From Thermoplasmatota archaeon (lineage in GTDB: Archaea; Thermoplasmatota; E2; JACPAO01; JAHFTW01): a stretch of DNA of 64,000 nucleotides. Positions 1 through 64,000 of the stretch are shown here, piece after piece; the first letter of the stretch is position 1; every line of letters starts with the position of its first letter. The notes below the pieces were generated by a model, which was not told the origin of the DNA, searched no databases, and saw only the letters and a program-made list of their open reading frames with translations. Location of the stretch: assembly GCA_041601615.1 (NCBI GenBank), contig JBFIHX010000001.1, positions 224,001 to 288,000 on the forward strand, given 5' to 3'. Position numbers and translations under genes: made by a program.

Positions 1-1
1 C

Positions 2-367
2 AGCGTCCTCGTCATCCCCAACTGGGTCGACAACGGCCTGCCATCCACCGTCCTCGACGCCGCCGCACTCGCCCCGGCCCAAGTGATTCCGAGCGGTCAC
101 GCCGCCGAGATCGTCTCCGACGCAGGCACCGCCCACTTATTTGGCCCAAACGGCGTCGAAACAAAGCCCGACGGCACCTCGTGGCTTGCGCACTGGCAAA
201 ACGCCGAGAACACCGGCACCGTCCCGGCCGATGTGCCCTACGGCGTGTGGAAAGCGTGCCCCGAACCCTGCGATACGTCGACAAAGTTCAAAATCACGCC
301 GCCCGACGGAACAGACGCCGCCTACCCCATGTACGGAGTCCAATTGGTGGTGTGGCTTGCGGCGTAA
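2..367 (+). CDS. Partial (5'-truncated) pilin-cluster protein, probably of the haloarchaeal DUF7288-like type
   Basis: Frame is open from the window edge. Ends ...YPMYGVQLVVWLAA, resembling the V-x-L-V-V-W C-terminus of archaeal pilin-cluster proteins. Overlaps the next pilin-like gene. Confidence 0.55.
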   Translation, partial: SVLVIPNWVDNGLPSTVLDAAALAPAQVIPSGHAAEIVSDAGTAHLFGPNGVETKPDGTSWLAHWQNAENTGTVPADVPYGVWKACPEPCDTSTKFKITPPDGTDAAYPMYGVQLVVWLAA

Positions 368-854
368 TTCTGCCCGTAGCACATGGGGCCATGACAGTGG
401 CCAAATGCTCCTGTTGACCAGCGTCGTCCTCCTCATCGGCTTCATCGCCCTCGGCAGCATGGTCATCCGTGTTACCCAACTTCCCGAGGAAACCACCCAA
501 GAGAGCCGGGACCCCATCGAATTGGAGGCCGACGCCGTAGCCGCAGGTGTCAGCGACCTTTTGGTGCAAATGAACACACACGTCCCGATTGACCCGCTGC
601 TTGGCGCCGCCGACTACAGTGTCGCCGTCCAGGAAAGCCTGGATACCTTGGCCAACCTCGAAAAGGGGCGAGGATTCCGCTTCGAATGGATTCCCAACGG
701 CCTCGGCAACGCCGTTACTTGCACCAGCTCCACACCAGGAGTCGTCACGGTCGAGGTGACGGTGGCACTCCAGGACATGAACACACGCATCCAAGTCACC
801 TTGAGCGAGACGTTCGGGCATGCCATTGATAATCCGCTCGTCTGCACACCCTAG
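357..854 (+). CDS. Type IV pilin-like protein with class III signal peptide (DUF7261-like)
   Basis: In-frame TTG at 357 after GGTGGTG gives MRRNSARSTWGHDSG|QMLLLTSVVLLIGFIALGSMV: a basic leader, G|Q cleavage site and hydrophobic helix. Confidence 0.65.
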   Translation: MRRNSARSTWGHDSGQMLLLTSVVLLIGFIALGSMVIRVTQLPEETTQESRDPIELEADAVAAGVSDLLVQMNTHVPIDPLLGAADYSVAVQESLDTLANLEKGRGFRFEWIPNGLGNAVTCTSSTPGVVTVEVTVALQDMNTRIQVTLSETFGHAIDNPLVCTP

Positions 855-1029
855 AAAAAGTGCAGAAAAGCCGCAAGCAGCCCGCCAGAACCGCACCGAC
901 AGGGGCGAAAAACTGGAAGAAGGCTTGTCCGCACCATTCGTATCCACAATCACTAAGCACCCCAGGTAGTTCAGGAATCAACACAGAAGTGTTCAAGAAC
1001 TGGAGCCTGATGCTATACCGGGTGTGCCT

Positions 1030-1518
1030 ATGGTGAAAATACTACGAGTAATGATATGGTCAATGCTGCTACTGCCCCTCGGAGCCTCCGCTGGCCCTTC
1101 GGCACCAGGCATCCACATTGGCCCATCCGATGCCACGATGACCTTCGTGGAGCGCACCATGGGCGACGCCATGCAATTGATCGAAGACGCCAAGAACAAC
1201 GGAACCGACCGCGTACTCTTCGTCTACGACACAGCATGGAACAGCACCACGCAAATCTCTGATTTCTACGACGACGCCAAAGGACTGGTGTTCCACGACG
1301 AGAACAGCACCGTCACCGGCCCGCTGGACGAAATCATCGAAAAATTGCCCCGGAGGCCCAATTGTACGTCACCATTCATGACCACCATCGACCCCGGCGA
1401 CACACCCCCCATCTGGGCAGAATACAACTCCCCTTGCTACGAAGCATTCTGGGATGGAGTCGGATTTGACCCCATCATGATCGTCTGGATTGTCATCATC
1501 GACATCATCCACAGCTAA
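1030..1518 (+). CDS. Hypothetical secreted protein
   Basis: Signal peptide (MVKILRVMIWSMLLLPLGASA), two Cys and a hydrophobic C-terminal tail; coding-like codon pattern. Confidence 0.65.
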   Translation: MVKILRVMIWSMLLLPLGASAGPSAPGIHIGPSDATMTFVERTMGDAMQLIEDAKNNGTDRVLFVYDTAWNSTTQISDFYDDAKGLVFHDENSTVTGPLDEIIEKLPRRPNCTSPFMTTIDPGDTPPIWAEYNSPCYEAFWDGVGFDPIMIVWIVIIDIIHS

Positions 1519-1541
1519 GTGAAATAATTAGGACGGATTAT

Positions 1542-3044
1542 ATGAAATCGCACTGGATTCTCCTCTTACTCCTGCTCGTACCCTTGCTGGGCACCGCCAG
1601 CGCCAACACGGATGACCCCCTCATCGTCACGCACGTCATGGTCCGCAACGGCACCACCACAGGCACCCTCGGCATGGTCTCCGTCCTGCGCATCGATGGC
1701 ACATCCGTGCCCCCCGCATTCCACCTGAGCGCCGACGCCGCCAACGTCCTCGTGGATCACGCCGATTTGGCCATCCAAGCCATCGACAGCACCAACCTCC
1801 CCGACACCACCCAAACGCACTACGAGCAATACGAATTGCACGGCTTGCGCAATGGCGCCGCCGCCGCCCTCTTTGTCCACCCCACACCAGGCTCGGACGC
1901 CACCGTGCGCTTCTCCACGTCCTGCTTTGACGTGCAACCCTCCGATCTAGCATCCGAGTACCGCCCGCGCCGCGTCGACCACTCCACCCCCGGACACAAG
2001 ACCGAACTTGCCAGCGCCGCCAAAGTAACCCCTTGCGGCCAGCTCAACCTCGTCACCATCGAAGGCGACTTCTTGCTAGGCCTCTGGGACTGGGACGCAC
2101 AATGGCAAAGCACCAGCGGGCAAGGCAAGCTATCCACCGGCTACACAACCCAAGACTCCGCCATCGGAGAAGCGGACGAAGCGTTCATCCACGTCCAGGA
2201 CGGCAGACTGGTCCTGCCCATCGCCGACAACAACATCCGACTCTTCCTATCCAACGCCACCGTCACCGCCCCCGAAATCCTCCTCGGCGACATCGAAGGC
2301 CAAGTCCGACCAACCCAGGAAATGACCTTCGACGGCAACGACCTCATCCTCCGCGGCAACATCAAAATCGCCCTGGAACCCGAAGGCGTCAACCAACCCA
2401 TGCAGGCTACCGTTCTAAGAACGACCCCCCTCGCCCCTGCCGCCGCCTCTGCGACCGCCATCCCCGGCAGCCCCATGCTCTTGCTGGCCACGGGCGCCCT
2501 CCTCATCGCCACCATCGTGACCCTGCACCGCATCCACCGCCGACCCGAGCGCAGCCTCGCCATCCTCTGGAGCGAACACGAACTCGACCTCCGACTCGCG
2601 CCCCGAACCCGCCGCGAACGCCGCGCCCTCGGCATGCAACTCTTGGGCGCCCACCACGCCCTTGAAGGCCACAAGCTCCGCAGCCAACGCCTACAGGGAA
2701 AGGCCACAGAACTCTACAATGACCCCATGGAAGCACTCATGGGCCTCGGCGAAGCGCTCCTCGCCGTCGGCGCATACGACCACGCCCTCGACGCATTCTT
2801 TGTCATCCAAGAATCCAAATCCAGCGCAACACAACAGGTTCGAGCCCAAGTAGGAGCCGCTGTGGCGCACCTGCGCCGAGGAGGCGACTTGGACCAACAT
2901 GTCTGCGCCGAATACCTGCGCGACGCCCAATCACGCGACCCCGGCACCGTCCGACGCCTACTGGCACGCGCCGGCGACCTCGGCACCGAACTTGGCCGCA
3001 TCGACGCCCAAGGACCCGACGCCAGCACCGCCATGTTCGGCTGA
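1542..3044 (+). CDS. Single-pass membrane protein with extracellular beta-rich domain and cytoplasmic TPR-like helices
   Basis: Signal peptide, central TM (PMLLLATGALLIATIVTL) and C-terminal EALMGLGEALLAVGAYDHALDAF TPR-like repeat. Confidence 0.7.
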   Translation: MKSHWILLLLLLVPLLGTASANTDDPLIVTHVMVRNGTTTGTLGMVSVLRIDGTSVPPAFHLSADAANVLVDHADLAIQAIDSTNLPDTTQTHYEQYELHGLRNGAAAALFVHPTPGSDATVRFSTSCFDVQPSDLASEYRPRRVDHSTPGHKTELASAAKVTPCGQLNLVTIEGDFLLGLWDWDAQWQSTSGQGKLSTGYTTQDSAIGEADEAFIHVQDGRLVLPIADNNIRLFLSNATVTAPEILLGDIEGQVRPTQEMTFDGNDLILRGNIKIALEPEGVNQPMQATVLRTTPLAPAAASATAIPGSPMLLLATGALLIATIVTLHRIHRRPERSLAILWSEHELDLRLAPRTRRERRALGMQLLGAHHALEGHKLRSQRLQGKATELYNDPMEALMGLGEALLAVGAYDHALDAFFVIQESKSSATQQVRAQVGAAVAHLRRGGDLDQHVCAEYLRDAQSRDPGTVRRLLARAGDLGTELGRIDAQGPDASTAMFG

Positions 3045-3105
3045 TCAACCGACGCGCATTCTCTGCCACAACAAGGGTCTTTTATCACTGGGACTTAAAC
3101 GTCGC

Positions 3106-5226
3106 ATGGACCGAGAGGCTGTCACCGCCCCCATTGCAATGAGCGTGGCATTCTCCATCTTCCTCGTTGCCTTTGGCGCCGTCGCCCTCAAATCAAGCAG
3201 TGTGGGTGATGGAAGCGCCGGCAACGAAGCCGATGCTGCTTACCTCAGCGCCAAAGCCGGCAACCTGCTCGACGTCATGCTGCAAAGCCCCGGCTACAGC
3301 ACGGGAGGACTCGACTGGATCAGCCCAGAAGGACAATCCGGCCGCGAAGACACCATCACGCGACTCGGACTGCGCAACGCCGCGGGCTCCGGCCTCTCCT
3401 TCGAGAAATTCGAAAACCTACGCCTCGCACCCTACTCCGACGACGGCACCGGCGACGGCTTCGTCAACTACGAAGACGCGCGCGCGGCGCTCGGTCTCGA
3501 ATCCGAAGGACTCGGATTCCACATCCGCGCCAAACCCAGCCTCAAATCGGTCCAACAGATTCTAGAATCCGGCGAACGCGACCCGAACCTCAAAGTCACC
3601 TACTTGGGCGACTCCACCGGCGACGGCGACGACCCTTCCCTAACCCCGCCATCGGTTTCGGCACCCACCTGCACCCTCGACGGGAGCGGCAAGACCTACA
3701 CGCTCGCAGCCACGGTGGAAAACACAGGGACGCAGCCCACACAATTTAGCGCCTTCATCACCATTGATCCCCCCTCCGGCAGCAAACGCACAGAATGGGC
3801 CCATGGCCCCATCGTTGCTGCCTCCGGCACCACCGTGCTCCAAACCACCGTCCCCGTCGACAAGGACTACTGCAAGGCCAGCGCAAAAATCACCTTCGAC
3901 GTCTGGGACCCGAGCCAACGCTGGGCCACCGCCACGACCACCATCGCAATCGATGTCGGCGGCACGGAGCACACCCGCGACCTGATTATTGACGCCAGCA
4001 AGAGCCAGTACACAGAAGGAGCAACCGTTGTGCTTGCCTACGACGGAACGGGACTCGGCAACAACGACGCCCTCGCGTTCACGCTGCTCAACGAAACCCT
4101 CGCCGTCGTAACTGGACCGCACGGATTCACCGCAGGCAACAACAACCTCCGCTCCATTCAAGTGGGCGACGTGACCGCCGGTACCCGTGCATTCAACACC
4201 GGCGGCCCGCTTCCAGCAGGCTCCTACACGGCAACACTCACAGACGGCACCGTGACCGTGACCGAACAGGTGCACATCTTTGCCTCCGGCTCCGAGCCCG
4301 GCAATTTCGCAGCCAGTGGCGCATCAGGCACCTCTGGACTAACGGCGGGCGCCATCACAGAAATCACATTCCTCCACGACCTCGTCGAACGATTCTGCCC
4401 CTTCGAGTACGATGACTCCGCAACCAAACTCGTACCCGACCGCACCGGCGACCCAAGCCCCACGCACACCGAACGCTGCAGCTTCTCACCACGTTTCCAG
4501 GACGGCGACGTGATTCCAGACCAGAAAGATGTCATGAACGACGAACTTCCCCTGCGCCTGCTGGATGCCAACGGCGACCCCACCTTCACCTATGTGACCA
4601 TGCTCGTGGTGGGCAGCAACGTCGACCACCAAGTCATGACCTCCGCATCCGCCAAACACGCCGTGCGCGACTGGGTGCTCGGCGGCGGCACGCTCGTGGT
4701 GTTCGGCTCCAGCGAGCAAACCGTGCAATGGCTGCAACCCATCTTCCACGCCGGCATCCAAAGCAGCAGCGGCGGCGTCGCCACCCCCGATGCCGACCAC
4801 CCGCTCCTCGTCGTCAGTGATACGCTGGACTACGACGGCTACAGCAGCCATGGCAAAGTCTGGGACCTCAAAGAAAGCGGCGGCAGCTCAAGTGCAGACA
4901 AATTCACAGATGTTGTCGAAGACGGAGCCGGCGACGCCATCTTGACCATCAGCGACCCGGGCGCCTACGGAAAAGGCACCGTGATTCTCTCGACGTGGAT
5001 GCCCTACGACCTCTTCGGCGATGGCAGCGACCCAGGCCTGGAAGGAGCCAAGCTCACCAACAACATCTTGATGCAAGGCTACCGTGGCCTGTTTTTGGAC
5101 TACGGCCCCTCGCTTCCCTCGGGACAACTGGTGGTCCCCGCATCGGGCAAGGCACAAATCTTCCACCCGGAACTCAACCGACTCGTCAGCTTGGACATTA
5201 CCCTGTTCGTGTTCAAGCAGTCCTGA
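3106..5226 (+). CDS. Large pilin-like surface protein (class III signal peptide; C-terminal GATase-like alpha/beta domain)
   Basis: MDREA|VTAPIAMSVAFSIFLVAFG. VRDWVLGGGTLVVFGS and FLDYGP motifs are shared with two downstream paralogues. TATA-like TTTTATC about 25 bp upstream. Confidence 0.75.
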   Translation: MDREAVTAPIAMSVAFSIFLVAFGAVALKSSSVGDGSAGNEADAAYLSAKAGNLLDVMLQSPGYSTGGLDWISPEGQSGREDTITRLGLRNAAGSGLSFEKFENLRLAPYSDDGTGDGFVNYEDARAALGLESEGLGFHIRAKPSLKSVQQILESGERDPNLKVTYLGDSTGDGDDPSLTPPSVSAPTCTLDGSGKTYTLAATVENTGTQPTQFSAFITIDPPSGSKRTEWAHGPIVAASGTTVLQTTVPVDKDYCKASAKITFDVWDPSQRWATATTTIAIDVGGTEHTRDLIIDASKSQYTEGATVVLAYDGTGLGNNDALAFTLLNETLAVVTGPHGFTAGNNNLRSIQVGDVTAGTRAFNTGGPLPAGSYTATLTDGTVTVTEQVHIFASGSEPGNFAASGASGTSGLTAGAITEITFLHDLVERFCPFEYDDSATKLVPDRTGDPSPTHTERCSFSPRFQDGDVIPDQKDVMNDELPLRLLDANGDPTFTYVTMLVVGSNVDHQVMTSASAKHAVRDWVLGGGTLVVFGSSEQTVQWLQPIFHAGIQSSSGGVATPDADHPLLVVSDTLDYDGYSSHGKVWDLKESGGSSSADKFTDVVEDGAGDAILTISDPGAYGKGTVILSTWMPYDLFGDGSDPGLEGAKLTNNILMQGYRGLFLDYGPSLPSGQLVVPASGKAQIFHPELNRLVSLDITLFVFKQS

Positions 5227-5437
5227 GCCCGGCGCCATCCATTCCAACACCACGAGCCCGCCGCCAAGCTTGAGACAGCGCCCGATTGCACTCGAATCCA
5301 GAACCCCCGCAGGCGGCTCACCGACCCTTCCGGATGTTTCACAGTATCATTATATACAAGAAAATTTTTGGGAAATCCTATTTAAATTCATTGGCACGGC
5401 GGTATAAGCTCCACCGCCGCAGCACACCCCATAGACC

Positions 5438-6844
5438 ATGCAACGACGCGGCCATGAATCCGAAGCAGTGACACAAGTCGTCTCCTTCATCGTAGCCAGC
5501 GCATTCTTCCTCGCCGTCTTTGGCGCCCTCCTCATGGCCACCACCGATGCATCCAGTGCAGACGGCAACCAAATCCAAGACACCCACAACCGCCTCGAAG
5601 CCGAACGCATCGCAGACCTCCTCGCCGGCAGCCCCGGCACCGGCTGGGTCGCCGGCCCCGAAGCCGTCACCCGACTCGGACTCCAATCCGCAGACGGCAG
5701 CCAACTCGACAGCTACCGCCTCGACGCCCTGCGCGGCGCCGTGTACGACCACGACCCCACCAACAACAAAGTCGACTACCTCGACGCCCTCGCCAGCATG
5801 GGACTACCCACCGACGGCAGCGTCGGCTTCCACCTGCGCATGACCCCCGTCGGCCTGCAAAAACAACTCCAAGCCGCCGACCTCAGCAACATCCGCACCG
5901 CCTACATCGGCGACTGGCCCGGCGTCAACCTCGACCTCACCGTAGCCCTTGGCAGCGACGACGCCATGGTCGCCGACGCCCGCGCCCAAATCGACACCCA
6001 AATCGACTTCCTGACCTCCCAAGAACGCGCCGTCATCGACGCCATCGGTTTGGGATTTGACGACCTCGTGGACCTCAACAGCGCCCAACTAGACGTGGAC
6101 CTCGGCCTTGGTGTCACCGTCCCACTCGGCACCGTCCTCTCCAGCACCGGCCTCCTCGACGGCGACGTCTACGTCGACCAAAAACAATACCTCGACATCG
6201 TCCTCGGCAACGACCTACCCAACTACGACCTCCTCATCATCGGCAGCACCGTTGACCAATCCAGCCTCACCAGCGCCGCCGTCAAACAACCCATCGCCGA
6301 CTGGGTAATGAACGGAGGCACCCTGATGGTCATGGGAAGCTCCACGCAGAACTTCCAATGGCTCGAACCCCTCTTCAGCGTCGGCACCACCACCGTCAAC
6401 GCCGCCCCCGCAGCCCCCGACGTAAGCCACCCCATGCTCCACGAACCCCACGAACTCGACTGGCCCAGCTACGACAACTTCGACCTCGCCTGGGACCTCA
6501 AAGATGCAGGAGCAATAGCCAGCTTCGACAAATTCCAACACATCATCACCTCCGACGGCGAAGACATCCTCGCCGTCAGCAACGAAGGCGCCTTCGGAGA
6601 CGGCCGCATCTTCCTCACCAGCTACCGCCCCGAAGACATCGCCGGACAACTCGACGTAATCGAAGCAGGCAACTTCGTCAACAACCTCGTCCTATACAGC
6701 GACCGCGCCCACCTCTACCTCGACTACGGCCCCACGCCCCCTGACAACGCCGCCGTCAGCGCCGCCGTACGCACCAGCCAAATCCACGACGCCGACATCG
6801 GCATGGTCAACGTCCGCCTCACCATCCTCTACTGGGGCATCTAA
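5438..6844 (+). CDS. Pilin-like surface protein, paralogue 2
   Basis: ESEA|VTQVVSFIVASAFFLAVFG; IADWVMNGGTLMVMGS; YLDYGP; C-terminal VRLTILYW. Confidence 0.8.
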   Translation: MQRRGHESEAVTQVVSFIVASAFFLAVFGALLMATTDASSADGNQIQDTHNRLEAERIADLLAGSPGTGWVAGPEAVTRLGLQSADGSQLDSYRLDALRGAVYDHDPTNNKVDYLDALASMGLPTDGSVGFHLRMTPVGLQKQLQAADLSNIRTAYIGDWPGVNLDLTVALGSDDAMVADARAQIDTQIDFLTSQERAVIDAIGLGFDDLVDLNSAQLDVDLGLGVTVPLGTVLSSTGLLDGDVYVDQKQYLDIVLGNDLPNYDLLIIGSTVDQSSLTSAAVKQPIADWVMNGGTLMVMGSSTQNFQWLEPLFSVGTTTVNAAPAAPDVSHPMLHEPHELDWPSYDNFDLAWDLKDAGAIASFDKFQHIITSDGEDILAVSNEGAFGDGRIFLTSYRPEDIAGQLDVIEAGNFVNNLVLYSDRAHLYLDYGPTPPDNAAVSAAVRTSQIHDADIGMVNVRLTILYWGI

Positions 6845-6961
6845 CCCCCGGAGCCGCTCCTCCCCTCCCCCACCCAACCAAGTAGCAAAACCGGCCCCGG
6901 CTCCCCATATAGCCTCTTTGAGGGAGCACCTTAAGCCGCCGAGCCACATCAAATGGGGTCC

Positions 6962-8383
6962 ATGCGCCGCGCACGGATGGACCACGAGGCAGTCAGCCAA
7001 ACATTCGGATCATTGGTCGCCCTCACCGTCTTTCTTGGATTTTTTGGCGCCCTCATCATCGCCACCAGCGAACCAAGCACCAGCAACGTCAAAGACACCC
7101 AGAACCGCCTCGAAGCCGAACGCATCGCCGACCTGCTCGCTGGCAGCCCCGGCGTCGGCTGGGACACAGGTGCCGACAACCTAGCCCGCCTCGGCCTCGT
7201 CGACCCCGCCACCCACCAAATCAACTTAGCACACCTAGAAGCCCTCCGAGGAGCCAGCTACCAAGCCAACGCAAACAACGGAAAAGTGGACTACGAAGAA
7301 GCCCTTGCAAGCCTCGGACTGCCCACCGACGGCAGCCTCGGATTCCACCTACGCATGACACCCGTCGGCTTGCAACAACGACTCCAAACCGCCAGCCTTG
7401 CCCACATCGACACCGCCCTCATCGCCGATTGGGAAAACACACCGCGAACCTTCACCGTCACCCAATCCACGGATCAAACCATGGTCAACGACGCCCGCGC
7501 CCAAGTGGACGCTACCATCAGCTCCCTGACCCAACACGAACGCGACACCATCGCCAGCCTCGGCGTAGGCTACGACGACAATGTCAACCTATGGGGATTC
7601 ACCATCACCGCAGTCCACCCCATCACCGGCGCCAGCACGCCCCTCGCCGACGCAATGTCCGATCCAAGCCTCCTCGACGGCGACTTGTACATCGACGACA
7701 AACAATACCTTGCATTCCAACAAGCCTCCAGCAAAGGACTCCTCGAAGACCAACTGCCCGCCTACGAAGTGCTCATCATCGGCAGCACCGCCGCCCAATC
7801 CAGCCTCACCAGCAACAACGTCAAACAACCCATCGCAGACTGGGTCATCGCTGGAGGAACCCTCATGATCCTCGGAAGCAGCAGCCAAAACTACCAATGG
7901 CTCCAACCACTCTTCAGCGTCGGCACCACCACCGTCAACGCCGCCCCCGCAGCCCCCGACGTAAGCCACCCCATGCTGCACGAACCCTACGAACTTGACT
8001 GGCCCAACTACGAACACTTCGGCATTGGCTGGGATCTCAAACAAAATGGCGCCCACGCAAGCTACGAGCAATTTCAACACGTCATCACCTCCGGCAACAA
8101 AGACCTACTGGCCGTCAGCAACGAAGGCGCCTTCGGAGCCGGCCGCGTGTTCCTGACCGCCTACCGACCTGAAGACATCTTCATCGACCAAGGCGCTCCA
8201 GAAGCCCACAACTTTCTCAACAACCTCGTCATCTTCGGTGATCGATCCTACCTCTACCTCGACTACGGCCCCACCCCACCCGACAACGCCATCGTGAGCG
8301 CAGCCGTACGCACCACCCAAATCCTCGACCCCAACCTAGGCATGATCAACATCCGCCTCACCATCCTCTACTGGGGCACCTAG
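6962..8383 (+). CDS. Pilin-like surface protein, paralogue 3
   Basis: MRRARMDHEA|VSQTFGSLVALTVFLGFFG; colinear and highly similar to 5438-6844. Confidence 0.8.
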   Translation: MRRARMDHEAVSQTFGSLVALTVFLGFFGALIIATSEPSTSNVKDTQNRLEAERIADLLAGSPGVGWDTGADNLARLGLVDPATHQINLAHLEALRGASYQANANNGKVDYEEALASLGLPTDGSLGFHLRMTPVGLQQRLQTASLAHIDTALIADWENTPRTFTVTQSTDQTMVNDARAQVDATISSLTQHERDTIASLGVGYDDNVNLWGFTITAVHPITGASTPLADAMSDPSLLDGDLYIDDKQYLAFQQASSKGLLEDQLPAYEVLIIGSTAAQSSLTSNNVKQPIADWVIAGGTLMILGSSSQNYQWLQPLFSVGTTTVNAAPAAPDVSHPMLHEPYELDWPNYEHFGIGWDLKQNGAHASYEQFQHVITSGNKDLLAVSNEGAFGAGRVFLTAYRPEDIFIDQGAPEAHNFLNNLVIFGDRSYLYLDYGPTPPDNAIVSAAVRTTQILDPNLGMINIRLTILYWGT

Positions 8384-8564
8384 AGCAATCGTCACCAAAA
8401 CCGCAACACGTCACGAAACTGCAACGCCAAATACGCCGCAAACGCCGCCAAAAACAACAACAGCACAATCCGCACAAACCACACCGGCTCCTCCGGCCCC
8501 GCCGACCCCGCTGCATTCGCCGGCTCCGCTGCACGTTCGGCCACGACCCGCCCAACGAACCATT

Positions 8565-8572
8565 CCTATAAA
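8565..8572 (+). promoter_or_regulatory. Archaeal TATA-box candidate for tyrS (probably leaderless transcript)
   Basis: CCTATAAA about 25-30 bp upstream of the GTG start in a GC-rich context. Confidence 0.55.
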
Positions 8573-8595
8573 CCGCATCACCCTCCCCGTTCCTC

Positions 8596-9660
8596 GTGAC
8601 CAGCGACCGCCTCAAGGCCCTCGCGCAAGAGATCGTCAACGAGGACGAATTCGACGCCCTCCTGACCCAGGCCGCCACCGCCGAACACGACCGCGACCGC
8701 CCCCGCGCCTACATCGGCTTCGAACCCAGCGGTACTGCCCACATCGGCTGGATGGTCTGCACAGACACCATCAAAACACTCGTAGACGCCGGCTTCGACG
8801 TCACCATCCTACTTGCCGACTGGCACGCCCAAATCAACGACAAACTCGGAGGCGACCTACACGCCATTCGCCGCTGCGCCGAATACATGACCGACGCCTT
8901 CGAAGCCCTCGGCGTGGAGAAAACCAAGGTCACCTACCGCTTCGCCGCCGAATTTGCCCAAGACCCCGCCTACTGGGCAACCGTCATCCAAGTCGCCAAA
9001 CACACCACCCTCAAACGCATGCGCCGCGCCATGACCATCATGGGCCGCGCCGAAGACGAAGGCGACGGCGACATGAGCAAATTCCTCTACCCCGCCATGC
9101 AAGTCGCCGACATCTTCCACATGGACATCGACCTAGCATACGGCGGCATGGACCAACGCCACGCCCACATGCTCGCCCGCGACGTGGCCAAGAAACTCGG
9201 CACCAAAGCCCCCGTAGCATTCCACACCCCGCTTGTGCCCAACCTCAAGGGAGGTGCTGGGCGCATGGACCCCGCCGAAGCCAAAATGAGCAAAAGCGAC
9301 CCCACAAGCGGCATCTTCCTGCACGACGAAGCAGCACTCGTAACCAAGAAAATCCAGAAAGCCCACTGCCCCGCCAGCGAAAAAGAGGACAATCCCATCT
9401 TGGACCTCCTACGCCTCGTCATCTTCCCCCGCCTCCCCGACGGACTGCACATCGACCGCCCCGAGAAATTCGGCGGCCCCCTGCACTACCCCACCTTTGA
9501 TGCGGTCGAAACAGCGTTCGTTGGAGGCGAATTGCACCCCATGGACCTCAAGAACGGCGTCGGTGCTTCGCTGAATGCTATCTTGGAACCCGTGCGGGCC
9601 TACTTCGAGCACCACCCCGACAACTTGGCGTTCGTGGAGAGTTTGAAGAGGACCCGGTAG
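8596..9660 (+). CDS. tyrS: Tyrosine--tRNA ligase, archaeal type
   Basis: AYIGFEPSGTAHIGW (HIGH), YPAMQVADI, GGMDQR and KMSKS; short archaeal length with no S4 domain. Confidence 0.95.
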   Translation: MTSDRLKALAQEIVNEDEFDALLTQAATAEHDRDRPRAYIGFEPSGTAHIGWMVCTDTIKTLVDAGFDVTILLADWHAQINDKLGGDLHAIRRCAEYMTDAFEALGVEKTKVTYRFAAEFAQDPAYWATVIQVAKHTTLKRMRRAMTIMGRAEDEGDGDMSKFLYPAMQVADIFHMDIDLAYGGMDQRHAHMLARDVAKKLGTKAPVAFHTPLVPNLKGGAGRMDPAEAKMSKSDPTSGIFLHDEAALVTKKIQKAHCPASEKEDNPILDLLRLVIFPRLPDGLHIDRPEKFGGPLHYPTFDAVETAFVGGELHPMDLKNGVGASLNAILEPVRAYFEHHPDNLAFVESLKRTR

Positions 9661-9664
9661 GCAA

Positions 9665-9707
9665 GATTTCGTAATTTCGAAATCATGAAATTTCGCAATT
9701 GGTAATT
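9665..9707. repeat. AT-rich 8-bp-period degenerate repeat between convergent tyrS and truA
   Basis: gatttcgt-aatttcga-aatcatga-aatttcgc-aattggta; contains the palindrome atttcgaaat. Confidence 0.6.
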
Positions 9708-10495
9708 CAGCTCTGCGACCCACGCACCGTCTGAACCACCTTCGACTGCACTTTCGTCACTTGCCACTGCCGGGCTAGGTCGCGCACTTGCACCTCTGCC
9801 GCTGCCGCGTCCCACGTTAGGCCGTGCTCCACGGAGACCAAGACCAGGCCCTCCGCTGGCGCCTTGCTGAAGGACTTGTGTTTGTGCTGGGTCGCTAAGC
9901 CGCTCCTGATGTCGGCCACCGCCGCGTCGCCACGACCCACCACAAGCGCGGCACTGACCATGCGGCGCACTTGATTCCAGAGGAAACTCTTGCCTTGGAC
10001 CGTAAACAGCCAGTCGGCACCATCCTGTTGCACCTCGCAACGCAATATTTCCCGCACGGGGTCGCGGTCCTCATCCAGTCGCGCAAAAGCCCCCATGTGG
10101 TGCTTGCCAAGAAACGCCGCGCACGCATCCTGCATCCGTTTCAGGTCCTCGCCCTGGCCCGGCGCATGGTAGTGGTAGGTGCGACTGGCTGCAAAACGCG
10201 GATTCCACTGTTCATCCACTTCGCACGCGGCGGTGAGCCAGAGGCCGTCGGGCAAATGCGCGCAAACGGCAGGCACGAGGCCGTTCAAGTGCTGGCGATC
10301 GAGTTGAGCGCCGAGCACATTCTCCAAGGCACTGACTCCCTTGTCCGTGCGGCTGCCACTGCGCAGAGAATCCTTTACGTATCCCTCCTTGCGAAGCCCC
10401 CGAATCAGCAGCGATTCCACAGTGTCCGGAATGGACGGATCGCGCTGATACGCGCCGAATCGACCGTCGTACGCAATGCGCAAGGCCACATGCAC
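9707..10495 (-). CDS. truA: tRNA pseudouridine(38-40) synthase
   Basis: VALRIAYDG, GSRTDKGVSA (catalytic Asp), FLWNQVRRMV and APAEGLVL. TATA-like CTATAAAT (minus strand, 10517-10524) upstream. Confidence 0.92.
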   Translation of the reverse strand: MHVALRIAYDGRFGAYQRDPSIPDTVESLLIRGLRKEGYVKDSLRSGSRTDKGVSALENVLGAQLDRQHLNGLVPAVCAHLPDGLWLTAACEVDEQWNPRFAASRTYHYHAPGQGEDLKRMQDACAAFLGKHHMGAFARLDEDRDPVREILRCEVQQDGADWLFTVQGKSFLWNQVRRMVSAALVVGRGDAAVADIRSGLATQHKHKSFSKAPAEGLVLVSVEHGLTWDAAAAEVQVRDLARQWQVTKVQSKVVQTVRGSQS

Positions 10496-10581
10496 GATGC
10501 GGCCACCCACGCCCAGATTTATAGGCCGTGGCGACGCCCGAAAACGGCCCCACCCAGTCGCATCGTGTCCCGATTGCCTAA

Positions 10582-11592
10582 ATGGACCCGCGCCCATTCC
10601 ACACCGTGTCCCGCGTCGTCGTTACCTGGACCCCGCAAGCCGGGGAACGCGAGGTCGTCGAAGAAAATCTTGGCGACGACGCAGAATGGGCCACGGACGG
10701 CGCGGACGCATGCAAAGCAGAGGGACTCCTGATGTTCTGGCCGCGCCAGGAACTTCGCGCGCTGGGCCTCGAATGGAACGAACTCGCTGCGGGATGGGTA
10801 AAACTTGCAACCGCCGGCGCCAACCACGTCGGCTGGCACCCCGGCCCACCCATGCCTGTCCTCACCACCCCCGGCGCCACGGCCCCAGCCATCGCCGAAT
10901 ACATCCTCGCCAACATTCTCTCCTGGACACGAGGACTCACCGCACACACGCGAAGCATCCGTGGCGGCCACTTTGAACAAGGAGCGCCCATACGCGGACT
11001 CTCCGAATTGCGCATCGGCCTCGTGGGCTACGGCGGCATCGGGCAAGAAACCGCCCGCATCTTGCACTTGCTTGGAGCAACCGTGGAAGCAGTCAGCCGC
11101 AGCGGCAAAACCACCTCCGAAGCAAGAAAGAACATCAGCCACCTTGCCACCATCCAGGAACTCCCCGCCATGGCCGGCCGCGTGGATGTGCTCGTGCTGT
11201 GCCTGCCGCTGCACAAAGACACCGTCGGCCTCGTAGATGCTGCCCTACTCGAAGCATTCGCAGACGGACTCCTTGTCAATGTGTCCCGAGGCCCCGTAGT
11301 CGACGAAGACGCCCTCTACACTTGGCTCCACACAGACAAAACCCGCCGCGCCGCCGCACTCGACGTATGGTGGCGCTACCCCCGCGGCATCGGCTGGCCC
11401 TTCCGACGCCCCTTCGACCAATTGCCCAACATCACCATGACCCCCCACAACAGCCCCAACATCGCAGGCTTCCGACTCGGCATGCTCGAGGCAGCATGCA
11501 AAGATATCCGCGCGCTGCTTGACGGCGGAGACCTTGCACATGTGGCAGACCCCGAGGCACACCGGTTGGAGATTGAAGGGGATGGGCGCTGA
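10582..11592 (+). CDS. D-isomer-specific 2-hydroxyacid dehydrogenase family protein
   Basis: GLVGYGGIG Rossmann motif, LVNVSRGPVVDE, AALDVW and TPH. Confidence 0.88.
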   Translation: MDPRPFHTVSRVVVTWTPQAGEREVVEENLGDDAEWATDGADACKAEGLLMFWPRQELRALGLEWNELAAGWVKLATAGANHVGWHPGPPMPVLTTPGATAPAIAEYILANILSWTRGLTAHTRSIRGGHFEQGAPIRGLSELRIGLVGYGGIGQETARILHLLGATVEAVSRSGKTTSEARKNISHLATIQELPAMAGRVDVLVLCLPLHKDTVGLVDAALLEAFADGLLVNVSRGPVVDEDALYTWLHTDKTRRAAALDVWWRYPRGIGWPFRRPFDQLPNITMTPHNSPNIAGFRLGMLEAACKDIRALLDGGDLAHVADPEAHRLEIEGDGR

Positions 11593-11605
11593 AGGCCGTG
11601 AAATC

Positions 11606-11910
11606 CTACAACCCCACCATCTTCATCGACATCTCTGCCACTCGACAGGCGTAGCCCCATCCATTCGACCTTCAAAAAGATCGACCATTTTGGGCGGCCC
11701 TCGCCCCGCTCGACCACCCGGGCAACGTCAACCTGCCATCTTCATCGCCATCTCTGCCACTCGACAGGCGTAGCCCCATCCATTCGACCTTCAAAAAGAT
11801 CGACCATTTTGGGCGGCCCTCGCTCCGCTCGACCACCCGGGCAACGTCAACCTGCCATCTTCATCGCCATTTCTGCGACCCGACACGCATACCCCCATTC
11901 ATTGTCGTAC
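11606..11910. repeat. 119-bp tandem repeat (about 2.5 units) containing copies of the gap 3' end
   Basis: Equivalent positions at 11641, 11760 and 11879; each unit reads WGYACRVAEMxMKM on the minus strand. Confidence 0.95.
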
Positions 11911-12848
11911 CATGCGAGTACCTTGACCATGTCGTCATTGAGCTGGAGTGCCGGCAGGTCCACCACCGCGGACCTTGGATCATGCGTGAAGTCTACGGAC
12001 ACCAGCGGCGCCTCCTCGATACCCAGAATGCCCTCCATTGGCCCAAACGCGGCGGCCCGGAACGCTTCCTCTAGATCCTCCTTGCTTGGCGATCGTTTCA
12101 GATGGGCCGTGAGGTCAATGACGCTCACATCCGCCGTCGGTACGCGCAGAGATTGGCCCGTGATGCGGCCGTCCAAGTGGGGCAATATCTTGCCGATGGC
12201 TGCTGCGGCGCCGGTCTTTGTTGGAATCATGCTCAATAGGCTTCCACGGGCCCGGCGCAGGTCCTTGTGCGGTGCATCTGCGACGTGCTGGTCGTTGGTT
12301 ACCGCGTGCACCGTGGTCATCATGCCGCGATGGACTCCAAACGCATCGTCGAGGACCTTCAGAACGGGTGCTAGGCAATTTGTGGTGCAACTGGCGTTGC
12401 TGACCAAGTAGTGTTTGCTCGGGTCGTACTGGTCATCGTTGACGCCCCGCACCACCATGAGGTCTGTGTCTCCTGGCGCGGTGAGCAAAACTCGGTCCGC
12501 CCCTGCGTCTAGGTGCTTTTGCAGTGCTGGCCGCGTGGTGTGCCTGCCGCTTGCCTCGATCACCACTTGGGCGCCGAGATCTTGCCAGGGCAACTGGGCG
12601 GGATCAGGAATTTGCAGCACGCGTAGTCGGTCGCCGCCAATGACAAGCCCGTCGTCCGTTACTTCCACGGAGTCTGGGTAGCGGCCGTGCACGGAGTCAT
12701 AGCGAGTCAAATGCGCTAGAACTTCCTTGTCGGTCAGGTCGTTGACCGCCACGAAATCCACTGGACCCATTTGCTGCAACGCTCTCGTAACGAGTCGCCC
12801 GATGCGCCCAAAGCCGTTGATGCCGATGCGGGGCCCCTCGCCATTCAT
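11847..12848 (-). CDS. gap: Glyceraldehyde-3-phosphate dehydrogenase, class I (bacterial/eukaryotic type)
   Basis: INGFGRIGR, SNASCTTNCLAP, PTKTGAA, RVPT and WYDNEWGY. Confidence 0.96.
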   Translation of the reverse strand: MNGEGPRIGINGFGRIGRLVTRALQQMGPVDFVAVNDLTDKEVLAHLTRYDSVHGRYPDSVEVTDDGLVIGGDRLRVLQIPDPAQLPWQDLGAQVVIEASGRHTTRPALQKHLDAGADRVLLTAPGDTDLMVVRGVNDDQYDPSKHYLVSNASCTTNCLAPVLKVLDDAFGVHRGMMTTVHAVTNDQHVADAPHKDLRRARGSLLSMIPTKTGAAAAIGKILPHLDGRITGQSLRVPTADVSVIDLTAHLKRSPSKEDLEEAFRAAAFGPMEGILGIEEAPLVSVDFTHDPRSAVVDLPALQLNDDMVKVLAWYDNEWGYACRVAEMAMKMAG

Positions 12849-12985
12849 GCACTAGATTCGCCTTCCCGCGATGAAAAGCCTTGGGTCCGCGATGCTCCAC
12901 TTGGGCACGCAGCACATTGCAACTTGGGGCGAGCGGGCGTCCAACTGGGCCGTGAAGGGCCAAGCTCGGAGCTTCTGTTCGATTG

Positions 12986-13924
12986 CTAGTGCGCGGCTTG
13001 CTCTTCCAGCCACCGCTCGGCATCGATGGCCGCCTTGCAGCCACTACCTGCCGCGGTGATTGCTTGGCGGTAGCGGTGGTCGAACACGTCGCCAGCCACG
13101 AAGACGCCGGGAATGCTGGTGCGGGTCTGGTTGGTGCCCTCGGGAACCAAGTAGCCGGCTTCGTCCATGTGCAATTGGCCCTTGAACAGCTTCGTGTTGG
13201 GGTTGTGGCCGATGGCGACAAAGAAACCGTCCGCCGCCTGCTTGGTTTTCTCTTCCGTTTCGAGATTCACAATGGAGACACCCTCGACCTTGTCCTCTCC
13301 AAGCACTTCGTCGATGGCGCTGTTCCAGACGATGTCGATTTTTGGGTGTTCCATGGCGCGCTTGGCCATGATTTTGCTGGCACGGAACTCGTCCCGGCGG
13401 TGCACGATGGTGACCTTGGAAGCGTACTTGGTGAGGAACGTGGCTTCCTCCATGGCCGTGTCGCCTCCGCCCACGACGATGACTTCCTTGTCTTTGAAGA
13501 AGAAGCCGTCGCAGGTGGCGCAGGCGCTCACACCGCGGCCCATGAGGCGTTTTTCCGAATCGAGTCCGAGCCACTTGGCGCTGCTGCCGGTGGCGACGAT
13601 GACGGTCTTGCTGAGGTACACCTTGCCGCCGGCCTTGACTTGGAACGGTTTGACGCTAAAATCCACTTCCGTGGCGTCCTCTTCGACGAACGTGGCACCG
13701 AAGCGCTCCGCTTGGCGTCGCAGGTCCGCCATCATGTCTGGGCCCGTGATTCCGTCGGGGTATCCGGGGAAGTTTTCCACGTCGCTCGTCAACATCAACT
13801 GGCCGCCCGCCTCGAAGCCGGCAATCACCTTGGTCGATAGGTAGGCCCGGCTTGCATACAGGGCTGCAGTGCAGCCTGCGGGACCGCTGCCAATCACCAG
13901 GACGTCGAACACCTCGTCGCTCAC
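12986..13924 (-). CDS. trxB: Thioredoxin-disulfide reductase
   Basis: GSGPAG, GGQL, VSACATCDG, GGGDTAMEEA, HRRDEFRAS and YRQAITAAGSG. Confidence 0.96.
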   Translation of the reverse strand: MSDEVFDVLVIGSGPAGCTAALYASRAYLSTKVIAGFEAGGQLMLTSDVENFPGYPDGITGPDMMADLRRQAERFGATFVEEDATEVDFSVKPFQVKAGGKVYLSKTVIVATGSSAKWLGLDSEKRLMGRGVSACATCDGFFFKDKEVIVVGGGDTAMEEATFLTKYASKVTIVHRRDEFRASKIMAKRAMEHPKIDIVWNSAIDEVLGEDKVEGVSIVNLETEEKTKQAADGFFVAIGHNPNTKLFKGQLHMDEAGYLVPEGTNQTRTSIPGVFVAGDVFDHRYRQAITAAGSGCKAAIDAERWLEEQAAH

Positions 13925-13993
13925 GACGCGTGCCAGTCCAGCATCGCCTTTGGCGGTTTGGGTCAGTGCCGGCCCATTCCGGAACCGAATCGC

Positions 13994-15109
13994 TCAGCGA
14001 GACTTGCCGCCAAACGCCTGCACAGCCGATTGCGCCTGGACGAGGCCGTATCCGGCGGCGCGGTCGTGGGGCGTGTCTTGGCCGTTCAATTCGAGCGCCG
14101 TGTCCATCAAGACGCGCTTGACTTGGTTCACTTCTGCGGCGTTGCGCAAGCGGGGTTTGTCCTCCAGCATCAGCGCAATGACTGCGGCCACGAAAGGAGT
14201 CGCCTGGCTGGTGCCGCTGGCGCGCACATATTGATCACCGCTCCAAGCGCTAAGAATGAATGTCCCAGGCGCCACGACCTCCGGCTTCTGATCCGGCGCG
14301 CATCGGCTCTGGTCCAGGATCGGGGCTGCATTGCAGCGGTTTTTGTCCGCGTCGCCTCGGTTGCTAAAGCTTGCCACGCGGCCATCGTCGTTCATGGCGC
14401 CCACGGCGATGACTTCAGGAATGCTGGCGGGAAACGCCACGTCGTCCGTGTCGGGGCCATCGTTGCCGGCAGCCGCAACCACCACGACGCCGCGGCTGAC
14501 CGCGCCTGCCACTGCTTCTTCCATGGCTTGCACGGCGGGGTCTTGACTTCCAAAGAACTCCTCCAGAAGCCCCTTTTGCAGGAGGCCTCCCAAGGAGAGA
14601 CTGATGATTTGGGCGTTGTGCTGGTTCACGGCCCAGTCCACGGCATCGGCGATCGCGTTGCCGTCGCAGGTTTCGCCCTTGGCATCGCAGACGCGAGCCA
14701 CAACGAGGCGCACATTGGGCGCGGCTCCGTAGAGATCGACGCCGCCGTTGACGAGCTTATCACCGAAGCTGCTGCCCTTGGCGCTGATGATGCCGGAAAC
14801 ATGGCTGCCATGCCCGTCCGGATCAAACGCCTCTGAAACCCCTTGCGCGGTGCCCAGGAAGTCTCGGAATGCAATGATTTCTCCGTTGGTCTCGTCGCCG
14901 TCCACAAGGTGATCGAGGCTCGGGTGCCGGGTGTCGATTCCGGTGTCCAGAATCGCAATGATGACGCCGGCTCCCGTGAGGCCGTCGGCGCGGACGGAGT
15001 CAATCTGGGTGACTTCAAAGGCCCACTCGGTGCGCTTCTCGCCGCCGACGCAACCGGAGATGGCCACCGTCAGAAGGGCGAGTGCGAGCACGGGGGCAAG
15101 CAGCTTCAT
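13994..15109 (-). CDS. Subtilisin-like S8 serine peptidase, lipoprotein
   Basis: Lipobox ISGC; catalytic triad motifs ILDTGID, HGSHVSG and SGTSQATP. Confidence 0.92.
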   Translation of the reverse strand: MKLLAPVLALALLTVAISGCVGGEKRTEWAFEVTQIDSVRADGLTGAGVIIAILDTGIDTRHPSLDHLVDGDETNGEIIAFRDFLGTAQGVSEAFDPDGHGSHVSGIISAKGSSFGDKLVNGGVDLYGAAPNVRLVVARVCDAKGETCDGNAIADAVDWAVNQHNAQIISLSLGGLLQKGLLEEFFGSQDPAVQAMEEAVAGAVSRGVVVVAAAGNDGPDTDDVAFPASIPEVIAVGAMNDDGRVASFSNRGDADKNRCNAAPILDQSRCAPDQKPEVVAPGTFILSAWSGDQYVRASGTSQATPFVAAVIALMLEDKPRLRNAAEVNQVKRVLMDTALELNGQDTPHDRAAGYGLVQAQSAVQAFGGKSR

Positions 15110-15147
15110 CGGAACCTCCGATGGTCTTGTTGCTGAAACCTGTTGCG

Positions 15148-15486
15148 TCACAGGCCCATCATCAATGCCACGTCAGCGACCACCGGCATGCGGTAGCGTT
15201 CGCCGAGAAGGACCTTGAAGATTCCAATGAGCGCCAGCAGCGCGTAGAGGCCCGTGACAAGGAAGATGCCACCGATCATGATGGTCTCCACGATGCCCAC
15301 CTTGACAAGGAGCAGTACGATGAAGAACACCAGGAGAAGCACGAGCCAGAGTCCGAACAGAACGCCGCCCTGGCGGGCGTGGAACTGCAGGAAAATGCTG
15401 TCCTTCTTGACCTTCAAAGGAATGACGAAGAAGATCGCCAAGTAGCTCAGTACACCAAGTGCGCGTTCGCCGCCACTGATCCGCAT
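15148..15486 (-). CDS. DUF4870-like small membrane protein
   Basis: LSYL...IPL...FLQFHARQG...G-ERYRMPVV pattern with three TM segments. Confidence 0.75.
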   Translation of the reverse strand: MRISGGERALGVLSYLAIFFVIPLKVKKDSIFLQFHARQGGVLFGLWLVLLLVFFIVLLLVKVGIVETIMIGGIFLVTGLYALLALIGIFKVLLGERYRMPVVADVALMMGL

Positions 15487-15520
15487 GGACAGGCGTTCGA
15501 TTCGGGCGTGGTTCTTAGGG

Positions 15521-16252
15521 TTATTGAAGAGGAAGCTTGTCCCACGAGCCGGCCAGAATACGCGGAATCGCCTCCCCCACGGGCTCCCGAAGTACGTGTG
15601 TGGCGCGAGCATCGTAGGGCGTCGCTTCCTGGTTGATCAGCACCACATCCGCGCCGCTTTCCAGGGCAAGATCCACGAGTCCGGCCGCCGGGTGCACTTG
15701 CAGGCTCGTGCCCGCCACCAACAACGTTCCTGCACCCTGCACGAGTGCCGCTGCCCGTTGTAGGCGCGTGACAGGCTCTCCAAACAGCACCACGTCGGGT
15801 TTCAGCAGGCCTCGACACTGCAAACAACGTGGCGCCTGCCCCTCGACGCGGCGCGCTAGGACCGCCTCCGTTGGCTCCTTGCGGGGGCATCCAAGGCACG
15901 CGACCCAGGCGCCGTTGCCGTGTAATTCAACGAGGCAGGCGGCAGGTGTTCCGGCCTTGGAGTGCAATCCGTCCACGTTCTGCGTCACAATCGCCGATAC
16001 GATCCCGGCCTGCGCCGCCTGGGCGAGGGCGATGTGCGCCGCGTTTGGCGCGGCATCGAGGTAGTCCATGGCGGCGATGAGTCGGGCGCGGCGGTCCCAA
16101 AAACGGGCGGGGTCCTGGTGGAATCGTTGGATGGTGAACTCCATCGCGTCAAATCGCTCCCAAACACCGCCGGGGCTGCGAAAATCAGGAATGCCACTGG
16201 CGGTACTGATGCCGGCACCCGTGAGCGCCACCACGGGGCCTCGAAGGTTCAC
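15521..16252 (-). CDS. cobB: NAD-dependent protein deacylase, Sir2/CobB family
   Basis: TGAGISTASGIPDFR, TQNVDGLH, ELHG, CxxC...CxxC, KPDVVLFGE and GTSLQVHPAA. Confidence 0.92.
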   Translation of the reverse strand: MNLRGPVVALTGAGISTASGIPDFRSPGGVWERFDAMEFTIQRFHQDPARFWDRRARLIAAMDYLDAAPNAAHIALAQAAQAGIVSAIVTQNVDGLHSKAGTPAACLVELHGNGAWVACLGCPRKEPTEAVLARRVEGQAPRCLQCRGLLKPDVVLFGEPVTRLQRAAALVQGAGTLLVAGTSLQVHPAAGLVDLALESGADVVLINQEATPYDARATHVLREPVGEAIPRILAGSWDKLPLQ

Positions 16253-16290
16253 AAAGGGGAGAGGGAGGGTAAGGAAAAAGTCCTAGCGAC

Positions 16291-17106
16291 CTAGGCAGGG
16301 GCCGAGTCGAGGGCACCGCAGGCGTCCTGGAGGATCGGCTTGACCTGGCGAGCCCAGGCTTCCCATTCTTCCACGACGGTCTCGATTTCCTTCTTCTCGC
16401 CTTCGAGGTCTTCGTAGACGCGGTACAGCTTGGCGAGGCGCTCGCGTTCCTCATCGAGGAGCTTTTCGAGTTCGCCCACGCGGCCGGCGTCGGCTTCTAC
16501 TTCTCGAAGGTCGCGCACTTCGCGTTCCATGCGCTGGATGTGTTCCTGGGTCTTTTCCAGTTGCACTTCCATGCGGTCCGCGTCCTGTTCGAGCTTGCGG
16601 TGGTCGCGCAGGAGGTTCTCGTAGTCCTCCTTGTATTGGCCGAGCCCTTGCAGGCGGGCAATCTCGCGCTTTTGGGATTCGACGAGGCGTTCGCGCTCGA
16701 AGAGCTTCTCTTCCATCAAGGGGTAGTCACGCTTGAGGCGGTCCAGTTCGTCCTCTTGGCTCTTGTAGGCGTCCCAGAGTTTGCGCAGGCGTTCTTGCTC
16801 GGTTTCCAGTTCGCGCTCGGTGCGCTGAACGCGGCCTTCCGAATCGAGGCTGGCGTTTTCGAGCTCCTCGATGCGAACCTCCAGTTCTTCGATGCTTGCA
16901 AGGAGGTTTTCGAGGTATCCGGTGCCAAGCATGCCCCGGATGCGTTCCAAGCTCTCTGCTTCTTGGCGGGCTTGGTCACGAACGAGGGCGATCTCCGACG
17001 CCACTTCCGTGAGGTTTTTCTTGATCTCGTCAGCGCCGGCCCGCGAGGTGGACCGGGTCGTGCGCGTCGTGGTGGTGCGGCGTTCGATGGAGCGGGCCAT
17101 GGGCAT
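16291..17106 (-). CDS. Long coiled-coil protein
   Basis: E/R/L/K-rich heptads with a repeated ExERLxKL(W/Y)xxY motif. Confidence 0.75.
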   Translation of the reverse strand: MPMARSIERRTTTTRTTRSTSRAGADEIKKNLTEVASEIALVRDQARQEAESLERIRGMLGTGYLENLLASIEELEVRIEELENASLDSEGRVQRTERELETEQERLRKLWDAYKSQEDELDRLKRDYPLMEEKLFERERLVESQKREIARLQGLGQYKEDYENLLRDHRKLEQDADRMEVQLEKTQEHIQRMEREVRDLREVEADAGRVGELEKLLDEERERLAKLYRVYEDLEGEKKEIETVVEEWEAWARQVKPILQDACGALDSAPA

Positions 17107-17197
17107 TCCTTGCGTAGGAAGCCAGATGACGGCTGTAAATAAGGGCTCGGATTCTTCCAGGAGGGAGCAGGGCCGAGCCCTGGGCAATCAGGTCGGT

Positions 17198-17641
17198 TCA
17201 GCCCACTTCAGGCGAATCGGTCGGCATGGCCGGCAATGCGCCTTCTGCTTGTGCGTCCTTTTGGCCGACGCGCACTTGCGGCAATGGGATGGGCGGAGGC
17301 ATGCGGACGATCTTCGACAATCCGACTGCTTCGGGAAGGCACGCGGCGAGAATTCCCTGGTGCACTTGTTGGGCAATTTCGGGAGGCAGTGCGCGCTTGG
17401 CGTTCCATTCCACCATGGCGTCGTCTGCCTCGGGGCCGGTCCAGGTGAGTGTCCCTTCGGCTTTGATGACTCCGAGGGCACCGTAGCTCGTGGTGAATTG
17501 GAATTCCACGGCGAGTTTTTGCTCGTCTTGGACGACGTTGGCCAAGTGGGAATTGTGGTCGATGCGGATTTGCACCTTGCCAGCGGCGTCCTGGTATCGG
17601 CGCGCCTCCACGGACTTGAGGGCGACATTCGTGACGGGCAC
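17198..17641 (-). CDS. Conserved archaeal protein, possible SecB-like fold
   Basis: Beta strands followed by a helix and C-terminal MPPPIPLPQV. Confidence 0.65.
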   Translation of the reverse strand: MPVTNVALKSVEARRYQDAAGKVQIRIDHNSHLANVVQDEQKLAVEFQFTTSYGALGVIKAEGTLTWTGPEADDAMVEWNAKRALPPEIAQQVHQGILAACLPEAVGLSKIVRMPPPIPLPQVRVGQKDAQAEGALPAMPTDSPEVG

Positions 17642-17842
17642 GGGCCGGCCGATGGGGGGTTGGTGGAAAAGGGGTGCGGGAGAGGCACCCGAAACAATAG
17701 GGGCCGTGGCGTGGCGCGAGGTGGTGAAGGAGGTGGGAAAGAAGGCGAGAAAGGAAGCTGGGAGGAGGCGGAGGAAGAGGTACCGTCAATTCAGAGCGGT
17801 TCGGCCCCGAACAAGTCATGTGAATTGGCGAGCAAACTTTGC

Positions 17843-18394
17843 CTAGTTGGTGAGGCTGCGAACAAGTTGCGCCATTCGGGTGGGCACAGTCCGGCATACT
17901 TGCAGACAGCGGGCATATTCGTCCTTACACGCCGCATTGCACACATCGTACCAGTAGTCGCATAAGTCGGGGATGGAGATCGACATCACACCGTTCGTGG
18001 CATTCTTGCACTCAACGTAGGTTTTGTAACAGACCTTCAAGCACTCTTCGTAGGCTTCGAAGCATTGACGCTCGCAGGTCGGGGCGCTTGTCTCTCCAAA
18101 GGTCGGGCCGTCGGTTTGCGCCTCGTCGTCGCCAGCTCGGCTGGACGCCGCATGCATGGCGGCCAGGAACTTGGCAAACACTTCGCTTCTCGAGGCTTCT
18201 GCGTCGCCGTCGGCCAAGTCCAAAATGTCGTTGACCAAATCTTGGGACAAGACGCCTGCCACGACGGCGAGGTCGAGGGACGCCCGAAGTTCATCCGTGA
18301 TTTCCACGGGTGTTCCCACGGATTGGGCTTGGGAGGTGGGCATAAGGAGAGCCACGAGAGCTACTGCGATGATGGTGCGATGAATTGTGCTCAT
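17843..18394 (-). CDS. Secreted cysteine-rich protein
   Basis: Signal peptide, acidic helical region and C-terminal 10-Cys domain. Confidence 0.7.
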   Translation of the reverse strand: MSTIHRTIIAVALVALLMPTSQAQSVGTPVEITDELRASLDLAVVAGVLSQDLVNDILDLADGDAEASRSEVFAKFLAAMHAASSRAGDDEAQTDGPTFGETSAPTCERQCFEAYEECLKVCYKTYVECKNATNGVMSISIPDLCDYWYDVCNAACKDEYARCLQVCRTVPTRMAQLVRSLTN

Positions 18395-18689
18395 GCAGCA
18401 AGGAAACGGTTAGGACCCTATTATAACTTCACGATGGAACGCGGATATTTTTGTTCAGTCAAAATTTTTCACTTATCCATAGGGGGGCCTTTATGCACTT
18501 ATATCCTAAAATGGGAGCATTCGGGAGGCATTCGAGCTCCACATCGGCCAGGGCCCAATCCCCCTCAACCGCCCACTCCGCCGCCCAAGATTCTTGCGGA
18601 TTTTGATGGCCAATCAACTCCGATTCAGGAGCAGATAGGAAGTGCCCGGCGGGGGCGGCGCGGAAGGTGCGATGCAAGTCCACAAATAG

Positions 18690-20363
<1,674 letters not shown>

Positions 20364-20428
20364 ACAACCCCGTTCGACGGTGATGGGGCAATCACTGCCC
20401 TTAGGAGGTCCTGCTGTGTGCCGCGCTC

Positions 20429-21559
20429 GTGTCCACGGTGGGGGGTTCTCGCGTTTCGGGGGAAAACGACCCCCTCGCCGTCGTTCGTGGCCCGGATCTT
20501 CGCGTAGCGCGAGGGGAGGCCATCGCAATTGTGGGCCGCAATGGCTGTGGCAAGACGAGCTTGCTGCGTGCCTTGGCTGGATTGTCGTCGCCGCTGCCGC
20601 CTCGGTCCGTGGAGGTGTCGGGGGGCGTGGAGTTGTTGTGGCAGGATGCCTTGGATGGGTTGGTTGGCTTGACGGTGGCGGGCGAGTTTCGCATGCGTCG
20701 TCGCTTTCTTGGCGGAGCGGTTGCAGGCCTCGAGGGTCGGGATGTTGCGACACTGTCGACGGGGGAGGCGCGCCGGGTGACCGTTGCATTGGCCGAGGTA
20801 TCCGATCGGAGCTTGCTTTTGCTGGATGAGCCCGCCGAAGGATTGGACGAGATGGGCTTGGAGCGATTGCGTGCGCTGGTGCGTCGAAGTCGGGAGCGCG
20901 GGGCGGTGTTGTTTGTGGACCCGACGGGGGTTCTTGCGGGCGAATCGACACGCGTTTTGGATCTTGGTGGCTCATGCCGGGCGGAAGTGGCGCCGTTTGT
21001 GACGGATGCGAGCGCAGCGGTTTCGGATCGTCGTTTGCAATGTCCCGAGGCCCTGGTGGTGCTGGGGCAGCGGGAGTTGCGGTTGCCTGCTTTGGATCTT
21101 GGCCCGGGCGTGCATGCGGTGTTGGGTCCCAATGGTTGTGGCAAGTCGACGTTGCTGCGGCGGTTGGCGGGGCTGGGCGCGGCACCCGTTGTTGCGCCGG
21201 GGCGGCCATGGTTGCCTTCTCGTGCCCGTGATTTGCTCACCGAGGCTACTGTTGAGCAGTGTTTGACCGGCATGGATGCGGATGTGGTGCGCGTGTTGGT
21301 GCCCGATCATCTTCGGTTGCGTCATCCGTTGACGTTGAGCGGCGGAGAGGCGCAGCGCGTGGCCTTGGCGGCGGTGTTGGGGCGAGATGCGGATGTGTAT
21401 TTGCTGGATGAACCGGAGGCGCACCTGGATGGCGCAGGGTACGGAGCACTGTGCTCGGTGTTGCGACGTCGATCGGACCGAATCGTGGTGGTCGCTACGC
21501 ACGATGCGCAGTTGCTATCAGCGGCCACGAGTCGAACCGATATGGAGGCGGCGACGTGA
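20429..21559 (+). CDS. ECF/ABC transporter ATPase with two fused nucleotide-binding domains
   Basis: Two Walker A motifs (GRNGCGKTS, GPNGCGKST), signatures LSTGE and LSGGE, two LLDEP motifs and ATHD. Confidence 0.85.
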   Translation: MSTVGGSRVSGENDPLAVVRGPDLRVARGEAIAIVGRNGCGKTSLLRALAGLSSPLPPRSVEVSGGVELLWQDALDGLVGLTVAGEFRMRRRFLGGAVAGLEGRDVATLSTGEARRVTVALAEVSDRSLLLLDEPAEGLDEMGLERLRALVRRSRERGAVLFVDPTGVLAGESTRVLDLGGSCRAEVAPFVTDASAAVSDRRLQCPEALVVLGQRELRLPALDLGPGVHAVLGPNGCGKSTLLRRLAGLGAAPVVAPGRPWLPSRARDLLTEATVEQCLTGMDADVVRVLVPDHLRLRHPLTLSGGEAQRVALAAVLGRDADVYLLDEPEAHLDGAGYGALCSVLRRRSDRIVVVATHDAQLLSAATSRTDMEAAT

Positions 21560-22746
21560 GGCCGCTGGCTGCGTGGGCGGTCCTGGTTGCATTGTCGCTT
21601 GCGACCACGGCAGCCTTGGTTGCGGTTTGGCCGGTGGCGGCTGCTTTGCTTGGCGTGTCTTTGCTTATGGCGCGTCGACGGGCGGGGCTTGTGGCGTTCA
21701 CGGTTGGTTCGCTTCTGGTGAATGGCTTGCTGTTGGCATTATTGGACCCCACGGGGCCGTCGCTGGAGGTGGGTCGAATCGTGTTTGGTTTGGATGGAGC
21801 ATTGCTTGGTGCGCAGGCGGCGGTTCGGCTCTCGGCGGCAATTGCGGTGAACGTGGCGGCGTTCGGTTGGTTGGCTCCAGCGCAGCTTCTGGATGGCCTT
21901 CGGCTTCCGCCCGCATGGACTGCGTTTCTTGCGGCGGTGCTGATTGCGGGGCAGGATTTGGGCAGGGATTTTGCGTCGCTTCGGGATGCTCGTCGTAGTC
22001 AGGGCCGTTGGCCGGAGGGTCGACTAGGGTCGTTGTGGGCGGCGGTGGCGGTGCTTCCAACGCTGATGGTCCATGCGGTTCGGCGTGCGGAGGTGCGCCG
22101 GGATGCGCTCATGCTTGCGGGTTTCCGCACGGGTCCTTTGTTTGCGCCCGTGGTGGCCGTGACGGCGCTCGGAGTTGCAGGGCGGCTGGCTTTGGTCGGG
22201 TTGCCCAATGTGGCGCTCACGTATGTTGTGGTGTTTCTTGGCGGGCTCGTGTTTGGGGTGCGGGTTGGGGTGTGGGCCGGGTTGTGGAGCATGGTGCTGT
22301 CGAATTTGGTGTTGACCGGGTTGTATCCTGGGTCGTTTGCCAATGCGCCGGCCATGGCGCTTCTTGGCTTGTTGGGTGGCTTATTGCGGCCTCTCGATTT
22401 GTCGGGCCCGGCGTCAAGTTCATTGGATCGGTTCTTGGGCCGGGTGCTTGCGGGCGGCGCCGGGTTCTTGGGCACTATGCTGTTTAGTGTCACTTCGGAC
22501 CTCTTTGAGTGGGTCCTGGCGCCGGAGTTGCGAGGCGACGTGGCGGTGCTCGTGGCGCGGGTCGTGGCGGGCCTTTTGTTCAATGTGGTTCCGGCGATTC
22601 TGAATGCGTTGGTGTTTGCTGCTTCGGTGGTGCCGGTGCACGCGGCGTTCCGGGCGCTCGAGGTAGGTGGAGCCGTGCGCCAGCAGCGGGATGAGCACGG
22701 GAGGCTAGTTGGGCGCGAGGGGTTGGATGGGATGTCCACCCAGTAG
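21556..22746 (+). CDS. Fused ECF transporter T component and S component (CbrT-like)
   Basis: N-half has EcfT-like helices (DARRSQG; AVRRAE...ALMLAGF); C-half is an S-component-like 6-TM domain starting GRLALVGLPNV. GTGA overlap with the ATPase. Confidence 0.72.
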   Translation: MRPLAAWAVLVALSLATTAALVAVWPVAAALLGVSLLMARRRAGLVAFTVGSLLVNGLLLALLDPTGPSLEVGRIVFGLDGALLGAQAAVRLSAAIAVNVAAFGWLAPAQLLDGLRLPPAWTAFLAAVLIAGQDLGRDFASLRDARRSQGRWPEGRLGSLWAAVAVLPTLMVHAVRRAEVRRDALMLAGFRTGPLFAPVVAVTALGVAGRLALVGLPNVALTYVVVFLGGLVFGVRVGVWAGLWSMVLSNLVLTGLYPGSFANAPAMALLGLLGGLLRPLDLSGPASSSLDRFLGRVLAGGAGFLGTMLFSVTSDLFEWVLAPELRGDVAVLVARVVAGLLFNVVPAILNALVFAASVVPVHAAFRALEVGGAVRQQRDEHGRLVGREGLDGMSTQ

Positions 22747-23550
22747 GGCGACGATGGCCTCTGCCGTGGCCCACCAAGGCGTTGGGTCGGCGCCATCCGG
22801 TGCGCGGGCAAAGTGTCCGTCGGGGCGCTGTAAGTTGGCAAGCCAAGCTTTGGCCCCTGCCGCTTCGTCCTTGGCACCGGTGTGGGCGAAGATGGTGATG
22901 GCCCATGCGGTGCTTTGGGCGTTGGCGCCTACGCGGCCATCGCTGTAGCCGCCGCCGGGGGCCTCGTGGCTGCGAACGTGGGCTAGAAGGGCGGTTGTGT
23001 TGATGCGCCCAAGCGCGTCGTGTGCGGCGAGGGCAGCCACGGCAAAGCCGGTGCAGTCGAGGCTGCTGTAGCCATGGAGGCACGGAAATCCTCCGTCCAA
23101 ATTTTGCAGCTCCACAAGCGCTTGGAGGATTTCCTCGGTGTCGGCTTCGGGGGCGTCGAGGATGCTTGCAGACAGAAGCCAGAAGCCAAGGGTGCTGGCA
23201 GCGGGGGCGTCGAGGGCGATGGCGCGGCGGGCGGCAAGTTCGTCGCCTAGATGCAGGAGGCCTCGCGCCGGATCGTCGTAATCGCGGACCCCAGCAACCA
23301 GGAGAGCGTGCAGTGTGCGCAGTCCGTCGGCGGGACGGTCGGGGTCGGCTACGGGAAGGCGCAGGGCCGTGGTGTCTTGGCGGTTGCCGGCGGCGGCGAA
23401 CGCTTCGATGGTCTCGGCGGTGACGGGTTGGCTTTCGAGGAACGCGAGGGCGCGCTCGACGGCGCTAGGCGCGGGGGTTGGGTTCCCTTGGAGTCCTGCA
23501 ATCGCAAGGCCAAGAAACAGGATGCCGACCCCCCAGGCTGCTCCGTGCAC
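22705..23550 (-). CDS. Secreted prenyltransferase/squalene oxidase repeat (alpha/alpha barrel) protein
   Basis: Signal peptide; repeats LVELQNLDGGF, HEAPGGGY and WLANLQRPDGHF, each followed by a T...A helix. Confidence 0.75.
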   Translation of the reverse strand: MHGAAWGVGILFLGLAIAGLQGNPTPAPSAVERALAFLESQPVTAETIEAFAAAGNRQDTTALRLPVADPDRPADGLRTLHALLVAGVRDYDDPARGLLHLGDELAARRAIALDAPAASTLGFWLLSASILDAPEADTEEILQALVELQNLDGGFPCLHGYSSLDCTGFAVAALAAHDALGRINTTALLAHVRSHEAPGGGYSDGRVGANAQSTAWAITIFAHTGAKDEAAGAKAWLANLQRPDGHFARAPDGADPTPWWATAEAIVALLGGHPIQPLAPN

Positions 23551-23612
23551 GGCGCCGGCAAACCGGGGCTTGTGAAAGCTTCATGGACGAATTGCAACTT
23601 GGCTTTCTTTGC

Positions 23613-24389
23613 ATGCAAGGCGGTTTTGCGGCGTTGACGCGGCGGGGCGAGGGTACGAGGTTGGCGGTTCTGGCGTTGTTGCTGGAGCATCCCACGGCGA
23701 GTCGGCAGCGCATCGGTGAGGTGTTGGGCATCACGTCCCAGGCGGTGAGTGCACAAGTGGCCGAGTTGCGGCAACGGGGTTGGATTGGGGGCGAGGATTC
23801 GCAGCCGACGCCGGCGGGTATCCAAGCACTCTCGGAGGGCGTTGCGGGGCTTCGTCGTGCTTTGGAGGCGTTGCAGAGGCCTTTGGCGTCGCTTGGCACG
23901 GTGAGTGCGCAGGCGCGGTGCGGGTTGCGGGCGGGCCAGCATGTTGGATTGTGGATGGTGGATGGCGATTTGGTGGCGGACGAGGACCTTCGCGCCGGCA
24001 GTAAGGGAATTGCCCGCACGGATGCAGACACCGGTTCCGAGGTGGTTGTGGGCTCATTGTCGGGCGTCGTGGAGCTTCGGCCTGGGTTGATTACAGTGGC
24101 GCGTTTGCCAGGGCCTTCCGAGGGTGGCACGGGCGGAATCGATGCCAAGCGGGTGCGGTTGTTGGTGCCGGACGGGGTGCGCGTGGGCGCCGTGGGGACT
24201 GGGGCGCGCATTCTTGCGGAGCAGACGGGGCGGTTGGATTATCCGTTTGGAGCCGAGGCGGCAGCCTTGAACGCGGCTGCACGCGGCGTGGATACGTTCC
24301 TTTGGGTCAGTTCTGATCGAATGGCGGAGGTGCTTGGCGCGATGGACGTGGAAGGCACCCGCGTTCGTGTTCTGGATGCCTCGGCGTGA
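23613..24389 (+). CDS. Archaeal HTH transcriptional regulator (COG1497-like)
   Basis: SRQRIGEVLGITSQAVSAQVAELRQRGWI winged HTH; VGLWMVDG; AAARG. Confidence 0.75.
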   Translation: MQGGFAALTRRGEGTRLAVLALLLEHPTASRQRIGEVLGITSQAVSAQVAELRQRGWIGGEDSQPTPAGIQALSEGVAGLRRALEALQRPLASLGTVSAQARCGLRAGQHVGLWMVDGDLVADEDLRAGSKGIARTDADTGSEVVVGSLSGVVELRPGLITVARLPGPSEGGTGGIDAKRVRLLVPDGVRVGAVGTGARILAEQTGRLDYPFGAEAAALNAAARGVDTFLWVSSDRMAEVLGAMDVEGTRVRVLDASA

Positions 24390-24404
24390 CTGATGCGTTG
24401 ATCG

Positions 24405-27137
24405 TCATCGCTCCGAGCGTCGCCACGCTACGCCCGGTGTGCGCGCTTTCCATAGAATCCAACCAATACCGCCGAGGCCTGCGACACCGGCTGCGGCGAT
24501 GCTGACCCAGAGCCAAGTAAGGCTTCGGGGCGGTGGCGGCGCGGGGGGAAGTTGGGCCGGAGGTAGAGCAGGCGGAGCCGGGGCTAGGAGCGGGTCGGTG
24601 CCGGCGTCCAATTCGAGGCGGTCGGAGATTCCGTCGCCATCTGTGTCTGCGCGCTTTGGATTCGTTCCCAGGATGGCTTCTTGATCGTCCGTGAGGCCGT
24701 CGTTGTCGTCGTCGGGGTCCGAGTTGTCGCCGATGCCATCCCCGTCCGTATCCACTTGCTCGTTTGGGTCTAAGGGGAAATCATCGTCGCCGTTGGCAAC
24801 ACCGTCCCCATCCGCATCCTCGCCTGGAAGGAGTTCTTCGCACGCGTCTCCAATGCCGTCTTTGTCTGCGTCGGCTTGTGCTGGATCGGGGTGGTCTGGA
24901 CATACGTCGAGGCCATCCGGTACGCCGTCTCCATCGCGATCCACGGCGGTGCCAAGATCGGCGGGGCGGACATTGCGCACGATGGTGGACCGGGCGCCTT
25001 GGTCGTCGGTCACCGAAAACCGGACTTGGTAGGTCTGGCCTGGGTCGGCAAAGGTGTGCTTGGTGGTTTCTTCGGCACTGCTGGAGCCATCGCCAAATTC
25101 CCATGCAAACGCCACGAGGTGGCCGTCCGAATCCGTGCCTTGGCTTTGGAATGCGACGGTTCCTGGTTCGCCTTCCACAAGGAACGCAGAAAGAGCCGCG
25201 ACGGGCGAGGTGTTGAGGACCCGCACTGCCACCGTGGCCTCGCCCACTCCGCCGTATTCATCGTAGGCGAGGGCCTTCACCGTGTGGGTTCCCACCATGG
25301 AAAAGGAGTGGCGGACGTTCATCCCTTCCAGCTCCTTGCCTTCGAAGGTCCAGACACAACGGCGCACTTGATCGCCGTCGAGGTCCGAGGCGTTGCAGGC
25401 AAATTCGTAGGCGTACCCGGTGGCCAGCAGGACCGGTTCTGTGACGCCAATTTGGACCGTGGGTGCGTGGTTGAGGATCTCCAGCACCCGGCAATCACGG
25501 TCCGTGCTGCCGGCATCGTCCTCCACTTCGAGGCACACCAAGTACGATCGGCGCTCCTGGAAAATTTGTGCCGCCTGGCCTGCCTTCAATTCGATTCCGT
25601 CGACAGTCCATGTGCGTCGAACGAGGGTACCGTCCGGATCAACACTGTCGTCTGCGAAGTTCACCTCTTCGTTGGGCCATGCTTGGACGGGCACTTCGGC
25701 CACAGCCTTGGGCGGGTCGTTGTCAATGACCACATCCTGAACGACGCTGGTTTGGGCGCCTTCGTTGTCTGTGACCGTGAGTCGCACGGGGTAGGTGCCT
25801 CTGGCCGGGAAGGTGTGTTTGAGTTCCTTCTTCGTGCCATCGACAGTTCCGTCATCATGAATGTCCCATTGCAGGGATTCCACGGTACCGTCGGCGTCCG
25901 TGCTTGTGTCGGTGAAGGTCCAGGGGGTGCCTGCGTCGCTGCGGCCAGAGGATTCAAAGGACGCCACTGGCGCGATGTTTTGCACGCGCACGATGTGCAC
26001 TTGGCACGGTTCGGCGACTCCGCCCAAATCGTCGTGGGCTAGAAACAGCAGCACCTCGTCGTCGTTGCCATCGATGGGAACTTGGACATGGAAACGCGCC
26101 GGATTGCCCTCGGCCAGTTCCACAAAGCTGGACCCAGGAGGAAGGTCGGGGGCGGCGATGGTGACATAATCGCCCTCGGGGCTCCTTGCTGCCACCTCGA
26201 ACGAAATGGTTCCATGCACGCGGGACGTCAAGGTCTCTCCGCAAGGCGTTGGCTCCAACCACTCGGGCGGTGCAGGCGCAGAATCGGACAATCGAATGAA
26301 GAAATCCACGGGCACTTTGCCCCGGTCATCCGTGATGCTGACTTGGGCAGAGTACAGCGTTGTGTCGTAGGAACTGGCCAGCGTGGCACCCCGAGTGTTC
26401 CAGGTTATGACGCCAGTCTCGGAGTCGATGGCGGCGGCGTTGGGTGCGTCCGGGGGTCCGGGGGGACGGAAGCTGCTGCCAATTTGTTGCCCAGTCACTT
26501 CGCTGATTTCATCTTCTCCCGCCGATTTGCCCGCACCTGCTTCCTCCGCATAGGCAAAGGAGAATACCGGATTCTTAGCCACGGTCGGGACTCGGAAGGT
26601 GCAGTCGCCCTCGATGGGGCAGTTGATGAAAGGCGGCATGAAGGCGCGGGGAGATCGAGTGGCCGTGACGCCGTCCAATTCCACGTACGTGCGGAAAATC
26701 ATGTTCTGGTCAGGATTGTTGACATGGTTGTTGCCGAGGCGCGCGTTTGCAGTGTGGCTGACAATCCATGCTTCCCCCTCGGCGGGCGGTTCTTGGAATA
26801 AGATTCTCGGTTTCGAACCGTCTTCCATTTGCATTTTGGCCGCGAACCAATCGTCACGCTCATTGACATAAGTCACGATCCAATCGAAGGAAACGGAGCC
26901 GCCCCCGCTACTAAGAACGCCAGATTGAATGGAGGCTCCGCGCTCGGGCGTCGCGCCATAGTAGGACGTACGGGCCAGAAACGATCCGTCAAACTCCACT
27001 TCCAAGGGATCGTCCAGGGTGCGCCACTCCAGGGAACCGCCTCGAAGATGCGAAGCCTCTGCGGAACCTGCTAGCAACAACAACGCAAAAGCGAGTGCAG
27101 AAAAAAGAAAAACAACGCCCCGCACGCGCCGAACCAT
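24405..27137 (-). CDS. Cell-surface protein with PKD domains, thrombospondin type-3-like Ca-binding repeats and C-terminal TM anchor
   Basis: Signal peptide then SHLRGG; several WDF/WEFGDG...LTVTD PKD units; DxDGDG repeats; Pro linker and TM. Confidence 0.85.
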   Translation of the reverse strand: MVRRVRGVVFLFSALAFALLLLAGSAEASHLRGGSLEWRTLDDPLEVEFDGSFLARTSYYGATPERGASIQSGVLSSGGGSVSFDWIVTYVNERDDWFAAKMQMEDGSKPRILFQEPPAEGEAWIVSHTANARLGNNHVNNPDQNMIFRTYVELDGVTATRSPRAFMPPFINCPIEGDCTFRVPTVAKNPVFSFAYAEEAGAGKSAGEDEISEVTGQQIGSSFRPPGPPDAPNAAAIDSETGVITWNTRGATLASSYDTTLYSAQVSITDDRGKVPVDFFIRLSDSAPAPPEWLEPTPCGETLTSRVHGTISFEVAARSPEGDYVTIAAPDLPPGSSFVELAEGNPARFHVQVPIDGNDDEVLLFLAHDDLGGVAEPCQVHIVRVQNIAPVASFESSGRSDAGTPWTFTDTSTDADGTVESLQWDIHDDGTVDGTKKELKHTFPARGTYPVRLTVTDNEGAQTSVVQDVVIDNDPPKAVAEVPVQAWPNEEVNFADDSVDPDGTLVRRTWTVDGIELKAGQAAQIFQERRSYLVCLEVEDDAGSTDRDCRVLEILNHAPTVQIGVTEPVLLATGYAYEFACNASDLDGDQVRRCVWTFEGKELEGMNVRHSFSMVGTHTVKALAYDEYGGVGEATVAVRVLNTSPVAALSAFLVEGEPGTVAFQSQGTDSDGHLVAFAWEFGDGSSSAEETTKHTFADPGQTYQVRFSVTDDQGARSTIVRNVRPADLGTAVDRDGDGVPDGLDVCPDHPDPAQADADKDGIGDACEELLPGEDADGDGVANGDDDFPLDPNEQVDTDGDGIGDNSDPDDDNDGLTDDQEAILGTNPKRADTDGDGISDRLELDAGTDPLLAPAPPALPPAQLPPAPPPPRSLTWLWVSIAAAGVAGLGGIGWILWKARTPGVAWRRSER

Positions 27138-27176
27138 GGCGGGCGAACGATTTGATGGTGTCGCAGGACCCACGGC

Positions 27177-29966
27177 TTAGCCCTCCTGTTTGCGCCATTG
27201 CACCGTCTCGCCTTTGCGGCCCCAGAGTAGCCACGCGCCAACACCGATGCCCACCGCAGCGAGTCCACTGAGACTCCCCCATAGCCACGCGAGGCTCCGC
27301 TGCTTCACTGCAACGTCTTGGAGGGGTTCCGGCGCAGGTTTGGGCGCTGCTTCGGCCGTGAGCGGGTCCGTGCCGGCATCCAATTCGTCCTTGTCGCGTA
27401 TCCCGTCGCCGTCCGTATCGGCATTCTTTGGATCCGTGCCCAGAATTGCCTCCTGCACATCGGTGAGTCCATCGCCGTCGTCGTCTAGGTCGGCGTTGTC
27501 GCCGATGCCGTCGCCGTCCGTGTCCAGTTGTTCGTTGGGGTCCAGCGGGAACGCGTCGTCCCTGTTGATTACGCCGTCGTCATCCGAGTCGCCCAACGGT
27601 TCTTGGGATTCACAGGCATCACCTATGCCGTCGCCGTCCGTATCCTCTTGGCCAGGATCGGGGTCATCGGGGCACACGTCGATGCCGTCCTTGATTCCAT
27701 CCTGGTCCCGGTCGCCTCCCGACGCAAGCTCCGCTGGTCGGATGTATCGAGTCATCGTCCAGGAGACGCCTGCGTTGTCGGTTGCCGTCAAGCGGACGCG
27801 GTACGTTGCATCTGGATCGGGGAACGTGTGCTGCACTTCTCTCTCGGCGGAGTCCACCACGTCAAATCGAGAGGGATCCGCTTCGTCGTCAAAGCGCCAT
27901 GCGACCGCCGCTACCTCCACGTCGTCGCTGCTGGCATCCTGAAACCGTATGGTGCCCGGCGCGGCAGCATCCGCAAAGACCGACATTTGGGCCGTGGGTG
28001 CGTCGTTGTCCACGACGATGTTGCCACCCGGTGGCGCCCACTTGGTTTGGGCTCCTCGATCATCCGTGACCGTGAGCCGGAGCGCGTAGCTTCCTTTGGC
28101 CGCGTATGCGTGCTTGGGTTGCGGGTCGTCGCTGCGGCTGCCATCGCCAAAGTCCCATGCCCACGCCACGACCTTGCCGTCCATGTCTTGAGCGTCTACG
28201 ATGAACTTCACCGGAATCCGCGTGGCCGGGGGCGGGTCAAATCCTGCCGCGTCCACTGTTGGCGCACGGTTTTGCACCACCACAATCCGAGTCTGCTCCG
28301 CATAACCTCGATTGGAATCCTCGACGTACAACGTGACCTCATACACACCGGGAACTTTGTACAGGTGCGACAGGGTTGCGGGTCCCTCGGCGCGGCCGTT
28401 GCCCACGTCCCATTTGCGCACCACCAATTCGTGGTCGCCCTTGGCGCTCGTGTCCTGGAACGTTGCATCCTCGTACGTGCGCACGGTGGTCGGCGCCTCG
28501 AACGACGCCATGGGAGGGAGCCAGAGAATGTCGAACGAGTGTGTGACCTGATCCGAGCCCCCGTAGCCGTCGTCCACGGTCAGGGTGACAACGTAGGTGC
28601 CGCGTTCGCCGTACGCATGCTCGACGATGCGTTCGATGCTCGTGGTGCCGTCACCAAAATCCCAGAAGTAGGATAGCTCGTCGCCGTCGGGATCCGTGCT
28701 ACTTTCTGCCGATACGCGCACGGGATTGTCCACCGTGTCGCTGTCTTGCAAGATGGTGATGACGGCGGTGGGCGGGTCGTTGGTGGTCGCCACGGTCTTC
28801 GAGATGGAACCAGTGGCGCCATGGTTGTCCGTGACGGTGACCGAAGCCTCGTAGGCGCCCTTCTGCATGTAGCGGTGCTGAATGGTTGGGCCGCCTAGGA
28901 TGCTTGTCCCATCGCCAAAGTCCCACTTGTACACCGAGCGCAACGTACCATCGGGGTCCGTGGAACCCTTGGCGTCAAAGGTCACCGCTTGACCAATTTC
29001 CGGCACTTCGGGCGAGGTGACAATCTTGGCAACGGGTGGACGGTTGGCGGCGACGATATCCTGGCATTCGGTTCCAGTCGCGCCGTCCGCTTCGGTGAGT
29101 GTCAGGCAAACCGTGTATGTGCCAGAACGAGCATAAGCGTGTGTTGCGGTCGTGGCTGCCGGCGCTTGAAGAATCGTTCCGTCGCCAAAATCCCAGGTCC
29201 TTTGGACAATGGCAAATCCCTGAAGGTTGGTCTCGTCCGTGAAGACCACATCGTTCAAACTCAATGGTTCCTCGGGCGCATACGAGAAGGATGGCCCAAG
29301 AATCAGCTCCGGGTCACCGCTGTCCATCACGACAATGTACTGAATTTGGGTCTGGCCACTGAAGCGCTGGTAGGAGCCGGCCAACTCAAAAGTGCCTCCG
29401 GGGCCGCCCTCGGTATCCACCTTGTGGTACCCGATGAAGGCAAAGGGGCCATTCTCGTTCAGAGAGCCATACACGCAAAACGGCTCCCCGGTGTTCGCGG
29501 CACCCGATTGAGGATTGGTCGTCAGGTAGTCCGATTCGTACACCGCCAAGTCATCGCCTGCGCCGTTGGAAACGACCTCTGCAAACCTGCCCCGGAACCA
29601 GCCCGCTTTGCCAAGGCTCACCACGCTCTGGGAATCAAACTCCCCAGTTCCGATGCCCAAAATGGTGGTGGCATAGGGACTCCCTTCCACTTCCCGTGGG
29701 TCCGTGAACTGGTTGTCGCCACCTGTGAAATCGAAGTCCTGGTAGCGCTGCGACATGTAGCCCACTTCCAAGTAGGCGTCCGTCGCCAACGCCTCGACAC
29801 CCATGATGTCAGCACGGGGGCTGCGCCCGTTGGACAACTCCACCGTCGTCGGCACGCACGCATACCCCGTGAACTCAAATGATTCCGGAAACGAGTACGC
29901 TTCCGACCAGTCCGCAGACGCCGTGGAAAGCAGCGCCAACGCCGCGAGGGCCAGCAGAGGCGCCAT
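27177..29966 (-). CDS. Cell-surface protein with PKD domains, TSP3-like repeats and TM anchor (paralogue)
   Basis: WDFGDG x4, DTDGDGIGD repeats and the same C-terminal architecture. Start codon uncertain. Confidence 0.85.
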
Positions 29967-30087
29967 GCGACCAAGGGCCAGACGGCACACGATAGGGGAA
30001 CCCTGTTCTCGAAGTACAAAAGCAGTTTGGACGCTTCCTGTGGTTTTGCTCACCCATACGAACCCCCTATGAACCCCATCCGGCGTC

Positions 30088-31077
30088 GTGGACGCCGTGC
30101 GACAAGGTGTCCACTGCGTCGCCCGGTATCCCCACGAACGGGCCCACGTCGGACCTCTTGCCGCGAGGCTGCAAGACGGCCATCAACCCGACCCGGCACA
30201 CGCCAAGGTCCTCGTCATGCCCGACACGCGGCCACCCCAGCGCGGCGCCTGGAACATCCAAGTGTTTCACGGACTCGGCGACAAAGGATACACGGGCAAC
30301 CCGCTGTTTCTGCAACGGGGACGATTCCCGCGTGTGCGCACCGCCCTCAACCGCATTTCGGCAAGCCTCGGCCTTCCCGCTCACTGGCTGGCACCACCTC
30401 GTCGCCCCGGCTGCAAAAAGAGCCGATACGAACAAGTCAACGCTTACGGACCCCGCTTAGCAGACCACTTGGAATCGATCCTGCGCGACGCAGAAATCAG
30501 CCGCTTCGGACACGTCGCCCTCAACGAGCGCGGCCCACCCCGCATCGACCCCGAGGGCCCCCTCCTTTGGATGCCCACCTGGGACAACCACCGCTATCTA
30601 GGCGGCGCCAACCAAAGCAGCCTAACCGGATTCGCCCACGAAGTGGCACTCGTAAGCCGCCACGTCCCCGTGCGCGTCAAATTCCACCCCCACACCCTCC
30701 GGCACGACCAAGATCGCAAGGCGCGCCAGGAACTGCAAAAGGCCGATGGCGTGGAGAGCGTACCTCCCGAAGCCGACCCATACCCATTGCTCGACGGAAT
30801 TCGAGGCATCCTCACAGACACCAGCAGCCTCGGCTTCGAAGCCTACTGCCTCGGCATTCCCGTTGCCCTCGCGCACCCCACCGGCGTCCAATACCGAGGC
30901 CTGCACGCGGAACTTGCCGAACGCGTCACCGTCTTGAGTGCTGGAAAACCAGACCTACTCGCCTGGGCAGAAGCGCCGGACCCAACCCACGACCGCGCCT
31001 GGGCTCGAGACCTCCTGTTCGATCCATCCCGCGCGCGCAACGACGCCTTCGCGGCGCAAATTCGCACACACACGTAG
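30088..31077 (+). CDS. CDP-glycerol glycerophosphotransferase (TagF/TagB-like) family protein
   Basis: IQVFHG, LWMPTW, VKFHP and [10 protein letters not shown] motifs. Confidence 0.75.
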
Positions 31078-31217
31078 CAATGGAGCAAGCGACCCATCGG
31101 GCCGGCGCCTCACCGACTTCGAGCGACCGAGCGGCCACCCGCCTGCCAGCCAGCCAGCAAGCCAGGAACGCGAACTCCGACCGCAACCCCTAGGAGCAAC
31201 CACGGGACTCGACCCAA

Positions 31218-31901
31218 GTGGAGGACCCCGTCCGACTCGGACTCAGCCTCGCCATGCTCCTTGGCGCCAGCATCAGCGACCTACGCACCCGCCGCGTTCC
31301 CAACGTGTACTGGTGGCCCTGGTTTGCCGCCGCCACCGCACTGCTTCTAGGCGACCTGGCGCAAGACCCCGCCGCCACCCTCCTAGGGTTTGCGTGGTCC
31401 GCCGGAACCGCCTCCGTACTCTACGCCCTATGGTACTTTGGCTTGTTTGGAGGCGCCGACGCCAAAGGCCTCATGGTGCTCGCCCTCCTGTGGCCGACCC
31501 CGCCCGCCATCCTGGACGGCGCCAGCACCCCCGCCATCGACGCACTCGTCAACGCCAGCACCTTCGTGGCAATTCTACCCATCCTCTTCTTGCTCTGGAA
31601 CCTCACCCGCGGCCACATCGGCGGCCCCATGCTCCTCGGCATCCGCATGGACCGCGAAACCGCCCGCGGCCGCCACGTCTGGCCCATGGAACGCGTCGAG
31701 GACGGCGTCGTACGCATCCGCCTCTGGCAACGCATCGGAGCGCCCCTCGACGAAGCATACAACAACTTGGAGAAGGCGGGCGTCCAGCGCGTTTGGGCCA
31801 CCCCCAAAGTGCCGTTTATGATCGGAATCCTGGTGGGAATCATCATCGCCTATCGCTACGGCAACTTGCTCCTGCTCCTGATGGTGCGCCTGCTCAGTTG
31901 A
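31218..31901 (+). CDS. Prepilin/preflagellin peptidase (A24, FlaK/PibD type)
   Basis: SISDLRTRRVPN, FGGADAKGL and C-terminal VWATPKVPFM. Confidence 0.88.
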   Translation: MEDPVRLGLSLAMLLGASISDLRTRRVPNVYWWPWFAAATALLLGDLAQDPAATLLGFAWSAGTASVLYALWYFGLFGGADAKGLMVLALLWPTPPAILDGASTPAIDALVNASTFVAILPILFLLWNLTRGHIGGPMLLGIRMDRETARGRHVWPMERVEDGVVRIRLWQRIGAPLDEAYNNLEKAGVQRVWATPKVPFMIGILVGIIIAYRYGNLLLLLMVRLLS

Positions 31902-31987
31902 AGGCCATCCTGGGCCAGTAGGTTGCCCGCAGCGCGCATGCCCTCGCCTGCCGACGCGCCCAGTTCCACCCGTTTGCGGCCAACGCC

Positions 31988-32800
31988 ATGGTGCCATGGC
32001 AGCGACCAAGCGATGTGCCTTCCCACCGCCTCCGCGCCATCATCCTTGCAGCCCTTGTAAGCCTCAGTCTCTCCGGTTGCACAAGCCCCATGGCCCTCCT
32101 GCCCGAACAACTGCAAGGCAACCGCGCCGGAGACCTAACCCGGGCGCTGCTTCTAGACGACCCATATCCAAACCTCGTCGTAGAAATCGACACCACCAAC
32201 GGCTACACCCCCTGCCCCGAAACCCTCGACGCGCTGCGCGAAAACCTCGACACATACACCCTCAAACAATTCATCCGCATCCTCAGCCCCGCCCGAACGC
32301 CCGCCGAGGACGGCGAATACAGCAACCACGAACTCATCGACATCCACCGAGCACTCGCTGACGAGGGCCCCGTGCGCACCCACGGCAAAGGCCAGACCGC
32401 CCACTTGCACGTTATCTTTCTCAACGGCCAACCCGAAGGCGCCGACGGCCACGGACTGGGACGCACCAGCCAATCATGGGGCGTCATCTTCCTGTTTCCA
32501 GACGCCTACGAGAACGCCTACAGCATCCAAGGCGGCAAACGCGTAGACATGCGCTGCGCTCTCGAACGAACCATCATGCTGCACGAACTCGGACACGCCT
32601 ACGGACTCGTAGACGACGGCGTGCCAGCCCTGACCGAACGCGAAACCAGCCCCGGCAGCGGCCACAGCCTACACCCCGACAGCGTCATGACGGAGCGCAT
32701 CCGCATGGGCACCAACGGACTCCTGCTTGCCCCGCTGCCCCAGGACTTTGACGCCCACGACCGCGACGACTTGTTTGCCTACGTGCGAAACAACAACTAA
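31988..32800 (+). CDS. Lipoprotein zinc metallopeptidase
   Basis: Lipobox LSGC; HELGHAYGL with downstream H...SVM Met-turn. Confidence 0.8.
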   Translation: MVPWQRPSDVPSHRLRAIILAALVSLSLSGCTSPMALLPEQLQGNRAGDLTRALLLDDPYPNLVVEIDTTNGYTPCPETLDALRENLDTYTLKQFIRILSPARTPAEDGEYSNHELIDIHRALADEGPVRTHGKGQTAHLHVIFLNGQPEGADGHGLGRTSQSWGVIFLFPDAYENAYSIQGGKRVDMRCALERTIMLHELGHAYGLVDDGVPALTERETSPGSGHSLHPDSVMTERIRMGTNGLLLAPLPQDFDAHDRDDLFAYVRNNN

Positions 32801-34422
32801 AGCAGCGACACGGGCCGGCCCCACAACGGAAGCTCAGCGCGGTGCCCCGTGCGGTCCCGGTAGCGAGCCGCGGTCAAATCGGGTTCATGCGTGTGCACGG
32901 GCACGAGCAAGTTGGCGCCAATTTCGTCCAGCACCCAATCCAAGTCCTTCTCCGACAAGTGGCCACTGACATGCGTGTCGCGGCGCTGCAACCGGAACGC
33001 CTCCAGCCAACGGTTCAATTTGCGGTCGCCAATTTCCATTTCGTCGTTGAACGGCTGCGTCATGCTGTGGATGTACACGCCGTTGCTGCCGCCGGTTCCG
33101 CCCGCCGAGACGGGAAACAAATCGAACAACTCGTTGATCGTCCAATAGCTGATGCTAAACAAGTAGGAATGCGGCGAAGCAGCCACATCCGCGCTCGTTA
33201 CCGTGTTGCCCGTCAACAAATACGGGTGCTCCCATTTGTCGTGGTCGCCAAGCCAGAATTCCTGCCATTTTTCCTCGCCCACGTCCAGACTCGACATCTC
33301 CAGGTCCGTTCCCGGCATCCGCAACGTCCCAACCGGCATGCCACGAACGCCCTTGCCGCGAAGGGGGACATGGATGGCAAGGTTTGGGTCCGAGAGTGGA
33401 TCCGGCAGGTCCGTGCGGCCAGCGCGGCGCAGGGATGTTACAAGATCCGCGACCTTCGTGGGAATCACCAACCTGCGTCGAGAGGAGCGCGCCACGTTCC
33501 AAATGCTCAGGAACCGATCCAAGTCACGCGGCGGATAGCTGATGCCCACAAACACGTCCCCCGCCTCGTCCAAGAACGCCTGAATTTGCCCCTCCACCTT
33601 CACTTCCTCGTCGGTCTCCGGGTGGTGTTTGTGGTCCTGGCGCACATTCGTGCCTTCCGCCACGAGTACGTCCACGCCCCCGGCGCGCTCGATGAGTTTC
33701 TTCGTCTCGTCGCCGCTGCGCCCATGCAAACGGAAATCCCCCGTGTACACGACGCTCACCGGCCCCTCCAAGAGGCTCGCACGAGCTCCATGAATGCTAT
33801 GATCCACGCCAAAGTGACGAATGTTCCACTCGCCAACTCCCTGATTGCCGCCGTCCACGATGCGGTCCACCATGACCGGTTCGCCCGTCTCCGGGTCAAA
33901 GCTCGCCCCCGCCTTGTTCGGGCCACCCTTCTTGCCCGTGGGAATTCCCTTTGGACGCGCCGACAAAAACTCCGTAAGCACACCGCCGGCGCCGGTAGTC
34001 TGCAAACTCGACAAGGTTGCCTGGCTCTCAGGACTCATCAGAATCGGCACGTCAGGGCGCAACAGCCCAAGAAGGCCGCAGTGATCCTGGTGGGCGTGAC
34101 TGACAAGCACCGCATCCGCCGAAGCGCCGCCCGGAGTGCCGCCGCGATCGGAGCGGTACAAGCCGGGAATGTCCGGGATAATTCCAAGCCGCATCAGGTC
34201 CGGGACCATCGAGAAGCCACGAGGCTGGAGAAAATCGTCGTAGAAATCATTCCAACCCGGCTCCATGTGGCGGGTGTCCTGGCCCGTGTGCCGGTGCAGG
34301 CGCGGATCGTTGCCAAACCGCTTGCCAAAATCCAGGAAAATTCGAGCGCCACCACCCTCGAGCAGGAAGGCGTTGCCGCCGATTTCTGCGACGCCCCCAT
34401 ATCCTGTGAGTGTGACGGACAT
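32797..34422 (-). CDS. MBL/beta-CASP ribonuclease (RNase J-like)
   Basis: GGVAEIGGN, LDFG, SHAHQDH, VDHSI, YTGDFR, HVSGH and PVHT. Confidence 0.85.
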   Translation of the reverse strand: MSVTLTGYGGVAEIGGNAFLLEGGGARIFLDFGKRFGNDPRLHRHTGQDTRHMEPGWNDFYDDFLQPRGFSMVPDLMRLGIIPDIPGLYRSDRGGTPGGASADAVLVSHAHQDHCGLLGLLRPDVPILMSPESQATLSSLQTTGAGGVLTEFLSARPKGIPTGKKGGPNKAGASFDPETGEPVMVDRIVDGGNQGVGEWNIRHFGVDHSIHGARASLLEGPVSVVYTGDFRLHGRSGDETKKLIERAGGVDVLVAEGTNVRQDHKHHPETDEEVKVEGQIQAFLDEAGDVFVGISYPPRDLDRFLSIWNVARSSRRRLVIPTKVADLVTSLRRAGRTDLPDPLSDPNLAIHVPLRGKGVRGMPVGTLRMPGTDLEMSSLDVGEEKWQEFWLGDHDKWEHPYLLTGNTVTSADVAASPHSYLFSISYWTINELFDLFPVSAGGTGGSNGVYIHSMTQPFNDEMEIGDRKLNRWLEAFRLQRRDTHVSGHLSEKDLDWVLDEIGANLLVPVHTHEPDLTAARYRDRTGHRAELPLWGRPVSLL

Positions 34423-34585
34423 AGGGCTTGGATGATTATGATGTACTTGGGGCCGACGGAGTGCGCCACGGGGTGGCCGAGCAAAGCGAACGCCGCCCTC
34501 CAGGGGCAATCCGAGGGGCAGGATGTCCCTAGGCGGGAGTCAAAATTGGGGAAAAAGAGAGGAAAAGGGGCTTGGATGTACCGCG

Positions 34586-36568
34586 TTAGGCCAGTCCGCC
34601 AGACTCGATGAGTTGCTGGGGCGTGACGATGTGGCCGCAGGTTTCCATGAGGGCTTCGAGTCCCTGCTTCTGTTTGGCGTAGATCTCAAACAGGCGCTTG
34701 GGGCAGTCCGCTTCCTTGCCGTATGCTTCGATTTGCAGTTCGATGCGGGCTAGGATGTTGTCCAGGTACAGGCTGAACTGGCGGTCGTACAGGTCCTGCG
34801 TGTATTCCTTGTTGATGGTCTCGGCGAAGATCTGCTTGAGGTCTTCGTAGAGGGGCAGGAAGCCGATGGGGGTCTTGATGGCCTTGACTTCGCCGTGGGC
34901 GCGGCGTTCGAGCCAGGTCAGCCAGGCCTTCACGTCGCTCTTGTCTCCGAGCAGCCGACCGTCGTGGCGGTCCCCGCCGCGAGCGGCGTGGGTGAGGAAG
35001 TAGTTGAGGCCCGCCATGATGGGAACATCCTCCAGCTTCGGGTTGTTGAAGAACTCGAACTGAGCGGCCATGTAGTCAGCCAGGGGGCCCGGCGTGAACG
35101 GGGCGTTGGCCCAGGGTTGGCGGTTGACGCCGGTGGAGCCAATCTCGGCAGAGGTTGCTGCGGAGAGGATGGAGGCGCCGATGACGACTCCTTCGTTGGG
35201 CGAGGTGGCGACCCAGACGGGTGGCATGGTATCGCTGTCGCGGCCGCTGTACGTGATGACCTTGACGGGGACGCCCTCGGCGGACCATGCCATGTCCTTG
35301 TTGTAATTGTCAATGTTTGTGCAGGAAACCGTGCAGCGAGCGTTCTTGTTGGAGAACGGGACGCGTTGGCCATCGGCGTCGGTTTTGCCCGCGTGCCAGG
35401 TGCCCGTGTAGTGGCGTCCTTCGATGGGTTCGGGGAGGCCGTCGCCCATCCAGCGGGGGGTGCCGTGGCCGTCCACGAGGACGTTGCTGAAGATGACCTC
35501 GTCTTGGACGTCTCCGCGCAGGAGCTTCATGAGGTGGGGGTCGCTTTCCCGGTGTACGTCGCGCACGATGCCGAAGATGCCGATTTCGGGGGTGACGGCG
35601 CGCACGGTGTGGTCGTCCCCGATCCACATTTGGGCAAGGTCGTCGCCAATGAAGTCGGTACCGACCATCGCGGTGGTGGTTTTGCCGCAGCCGGACGGGG
35701 CAGCGCCGGCAAAGAAGGTCTTGCGGCCGTTGGGGCCTGTTAGGCCCGTGATGAACATGTGCTCGGAGAGCTGTTCGCCGCGGCGTTCGTAGACGCAGAG
35801 GTCCACGGTAAACCGGTGGTTGCCCTTCTTCAAAAGGAGGGTGTTGCCGGCGTAGGTGCAGAACATGGAGTAGGTCGTGCCGTGGTTGCGATCCATGTAG
35901 ACGCGGGCGCGCGCAACGTCCTCACTTAGGAATGATCCCATGCTGTGGACGTTTGTGAAGAAAAGGCCGGCGCGCTTTGCCTCGGCGTCGAAGTGGTTGA
36001 ACACGTTCGGGTAGAGGATGTTGCCGGAGTGGACCACGTAGTAGGAGTCCGTGATCATGATGGCCGGGACGGCCGGTGGGGCGCCGATCGGGCCGCGGTT
36101 CCACATGGAAACCAGCATTGTTTTGCCTTCCATGATGCCGGCCATGTTTTCGACGATGTACGTGTGGGCTTCGGGGCGGGGCTGTTTCTTGGCCAGGACG
36201 GAGACGCGTTCGTCCTCGTCCACGATGTACAAGGTCTGGTTGACGAGGCGGCCTTGGTCCTCGGGCAGGTCGTAGTGGCAGGTGTGGCCGGGCAACGCAA
36301 GCTCGAATTCCTCTCCCTGTGCCAGGGAACCCTGACGGACCGCCTCACAGTCCTCTTCGGAGCCACTGTTGAACCAGACGGCCTTGGGTCGCAGCATAGC
36401 CACGGCATTGGCGATCTTCAGGGCCGCTTTGTCATTCGCGATGGTTGCGAATTTTGCCTTGTTTGCCTCGTCACACTTGGATTCGACGAGTCGGCGTGCG
36501 TCCTCGATGGTCCGGATGCCTCCGATGCCGGAGAGAATGTCGTTTTCGACTTGCATATTCATCTGCAT
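34586..36568 (-). CDS. pckG: Phosphoenolpyruvate carboxykinase (GTP)
   Basis: YAGN, SEHMFI, GAAPSGCGKTTTAM, IGDDLA and NARCT. Start could extend to 36652. Confidence 0.92.
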   Translation of the reverse strand: MQMNMQVENDILSGIGGIRTIEDARRLVESKCDEANKAKFATIANDKAALKIANAVAMLRPKAVWFNSGSEEDCEAVRQGSLAQGEEFELALPGHTCHYDLPEDQGRLVNQTLYIVDEDERVSVLAKKQPRPEAHTYIVENMAGIMEGKTMLVSMWNRGPIGAPPAVPAIMITDSYYVVHSGNILYPNVFNHFDAEAKRAGLFFTNVHSMGSFLSEDVARARVYMDRNHGTTYSMFCTYAGNTLLLKKGNHRFTVDLCVYERRGEQLSEHMFITGLTGPNGRKTFFAGAAPSGCGKTTTAMVGTDFIGDDLAQMWIGDDHTVRAVTPEIGIFGIVRDVHRESDPHLMKLLRGDVQDEVIFSNVLVDGHGTPRWMGDGLPEPIEGRHYTGTWHAGKTDADGQRVPFSNKNARCTVSCTNIDNYNKDMAWSAEGVPVKVITYSGRDSDTMPPVWVATSPNEGVVIGASILSAATSAEIGSTGVNRQPWANAPFTPGPLADYMAAQFEFFNNPKLEDVPIMAGLNYFLTHAARGGDRHDGRLLGDKSDVKAWLTWLERRAHGEVKAIKTPIGFLPLYEDLKQIFAETINKEYTQDLYDRQFSLYLDNILARIELQIEAYGKEADCPKRLFEIYAKQKQGLEALMETCGHIVTPQQLIESGGLA

Positions 36569-36904
36569 TGGTGCGTCCCCAGGGTTTGCCCGGGCCCGTG
36601 ATTGGGTGTCCGGGCCCGCCTCGGGCCTTCGCACAAATGGGTCCTGTTTCAATGTTGCCCGAGCAAGACAGGAGAATCAAGCGTCTATTGAGGGCCTCAG
36701 GACTAGGTCCTGCCAGGGAGCGAATCGTCTTTTTCTAGACATTGTGGGCGTGCTAGGGCAATCCAGGTGGTGCCTCATGGCGGCGCCGGGGTGGGTGTGG
36801 GTGTGGGGACGTCCGCTGCTGAGCCCGACGCGTGTGCGGCACCGAGGGCGACTCGCCTTTTCTTTCCGGCCCACCGCCCTTCGGGTGGGTGCTTGCACGG
36901 GGGG

Positions 36905-38542
36905 TTAGAATCCTTCAGGCACCAAGGGGTCCTTCCAGCCGATGCCGTTTTGCAGCCACGCGAAATTTTGCCCGTCGAGTCCCATGTGGATGAGGGTGAA
37001 TGCGATGGCGGCGATGGCGAGCCAGAAGTGGGTCCAGCGCCAGGTGGCGTAGTTCCAGCGGCGAATCATCGGCACTTGGATGGCGCCCGTGACGCCGAGG
37101 GCGAACATGGCGAGGATGGCGGGTGCACCCCAAAGAACACCCACGAGCCAGTGGTAGCCGTCCTCGGCGAGGCCTGTGTTGACGTCCCACATGAAAATGA
37201 ACATGTGCGCCAATGCTGCGGCGGTGAGGCCGTAGCTGAGGAAGTTGTGGAAGGCGACGCGGCGCTTGGCGCTACCAAAGATCTTGTTGAGGCTGCGGCG
37301 CGTGCCTTTGCCAAAGATGCCTCCGCTGTAGATGCTCCCAATCATCAGGATGGCGCTGGCGTAGCCGACAATTTCGCTGATGCGGGCAATGGTGACGGTT
37401 TCGAGGACGGGGCCGGGAATGACGGTGCTTCCGAGGTCTGTTCCTAGCACTGCGCCTCCGGCGCCACCGGTGCTTCCTCCCGACGGGGCCGGCATGAGGG
37501 GGACTTCGAGCGGAGGCAGCACCGTGCGGTCGAAGGTGGCGTCGAGGTAGTCGGGGTCGTTGGCGTTCTCGTGGTCGTGGTAGAACGTGGCGTTGACGAT
37601 GAGTTGGATACGCTCGGCGGGGCCAGGAACTGCGAGGACTTCGAGGGGGAATGTGAACAGGCTGCCGCCGCCGCCTACGTCGTCGATGCCAAAGCCGATG
37701 TCGTCCACGACGACTTTCTGGGTTTCTCCGGTGGCGTTGCTCCAGGCGCGTACGTTGACGGTGAAGCCGATGTCGCCGATGGAGAGGTCAAGCACGGGTG
37801 GGGTGCCGGAGCCTATGGGCGTGATTTCGGCGCGGATTTTCCATTGTCCGTAGCCGTATTGTCCAAAGTCGCTGCCTCCTTTGGCGTGGAACCGCTCCGT
37901 TGCGCCCTTGCCGTGGGCATCGATGGGTTGGATGATGCTGGCTGCTGCGTCTTCGCCTTCGGCGGGTTGGACGTAGAGCGTCAAGTCGGGCCCGGTGTTT
38001 TGGTCTCGGTTGTCAGGTACGAGTTCGAGAATCAGGTCGGTGGTGCCGTTTTCGATGGTGACGAGTACGTCCGTGTAGTAGCTGCGACCAAGATCACCCG
38101 GGTCAATGCTGGCAGGATCAACGGTGATGGTGTCGGTGACGGCGACAGGGTCGAGTGCGCCGCGTGCGCCCGTGAATTGGACGCTTGGTGCATCCGAGAT
38201 GTCCATAGTGACGCGGATGCCGCTGACAACACTGAGCCAATTGTTTCGAAGCGACACGGTGTAGTCGACGCTTTCGCCCACGGCCACGGTGGTGTAGTCG
38301 GGGATGATGATGAGCGCCGGGTCCATGTCAGGTGTGTCTTTTCCTGGTCCGTGGCAGTCCCAGCAGTTGCTGTCCTGGGGCTTGATGTAGCCATCTTCCG
38401 TGATCTGCGCTTGGCCCACGGCCATGAATGCGGCGAACACCAGCAGCACCGCGACGCCTACTTTTGGCCTGCTCAACAGCGTCGCGAGGCCTCTTCCCGT
38501 ATTTGGGCGCAAGGGAATGCGTGCCTGGACCCACGACCGCAT
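36905..38542 (-). CDS. Membrane protein with N-terminal CxxCH heme-c motif and C-terminal cytochrome b/ferric reductase-like TM domain
   Basis: CWDCHG after the N-terminal hydrophobic segment; four C-terminal TMs with His (FHNFLS, LAHMF, WTHFW, LIHMG). Confidence 0.7.
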   Translation of the reverse strand: MRSWVQARIPLRPNTGRGLATLLSRPKVGVAVLLVFAAFMAVGQAQITEDGYIKPQDSNCWDCHGPGKDTPDMDPALIIIPDYTTVAVGESVDYTVSLRNNWLSVVSGIRVTMDISDAPSVQFTGARGALDPVAVTDTITVDPASIDPGDLGRSYYTDVLVTIENGTTDLILELVPDNRDQNTGPDLTLYVQPAEGEDAAASIIQPIDAHGKGATERFHAKGGSDFGQYGYGQWKIRAEITPIGSGTPPVLDLSIGDIGFTVNVRAWSNATGETQKVVVDDIGFGIDDVGGGGSLFTFPLEVLAVPGPAERIQLIVNATFYHDHENANDPDYLDATFDRTVLPPLEVPLMPAPSGGSTGGAGGAVLGTDLGSTVIPGPVLETVTIARISEIVGYASAILMIGSIYSGGIFGKGTRRSLNKIFGSAKRRVAFHNFLSYGLTAAALAHMFIFMWDVNTGLAEDGYHWLVGVLWGAPAILAMFALGVTGAIQVPMIRRWNYATWRWTHFWLAIAAIAFTLIHMGLDGQNFAWLQNGIGWKDPLVPEGF

Positions 38543-38630
38543 GGGCACTGACCCGGCGTGGAACTTTATGAACGCTCGCATCACGTTGCCGAAGCGTCCG
38601 CTTCAAGTGGTTGCTTAGAGTGGCGGTGGC

Positions 38631-39314
38631 GTGGATGCGCTGAAGCAGGCTGCTGGCGTTGCGGCGGCAGCGGAAGTCGAGGACGGCATGGTGGTGGGCC
38701 TGGGCACCGGCAGTACGGTGCACTATACGATATTGGAACTGGCCCGGCGCGTGCATGAAGAAGGGTTGCGCATGGTGGGCATCCCCACGAGCGAGCGCAG
38801 CGCCAAGCTTGCTGCCGACGGCGGGATCAGCCTCACAAACTTGGATGCGCACCCCGTGGTGGATGTGACCATCGATGGGGCGGACGAATTCGACGGCGAC
38901 CTTCGACTCATAAAAGGTGGCGGCGGGGCGCTCACTCGGGAGAAAATCGTGGCGCACGCAAGCAAACGCATGGTGGTCGTGGCGGACGCTTCCAAGCAAG
39001 TGGCAAAACTCGGGTCCACGTTCGCGCTTCCGATCGAAGTGATCGATCTTGGCAAGACTCCGGTGCTGCGCCTTCTGGAGACCCTTGGCGCCGACGCCGT
39101 GTTGAGGGCAGACCCGGCCCAGCCCGACGGCTTGTACCGAACCGACAACGGCCACCCCATCATTGACGCAAAATGGTCCCACATCGAGGATCCGGAGAGC
39201 CTAGAGCGCGAACTGAACATGACTCCTGGAGTGGTCGAGTGCGGCTTGTTTTTGGGCATGTGCGACGCGGTCTATCTTGCAAGCTCCAGCGGCGTTGAAG
39301 TCATCCGCAAGTAG
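38631..39314 (+). CDS. rpiA: Ribose-5-phosphate isomerase A
   Basis: GLGTGST, DGADE, IKGGGGALTREK and TDNG. Confidence 0.96.
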   Translation: MDALKQAAGVAAAAEVEDGMVVGLGTGSTVHYTILELARRVHEEGLRMVGIPTSERSAKLAADGGISLTNLDAHPVVDVTIDGADEFDGDLRLIKGGGGALTREKIVAHASKRMVVVADASKQVAKLGSTFALPIEVIDLGKTPVLRLLETLGADAVLRADPAQPDGLYRTDNGHPIIDAKWSHIEDPESLERELNMTPGVVECGLFLGMCDAVYLASSSGVEVIRK

Positions 39315-39428
39315 GCACGAGCCGACGCACGACCAAGCAGCCTCAGCGTTGTGGGTTCGTCACGCTCAGACAACAACGCACTCCGCATCATCCGCGATGG
39401 CCCCAGACCGATGCAGCGCCAACCCGAA

Positions 39429-39788
39429 CTAGAGCCGCTTAAGGGCCCCATCCAAGGTCCCTATAGCATGCTCATACGATTGAATCGCCTTTTGCCCAAG
39501 TTCTCCGTAATGCTGCTTGATTGAAGCTCCCTTGGCCATCAGCTTGTATTTGTGCATGGGACGACCCTTACCATCCCGAGGAACCGCCTCCGCGTCCGCC
39601 CAGCCACGATCACGCAACATCCTCATCCCAACAGAAACCTCCGGTTGCCGGAGGCCTGTGTGGTCCACGATTTCTTGCGTTCCCATGGACCCGTGGGCAA
39701 TGAGAGACGCCAACAGAGTAGCCTCGACGCGCTTTGCGCCCAACTGTTGCAGACAATCACGAAGCCCGGCCTCGTCGTCGCCAGCCAT
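39429..39788 (-). CDS. Archaeal ArsR/TrmB-like HTH transcriptional regulator
   Basis: TGLRQPEVSVGMR...GKGRP. Confidence 0.85.
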   Translation of the reverse strand: MAGDDEAGLRDCLQQLGAKRVEATLLASLIAHGSMGTQEIVDHTGLRQPEVSVGMRMLRDRGWADAEAVPRDGKGRPMHKYKLMAKGASIKQHYGELGQKAIQSYEHAIGTLDGALKRL

Positions 39789-39924
39789 AAGCCGAGTTGG
39801 TTTCCATTCCTATATTTGATTTTTCTTGTAGAGTCACAGGTTGGGCCGCCTTGGCGCCGCTGAACTGGCGGGGCTCCGTGTTGGGTGGGCGGGTTTTTCA
39901 GGGAGGCCCCCGTCGGAAGTCCCA

Positions 39925-40485
39925 ATGACTGAGAATGCCCTCGTGGAACCAGGCACCCCCCTGGCCTACAGTGAGGAATACCTGCCCGGTCAGGGCACCT
40001 ACGACGATGGCGAACAAATTCGCGCCGCCGTCTTCGGATCACAGCACGTCGACACGGAAAGCATGACGCTCACCGTGCGAAGTGCCGGCAAGTCCATTGC
40101 CAGCATCGAAAAGGGCGACGTGGTCGTCGGCCGCATCACCTACACCAAGCCCGAGCTTGCAAGCGTGCAGATTCTTGAGATCCGCGGCAAGACCGGCACC
40201 ATCCTGCAAGCCGTGGAAGGCACCCTGCACGTCAGCAAGGTCGACAATCGCTACATCAAGGACATGGAGCAAGAAATCCAAGTGGGCGATGTCATCCGCG
40301 CCAAGGTGATTGGCCTGCGCGGCGGACCGCAGCTTGCCACGGACAAGCCCGAATTTGGCGTCCTTCGCGCCTACAGCCGGGAGCGCGTTCCCCTGGAGCG
40401 CCGTGGCAACGCTTTGGTGGACCCATCCACGGGCTACAAGACGACCCGCAAAATCGCCGAGGACTACGGCAGCGGCATCGTCTAG
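39925..40485 (+). CDS. csl4: Exosome complex component Csl4
   Basis: VEPG..L...EEYLPGQGTY, S1 domain (GDVIRAKV) and C-terminal TRKIA. Confidence 0.88.
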   Translation: MTENALVEPGTPLAYSEEYLPGQGTYDDGEQIRAAVFGSQHVDTESMTLTVRSAGKSIASIEKGDVVVGRITYTKPELASVQILEIRGKTGTILQAVEGTLHVSKVDNRYIKDMEQEIQVGDVIRAKVIGLRGGPQLATDKPEFGVLRAYSRERVPLERRGNALVDPSTGYKTTRKIAEDYGSGIV

Positions 40486-40554
40486 ACGGGCCCCATCCAG
40501 ACCAAGCGGCCTTGCGTCGCTTCTTGTGCGATCTGGTTTCGTTCAGCGCATGCT

Positions 40555-40824
40555 CTAGCCACCCGCGATGGCGGGAACAATCCGCAAGACTTCGCTGCCT
40601 GCAAGCTTCGTTTGCGGCCCGTCCAGTGCTTGGATGTCATCGGCGCCCAGAAATACGCGCACGAAGGGCCGGATCTGCCCATTTGCAAGCAATTGTGCGC
40701 CAAGTTCCGGGTGAACTACGGCAAGATTCTGCATTGCATCTAGGACCGTAGCGCCGTCGACGGGAACCTCCGCCTCATCGGAGGCAAGCCGGCGCAGCAC
40801 CGTGGGCAGCCGAACCGTTACCAC
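40555..40824 (-). CDS. MoaD/ThiS (CysO/SAMP-like) ubiquitin-like sulfur carrier
   Basis: VTVRLPTVLR...IVPAIAGG with C-terminal GG; GTG start overlaps the JAMM stop and has a GGAGG RBS. Confidence 0.9.
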   Translation of the reverse strand: MVTVRLPTVLRRLASDEAEVPVDGATVLDAMQNLAVVHPELGAQLLANGQIRPFVRVFLGADDIQALDGPQTKLAGSEVLRIVPAIAGG

Positions 40825-41279
40825 GATCCCGCCTCCGTCAATTGCAGAGGATGCTCGCGAAACTCCCCGTCGGCACCATGGAGTCGCCAAGCGCGCAGAA
40901 TTCCCTCCGGAGCGTGCGGCGGGAAGCCATGAATCAGGTACCACCACCCCACGGCAGCATGGGCGCGATCGGTTTTGCTGGGCACCGCGTCCGTGAACGG
41001 GTGGCTGTGTACGATTCCCACAACCTCCTGTCCTGTGCCCTCCAGTTCGTCTTCAAGGTCCAGAAACGCCACCGGATCCACTTGGTACCGCGTCCGGGGC
41101 TCCGCGTGCAGGTTGCGCGTGGCGCGAACCGATTCGATGCGACCATGCGCCCCAATCAAGTAACCACAGCCCTCGTTGGGAGCCGCGGCGGCGCTCATCG
41201 CATGAATTGCCTCCACCGCGTCAGATTGAATGTGTACAAGCGGAGCTTCCAGGGGCGCAAGATGCGCGGGGAGAGCCAT
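40818..41279 (-). CDS. JAMM/MPN+ (Mec/M67) metalloprotease
   Basis: PNEGCG, HSHP and PSKTD JAMM motif. Confidence 0.9.
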   Translation of the reverse strand: MALPAHLAPLEAPLVHIQSDAVEAIHAMSAAAAPNEGCGYLIGAHGRIESVRATRNLHAEPRTRYQVDPVAFLDLEDELEGTGQEVVGIVHSHPFTDAVPSKTDRAHAAVGWWYLIHGFPPHAPEGILRAWRLHGADGEFREHPLQLTEAGSW

Positions 41280-41419
41280 GGAGACCCAAGAGCCCCAGCG
41301 GCCATGGAAACCCTGCGCGTACCGGCAAATCCTGCCGCAGCAAAGGGTTCTTTAGCCGAGGGATGGTTCGGCCGATTTGGTCAAGATGACGCAATCAACA
41401 GGACTGGACACAAACGTGC

Positions 41420-41755
41420 ATGCAATCGACCCCCGCCAGGCGGTCGCCCTGCCCTATGTCGCCGGCGCACCCTGTTTTTGTCGTTCCTAAGCCCACTCTT
41501 CAATTCCCACTCCTCCTTCGAAGCGCTCCTCCAAGCGTCCGATTGACCTACGCCTGCTTGCACCTTGGAATGGGCCACGACGGCCCGACCATTACGGAAG
41601 CAAGCGGCCTACCCGAACGCACCGTTCGCCACGCCGTGCGCTGGCTCGTAGACGAAGGCCTCGTGCGCAGGATCACCCGGCTCGCCGACACCCGCCGCAC
41701 CTTGCTCGTGCCCACGGACGCACCCGCCTGGACCGCCCCGGAGGTGCCCGCGTGA
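41420..41755 (+). CDS. Small archaeal winged-HTH regulator
   Basis: SVRLTY...SGLPERTVRHAVRWL...DTRRTL. Confidence 0.7.
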   Translation: MQSTPARRSPCPMSPAHPVFVVPKPTLQFPLLLRSAPPSVRLTYACLHLGMGHDGPTITEASGLPERTVRHAVRWLVDEGLVRRITRLADTRRTLLVPTDAPAWTAPEVPA

Positions 41756-42198
41756 CCATCCCTAGCCACGTAGACGTACGCGGTACTCGATTTGCCGGCG
41801 GGATGACAACCATCGGCGCCATCGCTGCGCTCTTCGTACCCCACCCCGCAATCGCAGCAACTTTCGCGTTGTTGCTGTTGCTTGGCGCCGTCCTTGGACC
41901 ACGCTGGAACCTGTGGAGCATTCTCTATCGCGCGCTCATCGCCCCGCGCCTGACCCCGCCTGGGCCCGAGCGCCTGGAGCCCAGTGGCCCACCGCGCTTT
42001 GCCAACCTGCTTGGTGGCGTGTTTCTGGCTGCCGCAGCCGCAAGTATGGCGCTCGACTGGCTGATTGCCGGCCAAGCGCTCGCGGGCATCGTCGGATTGC
42101 TGGCCTTCCTGAATGCCGCCACCGGCCTCTGTGTTGGCTGCCGCCTGTACGGCCTCTTGGTGCTGCGCCCCGCTGTTCGCGCTGCGAGGCGTGCATGA
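41752..42198 (+). CDS. DUF4395 membrane protein
   Basis: VDVRGTRF, PPRFANLLG and LNAATGLCVGCRLY. Confidence 0.85.
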   Translation: MTIPSHVDVRGTRFAGGMTTIGAIAALFVPHPAIAATFALLLLLGAVLGPRWNLWSILYRALIAPRLTPPGPERLEPSGPPRFANLLGGVFLAAAAASMALDWLIAGQALAGIVGLLAFLNAATGLCVGCRLYGLLVLRPAVRAARRA

Positions 42199-43121
42199 AC
42201 CAGACCACACGCCTCGCACCGGCCCCGTTTCGCACCGCACCCCAAGAGGCACTCATCGGCAACACGCCGCTGCTTGACTTGAGCCAGTTCGCGCCCGAAG
42301 GGACCAAAGTCCTTGCCAAGGCCGAATGGCACAACCCCGGCGGGAGCATCAAAGACCGCGCCGCCCACCGCATCGTCACGGACGCAATTCAACGCGGCGA
42401 TCTACGCCCCGGCGTGACCCTCCTAGATGCCACAAGTGGCAACACCGGCATCGCATACGCATGGCTCGGAGCCGCCAAAGGATTCCCAGTGCGCCTCTGC
42501 ATCAGCGAAGGCGTATCGAGAGAACGCCTTGCCATCCTACGCGCCCTCGGAGCCCAGTTCGAGTTTACGGACCCCGCCGAAACCACAGACGGAGCCATCC
42601 GACGCGCCCGCGAACTCGCCGCTGAAGATCCAGGCCGATTCTACTACGCCGACCAATACAACAACCCCAGCAACCCCGCCGCCCACGAACACACCACGGG
42701 ACCAGAAATCTGGCAGCAAACCGGCGGCAACGTCACGCACTTCGTGGCTGGCCTCGGCACCACCGGCACCCTCATCGGTACAGGTCGCTACCTTCGACCC
42801 AAAGGCGTCCAACTCGTAGGCATACAACCCGACCAAGCATTCCATGGCCTCGAAGGCCTCAAACACCTCGACACTGCCATCACGCCCGGCATCTTTGATC
42901 CCACCGGCGTGGATCAACAACTGGCCGTGGCAACCGAAGACGCACACGCGGCGGTACGACGCCTCGCCCGGGAAGCCGGCCTGATGGTCGGAATCAGCAG
43001 CGGCGCTGCATTCATTGCTGCCCTTCGCGTCGCCGAATCCAACCCCGGCGCCACCATCGTCACGGTGTTTGCCGACTCGGGCGACAAATACCTCACCAAT
43101 CCATTCTGGAGCCAACCATGA
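42195..43121 (+). CDS. cysM: PLP-dependent cysteine synthase family protein (CysM-like)
   Basis: IGNTPL, NPGGSIKDR, TSGNTG, GLGTTGT and GISSGA; ATGA overlap. Confidence 0.85.
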   Translation: MNQTTRLAPAPFRTAPQEALIGNTPLLDLSQFAPEGTKVLAKAEWHNPGGSIKDRAAHRIVTDAIQRGDLRPGVTLLDATSGNTGIAYAWLGAAKGFPVRLCISEGVSRERLAILRALGAQFEFTDPAETTDGAIRRARELAAEDPGRFYYADQYNNPSNPAAHEHTTGPEIWQQTGGNVTHFVAGLGTTGTLIGTGRYLRPKGVQLVGIQPDQAFHGLEGLKHLDTAITPGIFDPTGVDQQLAVATEDAHAAVRRLAREAGLMVGISSGAAFIAALRVAESNPGATIVTVFADSGDKYLTNPFWSQP

Positions 43122-44248
43122 ACCTGACCGATGCCGAACGCAGCCGCTACAGCCGCCACATCCTTCTGCCCGAAGTAGGACTCGCCGGCCAAGAACGGCT
43201 CGCGGCAAGCAAAGTGCTCCTGGTAGGCGCCGGTGGACTCGGTTGCCCCGCCGCCTTGTATCTCGCCGCCGCCGGAGTCGGCACACTTGGCCTCGTGGAT
43301 TTTGACGTAGTAGACGACTCCAACCTCCAGCGCCAAGTGCTCTACACCACCGACAGTGTCGGGCGACCCAAGACCCAGGAAGCCAAGGCACGACTCCAAG
43401 CCCTCAACCCACACATCCAAGTCGTTGAGCACCGCGAACCTCTCACGAGCGCCAACGCCGTAGACCTGATTCGACAATACGACCTCGTGCTCGACGGCAC
43501 CGACAATTTCCCCACGCGCTACCTCGTCAACGACGCCTCGTACCTTGCCGGGGTTCCGAACGTCTACGGCAGCATCTTCCGATTCGAAGGGCAAGTTTCC
43601 TTGTTCAACCACGAAAACGGCCCCTGCTACCGCTGCATCTACCGCGACCCGCCGCCACCCGGGCTCGTGCCCAGTTGCGCCGAAGGAGGCGTGCTCGGCA
43701 TCCTGCCCGGCGTCGTCGGCACCCTGCAAGCCACCGAGGCCATCAAGGTCCTCCTGGGCATCGGCAAGACCCTGCGCGGCCGCCTCCTGCTGTACGATGC
43801 CTTGGACATGCAATTCGAAGAACTGCGCCTTCGCAAGGACCCCGCCTGTTTGCTCTGCGGCCCCGAACCCACCATCACGGCGCCCATCGACTACGAGGCA
43901 TTCTGCAACCCCATCCAAGCCCAAGCCGAGGCGATTCCGGAAATCACGGCAGGTGAACTCGTCACCCTGCGCGCCGCTCGCCCCGAGACCGTCGTGCTGG
44001 ACGTGCGCGAACCGGGAGAAGTGGAAGTGTGCCGCATCGAAGGCAGCCTCCTGATTCCCCTCGTGGACCTCCCCCGCCGCGTCGAAGAAATACCCCGCGA
44101 CCGACCCGTCGTAGTACACTGCAAAGTCGGCGGACGAAGCGCCAAAGCCACCCGCATCCTGCGCGCCGCCGGCATCGACGCCACCAACCTGCAAGGCGGC
44201 ATCGACGCATGGCGAACCAACGTGCAACCGGAATTGGCACGGTACTGA
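43118..44248 (+). CDS. moeB: MoeB/MoeZ E1-like adenylyltransferase fused to rhodanese
   Basis: RYSRH, GAGGLG, SNLQRQ, CYRC, PSCAEGG, and rhodanese DVRE...HCKVGGRS. Confidence 0.93.
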   Translation: MNLTDAERSRYSRHILLPEVGLAGQERLAASKVLLVGAGGLGCPAALYLAAAGVGTLGLVDFDVVDDSNLQRQVLYTTDSVGRPKTQEAKARLQALNPHIQVVEHREPLTSANAVDLIRQYDLVLDGTDNFPTRYLVNDASYLAGVPNVYGSIFRFEGQVSLFNHENGPCYRCIYRDPPPPGLVPSCAEGGVLGILPGVVGTLQATEAIKVLLGIGKTLRGRLLLYDALDMQFEELRLRKDPACLLCGPEPTITAPIDYEAFCNPIQAQAEAIPEITAGELVTLRAARPETVVLDVREPGEVEVCRIEGSLLIPLVDLPRRVEEIPRDRPVVVHCKVGGRSAKATRILRAAGIDATNLQGGIDAWRTNVQPELARY

Positions 44249-44477
44249 CACCACCGGCCCCAAGCACGGCAGGAACGCGGGCGTCATTGGAGCTATGGGA
44301 AACACCGTAGCCGCCACCTCGAAGGACCAACCCTTGCAAGCATGCGACAGGAACTACAACGGCGCACCCGACGAACCACATCTGCAACCGGCCCATCCGC
44401 CGAAGGGTAACGAACACAGTTTTGCGCCCCACCGCGTCCTCTTCCTGCGCGGTCATCAATCCGTACTCGTGGTCCCC

Positions 44478-45356
44478 ATGACAACCAGCCAAATGCAACG
44501 CAAGCTCGCCACACCCAAGGAAGCAGTCGCCTTCGTCCAATCCGTCCAGCTTCCCCGCGACAGCGACACGGCCCCCAAGGCCCGGGGTTCCATCGACCCC
44601 TCCGCCGAAAAACCATCCCACGCGCCCGCTGCACCCAACAAAATGCGCTCCATCCAGGGCGAATCCGCGACGGTACCCGACGCGACCGCAAACCTTCGGC
44701 CCGACCGCCCCTCTGCCACCCTGGACGGCGCCAACCTCGTTGCATGTGTAGCCGGACTCGATGTGCAAAGCCGCCAAGACGTCATCAACTCCCTGCTGCT
44801 TGCCCAACTGGTCGCCGACCAAGCACACGACCGCGACCAAGACATGGAAGCATGGTACGACCGCTACTGCGATGTCCTCGGCAACGTCGGCTGGGCCTGC
44901 GGGTCCTTCCAATTCCAACAACACAACCTCCACGGCACCAAGGCGAACATGCAAACCCTCGTCCTCGAAGTGCTCGCCACCATCGCCACCCAAGACCACC
45001 TAGCCGCCGCCAAACTCGCCCTCGACGCCCTAGCCAAAAAAGCCGAACGAGGCGACCGCGACTTCCAAGTATGGAACAACGCCACCCAAAAAGACGGCAT
45101 CAACGTGTTCCAAATGAGCATCTGCAAAGGAGAAGGTGCCACCATTGGACTCCAATCCGCTGCTCTGCGCGTCCACACCCAAAAAGAAGACGCCCGATTC
45201 CTTTGGGCCGGCCAAACCCGCACCATCCTCCAGGTCCAAGCCGCCTCCATGAACATGCTCCTCGACAGCACCACCTACAGCGCCGTCCGCAGCCTCGTCA
45301 TCAAAAAACTAGGCCACCGACTCGCACACAACCTCACAAATCTCGACCTCGCCTAA
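44478..45356 (+). CDS. Hypothetical protein of a family familiar from bacteria and fungi
   Basis: QDVINSLLLAQLVAD...AWYDRYCDVLGNVGW pattern; start placed at ATG 44478. Confidence 0.65.
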   Translation: MTTSQMQRKLATPKEAVAFVQSVQLPRDSDTAPKARGSIDPSAEKPSHAPAAPNKMRSIQGESATVPDATANLRPDRPSATLDGANLVACVAGLDVQSRQDVINSLLLAQLVADQAHDRDQDMEAWYDRYCDVLGNVGWACGSFQFQQHNLHGTKANMQTLVLEVLATIATQDHLAAAKLALDALAKKAERGDRDFQVWNNATQKDGINVFQMSICKGEGATIGLQSAALRVHTQKEDARFLWAGQTRTILQVQAASMNMLLDSTTYSAVRSLVIKKLGHRLAHNLTNLDLA

Positions 45357-45464
45357 TGCGACTGCACTCCACCCGCACCCCCCAACGCGACCCAGCACCA
45401 CGCCCCCGGCCTCATTCCGCGCAGCACGCCGCCCAAATAGCCCCCCACCCATGTCCGACAAGCC

Positions 45465-47105
45465 ATGCGTGACGCTCTGCGTGCACACGCCCCCTCCGTC
45501 GCCGCCTTCGCCGTGATGATCGTGGTCGCCCTCGTCATGGCCGCCACCATCCAAGCCGGCGTTTTGCCCTCCAGCTCGCCCCTGCCAGCACTCCCTGCAT
45601 CTGCCCTGCCAATGCCCAGCGCCGAGCAGGACCAAGACCGAGACAGCTACGCCGACGAACTCGACCGCATCGACGGCGACCTCCATATCCGCCTCGTCGT
45701 GGAAACCATGGACGTACCAAGCAACGCCCTACCCTACCTCCAAATCGGCACCCAAGACGACCACTGGCGCCTCGGCGCCGGCGCCGAACAAGCATGGCCC
45801 CACATCGTAGACGCCGACTCGCTTGGCCACAAAGCCGGCAGCCCCGGCTGGCGAAACGACGTCCTACGCACTGGAGCATGGTGGATGAGCCAACCCATGA
45901 CCGGAGCCACCAAAGCCATCACCGAAGGCAGCATCGACCCCGACCGCGTCCCCCCCGGCGTAGTCTGGCCCCAAACCTTCTGGATCAACGTACGCGACGA
46001 TCGGCCCCAAGTCTCCTTTGTGGTCGAACTGCGCGACTCGAGACCGGACCCCGACGCACTTCTTGGCCAATGGACCCTCCACGTGGAAGTCCCCTCAGGA
46101 CTCGCCCGCCTCGACGACGGCCCCTTCCAAAGCACCAACACCACCCTCGCAGTCACTTCCGCCAAAGCCAGCCTAACGCTTCGCACCACCCTCGAAACCG
46201 GCCCCAGCCACGACGACGCACGCGCCTGGGCCGACCGCTGGGCACCCATCCTCCGCTTCGACTCCCTCGAACGATTCTACCCCGTGCGCGGCGAAGTGCT
46301 CCAACAATTCCACGGCATCGGCCGCCTCGACCCCCGCGACCAAGACCACCGCACATGGACCCGGGAATTCAACAACGCCCGCGACCCCTACATCCTCTTG
46401 CTTGCCGACTTCAACGGCGACCGCAAAACCGACCACGTCGACGCCGCCCTCCTGTACGACGTACTCGCCACCGGCCCCGTCGGCACACCCACCGTCTACG
46501 CCAGCGTACAACGCACCACCAACGACCAAGTCGCCATCACCTACTGGTTCCTCACCATCTACAACTTCGTGCGCGACGTCACCGGCAACGACATCCAACT
46601 CCTCGCCCACGCCGGCGACCGCGAATTCATCTCCCTCCTCTTCGACAACCCCGAAGAAGCGCGCAACGGCACACCCAGCAGCATCAGCTACAGCCAACAC
46701 TACCGAGGCATCCGCATCCCCAACCCCCAAGCAGGCGCCGAGCCCATGACCAACGGCACCCACCCCGACGTATTCGTTGCCCAAGGCAGCCACGCCAGCT
46801 ACCCCGTCGCCGGCGACGACCGCCGCTTCCGCTCCGCCCTCATCGGCTTCGGCGACGTCTTCGACGGCAAAGGCACAACCTGGACCCCCAACGACTACGA
46901 ACTGGAACTCCTCGAGGCGCAAGAATGGCATCTCGGATACCTCTGGGGCCCCCTCACCCGCCACAGCCGCGACCTTGGCACCACGCGCCAACCACTCCTG
47001 CAACACAGCTTCCAATACCCCTTCATCGACCCGCTCTCCTGGCACCTCAGCCTAGCCATCTTCGAAGCCGACGAACTGCACGAAGCCTACGGAGACACCC
47101 CATGA
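45465..47105 (+). CDS. Membrane-anchored extracellular protein with Vps62/NPP1-like domain
   Basis: WAPILRFDS.ERFYP, ITYWF, HAGDRE, YSQH and VFVAQGSHASY. Confidence 0.72.
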   Translation: MRDALRAHAPSVAAFAVMIVVALVMAATIQAGVLPSSSPLPALPASALPMPSAEQDQDRDSYADELDRIDGDLHIRLVVETMDVPSNALPYLQIGTQDDHWRLGAGAEQAWPHIVDADSLGHKAGSPGWRNDVLRTGAWWMSQPMTGATKAITEGSIDPDRVPPGVVWPQTFWINVRDDRPQVSFVVELRDSRPDPDALLGQWTLHVEVPSGLARLDDGPFQSTNTTLAVTSAKASLTLRTTLETGPSHDDARAWADRWAPILRFDSLERFYPVRGEVLQQFHGIGRLDPRDQDHRTWTREFNNARDPYILLLADFNGDRKTDHVDAALLYDVLATGPVGTPTVYASVQRTTNDQVAITYWFLTIYNFVRDVTGNDIQLLAHAGDREFISLLFDNPEEARNGTPSSISYSQHYRGIRIPNPQAGAEPMTNGTHPDVFVAQGSHASYPVAGDDRRFRSALIGFGDVFDGKGTTWTPNDYELELLEAQEWHLGYLWGPLTRHSRDLGTTRQPLLQHSFQYPFIDPLSWHLSLAIFEADELHEAYGDTP

Positions 47106-48028
47106 ACGCCCCGGAACCCACCACGGCGCGACCCAATATCCTCCACCACCCACGCATACAAGCCGCATGGGAACGCATCGCACAAGCCCTCCACGCCATC
47201 CACGGCAGCCGAGGCATCCTCGCCGGTTCCCTGGGCCTCTTGCTGCTCGGCCTCGCAGACCCCGCCCTACCCCGCGACCTCAACCGCACCCTCCTCACCG
47301 GCCCGCTCCTGCTCGTGCTCATCGCCGGCCTCCTCACACTCGCCCGCGAAGGAGTCGCCACCCAACAACGCGCCCGCACCCTACGCAACGACGAAACCGC
47401 CACGCGCAAAATGACCCGCCGCCTCCTCTGGCTGCTGCCCCTAACCCTGCTGCTCTCCCCACGCATCTTCCTTGCCGCCTACGGCGTCCCGCACCTGAAC
47501 CCACTCACCGGCGTCATCTTCCCCGACACCCAACGACACCTCGCACTCCTGTTTCTGTTCCTCCTCATGCTCCTTGCTGCCATGTACCTACGAAGCAGCA
47601 AACGCTACGCCCCCCACATCCGCAGCCGCCGCCCACGCGACCTGCCCCACGAAGACCTCAGCCACCAAGAACGAGACTGGCTCCTCTGGATGGTCATCGG
47701 CATAGCACTCGCCTGGGGCTGGCTCCTGCGCCCCTTCTGGCACCCCTTCAGCCTCCTCCAATGGCCCCCCAGCCTCAACAGCCTCCAACAAGGAGCCGCA
47801 GGCGTCGGCGCCCTCGCCTTCAGCCTCGCCATCCCCATGATGCTGTTTCTCAACCTCGCAAGCCACCTCAGCCTCCTACGAGACATCCAAATAGCCGGCA
47901 CCTGGCACAAAGACCGCCACATCGCCGCCATGGCCGCCATCCACGTCACCCTCTCCCTCACCGCCATCATCCTCCACGCCTACGACTTGCTGTGGATTGC
48001 GCAATACCGGAGTGCGGTCAGATTCTAG
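47102..48028 (+). CDS. Multi-pass membrane protein
   Basis: ATGA overlap with the upstream gene; about 7 hydrophobic segments. Confidence 0.7.
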   Translation: MNAPEPTTARPNILHHPRIQAAWERIAQALHAIHGSRGILAGSLGLLLLGLADPALPRDLNRTLLTGPLLLVLIAGLLTLAREGVATQQRARTLRNDETATRKMTRRLLWLLPLTLLLSPRIFLAAYGVPHLNPLTGVIFPDTQRHLALLFLFLLMLLAAMYLRSSKRYAPHIRSRRPRDLPHEDLSHQERDWLLWMVIGIALAWGWLLRPFWHPFSLLQWPPSLNSLQQGAAGVGALAFSLAIPMMLFLNLASHLSLLRDIQIAGTWHKDRHIAAMAAIHVTLSLTAIILHAYDLLWIAQYRSAVRF

Positions 48029-48113
48029 CGCCAACGCTGCGCGTTGGCGGCAGTACGGGGCCCTCCAGCGCCAACGCTGCGCGTTGGCGGCAGTACGGGG
48101 ACCTCCGGTCCCC
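48027..48113. repeat. 40-bp tandem repeat carrying perfect hairpins (REP-like or terminator-like)
   Basis: agcgccaacgctgcgcgttggcggcagtacgggg at 48027 and 48067; stem cgccaacgc/gcgttggcg; second hairpin ggggacc-tcc-ggtcccc. Confidence 0.85.
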
Positions 48114-48175
48114 GGACCCCTCGGAGCGCGGCACTCGCTTCGCGAGGCCACGCGGACTTGTACACCGTGAAAACT

Positions 48176-48871
48176 CTAGTCTGTCAAGAAGGGAAGTCTG
48201 TCAAATTCGGCCCTGTCTAGGGTCGCGAGCGCCGGGTTCTCCGTGCGCTGGGCTTGCAGGCTGCGGCTGGGGTATGGGGCGTAGTGGTGGCCGGGAAACA
48301 GCGTGATGTCTCCTTGCAGGGCCCGGATTTTTGCCATAGACGCAAACATGGCGTCCGTGTCGCCGCCGGGAAAATCGGTTCGGCCACAGGTGTTGACAAA
48401 CAGCGTGTCTCCACCAAACAGGGCTTGCGGACCGCCGGAGGCGCCGACGAGGAAGCACGTTGATTCCGGCTGGTGGCCGGGCGTGTGGATGGCTTCGACG
48501 GGAACGCCGCCGATTTGGAATGTGTCGCCATCGCTTAGGAACTGGAACCGCTGGGGCTCTTGCTGGACCTTCGTGTGGTCCCGAGCCGCCTCGTGGATGC
48601 GCGCCGTCTCGACCCCGCGCTCGAAGATCTCCGGAACCCCTCCAATGTGGTCCCAGTGGCCGTGCGTAAACAGCGCTTGTTTGATCTGAAACCCATCCGC
48701 CTTCACGGCTTCAAACAGCCGCTCCAACTCGAATGCAGGATCAATCACCGCCGCTTCCATGGTCTCGGGGTCGCCCACCACATAATGGAAGTTCTTGTGC
48801 GGGCCCGCCAGCACCTGGCGAAGCGCGAATGGAAATGCTGGCGCAGTAGCAGACACGTCCTCGAAGAGCAC
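48176..48871 (-). CDS. MBL-fold hydrolase (glyoxalase II / persulfide dioxygenase-like)
   Basis: THGHWDHIGG, HTPGH, GDTLF, CGRTDF and PGHHY. Confidence 0.88.
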   Translation of the reverse strand: MLFEDVSATAPAFPFALRQVLAGPHKNFHYVVGDPETMEAAVIDPAFELERLFEAVKADGFQIKQALFTHGHWDHIGGVPEIFERGVETARIHEAARDHTKVQQEPQRFQFLSDGDTFQIGGVPVEAIHTPGHQPESTCFLVGASGGPQALFGGDTLFVNTCGRTDFPGGDTDAMFASMAKIRALQGDITLFPGHHYAPYPSRSLQAQRTENPALATLDRAEFDRLPFLTD

Positions 48872-48929
48872 GCGCCGGGACGAACGCCTTGCGGTTTCAA
48901 GCTTGGCCCCCGATGGAACCGAGCCGCCG

Positions 48930-49364
48930 TTACACTTGCTGCAGCATATCGCCCACGTTCACCTCAACGCAGCCATGGTAGTCCACCAAAAAGTCCGTAA
49001 GAAGGGTGGCGCCGGAGCAGATGTCTAGCCAGAGTTCCTCCATCACGTCGCCGTTCGTGGAACGGGCACATTGGCTTGGGCCGCCCGAAACGCCAGTACC
49101 GGCGCCAGGAACCGATGGCTGCACGAACGGTTGGACCCGGACATCCAGGCACAGCGCTTGCGCCGTTCCCGGGATTCCTGCGACCGTGGCCACATCGGCG
49201 GTGACGAGCACTTGCGAGGGGTCCGGATCTACTTCGAGGTCCACGGACAGATGCGCGATGCCATCTGCGGGGGCTGCTGAGACTGTGGTGGACGAGGCGA
49301 GCAATGCAGTCAGCAGTCCAAAGGTTACGAGTTGTAGTTGATGGTGAGGGTGATGGTTTGTCAT
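48930..49364 (-). CDS. Small hypothetical secreted protein
   Basis: Signal peptide LVTFGLLTALLASSTTVSA; four Cys. Confidence 0.55.
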   Translation of the reverse strand: MTNHHPHHQLQLVTFGLLTALLASSTTVSAAPADGIAHLSVDLEVDPDPSQVLVTADVATVAGIPGTAQALCLDVRVQPFVQPSVPGAGTGVSGGPSQCARSTNGDVMEELWLDICSGATLLTDFLVDYHGCVEVNVGDMLQQV

Positions 49365-49672
49365 GGAGATTTTCTCCCAACCTCCACATGCACGAGCCAA
49401 ACTAAACCATATGGACTCCTTTGGGCCGATTCGGTCAAAGTGCTCAGCACGGGAAAAAGAAGGAAAAGGCCCGTGTCGCAGCACTACGGCAAGCCACCGT
49501 GATTGCTACCGCTTGGTAGAGGCGCGATGACAGCGGAGTTGAGGACATACGAGTAGGAGTAGGACACGCTGGAACCACCACTTTCCGCCTGGACGCGGGC
49601 CCAAAAGAGACGCTCCTTTTGGCGAATTCCGTGGACACCACCGTCAAGTACCCGCCTCAAGTCGCGCCACCC

Positions 49673-50644
49673 ATGGCAGAGACCGACGCACCTAAGCCCC
49701 TCCCGATGGCCGGACCCGGCGCCCCTGGCGGCGCCCAAGGTGGCCCCGTGGACCCACGCACGGCGGAGCGCCTGAAGCGACGGTTGCGCATCATCAACAA
49801 CATGAAGCGCATCAAGCACAAGTTCATCGTGGCAAGCGGCAAGGGCGGCGTCGGCAAATCGACCGTGGCAACCAACCTCGCTGCCAGCCTCGCCGCACGC
49901 GGCCACAAAGTCGGCATCCTGGACATGGACTTGACCGGCCCCAATGTCCCGAAGATGCTTGGCGTAGACCAGAGCGGAGTCGCAGAGCAAGAAGGCGGCC
50001 TCGTGCCGGTGCAAGTGACCGACAACTTGTGTGTCATGAGCATGCAATTCTTGCTGCCCGACCCCGACGAAGCCGTCGTCTGGCGCGGCCCGATCAAGAT
50101 GCAGGTCATTGGGCAGTTCCTGGGCGACGTGTCCTGGGGCGAACTGGACTACCTCATCGTCGATCTGCCCCCTGGAAGCAGCGACGAGCCCCTTTCGGTT
50201 GCCCAAAACATTCCCGACGCGGACGGCATGATCCTCGTCACGACCCCCCAGGAGATTTCCGTGGGCGACGTGCGCAAAAACGTCCGATTTGCTCGCAAAC
50301 TCGAGATGCCGGTGCTCGGCGTCATCGAAAACATGAGCGGCCTCGTGCTGCATGGAAGTGCCCCCGGTGCCACGAGCCTGACTCTGGACACGGGAGCAGA
50401 CACCATCACCGTCAACCCCGACGCCAGCGGCGCTTTCGAAGCCGTCGTGCATGTCTTTGAAGCAGGCGGCGGCAAGCGCATGGCGGAACAAGTGGGCGTG
50501 CCGTTCCTGGGCAGCGTTCCCCTGGACCCCATGGTCAACCGCATGGCCGATCGCGGCGAACCGTTCGTTCTGGACGAGGCACGAGGCCCAACGAGGGCGG
50601 CGTTTGAATCCATCATCGACGCCTTGACCAAAGACCACGAATAG
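49673..50644 (+). CDS. mrp: Mrp/ApbC/NBP35 family P-loop ATPase
   Basis: ASGKGGVGKST, DMDLTGP, VWRGP, DLPPG, VTTPQ and IENMS. Confidence 0.9.
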   Translation: MAETDAPKPLPMAGPGAPGGAQGGPVDPRTAERLKRRLRIINNMKRIKHKFIVASGKGGVGKSTVATNLAASLAARGHKVGILDMDLTGPNVPKMLGVDQSGVAEQEGGLVPVQVTDNLCVMSMQFLLPDPDEAVVWRGPIKMQVIGQFLGDVSWGELDYLIVDLPPGSSDEPLSVAQNIPDADGMILVTTPQEISVGDVRKNVRFARKLEMPVLGVIENMSGLVLHGSAPGATSLTLDTGADTITVNPDASGAFEAVVHVFEAGGGKRMAEQVGVPFLGSVPLDPMVNRMADRGEPFVLDEARGPTRAAFESIIDALTKDHE

Positions 50645-50762
50645 CTGGCATACCCCGCCAACCGGGCCGTTGTGCCGCATCGTTCTTGAAGTGCTAGAAT
50701 CGCTACTAGATGAACGGGTTCCGCGCCGACACCTTCTCGACTGCAGAACCACTTTCGGGCCC

Positions 50763-51761
50763 ATGCGCACAAGTCCCGCACCGCTTCTTGCCATCCTCAT
50801 GTTGGCCCTAGCAACCACCGCCTCACCCACCATCACATCCGCCGGCACTGCTGCAGTATCCGAACCGGACGCGAGCCTCCTTCCAAGATTCGTGGATGGC
50901 CCGACACTCGTCTCCAGTGCCGCCACATGGACCTGCGATGAAATTGCAGTGGACCCCCTCGGCGACGCTTCCTTCGACAACAATTGCCCCCTCGGTGGCA
51001 GCATCCGACCCGGCGTAAAGGGCAACGGCTGCACGCTCTCCTGGATCGTCACAGACGGCACCGACTACTGGATTACCACCGCCGGCCACTGCGGCGGCGT
51101 GGGCACCAGCTTCAGCGTCCCAGGTGTTGGCACCATCGGCAGTGTAGTGTTCCGCGAATTCAGCGGCACCGTCGACACCCCCCGCGACTGGGCATTCATC
51201 AAAATCGACGCCAGCAAACACAGCTTCATCGACCCCACGATGGTGCATTACGGCGGCCCCTTCAGCGCCCTCCCCGACCTTGGCGACGGTCCCGTCCGGA
51301 TTCCCCTTCCTGGTGACGGCGTGTTGCACTACGGCCACGGCTACGGACTGGGCCAGGAAGACGCCACCAAGGGCCGCGCTGGCATCAACGCCGCCACCAC
51401 GCCCACCTCATTCATCTACCCAGGCACCGTCGGAGGAGGCGATTCAGGCAGCCCTGTGCGCCTTGCAACAGGAGAAGCAGCCGGCATCGCGGTGATGGGC
51501 GGCGTGATCCAGACCGGCGACAACCGCAACTACGTTCCAGACCACTGCGCCGAGATCGAACTCATCGTCCCCGGCGCCTGCGCACCCTACTGGGACACCT
51601 GCGACCGATTGGACGGCGCTTGCGACGGCATCTGGCGCCCCAATGGATTGTACGGTATTGTCATCGCCACCCGGCTCGATGTGGCGCTTGACGCCTTCGA
51701 ATCATGGCTTGGCAGCGATGTTTGGGTCCTAGAAGGCAACCTCATGGGCGTCACAGTATAA
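50763..51761 (+). CDS. Secreted trypsin-like (S1) serine peptidase
   Basis: Signal peptide; CT...TAGHC, DWAFI and GDSGSP; Cys-rich insert. Confidence 0.85.
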   Translation: MRTSPAPLLAILMLALATTASPTITSAGTAAVSEPDASLLPRFVDGPTLVSSAATWTCDEIAVDPLGDASFDNNCPLGGSIRPGVKGNGCTLSWIVTDGTDYWITTAGHCGGVGTSFSVPGVGTIGSVVFREFSGTVDTPRDWAFIKIDASKHSFIDPTMVHYGGPFSALPDLGDGPVRIPLPGDGVLHYGHGYGLGQEDATKGRAGINAATTPTSFIYPGTVGGGDSGSPVRLATGEAAGIAVMGGVIQTGDNRNYVPDHCAEIELIVPGACAPYWDTCDRLDGACDGIWRPNGLYGIVIATRLDVALDAFESWLGSDVWVLEGNLMGVTV

Positions 51762-52115
51762 CCCCCACCCAACCCCAATCCAGCCGCCGATCCGTACCAA
51801 TTCGAAGCCATATTCCAGCCAATCCGGCGCCCTGGGGTAGTCGATTCAAGAATTGTACGGAGACCCTAATAAACCCGAAGAACCAGAACAAGAATCGGAC
51901 TCCGGACAGACCCCAATTGTCGCATCAGAACGGGAACACCCTGGTGCGTCAAGCGGGACTCTCGTCCGCGCTTCCTGGCCGGGGGCGCTCGCGCGTGCCC
52001 CAAAAACACAACCGTGCCCCCCGGCCCCACTTGCTTGGCGGCTGACCAAGCCCCCCCCAATTTGGACATTGCCCGACCCCAAAGGCTCAAACCCCTGGGG
52101 CACGCATGGAGAATC

Positions 52116-52475
52116 GTGAGCGACGGCAGCATCACCATTGAGCAGAAGCTGACCATGACGGTAACGGACCTGGCGCGCGAGAAGCTTGGCGCGTTTTTGG
52201 GCGAGCGCCCCATCGACGCCATTGGCGTGCGCATCAGTGTTCAGCCCGGCGGTTGCTCGGGTGCTTCGTACGGCATGGAATTCCAGGAGCACAAAGCAGA
52301 CCACGAGATGGAACTGGTGGCCAACGGCGTGCGACTATGGGTCGACCCGAACCACTTGGCACTCCTGAACGGACTCACCATCGATTTCGTCGATGAACTG
52401 ATGGGCGGCGGATTCAAGATTCACAACCCCAACGCCAAGAGTTCCTGTGCGTGCGGCAAGTCTTTCAGCGCTTGA
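52116..52475 (+). CDS. A-type Fe-S carrier (HesB/IscA/SufA/ErpA family)
   Basis: GGCSGASY and GFKIHNPNAKSSCACGKSF. Confidence 0.92.
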   Translation: MSDGSITIEQKLTMTVTDLAREKLGAFLGERPIDAIGVRISVQPGGCSGASYGMEFQEHKADHEMELVANGVRLWVDPNHLALLNGLTIDFVDELMGGGFKIHNPNAKSSCACGKSFSA

Positions 52476-52576
52476 ATTCACCGCGATTGAACCACAGTGA
52501 ACCATTCCTTTTTCTTTTGTTAGGAATGTTTTTAAACAGATTTTGATTGAATGCACCTTCCAAGTGGTGCGCCCCT

Positions 52577-53920
52577 ATGTCCTTCCAACAAAACTTTATC
52601 TTGATATTGGGATCATTATTTGCAATTTCTGGCATTGTTATGTTTTTTTACTTCCGCGTCAAGGGGCACGGCGAGGAACGAAACCACGTAAAATTCGTCA
52701 AGATCGAACTCGACCTTTCCGCCCCCTCCTTGATCGTCTTCGTAATCGGCGCCATCATGATGATTCTGGCCGGGACGGGATTCGGCGAAACCAACCCCAC
52801 CTCCCCTGGCTCATCAGCCTCCCTGGATGTTCTTCACAAATACGTAGCGCAAGAGCCACCAAACAGCGGATCCACCACAACCCGCTACACCCAATACGAG
52901 AGCATCACCACACGAAACGGCTTGCTATCCATGGAAGTGCCCGTCCGCTGGAAGGAGATCGAGGAGGCCCCATGGACCGAGCAACGGGCCCGAGTCGGCA
53001 GTTCACTCACCGCAAGCCGCGACATGGAACAGTTCAAGTCCACATGGGAAGAACCCGGTGTCGCCTTTGCAGTCAGCGTCGACTTTGCAAGCAAACACAC
53101 GCCCCAAACACTCCTGGACACCCTGCCCATGTCCACCGAATATGACTACGCGCAGGCATGCACCTACCTGGACCGCGAGCCCTACCACGACTCACGCTAC
53201 CAAGGCCACTTCGACATCTGGAACGAATGCGCAGACACTTCGACCATCGTCGTCACACTGGCCGCCGCCCCCGCAGACCATTCATTCCTGGCTTTCCTAT
53301 TCATCCAATTGACCTCGGACGCAGAATTGACCGTGCTGGACCACATCCTAGCATCCTTCGTCGTTTCCGAGCAAAACCTACCCGAGCCCAACAGCGGCTG
53401 GGAGGCAAGCACAGACCAAGGCAACGACGCCAAGTACACCGGCTACCAGGAGATTTACACCTCGAACGGATTCCTCTCCATGGAAATCCCCATCGAATGG
53501 AGCGACGCGCGTGAAGCCACTTGGAGCGAAGGGGCACTCGAAGGAGAAGCATTGCTAGCCTCGCCTGATTTGGACAAGTTCTGGGACTCCTGGCTCGTTC
53601 CTGGCGTAGCGTTTGGCGCCTCCTACGACATGACGCACGGCCACACCCCCCTCAGCCTCCTCGATGCGCGCCCCTTCAATGACGAATTCTTCTACGCTGA
53701 ATCCTGCACCTACCTCGAACGCACATCCTACGACGACGAATGGTATTCGGGCGCATACGACATGTGGGGCTCCTGCGGAGGCCACAACAGAGTCGCCATG
53801 AGCATGGTCGTAGCACCCCAGAACGGCGAATATCTTGTCGCCATCTACATGACCATGTCCACGCAACGAGAAATCGACGCCATGGTGCAAGTGCTAGAGA
53901 CATTCATGGTCAACGCTTGA
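52577..53920 (+). CDS. Membrane-anchored protein with two tandem extracellular repeat domains
   Basis: Two N-terminal TMs; duplicated YTxY..I.T.NG.LSME.P..W...PGVAF...CTYL.R..Y.D..Y.G..D.W..C unit. Confidence 0.75.
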   Translation: MSFQQNFILILGSLFAISGIVMFFYFRVKGHGEERNHVKFVKIELDLSAPSLIVFVIGAIMMILAGTGFGETNPTSPGSSASLDVLHKYVAQEPPNSGSTTTRYTQYESITTRNGLLSMEVPVRWKEIEEAPWTEQRARVGSSLTASRDMEQFKSTWEEPGVAFAVSVDFASKHTPQTLLDTLPMSTEYDYAQACTYLDREPYHDSRYQGHFDIWNECADTSTIVVTLAAAPADHSFLAFLFIQLTSDAELTVLDHILASFVVSEQNLPEPNSGWEASTDQGNDAKYTGYQEIYTSNGFLSMEIPIEWSDAREATWSEGALEGEALLASPDLDKFWDSWLVPGVAFGASYDMTHGHTPLSLLDARPFNDEFFYAESCTYLERTSYDDEWYSGAYDMWGSCGGHNRVAMSMVVAPQNGEYLVAIYMTMSTQREIDAMVQVLETFMVNA

Positions 53921-54045
53921 TTTCTGGCCCGAAGCCGTGGTGTACAAGAAGGCGCAGGCCCCGCTGTTGCATCCTGTCCTCGCGGGCGTCCATTTCCTTT
54001 GCATTCTCAGGGACGTTAAAATAGAGACAGAACAAACAGTGAGGC

Positions 54046-54492
54046 ATGGATCTGCGCATCCTAATGGTGGCAGAGAGGCGCCAGGCAGATCGCGTCGGGC
54101 AGTTGCTTGGCCAGGGGCTTGCCAATTGGGTTGGAAAAGGTGCCCCCCTTCATGCCGATTTTGTCCTTGCCACGGATGTGCGAGAAGCGTGCGTGCAGTT
54201 TCAGGCAGTTCCCTTTGATGTGGTGTTGATGGGACTTGATGCAGCAGGCGAGCGCAGCCCGGGCGCTTTGGATCGGTTGCATGAGGTGGAACCGGATGTC
54301 CCCGTGATTGTATTCGGCTCGCACACGAGCAAAAAAGTCGCAGAATCATGGCGGCGCGCCGGGGCAGTCGATTGTGTGTCCTGCCAGCCCGCAAACGTAG
54401 CTCGTGTGGTGGAGCGCATGGTGGAAGCGACCTGGGAAGCGTGGACGCGCAACGGAGATGTTGCGGAAGCGGTTCATGAGCACCATCTTTAA
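54046..54492 (+). CDS. Atypical CheY-like receiver domain protein
   Basis: LRILMV...FDVVLMG...PDVPVIVF...AGAVD receiver pattern. Confidence 0.6.
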   Translation: MDLRILMVAERRQADRVGQLLGQGLANWVGKGAPLHADFVLATDVREACVQFQAVPFDVVLMGLDAAGERSPGALDRLHEVEPDVPVIVFGSHTSKKVAESWRRAGAVDCVSCQPANVARVVERMVEATWEAWTRNGDVAEAVHEHHL

Positions 54493-54555
54493 GTTCAGGA
54501 CGCCCTAGACACCATTGGGCTGTGAGAACCACAGTACCACACACTGGTGACGTTC

Positions 54556-55365
54556 ATGGAGCTCAAGCACATCAAGGGCATCGGCCCCTCCAAGCAAGCA
54601 AAGCTGGCCGCCGCCGGCATCGAAAGCGTAGAGGCCCTCGCCCGCGCCGACCCCGAGGAAGTGGCCACCAAATCCGGCCTCCCCCTCGAATCCGTCAAGG
54701 ACTACAAACAGAAGGCCGTCGCCCTGACCCTGATGGAAGACATCAAAGGCATCGGACCCCAAACCGTCGTCACCCTCGCCCAAGCCGGCATCACGAGCCT
54801 CAAGGACCTCTACGACGCCAGCGCCGAGCGCGTCGCCGCCGAAGCCCGCGTCGCCCGTGAAAAGGCACTCGAATGGCAAGCCGAAGCCAAGAAACTCGCC
54901 GAGCACGTACGCGACGAAGCCAAAACCCCCGAAGGCCGCCGCAAGCTCCTGAAGGAGTCCGCCGACGCCAGCAAGGCCGCCGCCCGCAAGACCCAGGACA
55001 CCCTCGTCTCCCTCTACGGCATGGCCCGCGACGAAGGCGAAGCCGCCATCCAAAAGGCGCACGACCTACGCGAACGTGCCCCCCAGCAACTGCACGACCT
55101 GCGCCAAAAAGCCGAGAAGGCCCTCAAGGACGCCGAGAACATGGTAAAGGACCTTCAAACACGGGCACGAGACCTGCAAGACAAGGCCGCCATGCAAGAA
55201 TGGCGCTCCAAAGCCGAAATCGCAGTCGCCGACGCCAACCGCATCGTCAAGGAACTCAAGGACAAGACCGAGCACTTCGTCAAAACCGAAGCAGAGAAGG
55301 TCAAAAGCGCCAACAAAGGACTGTTCGTGCGCATCAAGAGCAAGTTCCAACGCAAGGCCGCCTAA
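54556..55365 (+). CDS. Helix-hairpin-helix domain protein with coiled-coil C-terminus
   Basis: Two IKGIGP...L..AGI.S...L HhH units followed by K/E/A-rich helices. Confidence 0.8.
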   Translation: MELKHIKGIGPSKQAKLAAAGIESVEALARADPEEVATKSGLPLESVKDYKQKAVALTLMEDIKGIGPQTVVTLAQAGITSLKDLYDASAERVAAEARVAREKALEWQAEAKKLAEHVRDEAKTPEGRRKLLKESADASKAAARKTQDTLVSLYGMARDEGEAAIQKAHDLRERAPQQLHDLRQKAEKALKDAENMVKDLQTRARDLQDKAAMQEWRSKAEIAVADANRIVKELKDKTEHFVKTEAEKVKSANKGLFVRIKSKFQRKAA

Positions 55366-55532
55366 ACCCCGCCATTCGCATCACAACTCTCCTGCGGCGA
55401 AAGCCCACCTCATCCCCCTCCCACTTTGATCCGTTTCACACCCCGCCGCAAGCCCGACCGCGGCTCCGAATCGGCCCCGCTGCGACCGCGGCTCCTTAGC
55501 GGCCTTTTTTCATGCGGCACCATTGCGCCCGC

Positions 55533-56558
55533 ATGGACGTCCAAGACAGCATCCTCGACCTAGTGGGCAACACCCCTATGGTCTGGCTTGACAAACTCCG
55601 ACCCGAAGGAGGCGCTCGCATCGCCGCCAAGCTCGAGATGTTCAACCCCGGCTTCAGCGTCAAAGACCGCATCGGACTCGCACTCATCCGCGCCGGCGAA
55701 GCCCAAGGCCTCCTGAAACCGGGCGGCACCATCGTCGAACCCACCAGTGGCAACACCGGCCTCGGCCTCGCCATGGCCGCCAACTTGCTTGGCTACCGCA
55801 TGGTCTGCACCCTGCCCGACAAAGTGCCCAAAGAGAAGCAAAACCTCCTGAAAGCCTACGGTGCCGAAGTGATCGAATGCCCCACGAACGTGGAGGCCGA
55901 CGACCCGCGCAGCTACTACAAGCAAGCCGAGCGTCTGCGTGACGAAGAAGGTGCATACCTGCCCTACCAATACTACAACCAAGCCAACCCCGAAGCGCAC
56001 ATCGCGACCACGGGCCCGGAAATCTGGAAGCAAACGGACGGCAAAATCACGCACTTTGTCGCAGGTGTTGGCACCGGCGGCACCATCAGCGGCACCGGCA
56101 AATTCCTCAAGAGCCAGAACCCGAACGTACAGATCATCGGCGTCGACACCGTCGGCAGCGTCTACGCGCACCTGAAGAAAACCGGCTCCATGCCCGCCGC
56201 CGAAGACATCCACCAATACCTCATCGACGGCATCGGCGAAGACTTCCTCCCCAAATCCGTCTGGATGGACGTTATCGACGACGTGCTCACCGTCTCGGAC
56301 GAAGACGCATTCATGATGCAAGCGCGCATGGCCCGCGAACTCTGCATCTTCAGCGGCAGCAGCGCCGGAGCCGCCGTCGTGGGCGCCATCCGCATCGCCG
56401 CCACCCTCCCCGAAGACGCCATCGTCGTCACCCTCCTGCCCGACGCCGGAGAACGATACCTCAGCAAATTCAACGACAAATGGCTGCGCGAACACGACAT
56501 GCCCCTTGTTGCCGACTACCTGCAAGGAAAATCCGCCGCACCCCCGGTGACCGCATGA
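55533..56558 (+). CDS. Cystathionine beta-synthase / cysteine synthase family
   Basis: VGNTPM, NPGFSVKDR, EPTSGNTG, GVGTGGTISG, YLIDGIGEDF and PDAGERYLSK; translationally coupled to the lyase. Confidence 0.88.
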   Translation: MDVQDSILDLVGNTPMVWLDKLRPEGGARIAAKLEMFNPGFSVKDRIGLALIRAGEAQGLLKPGGTIVEPTSGNTGLGLAMAANLLGYRMVCTLPDKVPKEKQNLLKAYGAEVIECPTNVEADDPRSYYKQAERLRDEEGAYLPYQYYNQANPEAHIATTGPEIWKQTDGKITHFVAGVGTGGTISGTGKFLKSQNPNVQIIGVDTVGSVYAHLKKTGSMPAAEDIHQYLIDGIGEDFLPKSVWMDVIDDVLTVSDEDAFMMQARMARELCIFSGSSAGAAVVGAIRIAATLPEDAIVVTLLPDAGERYLSKFNDKWLREHDMPLVADYLQGKSAAPPVTA

Positions 56559-57706
56559 GCCACATCGAACAAAACGACAGCTTCGCCACGCGCTGTGTGC
56601 ACGCCGGCACCACGCCCGACCCACAATACGGCGCAGTCAACCCCGGCATCCAACTCAGCACCACCTTCGTCCAACCCGACGTAGCCAAACCCCTGAAGTT
56701 CGACTACAGCCGCGCCGGTAACCCCACCCGCGAAGCCCTCGAACAAGCCATCGCAGAACTCGAAGGTGGCAAAACCGGCCACGCCTTCTCCAGCGGCCTC
56801 GCCGCCATGGACGCCTGCCTGCGCTTGCTCAGCGTCGGCGACCACGTGGTCTGCGCCGAAGACGCCTACGGCGGCAGCATCCGACTCCTTCGACAAGTAG
56901 CCAGCAACGGCGGCATCGAAACTACGTTTGTCGACACCCGCGACACGGCAGCCGTTGAAGCCGCCATGCAACCCAACACCAAACTCGTCCTGCTGGAAAC
57001 CCCCACCAATCCACTGCTGCGGGTCAGCGACATCGAAGCCGTGGCAAAGGTCGCGCACGCCGGCGGCGCCCTCCTGGTCGTCGACAGCACCTTCATGAGC
57101 CCCGCGCTGCAAAACCCGCTCCAGCTCGGCGCAGACATCGTCTTCCACAGCGCCACCAAATACATCGGCGGCCACAGCGACGTGCTCGCCGGCCTTCTAG
57201 CCACCAACGACGAAGCACTCGGCGAACGCCTGAAGTTCCTCCAACTCGCCGTCGGCGCCGTCCTCTCCCCCTTCGACAGCTACCTCCTGCTGCGCGGCAT
57301 CCGCACCCTGCACCTGCGCATGGAGCGACACAGCCACAACGCCGCCATTCTCGCCGAGCGACTCGTGGAAAAACTGGGCGCCGAGAACGTCTACTACCCC
57401 GGCCTCCCCAGCCATCCAGGGCACGAAATCCACGCCCGCCAAGCCAAAACCGGCGGCGGTATGCTCAGTTTCCGCCTCCCCGACGCAGAGGCGGCACGCG
57501 CCCTCGTTCGAAATACAAGGATTTTCCAACTTGCAGAGAGCCTAGGTGCCGTGGAAAGCTTGATCCAAGTACCCGCGGCCATGACCCACGCGAGTGTACC
57601 CCGCGCCATGCGCGAAAAGACCGGCCTCACCGACGGCCTCATACGCATCAGCGTCGGCATCGAGGAGGTGGAAGACCAATGGAACGACCTGGCGCAAGCC
57701 TTCTGA
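56555..57706 (+). CDS. Cystathionine gamma-lyase/gamma-synthase
   Basis: YSRAGNPTR, FSSGLAA, ETPTNP, HSATKYIGGHSD, AESLG and IRISVGIE. Confidence 0.92.
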   Translation: MSHIEQNDSFATRCVHAGTTPDPQYGAVNPGIQLSTTFVQPDVAKPLKFDYSRAGNPTREALEQAIAELEGGKTGHAFSSGLAAMDACLRLLSVGDHVVCAEDAYGGSIRLLRQVASNGGIETTFVDTRDTAAVEAAMQPNTKLVLLETPTNPLLRVSDIEAVAKVAHAGGALLVVDSTFMSPALQNPLQLGADIVFHSATKYIGGHSDVLAGLLATNDEALGERLKFLQLAVGAVLSPFDSYLLLRGIRTLHLRMERHSHNAAILAERLVEKLGAENVYYPGLPSHPGHEIHARQAKTGGGMLSFRLPDAEAARALVRNTRIFQLAESLGAVESLIQVPAAMTHASVPRAMREKTGLTDGLIRISVGIEEVEDQWNDLAQAF

Positions 57707-58473
57707 AACCCACCCTCACCCTGTTCTGCCTCGTCCTGTTGGCAGCACCCACCGCACACGCAGTCGTGCTCGCAGACGACCCTGACGCTCTCGGAGACGT
57801 CACCAGCCAAGCCGGCGTGCCTGCCAACGAACCCACCATCGACATGGTGAACATAGTGGCCGAAACCGACGGAGACGAACTGGTCCTGCGCAACGAAGTC
57901 GCCGCACCCCTTCCCGTCCCCGAAACAAGCGAGGTCAACATGTCCCGCTTGTACACTTTCCTCTTCGTCGTCGACTTCGACGCCAACAGCGAAGTGCCCC
58001 TGGTGCAAAGCGCCGACGCCGTCTTCGTCTGCACCTTCCACCACGGATTCGACGACCTTGCATGCCAACAAAGCCTCGGAGAACGCATCCTGCGCGGCTA
58101 CGGCATCAACGACCGAAACGCCACCCTCCGGCTCGCCCTTGAAGGCAACGACACCACACAACTCATGCGCGTCGGTGGCGCCGCCACACTCACGGACGAG
58201 TCGGCAGGAAAGTTGCTTGCCCAAGACTGGACCCCCACCACCATCCAAGCCCAAGACCTGGACAACAGCGGAGACCCCTTCGGATCGGGGAGCGGCACGG
58301 CGACACCATGGTACAAGACCACACGCGGCGCAATCCTCCTCGTCTCCGTGGCAGGCTACCTCAGCTACATCGCCTACGGACGCTGGAAAAAGGACGCGCC
58401 GGCCGGCAAAGATAGCAGCAAGGACGTCGCAGCCGCGGCTCCAGCACCCGAGCCATCGAGCGAAGAAGAGTAA
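57679..58473 (+). CDS. Hypothetical secreted protein with C-terminal TM anchor
   Basis: Signal peptide, D..GD motif, and C-terminal TM with basic tail. Confidence 0.65.
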   Translation: MERPGASLLKPTLTLFCLVLLAAPTAHAVVLADDPDALGDVTSQAGVPANEPTIDMVNIVAETDGDELVLRNEVAAPLPVPETSEVNMSRLYTFLFVVDFDANSEVPLVQSADAVFVCTFHHGFDDLACQQSLGERILRGYGINDRNATLRLALEGNDTTQLMRVGGAATLTDESAGKLLAQDWTPTTIQAQDLDNSGDPFGSGSGTATPWYKTTRGAILLVSVAGYLSYIAYGRWKKDAPAGKDSSKDVAAAAPAPEPSSEEE

Positions 58474-58501
58474 ACGCCCGCGGGGAGCGCGCCCCGCGTG
58501 A

Positions 58502-59662
58502 TTACCCGCGAGCCTGCAACGGCAAGCTGCTTTGCCAAGCAGCCCCGGCAAGATCCACGCGACGCACGGGCACACGTCCGTCGGGCCCACGCAGATCTTC
58601 AAAGCGAAGCACGCGGGTTGTGCCACCGGCCACAGAAATGAGCCCGTTGCCCTCGCCCTCGGCTAGGAACCGCACCGCCTCGCTGCCCAGCATCCGCGTA
58701 TACTGGACATCGAAGGCCACAGGGTCAGCGCAGCGCAACTCATAGCCAATGATCTTGGTGACGAATCCCACTTTTTGCCCGGCTGCCGCCAGGCGCGGCG
58801 CCAAGTCATCACGCACGGCTCGACCCAGGTCAATCTCCGACATGCGCGGATTGCCGTGCTCGTCTAGCTCCAGGCTCGCAATGCGGCGAAGATCGCCTTC
58901 GGTCAAGCGCTCCAAGAGGCCTTCCGCCAACACCACGAGGCCCCAGTCTTGGCCCTCGGATCGGCGCTGGGCGATGGCTGCTGAAACGAGGTCCACGATG
59001 CGAGAAAGAGGAATCGGCTTGTCTTCGCCAAACTCTTCGCGAATGATGCAAAGGTCTGCGCCGCTGCCCATCGCCATGCCAAGACTGAGGTGCCCCGCAG
59101 ATCGGCCCATGGCCGTGACAAGGTACCAGCGATTCGTGGTTTCGGCGTCCACACGCAGGTATGTGCACAACTTGGCGCCAAGGTCCTTGGCTGTTTCAAA
59201 TCCGAACGTGGGAGCTTCGTCCGGCAGCGGCAAGTCGTTGTCGATGGTCTTGGGAACATGCGCCACGCGAAGCGTCAAACCCTCTCTTGCAAGTGCCCCC
59301 GCGACGGCCGCTGCACTCGTCGCCGTGTCGTCGCCGCCCACCGTCACCAAGCCATCCAAACCGAGCGCCTTCACAGCATCCACGACGGTCTGCATCGATT
59401 CCGGGGACTTCTTGGGATTGGCGCGATTTGTAAACAAAATGCCGCCGCCACGGGTCTCAATGCCCGCCACGTCGTTCGCGGTCAGTTCGCGGCAGGCACT
59501 GATATCGCCGGCCATGAGGCGACTGTAGCCATACGGAATCCCCACGACAGTCCAACCACGAGCAAGTGCTGCGAGGGTTACGCTGTTGATGACGCCGTTG
59601 AACCCAGGTGCTGGGCCGCCGCCACAGAGGATGCCGATCTTCACAATGCGCGGACCTCGCAT
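58502..59662 (-). CDS. pfp: Phosphofructokinase (PfkA superfamily), PPi-dependent signature
   Basis: GGGPAPGFN, GGDDT, PKTIDND, MGR and GYELRC. Confidence 0.85.
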   Translation of the reverse strand: MRGPRIVKIGILCGGGPAPGFNGVINSVTLAALARGWTVVGIPYGYSRLMAGDISACRELTANDVAGIETRGGGILFTNRANPKKSPESMQTVVDAVKALGLDGLVTVGGDDTATSAAAVAGALAREGLTLRVAHVPKTIDNDLPLPDEAPTFGFETAKDLGAKLCTYLRVDAETTNRWYLVTAMGRSAGHLSLGMAMGSGADLCIIREEFGEDKPIPLSRIVDLVSAAIAQRRSEGQDWGLVVLAEGLLERLTEGDLRRIASLELDEHGNPRMSEIDLGRAVRDDLAPRLAAAGQKVGFVTKIIGYELRCADPVAFDVQYTRMLGSEAVRFLAEGEGNGLISVAGGTTRVLRFEDLRGPDGRVPVRRVDLAGAAWQSSLPLQARG

Positions 59663-59726
59663 TGCGTCAAGAGTGCTGCGGCTGCCGATGCCGCCGATTC
59701 GTACGGTTTCCCCGCTGTGCGGCGTG

Positions 59727-61466
59727 CTATACGCCTTGATCTTCGCGCGTGTCATCGTAGCAGTCTGTGACGTACTTTTGCAGGTACGGACCACAGGCCA
59801 CGAGGAACGGTGCATCGGATCGCTTGAGGGTTTGCATTTGCAACATGCTCACTTGGTCGCCAGTAGAGACAGTCAGAATGGCATTCTGTGCATCGGTGTC
59901 ATACCACAGCGTGTCGTCTTGCACCTTCAATTCCAACACCAAGTTGTGTCCTGCGGGCAGCAGATAATCGGTCGGATACAAATTGAGGTCGATCTCGATG
60001 GGGACACCCGGCATGGTGGGCGTAACGCCTTCGCCACGGTGCATGAGATTTATGGCGCCCCGGCTGACCAATTGATCCTCAGAGCCGCTCATATCGAGGA
60101 GCCGCGCAATCAAGTAACCCCCCGCTCGATCACTGGCCACACGCACATGCAACGTGGGTGCGCCGACAATTCGTGTGTCCTCATGGGCAAGCCATTGGAA
60201 GCGCGTTCCTTCGTATCCAACCAACAACAACGGCACGTCCGTGGGTGGGTTTACGGTCACGGAGCCTGGCGTGGTGCCATTCGACTTCATGGACCCGTCT
60301 TGGGACAAGGAGAGGTCCCAGGGTTGCGCATCCATGGGTGGCCATGTGTCTTCGTGCCTCCAGCGCCCTTGGGAGTCCATCACGTCAATCATGGGTTCGT
60401 CCATGATACCATTGGGGATGCCCAGCAATTCGTGGTCAAACCAACGTTGCAACGTGAGGATCAAATCTTCGCGGCCGGACACGTCGGCGCTCGGGTAGGT
60501 GTGGGGCCACCAGCCAAGCCAGGCCTTCTTTTCAGTGGGAATGTCTGCAAACCACTGACCAAAATTGTCGGGCTTCACGGCCGCATCGAACCAACCTTGC
60601 AGGACAAAGACGCTCGCAGTCACATCTTCAGCACGCGGTCGAAAATCACGGGCATGGAAGTATGCGTTGTAGTCGCCCGTGGGGTCGTTGGCCATGGCGT
60701 TTGTATCTGCACATTCGGGGCTGGATGCGACGCTGTTGGCCCAGCCTTCTTGGCGTTCTTCATTCAAGCGCGGGGTCAACGCTGAGCTGGTGTATCCGGC
60801 GGTCGTGCCGTGCCAGCCAGTGCCATAGTGCACACCTCCTTGGTACAGGCCTGCGTAAGCGTGTGTAAGTGGCGCGGCGGGGACGACGGTGACGAGGCCG
60901 GGGGCGGCGTGGCTGGCGGCCATCACTTGCGTCATGCCGTCATAACTAAGGCCGTGCATGCCGACTTTGCCGTTGCTCCAGGGTTGCTGGGTGATGGCGT
61001 CAACGAGGGCAAGGACTCCGGCGACATCATTGGGGCCCATGAAGTCCCAACATCCGCCACTGCCTCCCATGCTGGCCGAATCCCCGAGGACGATGGCATA
61101 TCCGCGCTGAATCATGCGCTGGGTGAGTCCTTCGTAGGCAACGTATCCGTTGAATTTCAGGTCTGGGCCGACGCCATCGTCCCAGTAGGGGCTGGCCATG
61201 AGGAGCGTTGGGTATGTGTTCGGCAGGGATCCATTGAGCGCCGTTTTTGGGTCGGGCAGGTACACTTCCATGTGGACGGGGAATTCTGCCATGTCCGACG
61301 CAAAGGTCAGTTCCTGGTAGGTCCAGCCCGTCGAAATGGGCGCTGCCAATCCATTTGCATCCAATTGCACGGGGCTTGCCGAGGCTAGGGAATCCGGGGG
61401 AGATTCGTCGTTACCAGCGATGCAGCCCGCAAGCAGCAGGACGAGGAGCAATACGATTGCGCGCAC
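59727..61466 (-). CDS. CocE/NonD (S15, X-Pro dipeptidyl peptidase-like) hydrolase, lipoprotein
   Basis: Lipobox LAGC; SPY; WSNGKVGMHGLSYDG; C-terminal beta-sandwich. Confidence 0.88.
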   Translation of the reverse strand: MRAIVLLLVLLLAGCIAGNDESPPDSLASASPVQLDANGLAAPISTGWTYQELTFASDMAEFPVHMEVYLPDPKTALNGSLPNTYPTLLMASPYWDDGVGPDLKFNGYVAYEGLTQRMIQRGYAIVLGDSASMGGSGGCWDFMGPNDVAGVLALVDAITQQPWSNGKVGMHGLSYDGMTQVMAASHAAPGLVTVVPAAPLTHAYAGLYQGGVHYGTGWHGTTAGYTSSALTPRLNEERQEGWANSVASSPECADTNAMANDPTGDYNAYFHARDFRPRAEDVTASVFVLQGWFDAAVKPDNFGQWFADIPTEKKAWLGWWPHTYPSADVSGREDLILTLQRWFDHELLGIPNGIMDEPMIDVMDSQGRWRHEDTWPPMDAQPWDLSLSQDGSMKSNGTTPGSVTVNPPTDVPLLLVGYEGTRFQWLAHEDTRIVGAPTLHVRVASDRAGGYLIARLLDMSGSEDQLVSRGAINLMHRGEGVTPTMPGVPIEIDLNLYPTDYLLPAGHNLVLELKVQDDTLWYDTDAQNAILTVSTGDQVSMLQMQTLKRSDAPFLVACGPYLQKYVTDCYDDTREDQGV

Positions 61467-61519
61467 GTTCGCTGAGGCTCCGTTCTTCAGGTAAACCTTG
61501 GGGCCGATTCACCCGTAGC

Positions 61520-62551
61520 CTACGCGGCGACGAACGTCTGCCCAAGCGCTGCGGCGCGGTTGGCTTCGCAGCGTTCCTTGAGCAGCGCTTGCGCCTTGCT
61601 GTTGTTGGCTTTGTCGCCGGCCCATGCGTTCAGCGCGGGTTGTTGAAGCGCGCGTCCGTAGCTGAAGCTGAGCTTCCAGGGCTTGGCGCCGAGAGTGTTC
61701 ATGATGCGCAGGTGCTCGGTTGCTTCCTCGGGGCTCTGGCCGCCGCTCAAGAAGACAACGCCGGGCACACTCGCAGGCACACAATCCAGTAGGCCAATCA
61801 TGGTGCGGCGGGCGACTTCTTCGGCGTCGGCGCGGCCCTTCGCGTTCTTGCCGCTGATGATCATGCTGGGTTTCAGGAGGATGCCGGGCAGGTAGATGCC
61901 ATGGTCCTTGAGGGCCGCAAATAGGCAGTCCCAGGCCATGGTGGTGACCGCTTCGCAGGTGTCCACATCGTGGTCGCCGTCCATCAGCACCTCGGGTTCG
62001 ACAATCGGAACGATGCCCGCTTCTTGGCAAAGCGCGGCGTAGCGGGCAAGACCGTGGGCGTTGCCGACCAAGCAAGCTGTGCTGGGAATGTCTTCGCCAA
62101 TGGTGATGACGGCGCGCCACTTGGCAAACCGAGCGCCCATTCCGGCGTACTCCTTGAGGCGGTCGCGCAGGCCATCGAGACCTTCCGTGATCTTTTCGCC
62201 GGGGTGTCCGGCAAGGTCCACGGCGCCCGTGTCGACCTTGATGCCGGGGTAGATGCCGTTTTGCAGCAGAAGCTCCGGGATTGCGACGCCGTCCGTGGTA
62301 CTCTGGCGAATCGTTTCGTCAAACAAGATGACGCCAGCGACACTGTCGCCGAGGCCGGGCGTGGAAAACAGCATGGCGCGGTAGTCGCGGCGCGTGTCGG
62401 GGGTGCTCGGAATGCCAAGGGCGTCGAAGCGCTTGGTGCAGGTGCCATTGCTCTCGTCGGCTGCAAGGATTCCCTTCCCTTCGGCGACGAGGTACTGGGC
62501 GGTCTCGCGAAGGCGTGCGGTGTCCATGGCTGCGGGCATAGAGACCACCAT
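61520..62551 (-). CDS. fba: Fructose-bisphosphate aldolase class I (glycolytic/eukaryote-like family)
   Basis: GKGILAADES, GIKVD, FAKWR, VPIVEPE, LLKPSM, FLSGGQ and SFSYGRALQ. Confidence 0.95.
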   Translation of the reverse strand: MVVSMPAAMDTARLRETAQYLVAEGKGILAADESNGTCTKRFDALGIPSTPDTRRDYRAMLFSTPGLGDSVAGVILFDETIRQSTTDGVAIPELLLQNGIYPGIKVDTGAVDLAGHPGEKITEGLDGLRDRLKEYAGMGARFAKWRAVITIGEDIPSTACLVGNAHGLARYAALCQEAGIVPIVEPEVLMDGDHDVDTCEAVTTMAWDCLFAALKDHGIYLPGILLKPSMIISGKNAKGRADAEEVARRTMIGLLDCVPASVPGVVFLSGGQSPEEATEHLRIMNTLGAKPWKLSFSYGRALQQPALNAWAGDKANNSKAQALLKERCEANRAAALGQTFVAA

Positions 62552-62707
62552 GAAAGCGTGACGGCAGGCAAGCGGCGGCGACGATCAATAACTGCGCTCC
62601 GTTCGCCTGTTGTTTTGGCATGCGCCGGAATTTTCATAATCAATCAGCTCTTTCCTTGTCCGATGTCTTGTCCCCTTTCTGGCTCTCGCAAGGGCCCAAT
62701 CTCAACA

Positions 62708-63805
62708 ATGGCCCAAATATATCCAATTTTTCTAAGTATTTTACTTGCTGCCACTCTTACGTTGTCCGGATGTATAGATTCGGGAAACCAAGTGGATCAA
62801 AAAGCGCAGGGCGATATTGTAGTCATTGAAGATCCGTCCGACTACTCAAAAAGCGCAGTTAATCGGCCACACGTCCATAATTATTGGGCCGGAAAGACAA
62901 ATATTAGTGTTTTGGAGCAACAGTTCACACTACAGTACCTGGTACCGGGGTCCCAGTGTGGTCAGGGCGTGGACGAAATCTCTCAGGCTCGCAATTGCAT
63001 CACCCTCGTCCTAGCGTCGGGAGACCTCATCATACCAGGAACAGAAGGCGTCCTGGTGGGTGCGGACTGGTCCACCAGTGTTGGCGACGCGCTTCTCAAT
63101 GTAAGCGTCTATACGCCCATGGACCACAATATTCCAATGCATCAATTCAATCTTGAACAAGGCGGCTCGCGGCTCATCAGGACCAACGACACGTTCAACG
63201 ATCTTCCCCACAGCACCCTTTCGGGCTGGAGATTTGACGTATCCTTGTTCGGCGCGCTGCCAGGAGCGTCGGTGGAAGGCACAGTTGGCATCAATATCCT
63301 GCGCCAAGATGGGCCCCTACAGCCAGTCCCGCCACACCCCGATTACTGGGCAAACACCACTGCGTTGCCACTGCATGAGTCCATGGGCGAGCTTGCAGAC
63401 ATCAGCGGCCAAGGAAATCCGGCCTCGTCTGGAGACATCCCACCGTACGATTTGAGCTTCATCGAGGGGGCCATCGTGCCCCCCCAGGCAGCCAGCGTGG
63501 AAATTATGGTATACTACAATTCCACGGCCCCGCTTGCAGCCCACCACAACCCTGTACTGAATTGGCACGGCGCAGAGTCACGCGACTACTCCCATGAACT
63601 GGTTCCTCCGACAGAAGTCCACAAGGCCAACGTAGATGGCTTCTACCGCTGGGAGCTCGATGTGGACTCCTCGATGTGGGACAGTCCATATGCATCAGCT
63701 AGTCTTTGGGAGCTCAACATTCAGTGGACTGGGGAAACCCCGTTTGTGGCCCCATCCTATGGGGACGGAGATTATCATGTCGTTGTCGAGGTGTTCAACG
63801 CGTAA
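62708..63805 (+). CDS. Hypothetical lipoprotein with internal duplication
   Basis: Lipobox LSGC; two units PHVHNYW...IIPG...D.PHS..SGW.F and PHPDYW...IVPP...DSPYA..S.W. Confidence 0.7.
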   Translation: MAQIYPIFLSILLAATLTLSGCIDSGNQVDQKAQGDIVVIEDPSDYSKSAVNRPHVHNYWAGKTNISVLEQQFTLQYLVPGSQCGQGVDEISQARNCITLVLASGDLIIPGTEGVLVGADWSTSVGDALLNVSVYTPMDHNIPMHQFNLEQGGSRLIRTNDTFNDLPHSTLSGWRFDVSLFGALPGASVEGTVGINILRQDGPLQPVPPHPDYWANTTALPLHESMGELADISGQGNPASSGDIPPYDLSFIEGAIVPPQAASVEIMVYYNSTAPLAAHHNPVLNWHGAESRDYSHELVPPTEVHKANVDGFYRWELDVDSSMWDSPYASASLWELNIQWTGETPFVAPSYGDGDYHVVVEVFNA

Positions 63806-64000
63806 TTGTGATTGGGGTTCCGTCATCGGGAGGCGGTAGTTTGGGAGAGAAAGATGGCGAAGGGAGGTTGGCCTCGACTACAATGGGCACGCAGCCAAGT
63901 TGACTCGGCAGGTGTGGACTGCCTGGTCTCGTGCATCAAACGCGAGGCCGATGACCTCACCTGCTGCACAAAGGGCAAACGTATCGATTTTTCCAGGGTT

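Follow-up and report, generated by a model that had tools for sequence, protein, structure and literature searches.

The window analysed here, a stretch of 64,000 nt (64 kb) from an uncultured marine Thermoplasmatota archaeon, carries a gap gene for glyceraldehyde-3-phosphate dehydrogenase (11847..12848, minus strand; our own gene call, with Pfam Gp_dh_N at E 1e-33 and Gp_dh_C at E 2e-55) that converges on a gene for a D-2-hydroxyacid dehydrogenase (10582..11592, plus strand; Pfam 2-Hacid_dh_C). The last 57 nt of gap recur twice downstream, each time preceded by a 62-nt two-hairpin spacer, with a period of 119, and this array occupies the entire 254-nt spacing between the two genes. Read along the minus strand, the live end A (11847..11903) is the echoed stretch, namely the last 18 codons plus TGA, reading NEWGYACRVAEMAMKMAG up to the stop. 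Spacer 1 (11785..11846, minus strand) consists of 8 locus-specific nt and then a two-hairpin element of the family that we call type 1 (E1; nhmmer match, and a 74.3-bit match of covariance model R1 at G000:C1:235783-235840, G000 being this genome), with a T5 run in the loop of the second hairpin and a consensus fold that has compensatory pairs. Echo 1 (A', 11728..11784, minus strand) is 57 nt long, keeps its frame from NGWGY to MAG and TGA, and shows 7 base differences from the live end, of which 6 are synonymous. Spacer 2 (11666..11727, minus strand), a single base different from spacer 1, holds the second element copy E2 (nhmmer; R1 match at G000:C1:235664-235721, 73.5 bits). The outermost copy, echo 2 (A'', 11606..11665, minus strand), also begins NGWGY, ends in a differing C-terminus (MSMKMVGL) with its own TAG, has no element behind it and joins the flank of the convergent neighbour directly. 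A repeat search recovered a 49-nt stretch three times (11617-11665, 11736-11784 and 11855-11903; 100, 98 and 84% to the reference copy) and the 119-nt unit in two copies at 98%.

In G002, a genome of the same genus, the gap and D-2-hydroxyacid dehydrogenase genes stand about 30 nt apart with no element and no echo; its gap is 70% identical to ours with a different C-terminus, and the single target is not alignable base by base. An exact 24-nt gap flank gave 0 matches when scanned in metagenome contigs. Logan contigs of four runs, assembled separately from this genome, span both gap joints without differences, X1, X3 and X4 bridging echo, element and echo (11630-11778) and X2 bridging echo, element and live gene (11749-11870); the four runs come from a single study, with X1 possibly the source sample itself. 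These contigs contain no element-skipping joint at gap and, as rare variants are dropped from contigs, are uninformative on element-free cells.

The sequence-only reading had described gene-end echoes at many genes of the window. We aligned the last 120 nt of each gene locally with the 250 nt downstream (+2/-3/-5/-2), using the tails of 300 other genes on the same downstream stretch as the control. The claim holds for gap (p<=0.003), and the eight other named cases are at chance level: the 3106-5226 gene (p=0.78), pyrG (p=0.76, with a protein score of 32 inside the control range), the IscA-like gene (p=0.44), the 36905 gene (p=0.42), mrp (p=0.87), fba (p=0.66), the 47102-48028 gene (p=0.35) and moeB, judged no better than controls at p=0.043. 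Altogether 6 of 50 window genes, including gap, reached p<0.05, where 2.5 are expected. The short strings that had been quoted are present (5188/5267, 20333/20406, 52464/52477 and 36918/36838) and are chance-level matches, among them the pairs for the 3106-5226 gene (5188..5283, plus strand) and pyrG (20333..20422, plus strand). When the last 40 residues were compared with the three downstream frames, gap alone stood out with a score of 93, the next scores of 34, 32 and 32 being within the control range (p95 32, p99 37). At 48027..48106 (plus strand), starting at the stop of the 47102-48028 gene, a 40-nt hairpin unit occurs twice without any echo (TRF period 40, 2.0 copies, 97%), and its candidacy as a copy of coding sequence was rejected.

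Extended to the whole genome, the tail-versus-downstream comparison that had been proposed was positive, with tails well above controls. At a score of at least 40, 25 of 2155 tails matched their own downstream 250 nt, compared with 0, 0 and 0 in three controls and 3 gene starts (25 tails vs 3 heads, binomial p=3e-5); at a score of at least 30 the count was 40 of 2155 tails, with 1 and 3 when the tails came from other genes, 5 when the tail was reverse-complemented and 15 of 2145 when gene starts were compared with their upstream sequence. Tail matches beginning within 250 nt of the stop number 35, against 8 head and 3 reverse-complement matches, both counted over the whole 3 kb. Among TRF repeats of period at least 40, 10 straddle a stop and 1 straddles a start. 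The full arrangement of gene, hairpin element and echo is found at about 1 gene in 80 in this archaeon and its relatives, and in the window at gap only. Echoes at C1:22912, C5:31677 and gap form arrays with n elements and n+1 gene ends, and periods range from 65 to 271 nt. The inserts at echo loci are 45-190 nt long with no reading frame, and the echoes measure 21 to about 200 nt in this genome, with flanking repeats of up to about 270 nt, and 19-127 nt in relatives, 35 of 39 there being at least 30 nt. The suggestion that echoes build intergenic DNA stands in a small way only, 28 loci adding about 4.4 kb, or 0.16% of this metagenome assembly (30 contigs, 93% complete).

The common factor of the echoes had been missed: the spacer is a two-hairpin element that recurs as a repeat, and the joint lies at its 3′ end. 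Since the 3′ end of the element marks the joint, the element, rather than transcription termination or slippage alone, is what the echoes share. Type-1 elements number 22 in this genome, 16 with flanking direct repeats; 17 sit 2-239 nt behind a same-strand stop, and the other 5 lie beside the 5′ ends of tRNA-Ser and tRNA-Leu genes, antisense and not behind a gene end. They occur at no fewer than 9 different genes, the flanking repeats being those genes' own unrelated ends, and from gene to gene the copies are 80-93% similar to one another over some 55 nt. A consensus fold built from 15 copies comprises two separate hairpins, with both-sides-changed pairs at 6 of 16 pairs; the element has no terminal inverted repeats, and in that fold its two ends do not pair. 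The T run in the type-1 loop suggests a possible terminator role for the element. Covariance model R1 found the family in 17 of 24 other genomes of the same taxonomic family, in 0 of 6 genomes from other families of the order and in 0 of 10 from the rest of the class. A second element family, TCGTCGGCC…CCCTA, has 22 copies, 11 of them flanked by repeats; it is the narrower family on which our first 'type 2' alignment converged, and the remaining GC-hairpin spacers are outside the family counts. Moreover, the loop motif GAGCGNAGCGAG is common to several hairpin families, with 32 occurrences against about 2 expected. Rfam gave 0 matches in the window at the gathering score (best E 0.66, in 11550-11900). 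A blastn-short search with two spacers returned 9 matches, and profiles were needed to recover the element family. An 18-nt degenerate core of the element hit 118 loci in genome contigs; among the 80 listed, nearly all were chance matches in unrelated bacteria and only L089 was titled Thermoplasmatota archaeon. A 27-nt pattern found 1 contig among metagenome contigs.

The layout of gene end, element and echo recurs in 15 other genomes and on a JGI contig (L233), where the echo is identical to the gene end at 56/56 positions. In relatives, 39 of 55 type-1 copies, in 15 of 17 genomes, have the upstream gene end repeated on their flank (flank-repeat cut-off >=30); 32 of these 39 flanked echoes begin 1-6 nt after the element, and the upstream copy of the repeat ends a median of 4 nt past the stop. 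Windows of 40 nt ending at the joint fold at -14.6 kcal/mol vs -7.6 for 801 control windows (p=8e-11), and about one in ten control 3′ regions has equally strong hairpins with no echo. By eye, the joints show 0-2 shared bases. Several loci with a single echo have 8-60 nt of locus-specific sequence between stop and element, which does not recur behind the echo. The repeat reaches the element, taking in non-coding bases or the ATG of the next gene, at C2:306676 (103 nt), at L156 and in genus g4, in which three species share one joint and the repeat includes TGATG, a stop overlapping the start of the next gene. The echo structure in this genus is inherited. At L153 the element is accompanied by the echoed 3′ part of a tRNA, from the anticodon stem to the 3′ end, and translation is therefore not needed for an echo to form.

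Live ends and echoes differ in the manner of alleles. Over 28 loci the differences fall 22/16/98 on the three codon positions, so that 98 of 136 (72%) are at third positions, with 89 synonymous and 32 non-synonymous codons (p=1e-7 for the third-position share, tested against 50%); relatives give 13/14/55. Of the 25 loci whose echo has a stop at the matching place, 10 show a stop unlike the live one, two bases being changed in 3 of these; past the stop, most single-echo loci show only background similarity. As the differences are mainly at third positions and the stops often differ, young echoes would preserve another allele and would not be decaying duplicates. Older echoes, judged by their sequence, do seem to decay, being visible at the protein level with stops and frame breaks. 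The apparent age series of the sequence-only reading is borne out in that identities run from 100% down to echoes detectable at the protein level only, some with internal stops; it breaks down for young echoes, which differ as live alleles do. Perfectly identical live ends and echoes beside unrelated flanks also occur (34/34, 38/38 and 56/56). Comparison with the alleles of relatives, another check that had been suggested, gave a near match for one pair of genomes, the G014 echo being nearly the live allele of G018 and the reverse; at two loci in 13 genomes, live end and echo were both 70-81% identical to all orthologues, neither being closer, and with saturated tails and relatives only 70-84% identical the native copy is not decidable by identity at these two loci. 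The idea of an ongoing process that duplicates or replaces gene termini is supported in kind, as copies of termini do sit behind stops, and its variant of allele replacement with an illegitimate joint past the stop fits the third-position differences, the differing stops and the similarity ending near the stop.

No responsible enzyme had been seen in the window, and this was borne out, also for the genome as far as searched. Within the 93% complete genome there is no match to RVT_1 (reverse transcriptase) or to Y1_Tnp, OrfB_IS605 or the TnpB zinc-ribbon (HUH/TnpB), and the elements could not be linked to any transposase, reverse transcriptase or HUH enzyme. The single DDE_Tnp_1 gene is IS5-like, not IS1634-like, and below family cut-offs. 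A diversity-generating retroelement was likewise rejected, there being no RVT_1 in the genome and the base differences within the gap array being of several types and synonymous. Three Phage_integrase matches (C16, C13 and C8) adjoin none of the listed echo loci, and the window holds no tyrosine or serine recombinase.

The reading that we favour, tentatively and at a little under even confidence, is that the echoes are the outer copies of long direct repeats flanking small non-coding hairpin elements behind gene ends, with crossing-over and allele replacement following. The basic unit would be the gene end with its stop, 0-60 nt, the element, the gene end again with its stop, and the old flank. 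A rare founding event would place the element behind a gene together with a target duplication. Staggered breaks, template switching at the hairpin and an illegitimate joint anchored by homology are candidate routes. Arrays such as that behind gap would then grow by unequal crossing-over between the flanking gene-end copies. Homologous recombination with other alleles would later overwrite the live end, which would also exchange stretches with its echo, so that young echoes would differ mostly at synonymous sites and the stop codon; echoes left alone would decay. The echoes themselves are untranslated, relic copies. Several observations count against this reading, among them the lack of terminal inverted repeats, the failure to link any enzyme to the elements and the 5 type-1 copies that sit beside tRNA 5′ ends. 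No empty-site allele was found among the relatives (70-84% identical, with saturated tails) or in metagenome contigs, and the locus-specific 8-60 nt that is not repeated behind the echo is unlike the prediction of a plain target duplication. Moreover, the repeat ends near the stop, which a duplication at the DNA level has no reason to respect, and the third-position share of differences requires the extra assumption of later allele turnover. A bolder proposal, which we regard as rather doubtful, is that the hairpin modules are an enzyme-less miniature mobile element that travels as a replacement gene end plus hairpins, homes into the same gene of other cells by host homologous recombination and so spreads across species and genera of the family. 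Each visit would leave the end of the previous allele as a dated fossil, and the shared loop motif would be the handle for a host or element protein making the precise 3′ end.

The echo could instead be the resident gene end, pushed downstream when the end of a diverged relative's gene, with stop, 3′ flank and element, was imported from the start through a homologous anchor in the gene, with an illegitimate joint where the element ends 3′. The route would be either homology-facilitated illegitimate recombination (HFIR) or a small circle, released from an array already in existence, that inserted by a single crossover. We hold such an import to be possible, if on the improbable side. It accounts directly for the codon-position and synonymous counts here and in relatives, for the differing stops, for the background similarity behind the stop and the locus-specific stretch before the element, and for the reciprocal likeness of G014 and G018; a right edge of the repeat at the stop is expected if the homology of two alleles ends where coding ends. 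The identical copies beside unrelated flanks would nevertheless need later gene conversion, the loci at which the repeat runs on to the element do not suit it, no donor can be named with neither copy closer to orthologues, and one element family behind so many different genes is left unexplained. Distinctly unlikely, in our view, is that no mobile element is involved and that the modules are ordinary conserved terminators of the lineage, at whose hairpins replication stalls and the nascent strand re-anneals 20-270 nt upstream, sometimes on another genome copy in a polyploid cell. The joint directly behind a strong hairpin, the tandem arrays with exact periods and the breaking of contigs at such repeats agree with stalling, as does a degenerate element copy seen by eye after the last echo at C11:45296, C7:30555, C1:420416 and C5:31677, which tandem duplication of gene end plus terminator predicts. 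Pure duplication of that kind would not, however, give arrays that end in a gene-end copy with one element fewer than ends; the copies at different genes are too alike for independent terminators, allele-like divergence requires a second genome, and equally strong hairpins stand in control regions without echoes.

Remnants of site-specific integrative elements (CIME-like), in which integrase-bearing elements in gene or tRNA 3′ ends brought a replacement end and internal deletion left attL, a stub and attR, would match the layout around gene and tRNA 3′ ends, including L153, the accretion-like arrays and the presence of integrase matches in the genome; they are very improbable given one family behind at least 9 unrelated genes with repeats that share no att core, repeat lengths varying from 19 to 270 nt, no integrase adjoining any locus inspected or present in the window, and stubs that are uniform two-hairpin units and not random deletion products. 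We find it barely credible that echoes are functional, kept as leader or promoter of the next gene or as an alternative gene end. The genus g4 echo does hold the TGATG of the next gene in all three species, with between-species differences that are mostly third-position (9/12, counted by eye), and at C4:203967 the next gene starts inside the echo. Against this, the first stop ends translation ahead of any echo, older echoes contain stops and frame breaks, and 12 of 25 echo loci, gap among them, face a convergent gene, compared with 754 of 2467 genome-wide (p=0.05); this orientation count led us to abandon service to the next gene as a general explanation. That strain variants were strung one behind another in assembly or binning deserves next to no credence. 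The metagenomic origin of the assembly, the several contigs that end in perfect tandem repeats and an array copy number that short reads make untrustworthy would speak for such an artefact, but the Logan contigs bridge the gap joints (with their single study and possible source sample), the layout is repeated in other genomes and on the JGI contig, and the range of periods fits no single k-mer size.

If insertion followed by recombination is correct, the scars are a record of recombination and of the turnover of gene ends in an uncultured lineage of archaea, and, each echo preserving the preceding allele, recombination rates and donors would be readable from single genomes. About 30 natural examples per genome would then be available for working out the mechanism. 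In practical terms, short-read assemblies break at the arrays, and gene calling can mistake an echo for a small gene, as at C3:212695-212892.

Several known systems share parts of this picture. MITEs are bounded by terminal inverted repeats and duplicate a short target stretch of fixed length, and REP elements come with RAYT (Y1) transposases and make no duplication. Like MITEs and REP/BIME repeats, the elements described here are small, non-coding, multi-copy, hairpin-forming and intergenic, often behind genes. Unlike MITEs, they have no terminal inverted repeats, their flanking repeats vary from 19 to about 270 nt, and no parent IS with matching ends was found in the 93% complete genome, which offers the weak IS5-like DDE gene only, its ends outside the comparison; unlike REP/RAYT systems, they have long direct repeats and no Y1_Tnp match. 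Integrative elements in the 3′ ends of tRNA and protein genes, and CIMEs, produce direct repeats with the gene's 3′ part, the incoming copy restoring the gene, and accrete in tandem. The present repeats likewise contain the 3′ part of the gene, and a tRNA target occurs; they differ in having no integrase and no att core shared across loci, and in their stubs of 50-190 nt and uniform structure. In HFIR, known from Acinetobacter and Streptococcus, and at the orphaned ends of rhs/CDI loci, gene-anchored recombination brings a new end and the old one stays downstream as an untranslated relic, the toxin or immunity ends that are exchanged differing in function and being under diversifying selection. 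Here too, new and old ends differ as alleles do (98/136 at third positions), but the genes are housekeeping genes whose two ends specify one and the same peptide, and the joint is marked by a repeated hairpin element. We place T6SS effector displacement (PMC5361080) in the same class of C-terminal displacement.

Long target duplications of variable length are shared with IS1549 and IS1634, for which De Palmenaer et al. (2008, PMC2266710) give direct repeats of 8-514 bp by a mechanism not known, a length of 1.5-2 kb, a DDE transposase and terminal inverted repeats, the IS1634 family being said to be common in Euryarchaeota. The elements here lack inverted ends, and the only DDE gene is the single IS5-like copy below cut-offs. 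Similar in form, too, is insertion with long target duplication (Furuta, Abe and Kobayashi 2010, PMC2853133), in which the long target repeats on either side of the insert vary from 46 to about 420 bp, some of them extend over a gene's 3′ end, amplification via the repeats is proposed and no transposase is linked. Those inserts are kilobase restriction-modification gene units in bacteria, mostly naturally competent, and no archaeal case survived that screen. Our loci do have direct repeats longer than 30 bp around the insert (57 nt at gap), and the insert is not a restriction-modification unit. If our reading holds, this class of insertion, whose mechanism is still not known, would be extended to archaea and to tiny non-coding inserts. 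The likeness to this class lies in the long variable target repeats, the 3′-end overlap and the lack of a linked transposase; the difference is that the insert here is a non-coding hairpin family of 50-190 nt, in archaea, at about 28 loci per genome and at gene ends.

Second, dead copies of a gene's last codons downstream of its stop (echoes) are a real phenomenon that is family-wide and tied to hairpin repeat elements. The sequence-only reading had placed such copies at many genes of the window; this proved right for gap, where the structure is more elaborate than claimed, and failed its test for every other gene that it named. On the minus strand, gap has its live (working) end at 11847-11903; a 62-nt spacer comes next, then a 57-nt echo, the spacer again with one base different, and a second echo. 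Seven bases differ between the live end and the first echo, and six of these changes are synonymous. Over their first 49 nt the two echoes are alike except at a single base (a 98% copy), and they diverge at the end, the second having its own TAG and a C-terminus unlike that of the first. In the tail-versus-downstream test that the reading itself proposed, controlled with 300 mismatched tails per gene, gap was the sole significant case among the named genes, the others giving p values from 0.043 (moeB) to 0.87 (mrp). It alone also stood out at the protein level, a version of the test expected to be more sensitive to synonymous drift. The short strings quoted as echoes are present where they were reported, with similarity at chance level. 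The repeat behind the 47102-48028 gene, taken for a copy of a coding end, is an intergenic hairpin doublet: a 40-nt unit (CGCCAACGC…GCGTTGGCG plus a tail) occurs twice at 48027-48106, beginning at the stop of that gene. The array at gap is the one true echo array of the window, and the series proposed for the window is mostly chance.

The genome under study is a 2.79-Mb assembly of 30 contigs (C1, C2 and so on) with 62% G+C, and archaeal markers appear among the genes of the window (a Csl4-type exosome N-terminus and the C-terminus of an archaeal type IV prepilin peptidase). Genes were called with a crude codon log-odds caller with greedy frame choice, yielding 2499 genes that cover 82.6% of the genome; stop positions, which are what counts for the echo test, are independent of the choice of start. 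The composition table shows a strong strand bias across the whole window that tracks gene direction, with GC skew to -0.37 and AT skew to +0.28 in plus-strand gene stretches and the signs reversed in minus-strand stretches. The products of two adjacent minus-strand genes (24405-27077 and 27177-29843), each of ~890 aa, combine PKD domains with bacterial thrombospondin-type-3 repeats; they are probably mutual paralogues and secreted surface proteins. Runs of long, confidently coding genes lie at 1063-8383 and 44295-48028; a Pfam match at E≤1e-5 was absent for 1542-3044, 3106-5226, 5438-6844, 6977-8383, 44295-45356, 45465-47105 and 47102-48028. The genes at 5438-6844 and 6977-8383 are each 468 aa long with ends that match in DNA, and are therefore tandem paralogues.

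Run on the whole genome, the proposed comparison of each tail with its own downstream 250 nt did return an excess of self-matching tails. A score of at least 30 was reached by 40 of 2155 tails, against 1 and 3 when other genes' tails were used, 5 for the reverse complement and 15 of 2145 gene starts compared with their upstream sequence. At a score of at least 40 there were 25 tails; the controls with other tails and the reverse complement gave 0, 0 and 0, and gene starts gave 3. With the search extended to 3 kb downstream, 35 tail matches began no more than 250 nt from the stop, and those further away were tandem paralogues with equal score in the head test. Seven of the 35 (C1:370249, C11:4793, C6:59828, C3:224285, C10:65488, C4:97245 and C2:292589) were set aside by eye, the match falling in a small adjacent paralogue, in an acidic ribosomal tail or in a repeat protein, and 28 loci were kept. 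About seven more, older echoes were detectable at the protein level only, two of them with internal stops as read from the protein-search list. An annotation can take a long echo for a small gene: the 65-codon 'gene' that the caller placed at C3:212695-212892 is the echo of an acyl-CoA dehydrogenase-like gene at C3:212966-214105.

The spacers contain hairpins. A two-hairpin module of ~55 nt, type 1, is common to nine loci, and an nhmmer profile found 22 copies in the genome, 17 of which sit 2-239 nt downstream of a same-strand stop and 16 of which have direct repeats on both sides. Fifteen copies fold into two hairpins, with both sides changed at 6 of 16 pairs. A second family (TCGTCGGCC…CCCTA) likewise numbers 22 copies, of which 11 are flanked, and forms the end of several contigs. 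The remaining spacers are GC-rich hairpins. No Rfam family matched in the window. Across the 28 loci, the 40 nt leading up to the joint, where the element's 3′ end meets the echo, had a mean fold of -14.6 kcal/mol, versus -7.6 in 801 matched control windows (p=8e-11). The loop motif GAGCGNAGCGAG, found in several hairpin families, occurs 32 times where ~2 are expected, 29 of them intergenic, and may be a binding site that these families share. Its copies, one of which lies in the window at 11819-11830 on the minus strand, sit on widely differing stems, some on the low-GC contigs C16, C21 and C25. Outside the window, type-1 arrays or tandem repeats directly adjoin class-II tRNA genes at their 5′ ends: C2:114747-115092 beside tRNA-Ser(tga) at C2:115087 and C14:35615-35766 beside tRNA-Leu(taa) at C14:35799, both with antisense elements, and C5:116251-116518 beside tRNA-Leu(caa) at C5:116512. 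By eye only, the first hairpin of type 1 (GGGTGGCCGAGCG…) resembles the acceptor/D-arm start of class-II tRNAs.

A type-1 covariance model found matches in 17 of 24 other genomes of the family, in 0 of 6 from the order's other families and in 0 of 10 from the rest of the class. We examined 55 copies from these 17 genomes, comprising 30 loci returned by the search and 20 high-ranking matches picked from its table. Flanking repeats scored at least 30 at 39 of the 55 (15 genomes), and in 32 of these 39 the echo starts 1-6 nt past the element's 3′ end. At 27 loci with a long upstream frame, the upstream repeat copy stops a median of 4 nt beyond the stop codon. Tandem arrays occur in four relatives (G002, G012, G020 and G023).

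Live ends and echoes differ mainly at synonymous sites. At the 28 loci, differences at codon positions 1/2/3 numbered 22/16/98, with 89 synonymous and 32 non-synonymous codons; the counts were 56/43/154 over all 35 loci and 13/14/55 in relatives. In a new duplicate with a freely drifting outer copy, no more than about half of the differences would be expected at third positions, and this was ruled out by the third-position excess (p=1e-7 here, 1e-3 in relatives). Among echoes with a stop at the corresponding position, the codon equals that of the live end at 15 loci and differs at 10, three of these by two bases, and post-stop similarity is at background level in most single-echo loci. Therefore, both copies mostly functioned as gene ends while separate. 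However, several live/echo pairs are identical across 21-56 nt beside unrelated flanks, and at C2:306676 and at one relative's locus (L156) the repeat takes in non-coding bases as far as the element.

One case is inherited. Orthologues of C3:71666 in three species of another genus share an identical joint, a 51-nt repeat containing TGATG (the overlap of stop and next-gene start) and a fixed difference, AGG in the live end versus CGN in the echo, so the structure is older than the species. Two middle-stretch variants trade places between the live end and the echo when G014 is compared with G018, and G021 has a unique Leu codon in both copies, which shows exchange between copies or repeated live-end replacement after a single founding event. 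In the genome under study the echo begins at the same codon, but the second hairpin differs and the reading frame is broken in the 5′ part of the echo.

We think that the structures are not artefacts. Logan contigs from three sequencing runs span echo 2, element and echo 1 of gap (11630-11778), and one from a fourth run spans echo 1, element and live gap (11749-11870), all with no differences, a limited support given that the four runs come from one study and one of the three may be the assembly's source. A JGI contig shows a gene end, the element right after TAG and a 56/56 echo. Hairpin elements or perfect tandem repeats lie at the ends of many contigs: C4, C5 and C7 (all three at ~position 129), C9, C10, C11, C14, C15, C16, C18 and C22. 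Three element matches begin at exactly position 129, suggesting contig ends that overlap by the assembler k-mer. More element copies and arrays probably exist than were counted.

As to origin, we tentatively rank first a founding event that would be linked to the element and leave a long target duplication, with unequal crossing-over next and then allele turnover; unequal crossing-over would be why n elements come with n+1 gene ends. Import of a foreign gene end together with the element is placed second, as rather unlikely. It accounts with no extra assumptions for the repeat edge at the stop and for the allele-like differences, but leaves unexplained both the identical pairs and how a single family reached many genes. 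Target-duplication founding and import may be stages of one cycle. Below import come plain slippage at terminators, integrase remnants, artefact and function. A search of the genome for enzymes found no Y1 transposase, TnpB or reverse transcriptase; it did yield three matches to tyrosine recombinases and a single weak IS5-like DDE gene, none close to echo loci. Echo loci have a convergent neighbour in 12 of 25 cases versus 31% genome-wide (p=0.05), which argues against a general role of echoes for the next gene. In a relative (locus L153) the element lies behind a tRNA gene and the echo covers the tRNA from the anticodon stem on, so translation has no part.

We found no published account of archaeal gene-end echoes or of hairpin elements of this type, which we count as weak evidence that the phenomenon is unpublished. 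Long, variable target duplications with no linked transposase are described for bacterial restriction-modification units in passages of PMC2853133, and in those passages no archaeal case survives the screen. IS1549 and IS1634, in the part of PMC2266710 that treats them, generate repeats of 8-514 bp through a route that is not known. We class the echoes as a variant, itself new, of already known scars of insertion or recombination.
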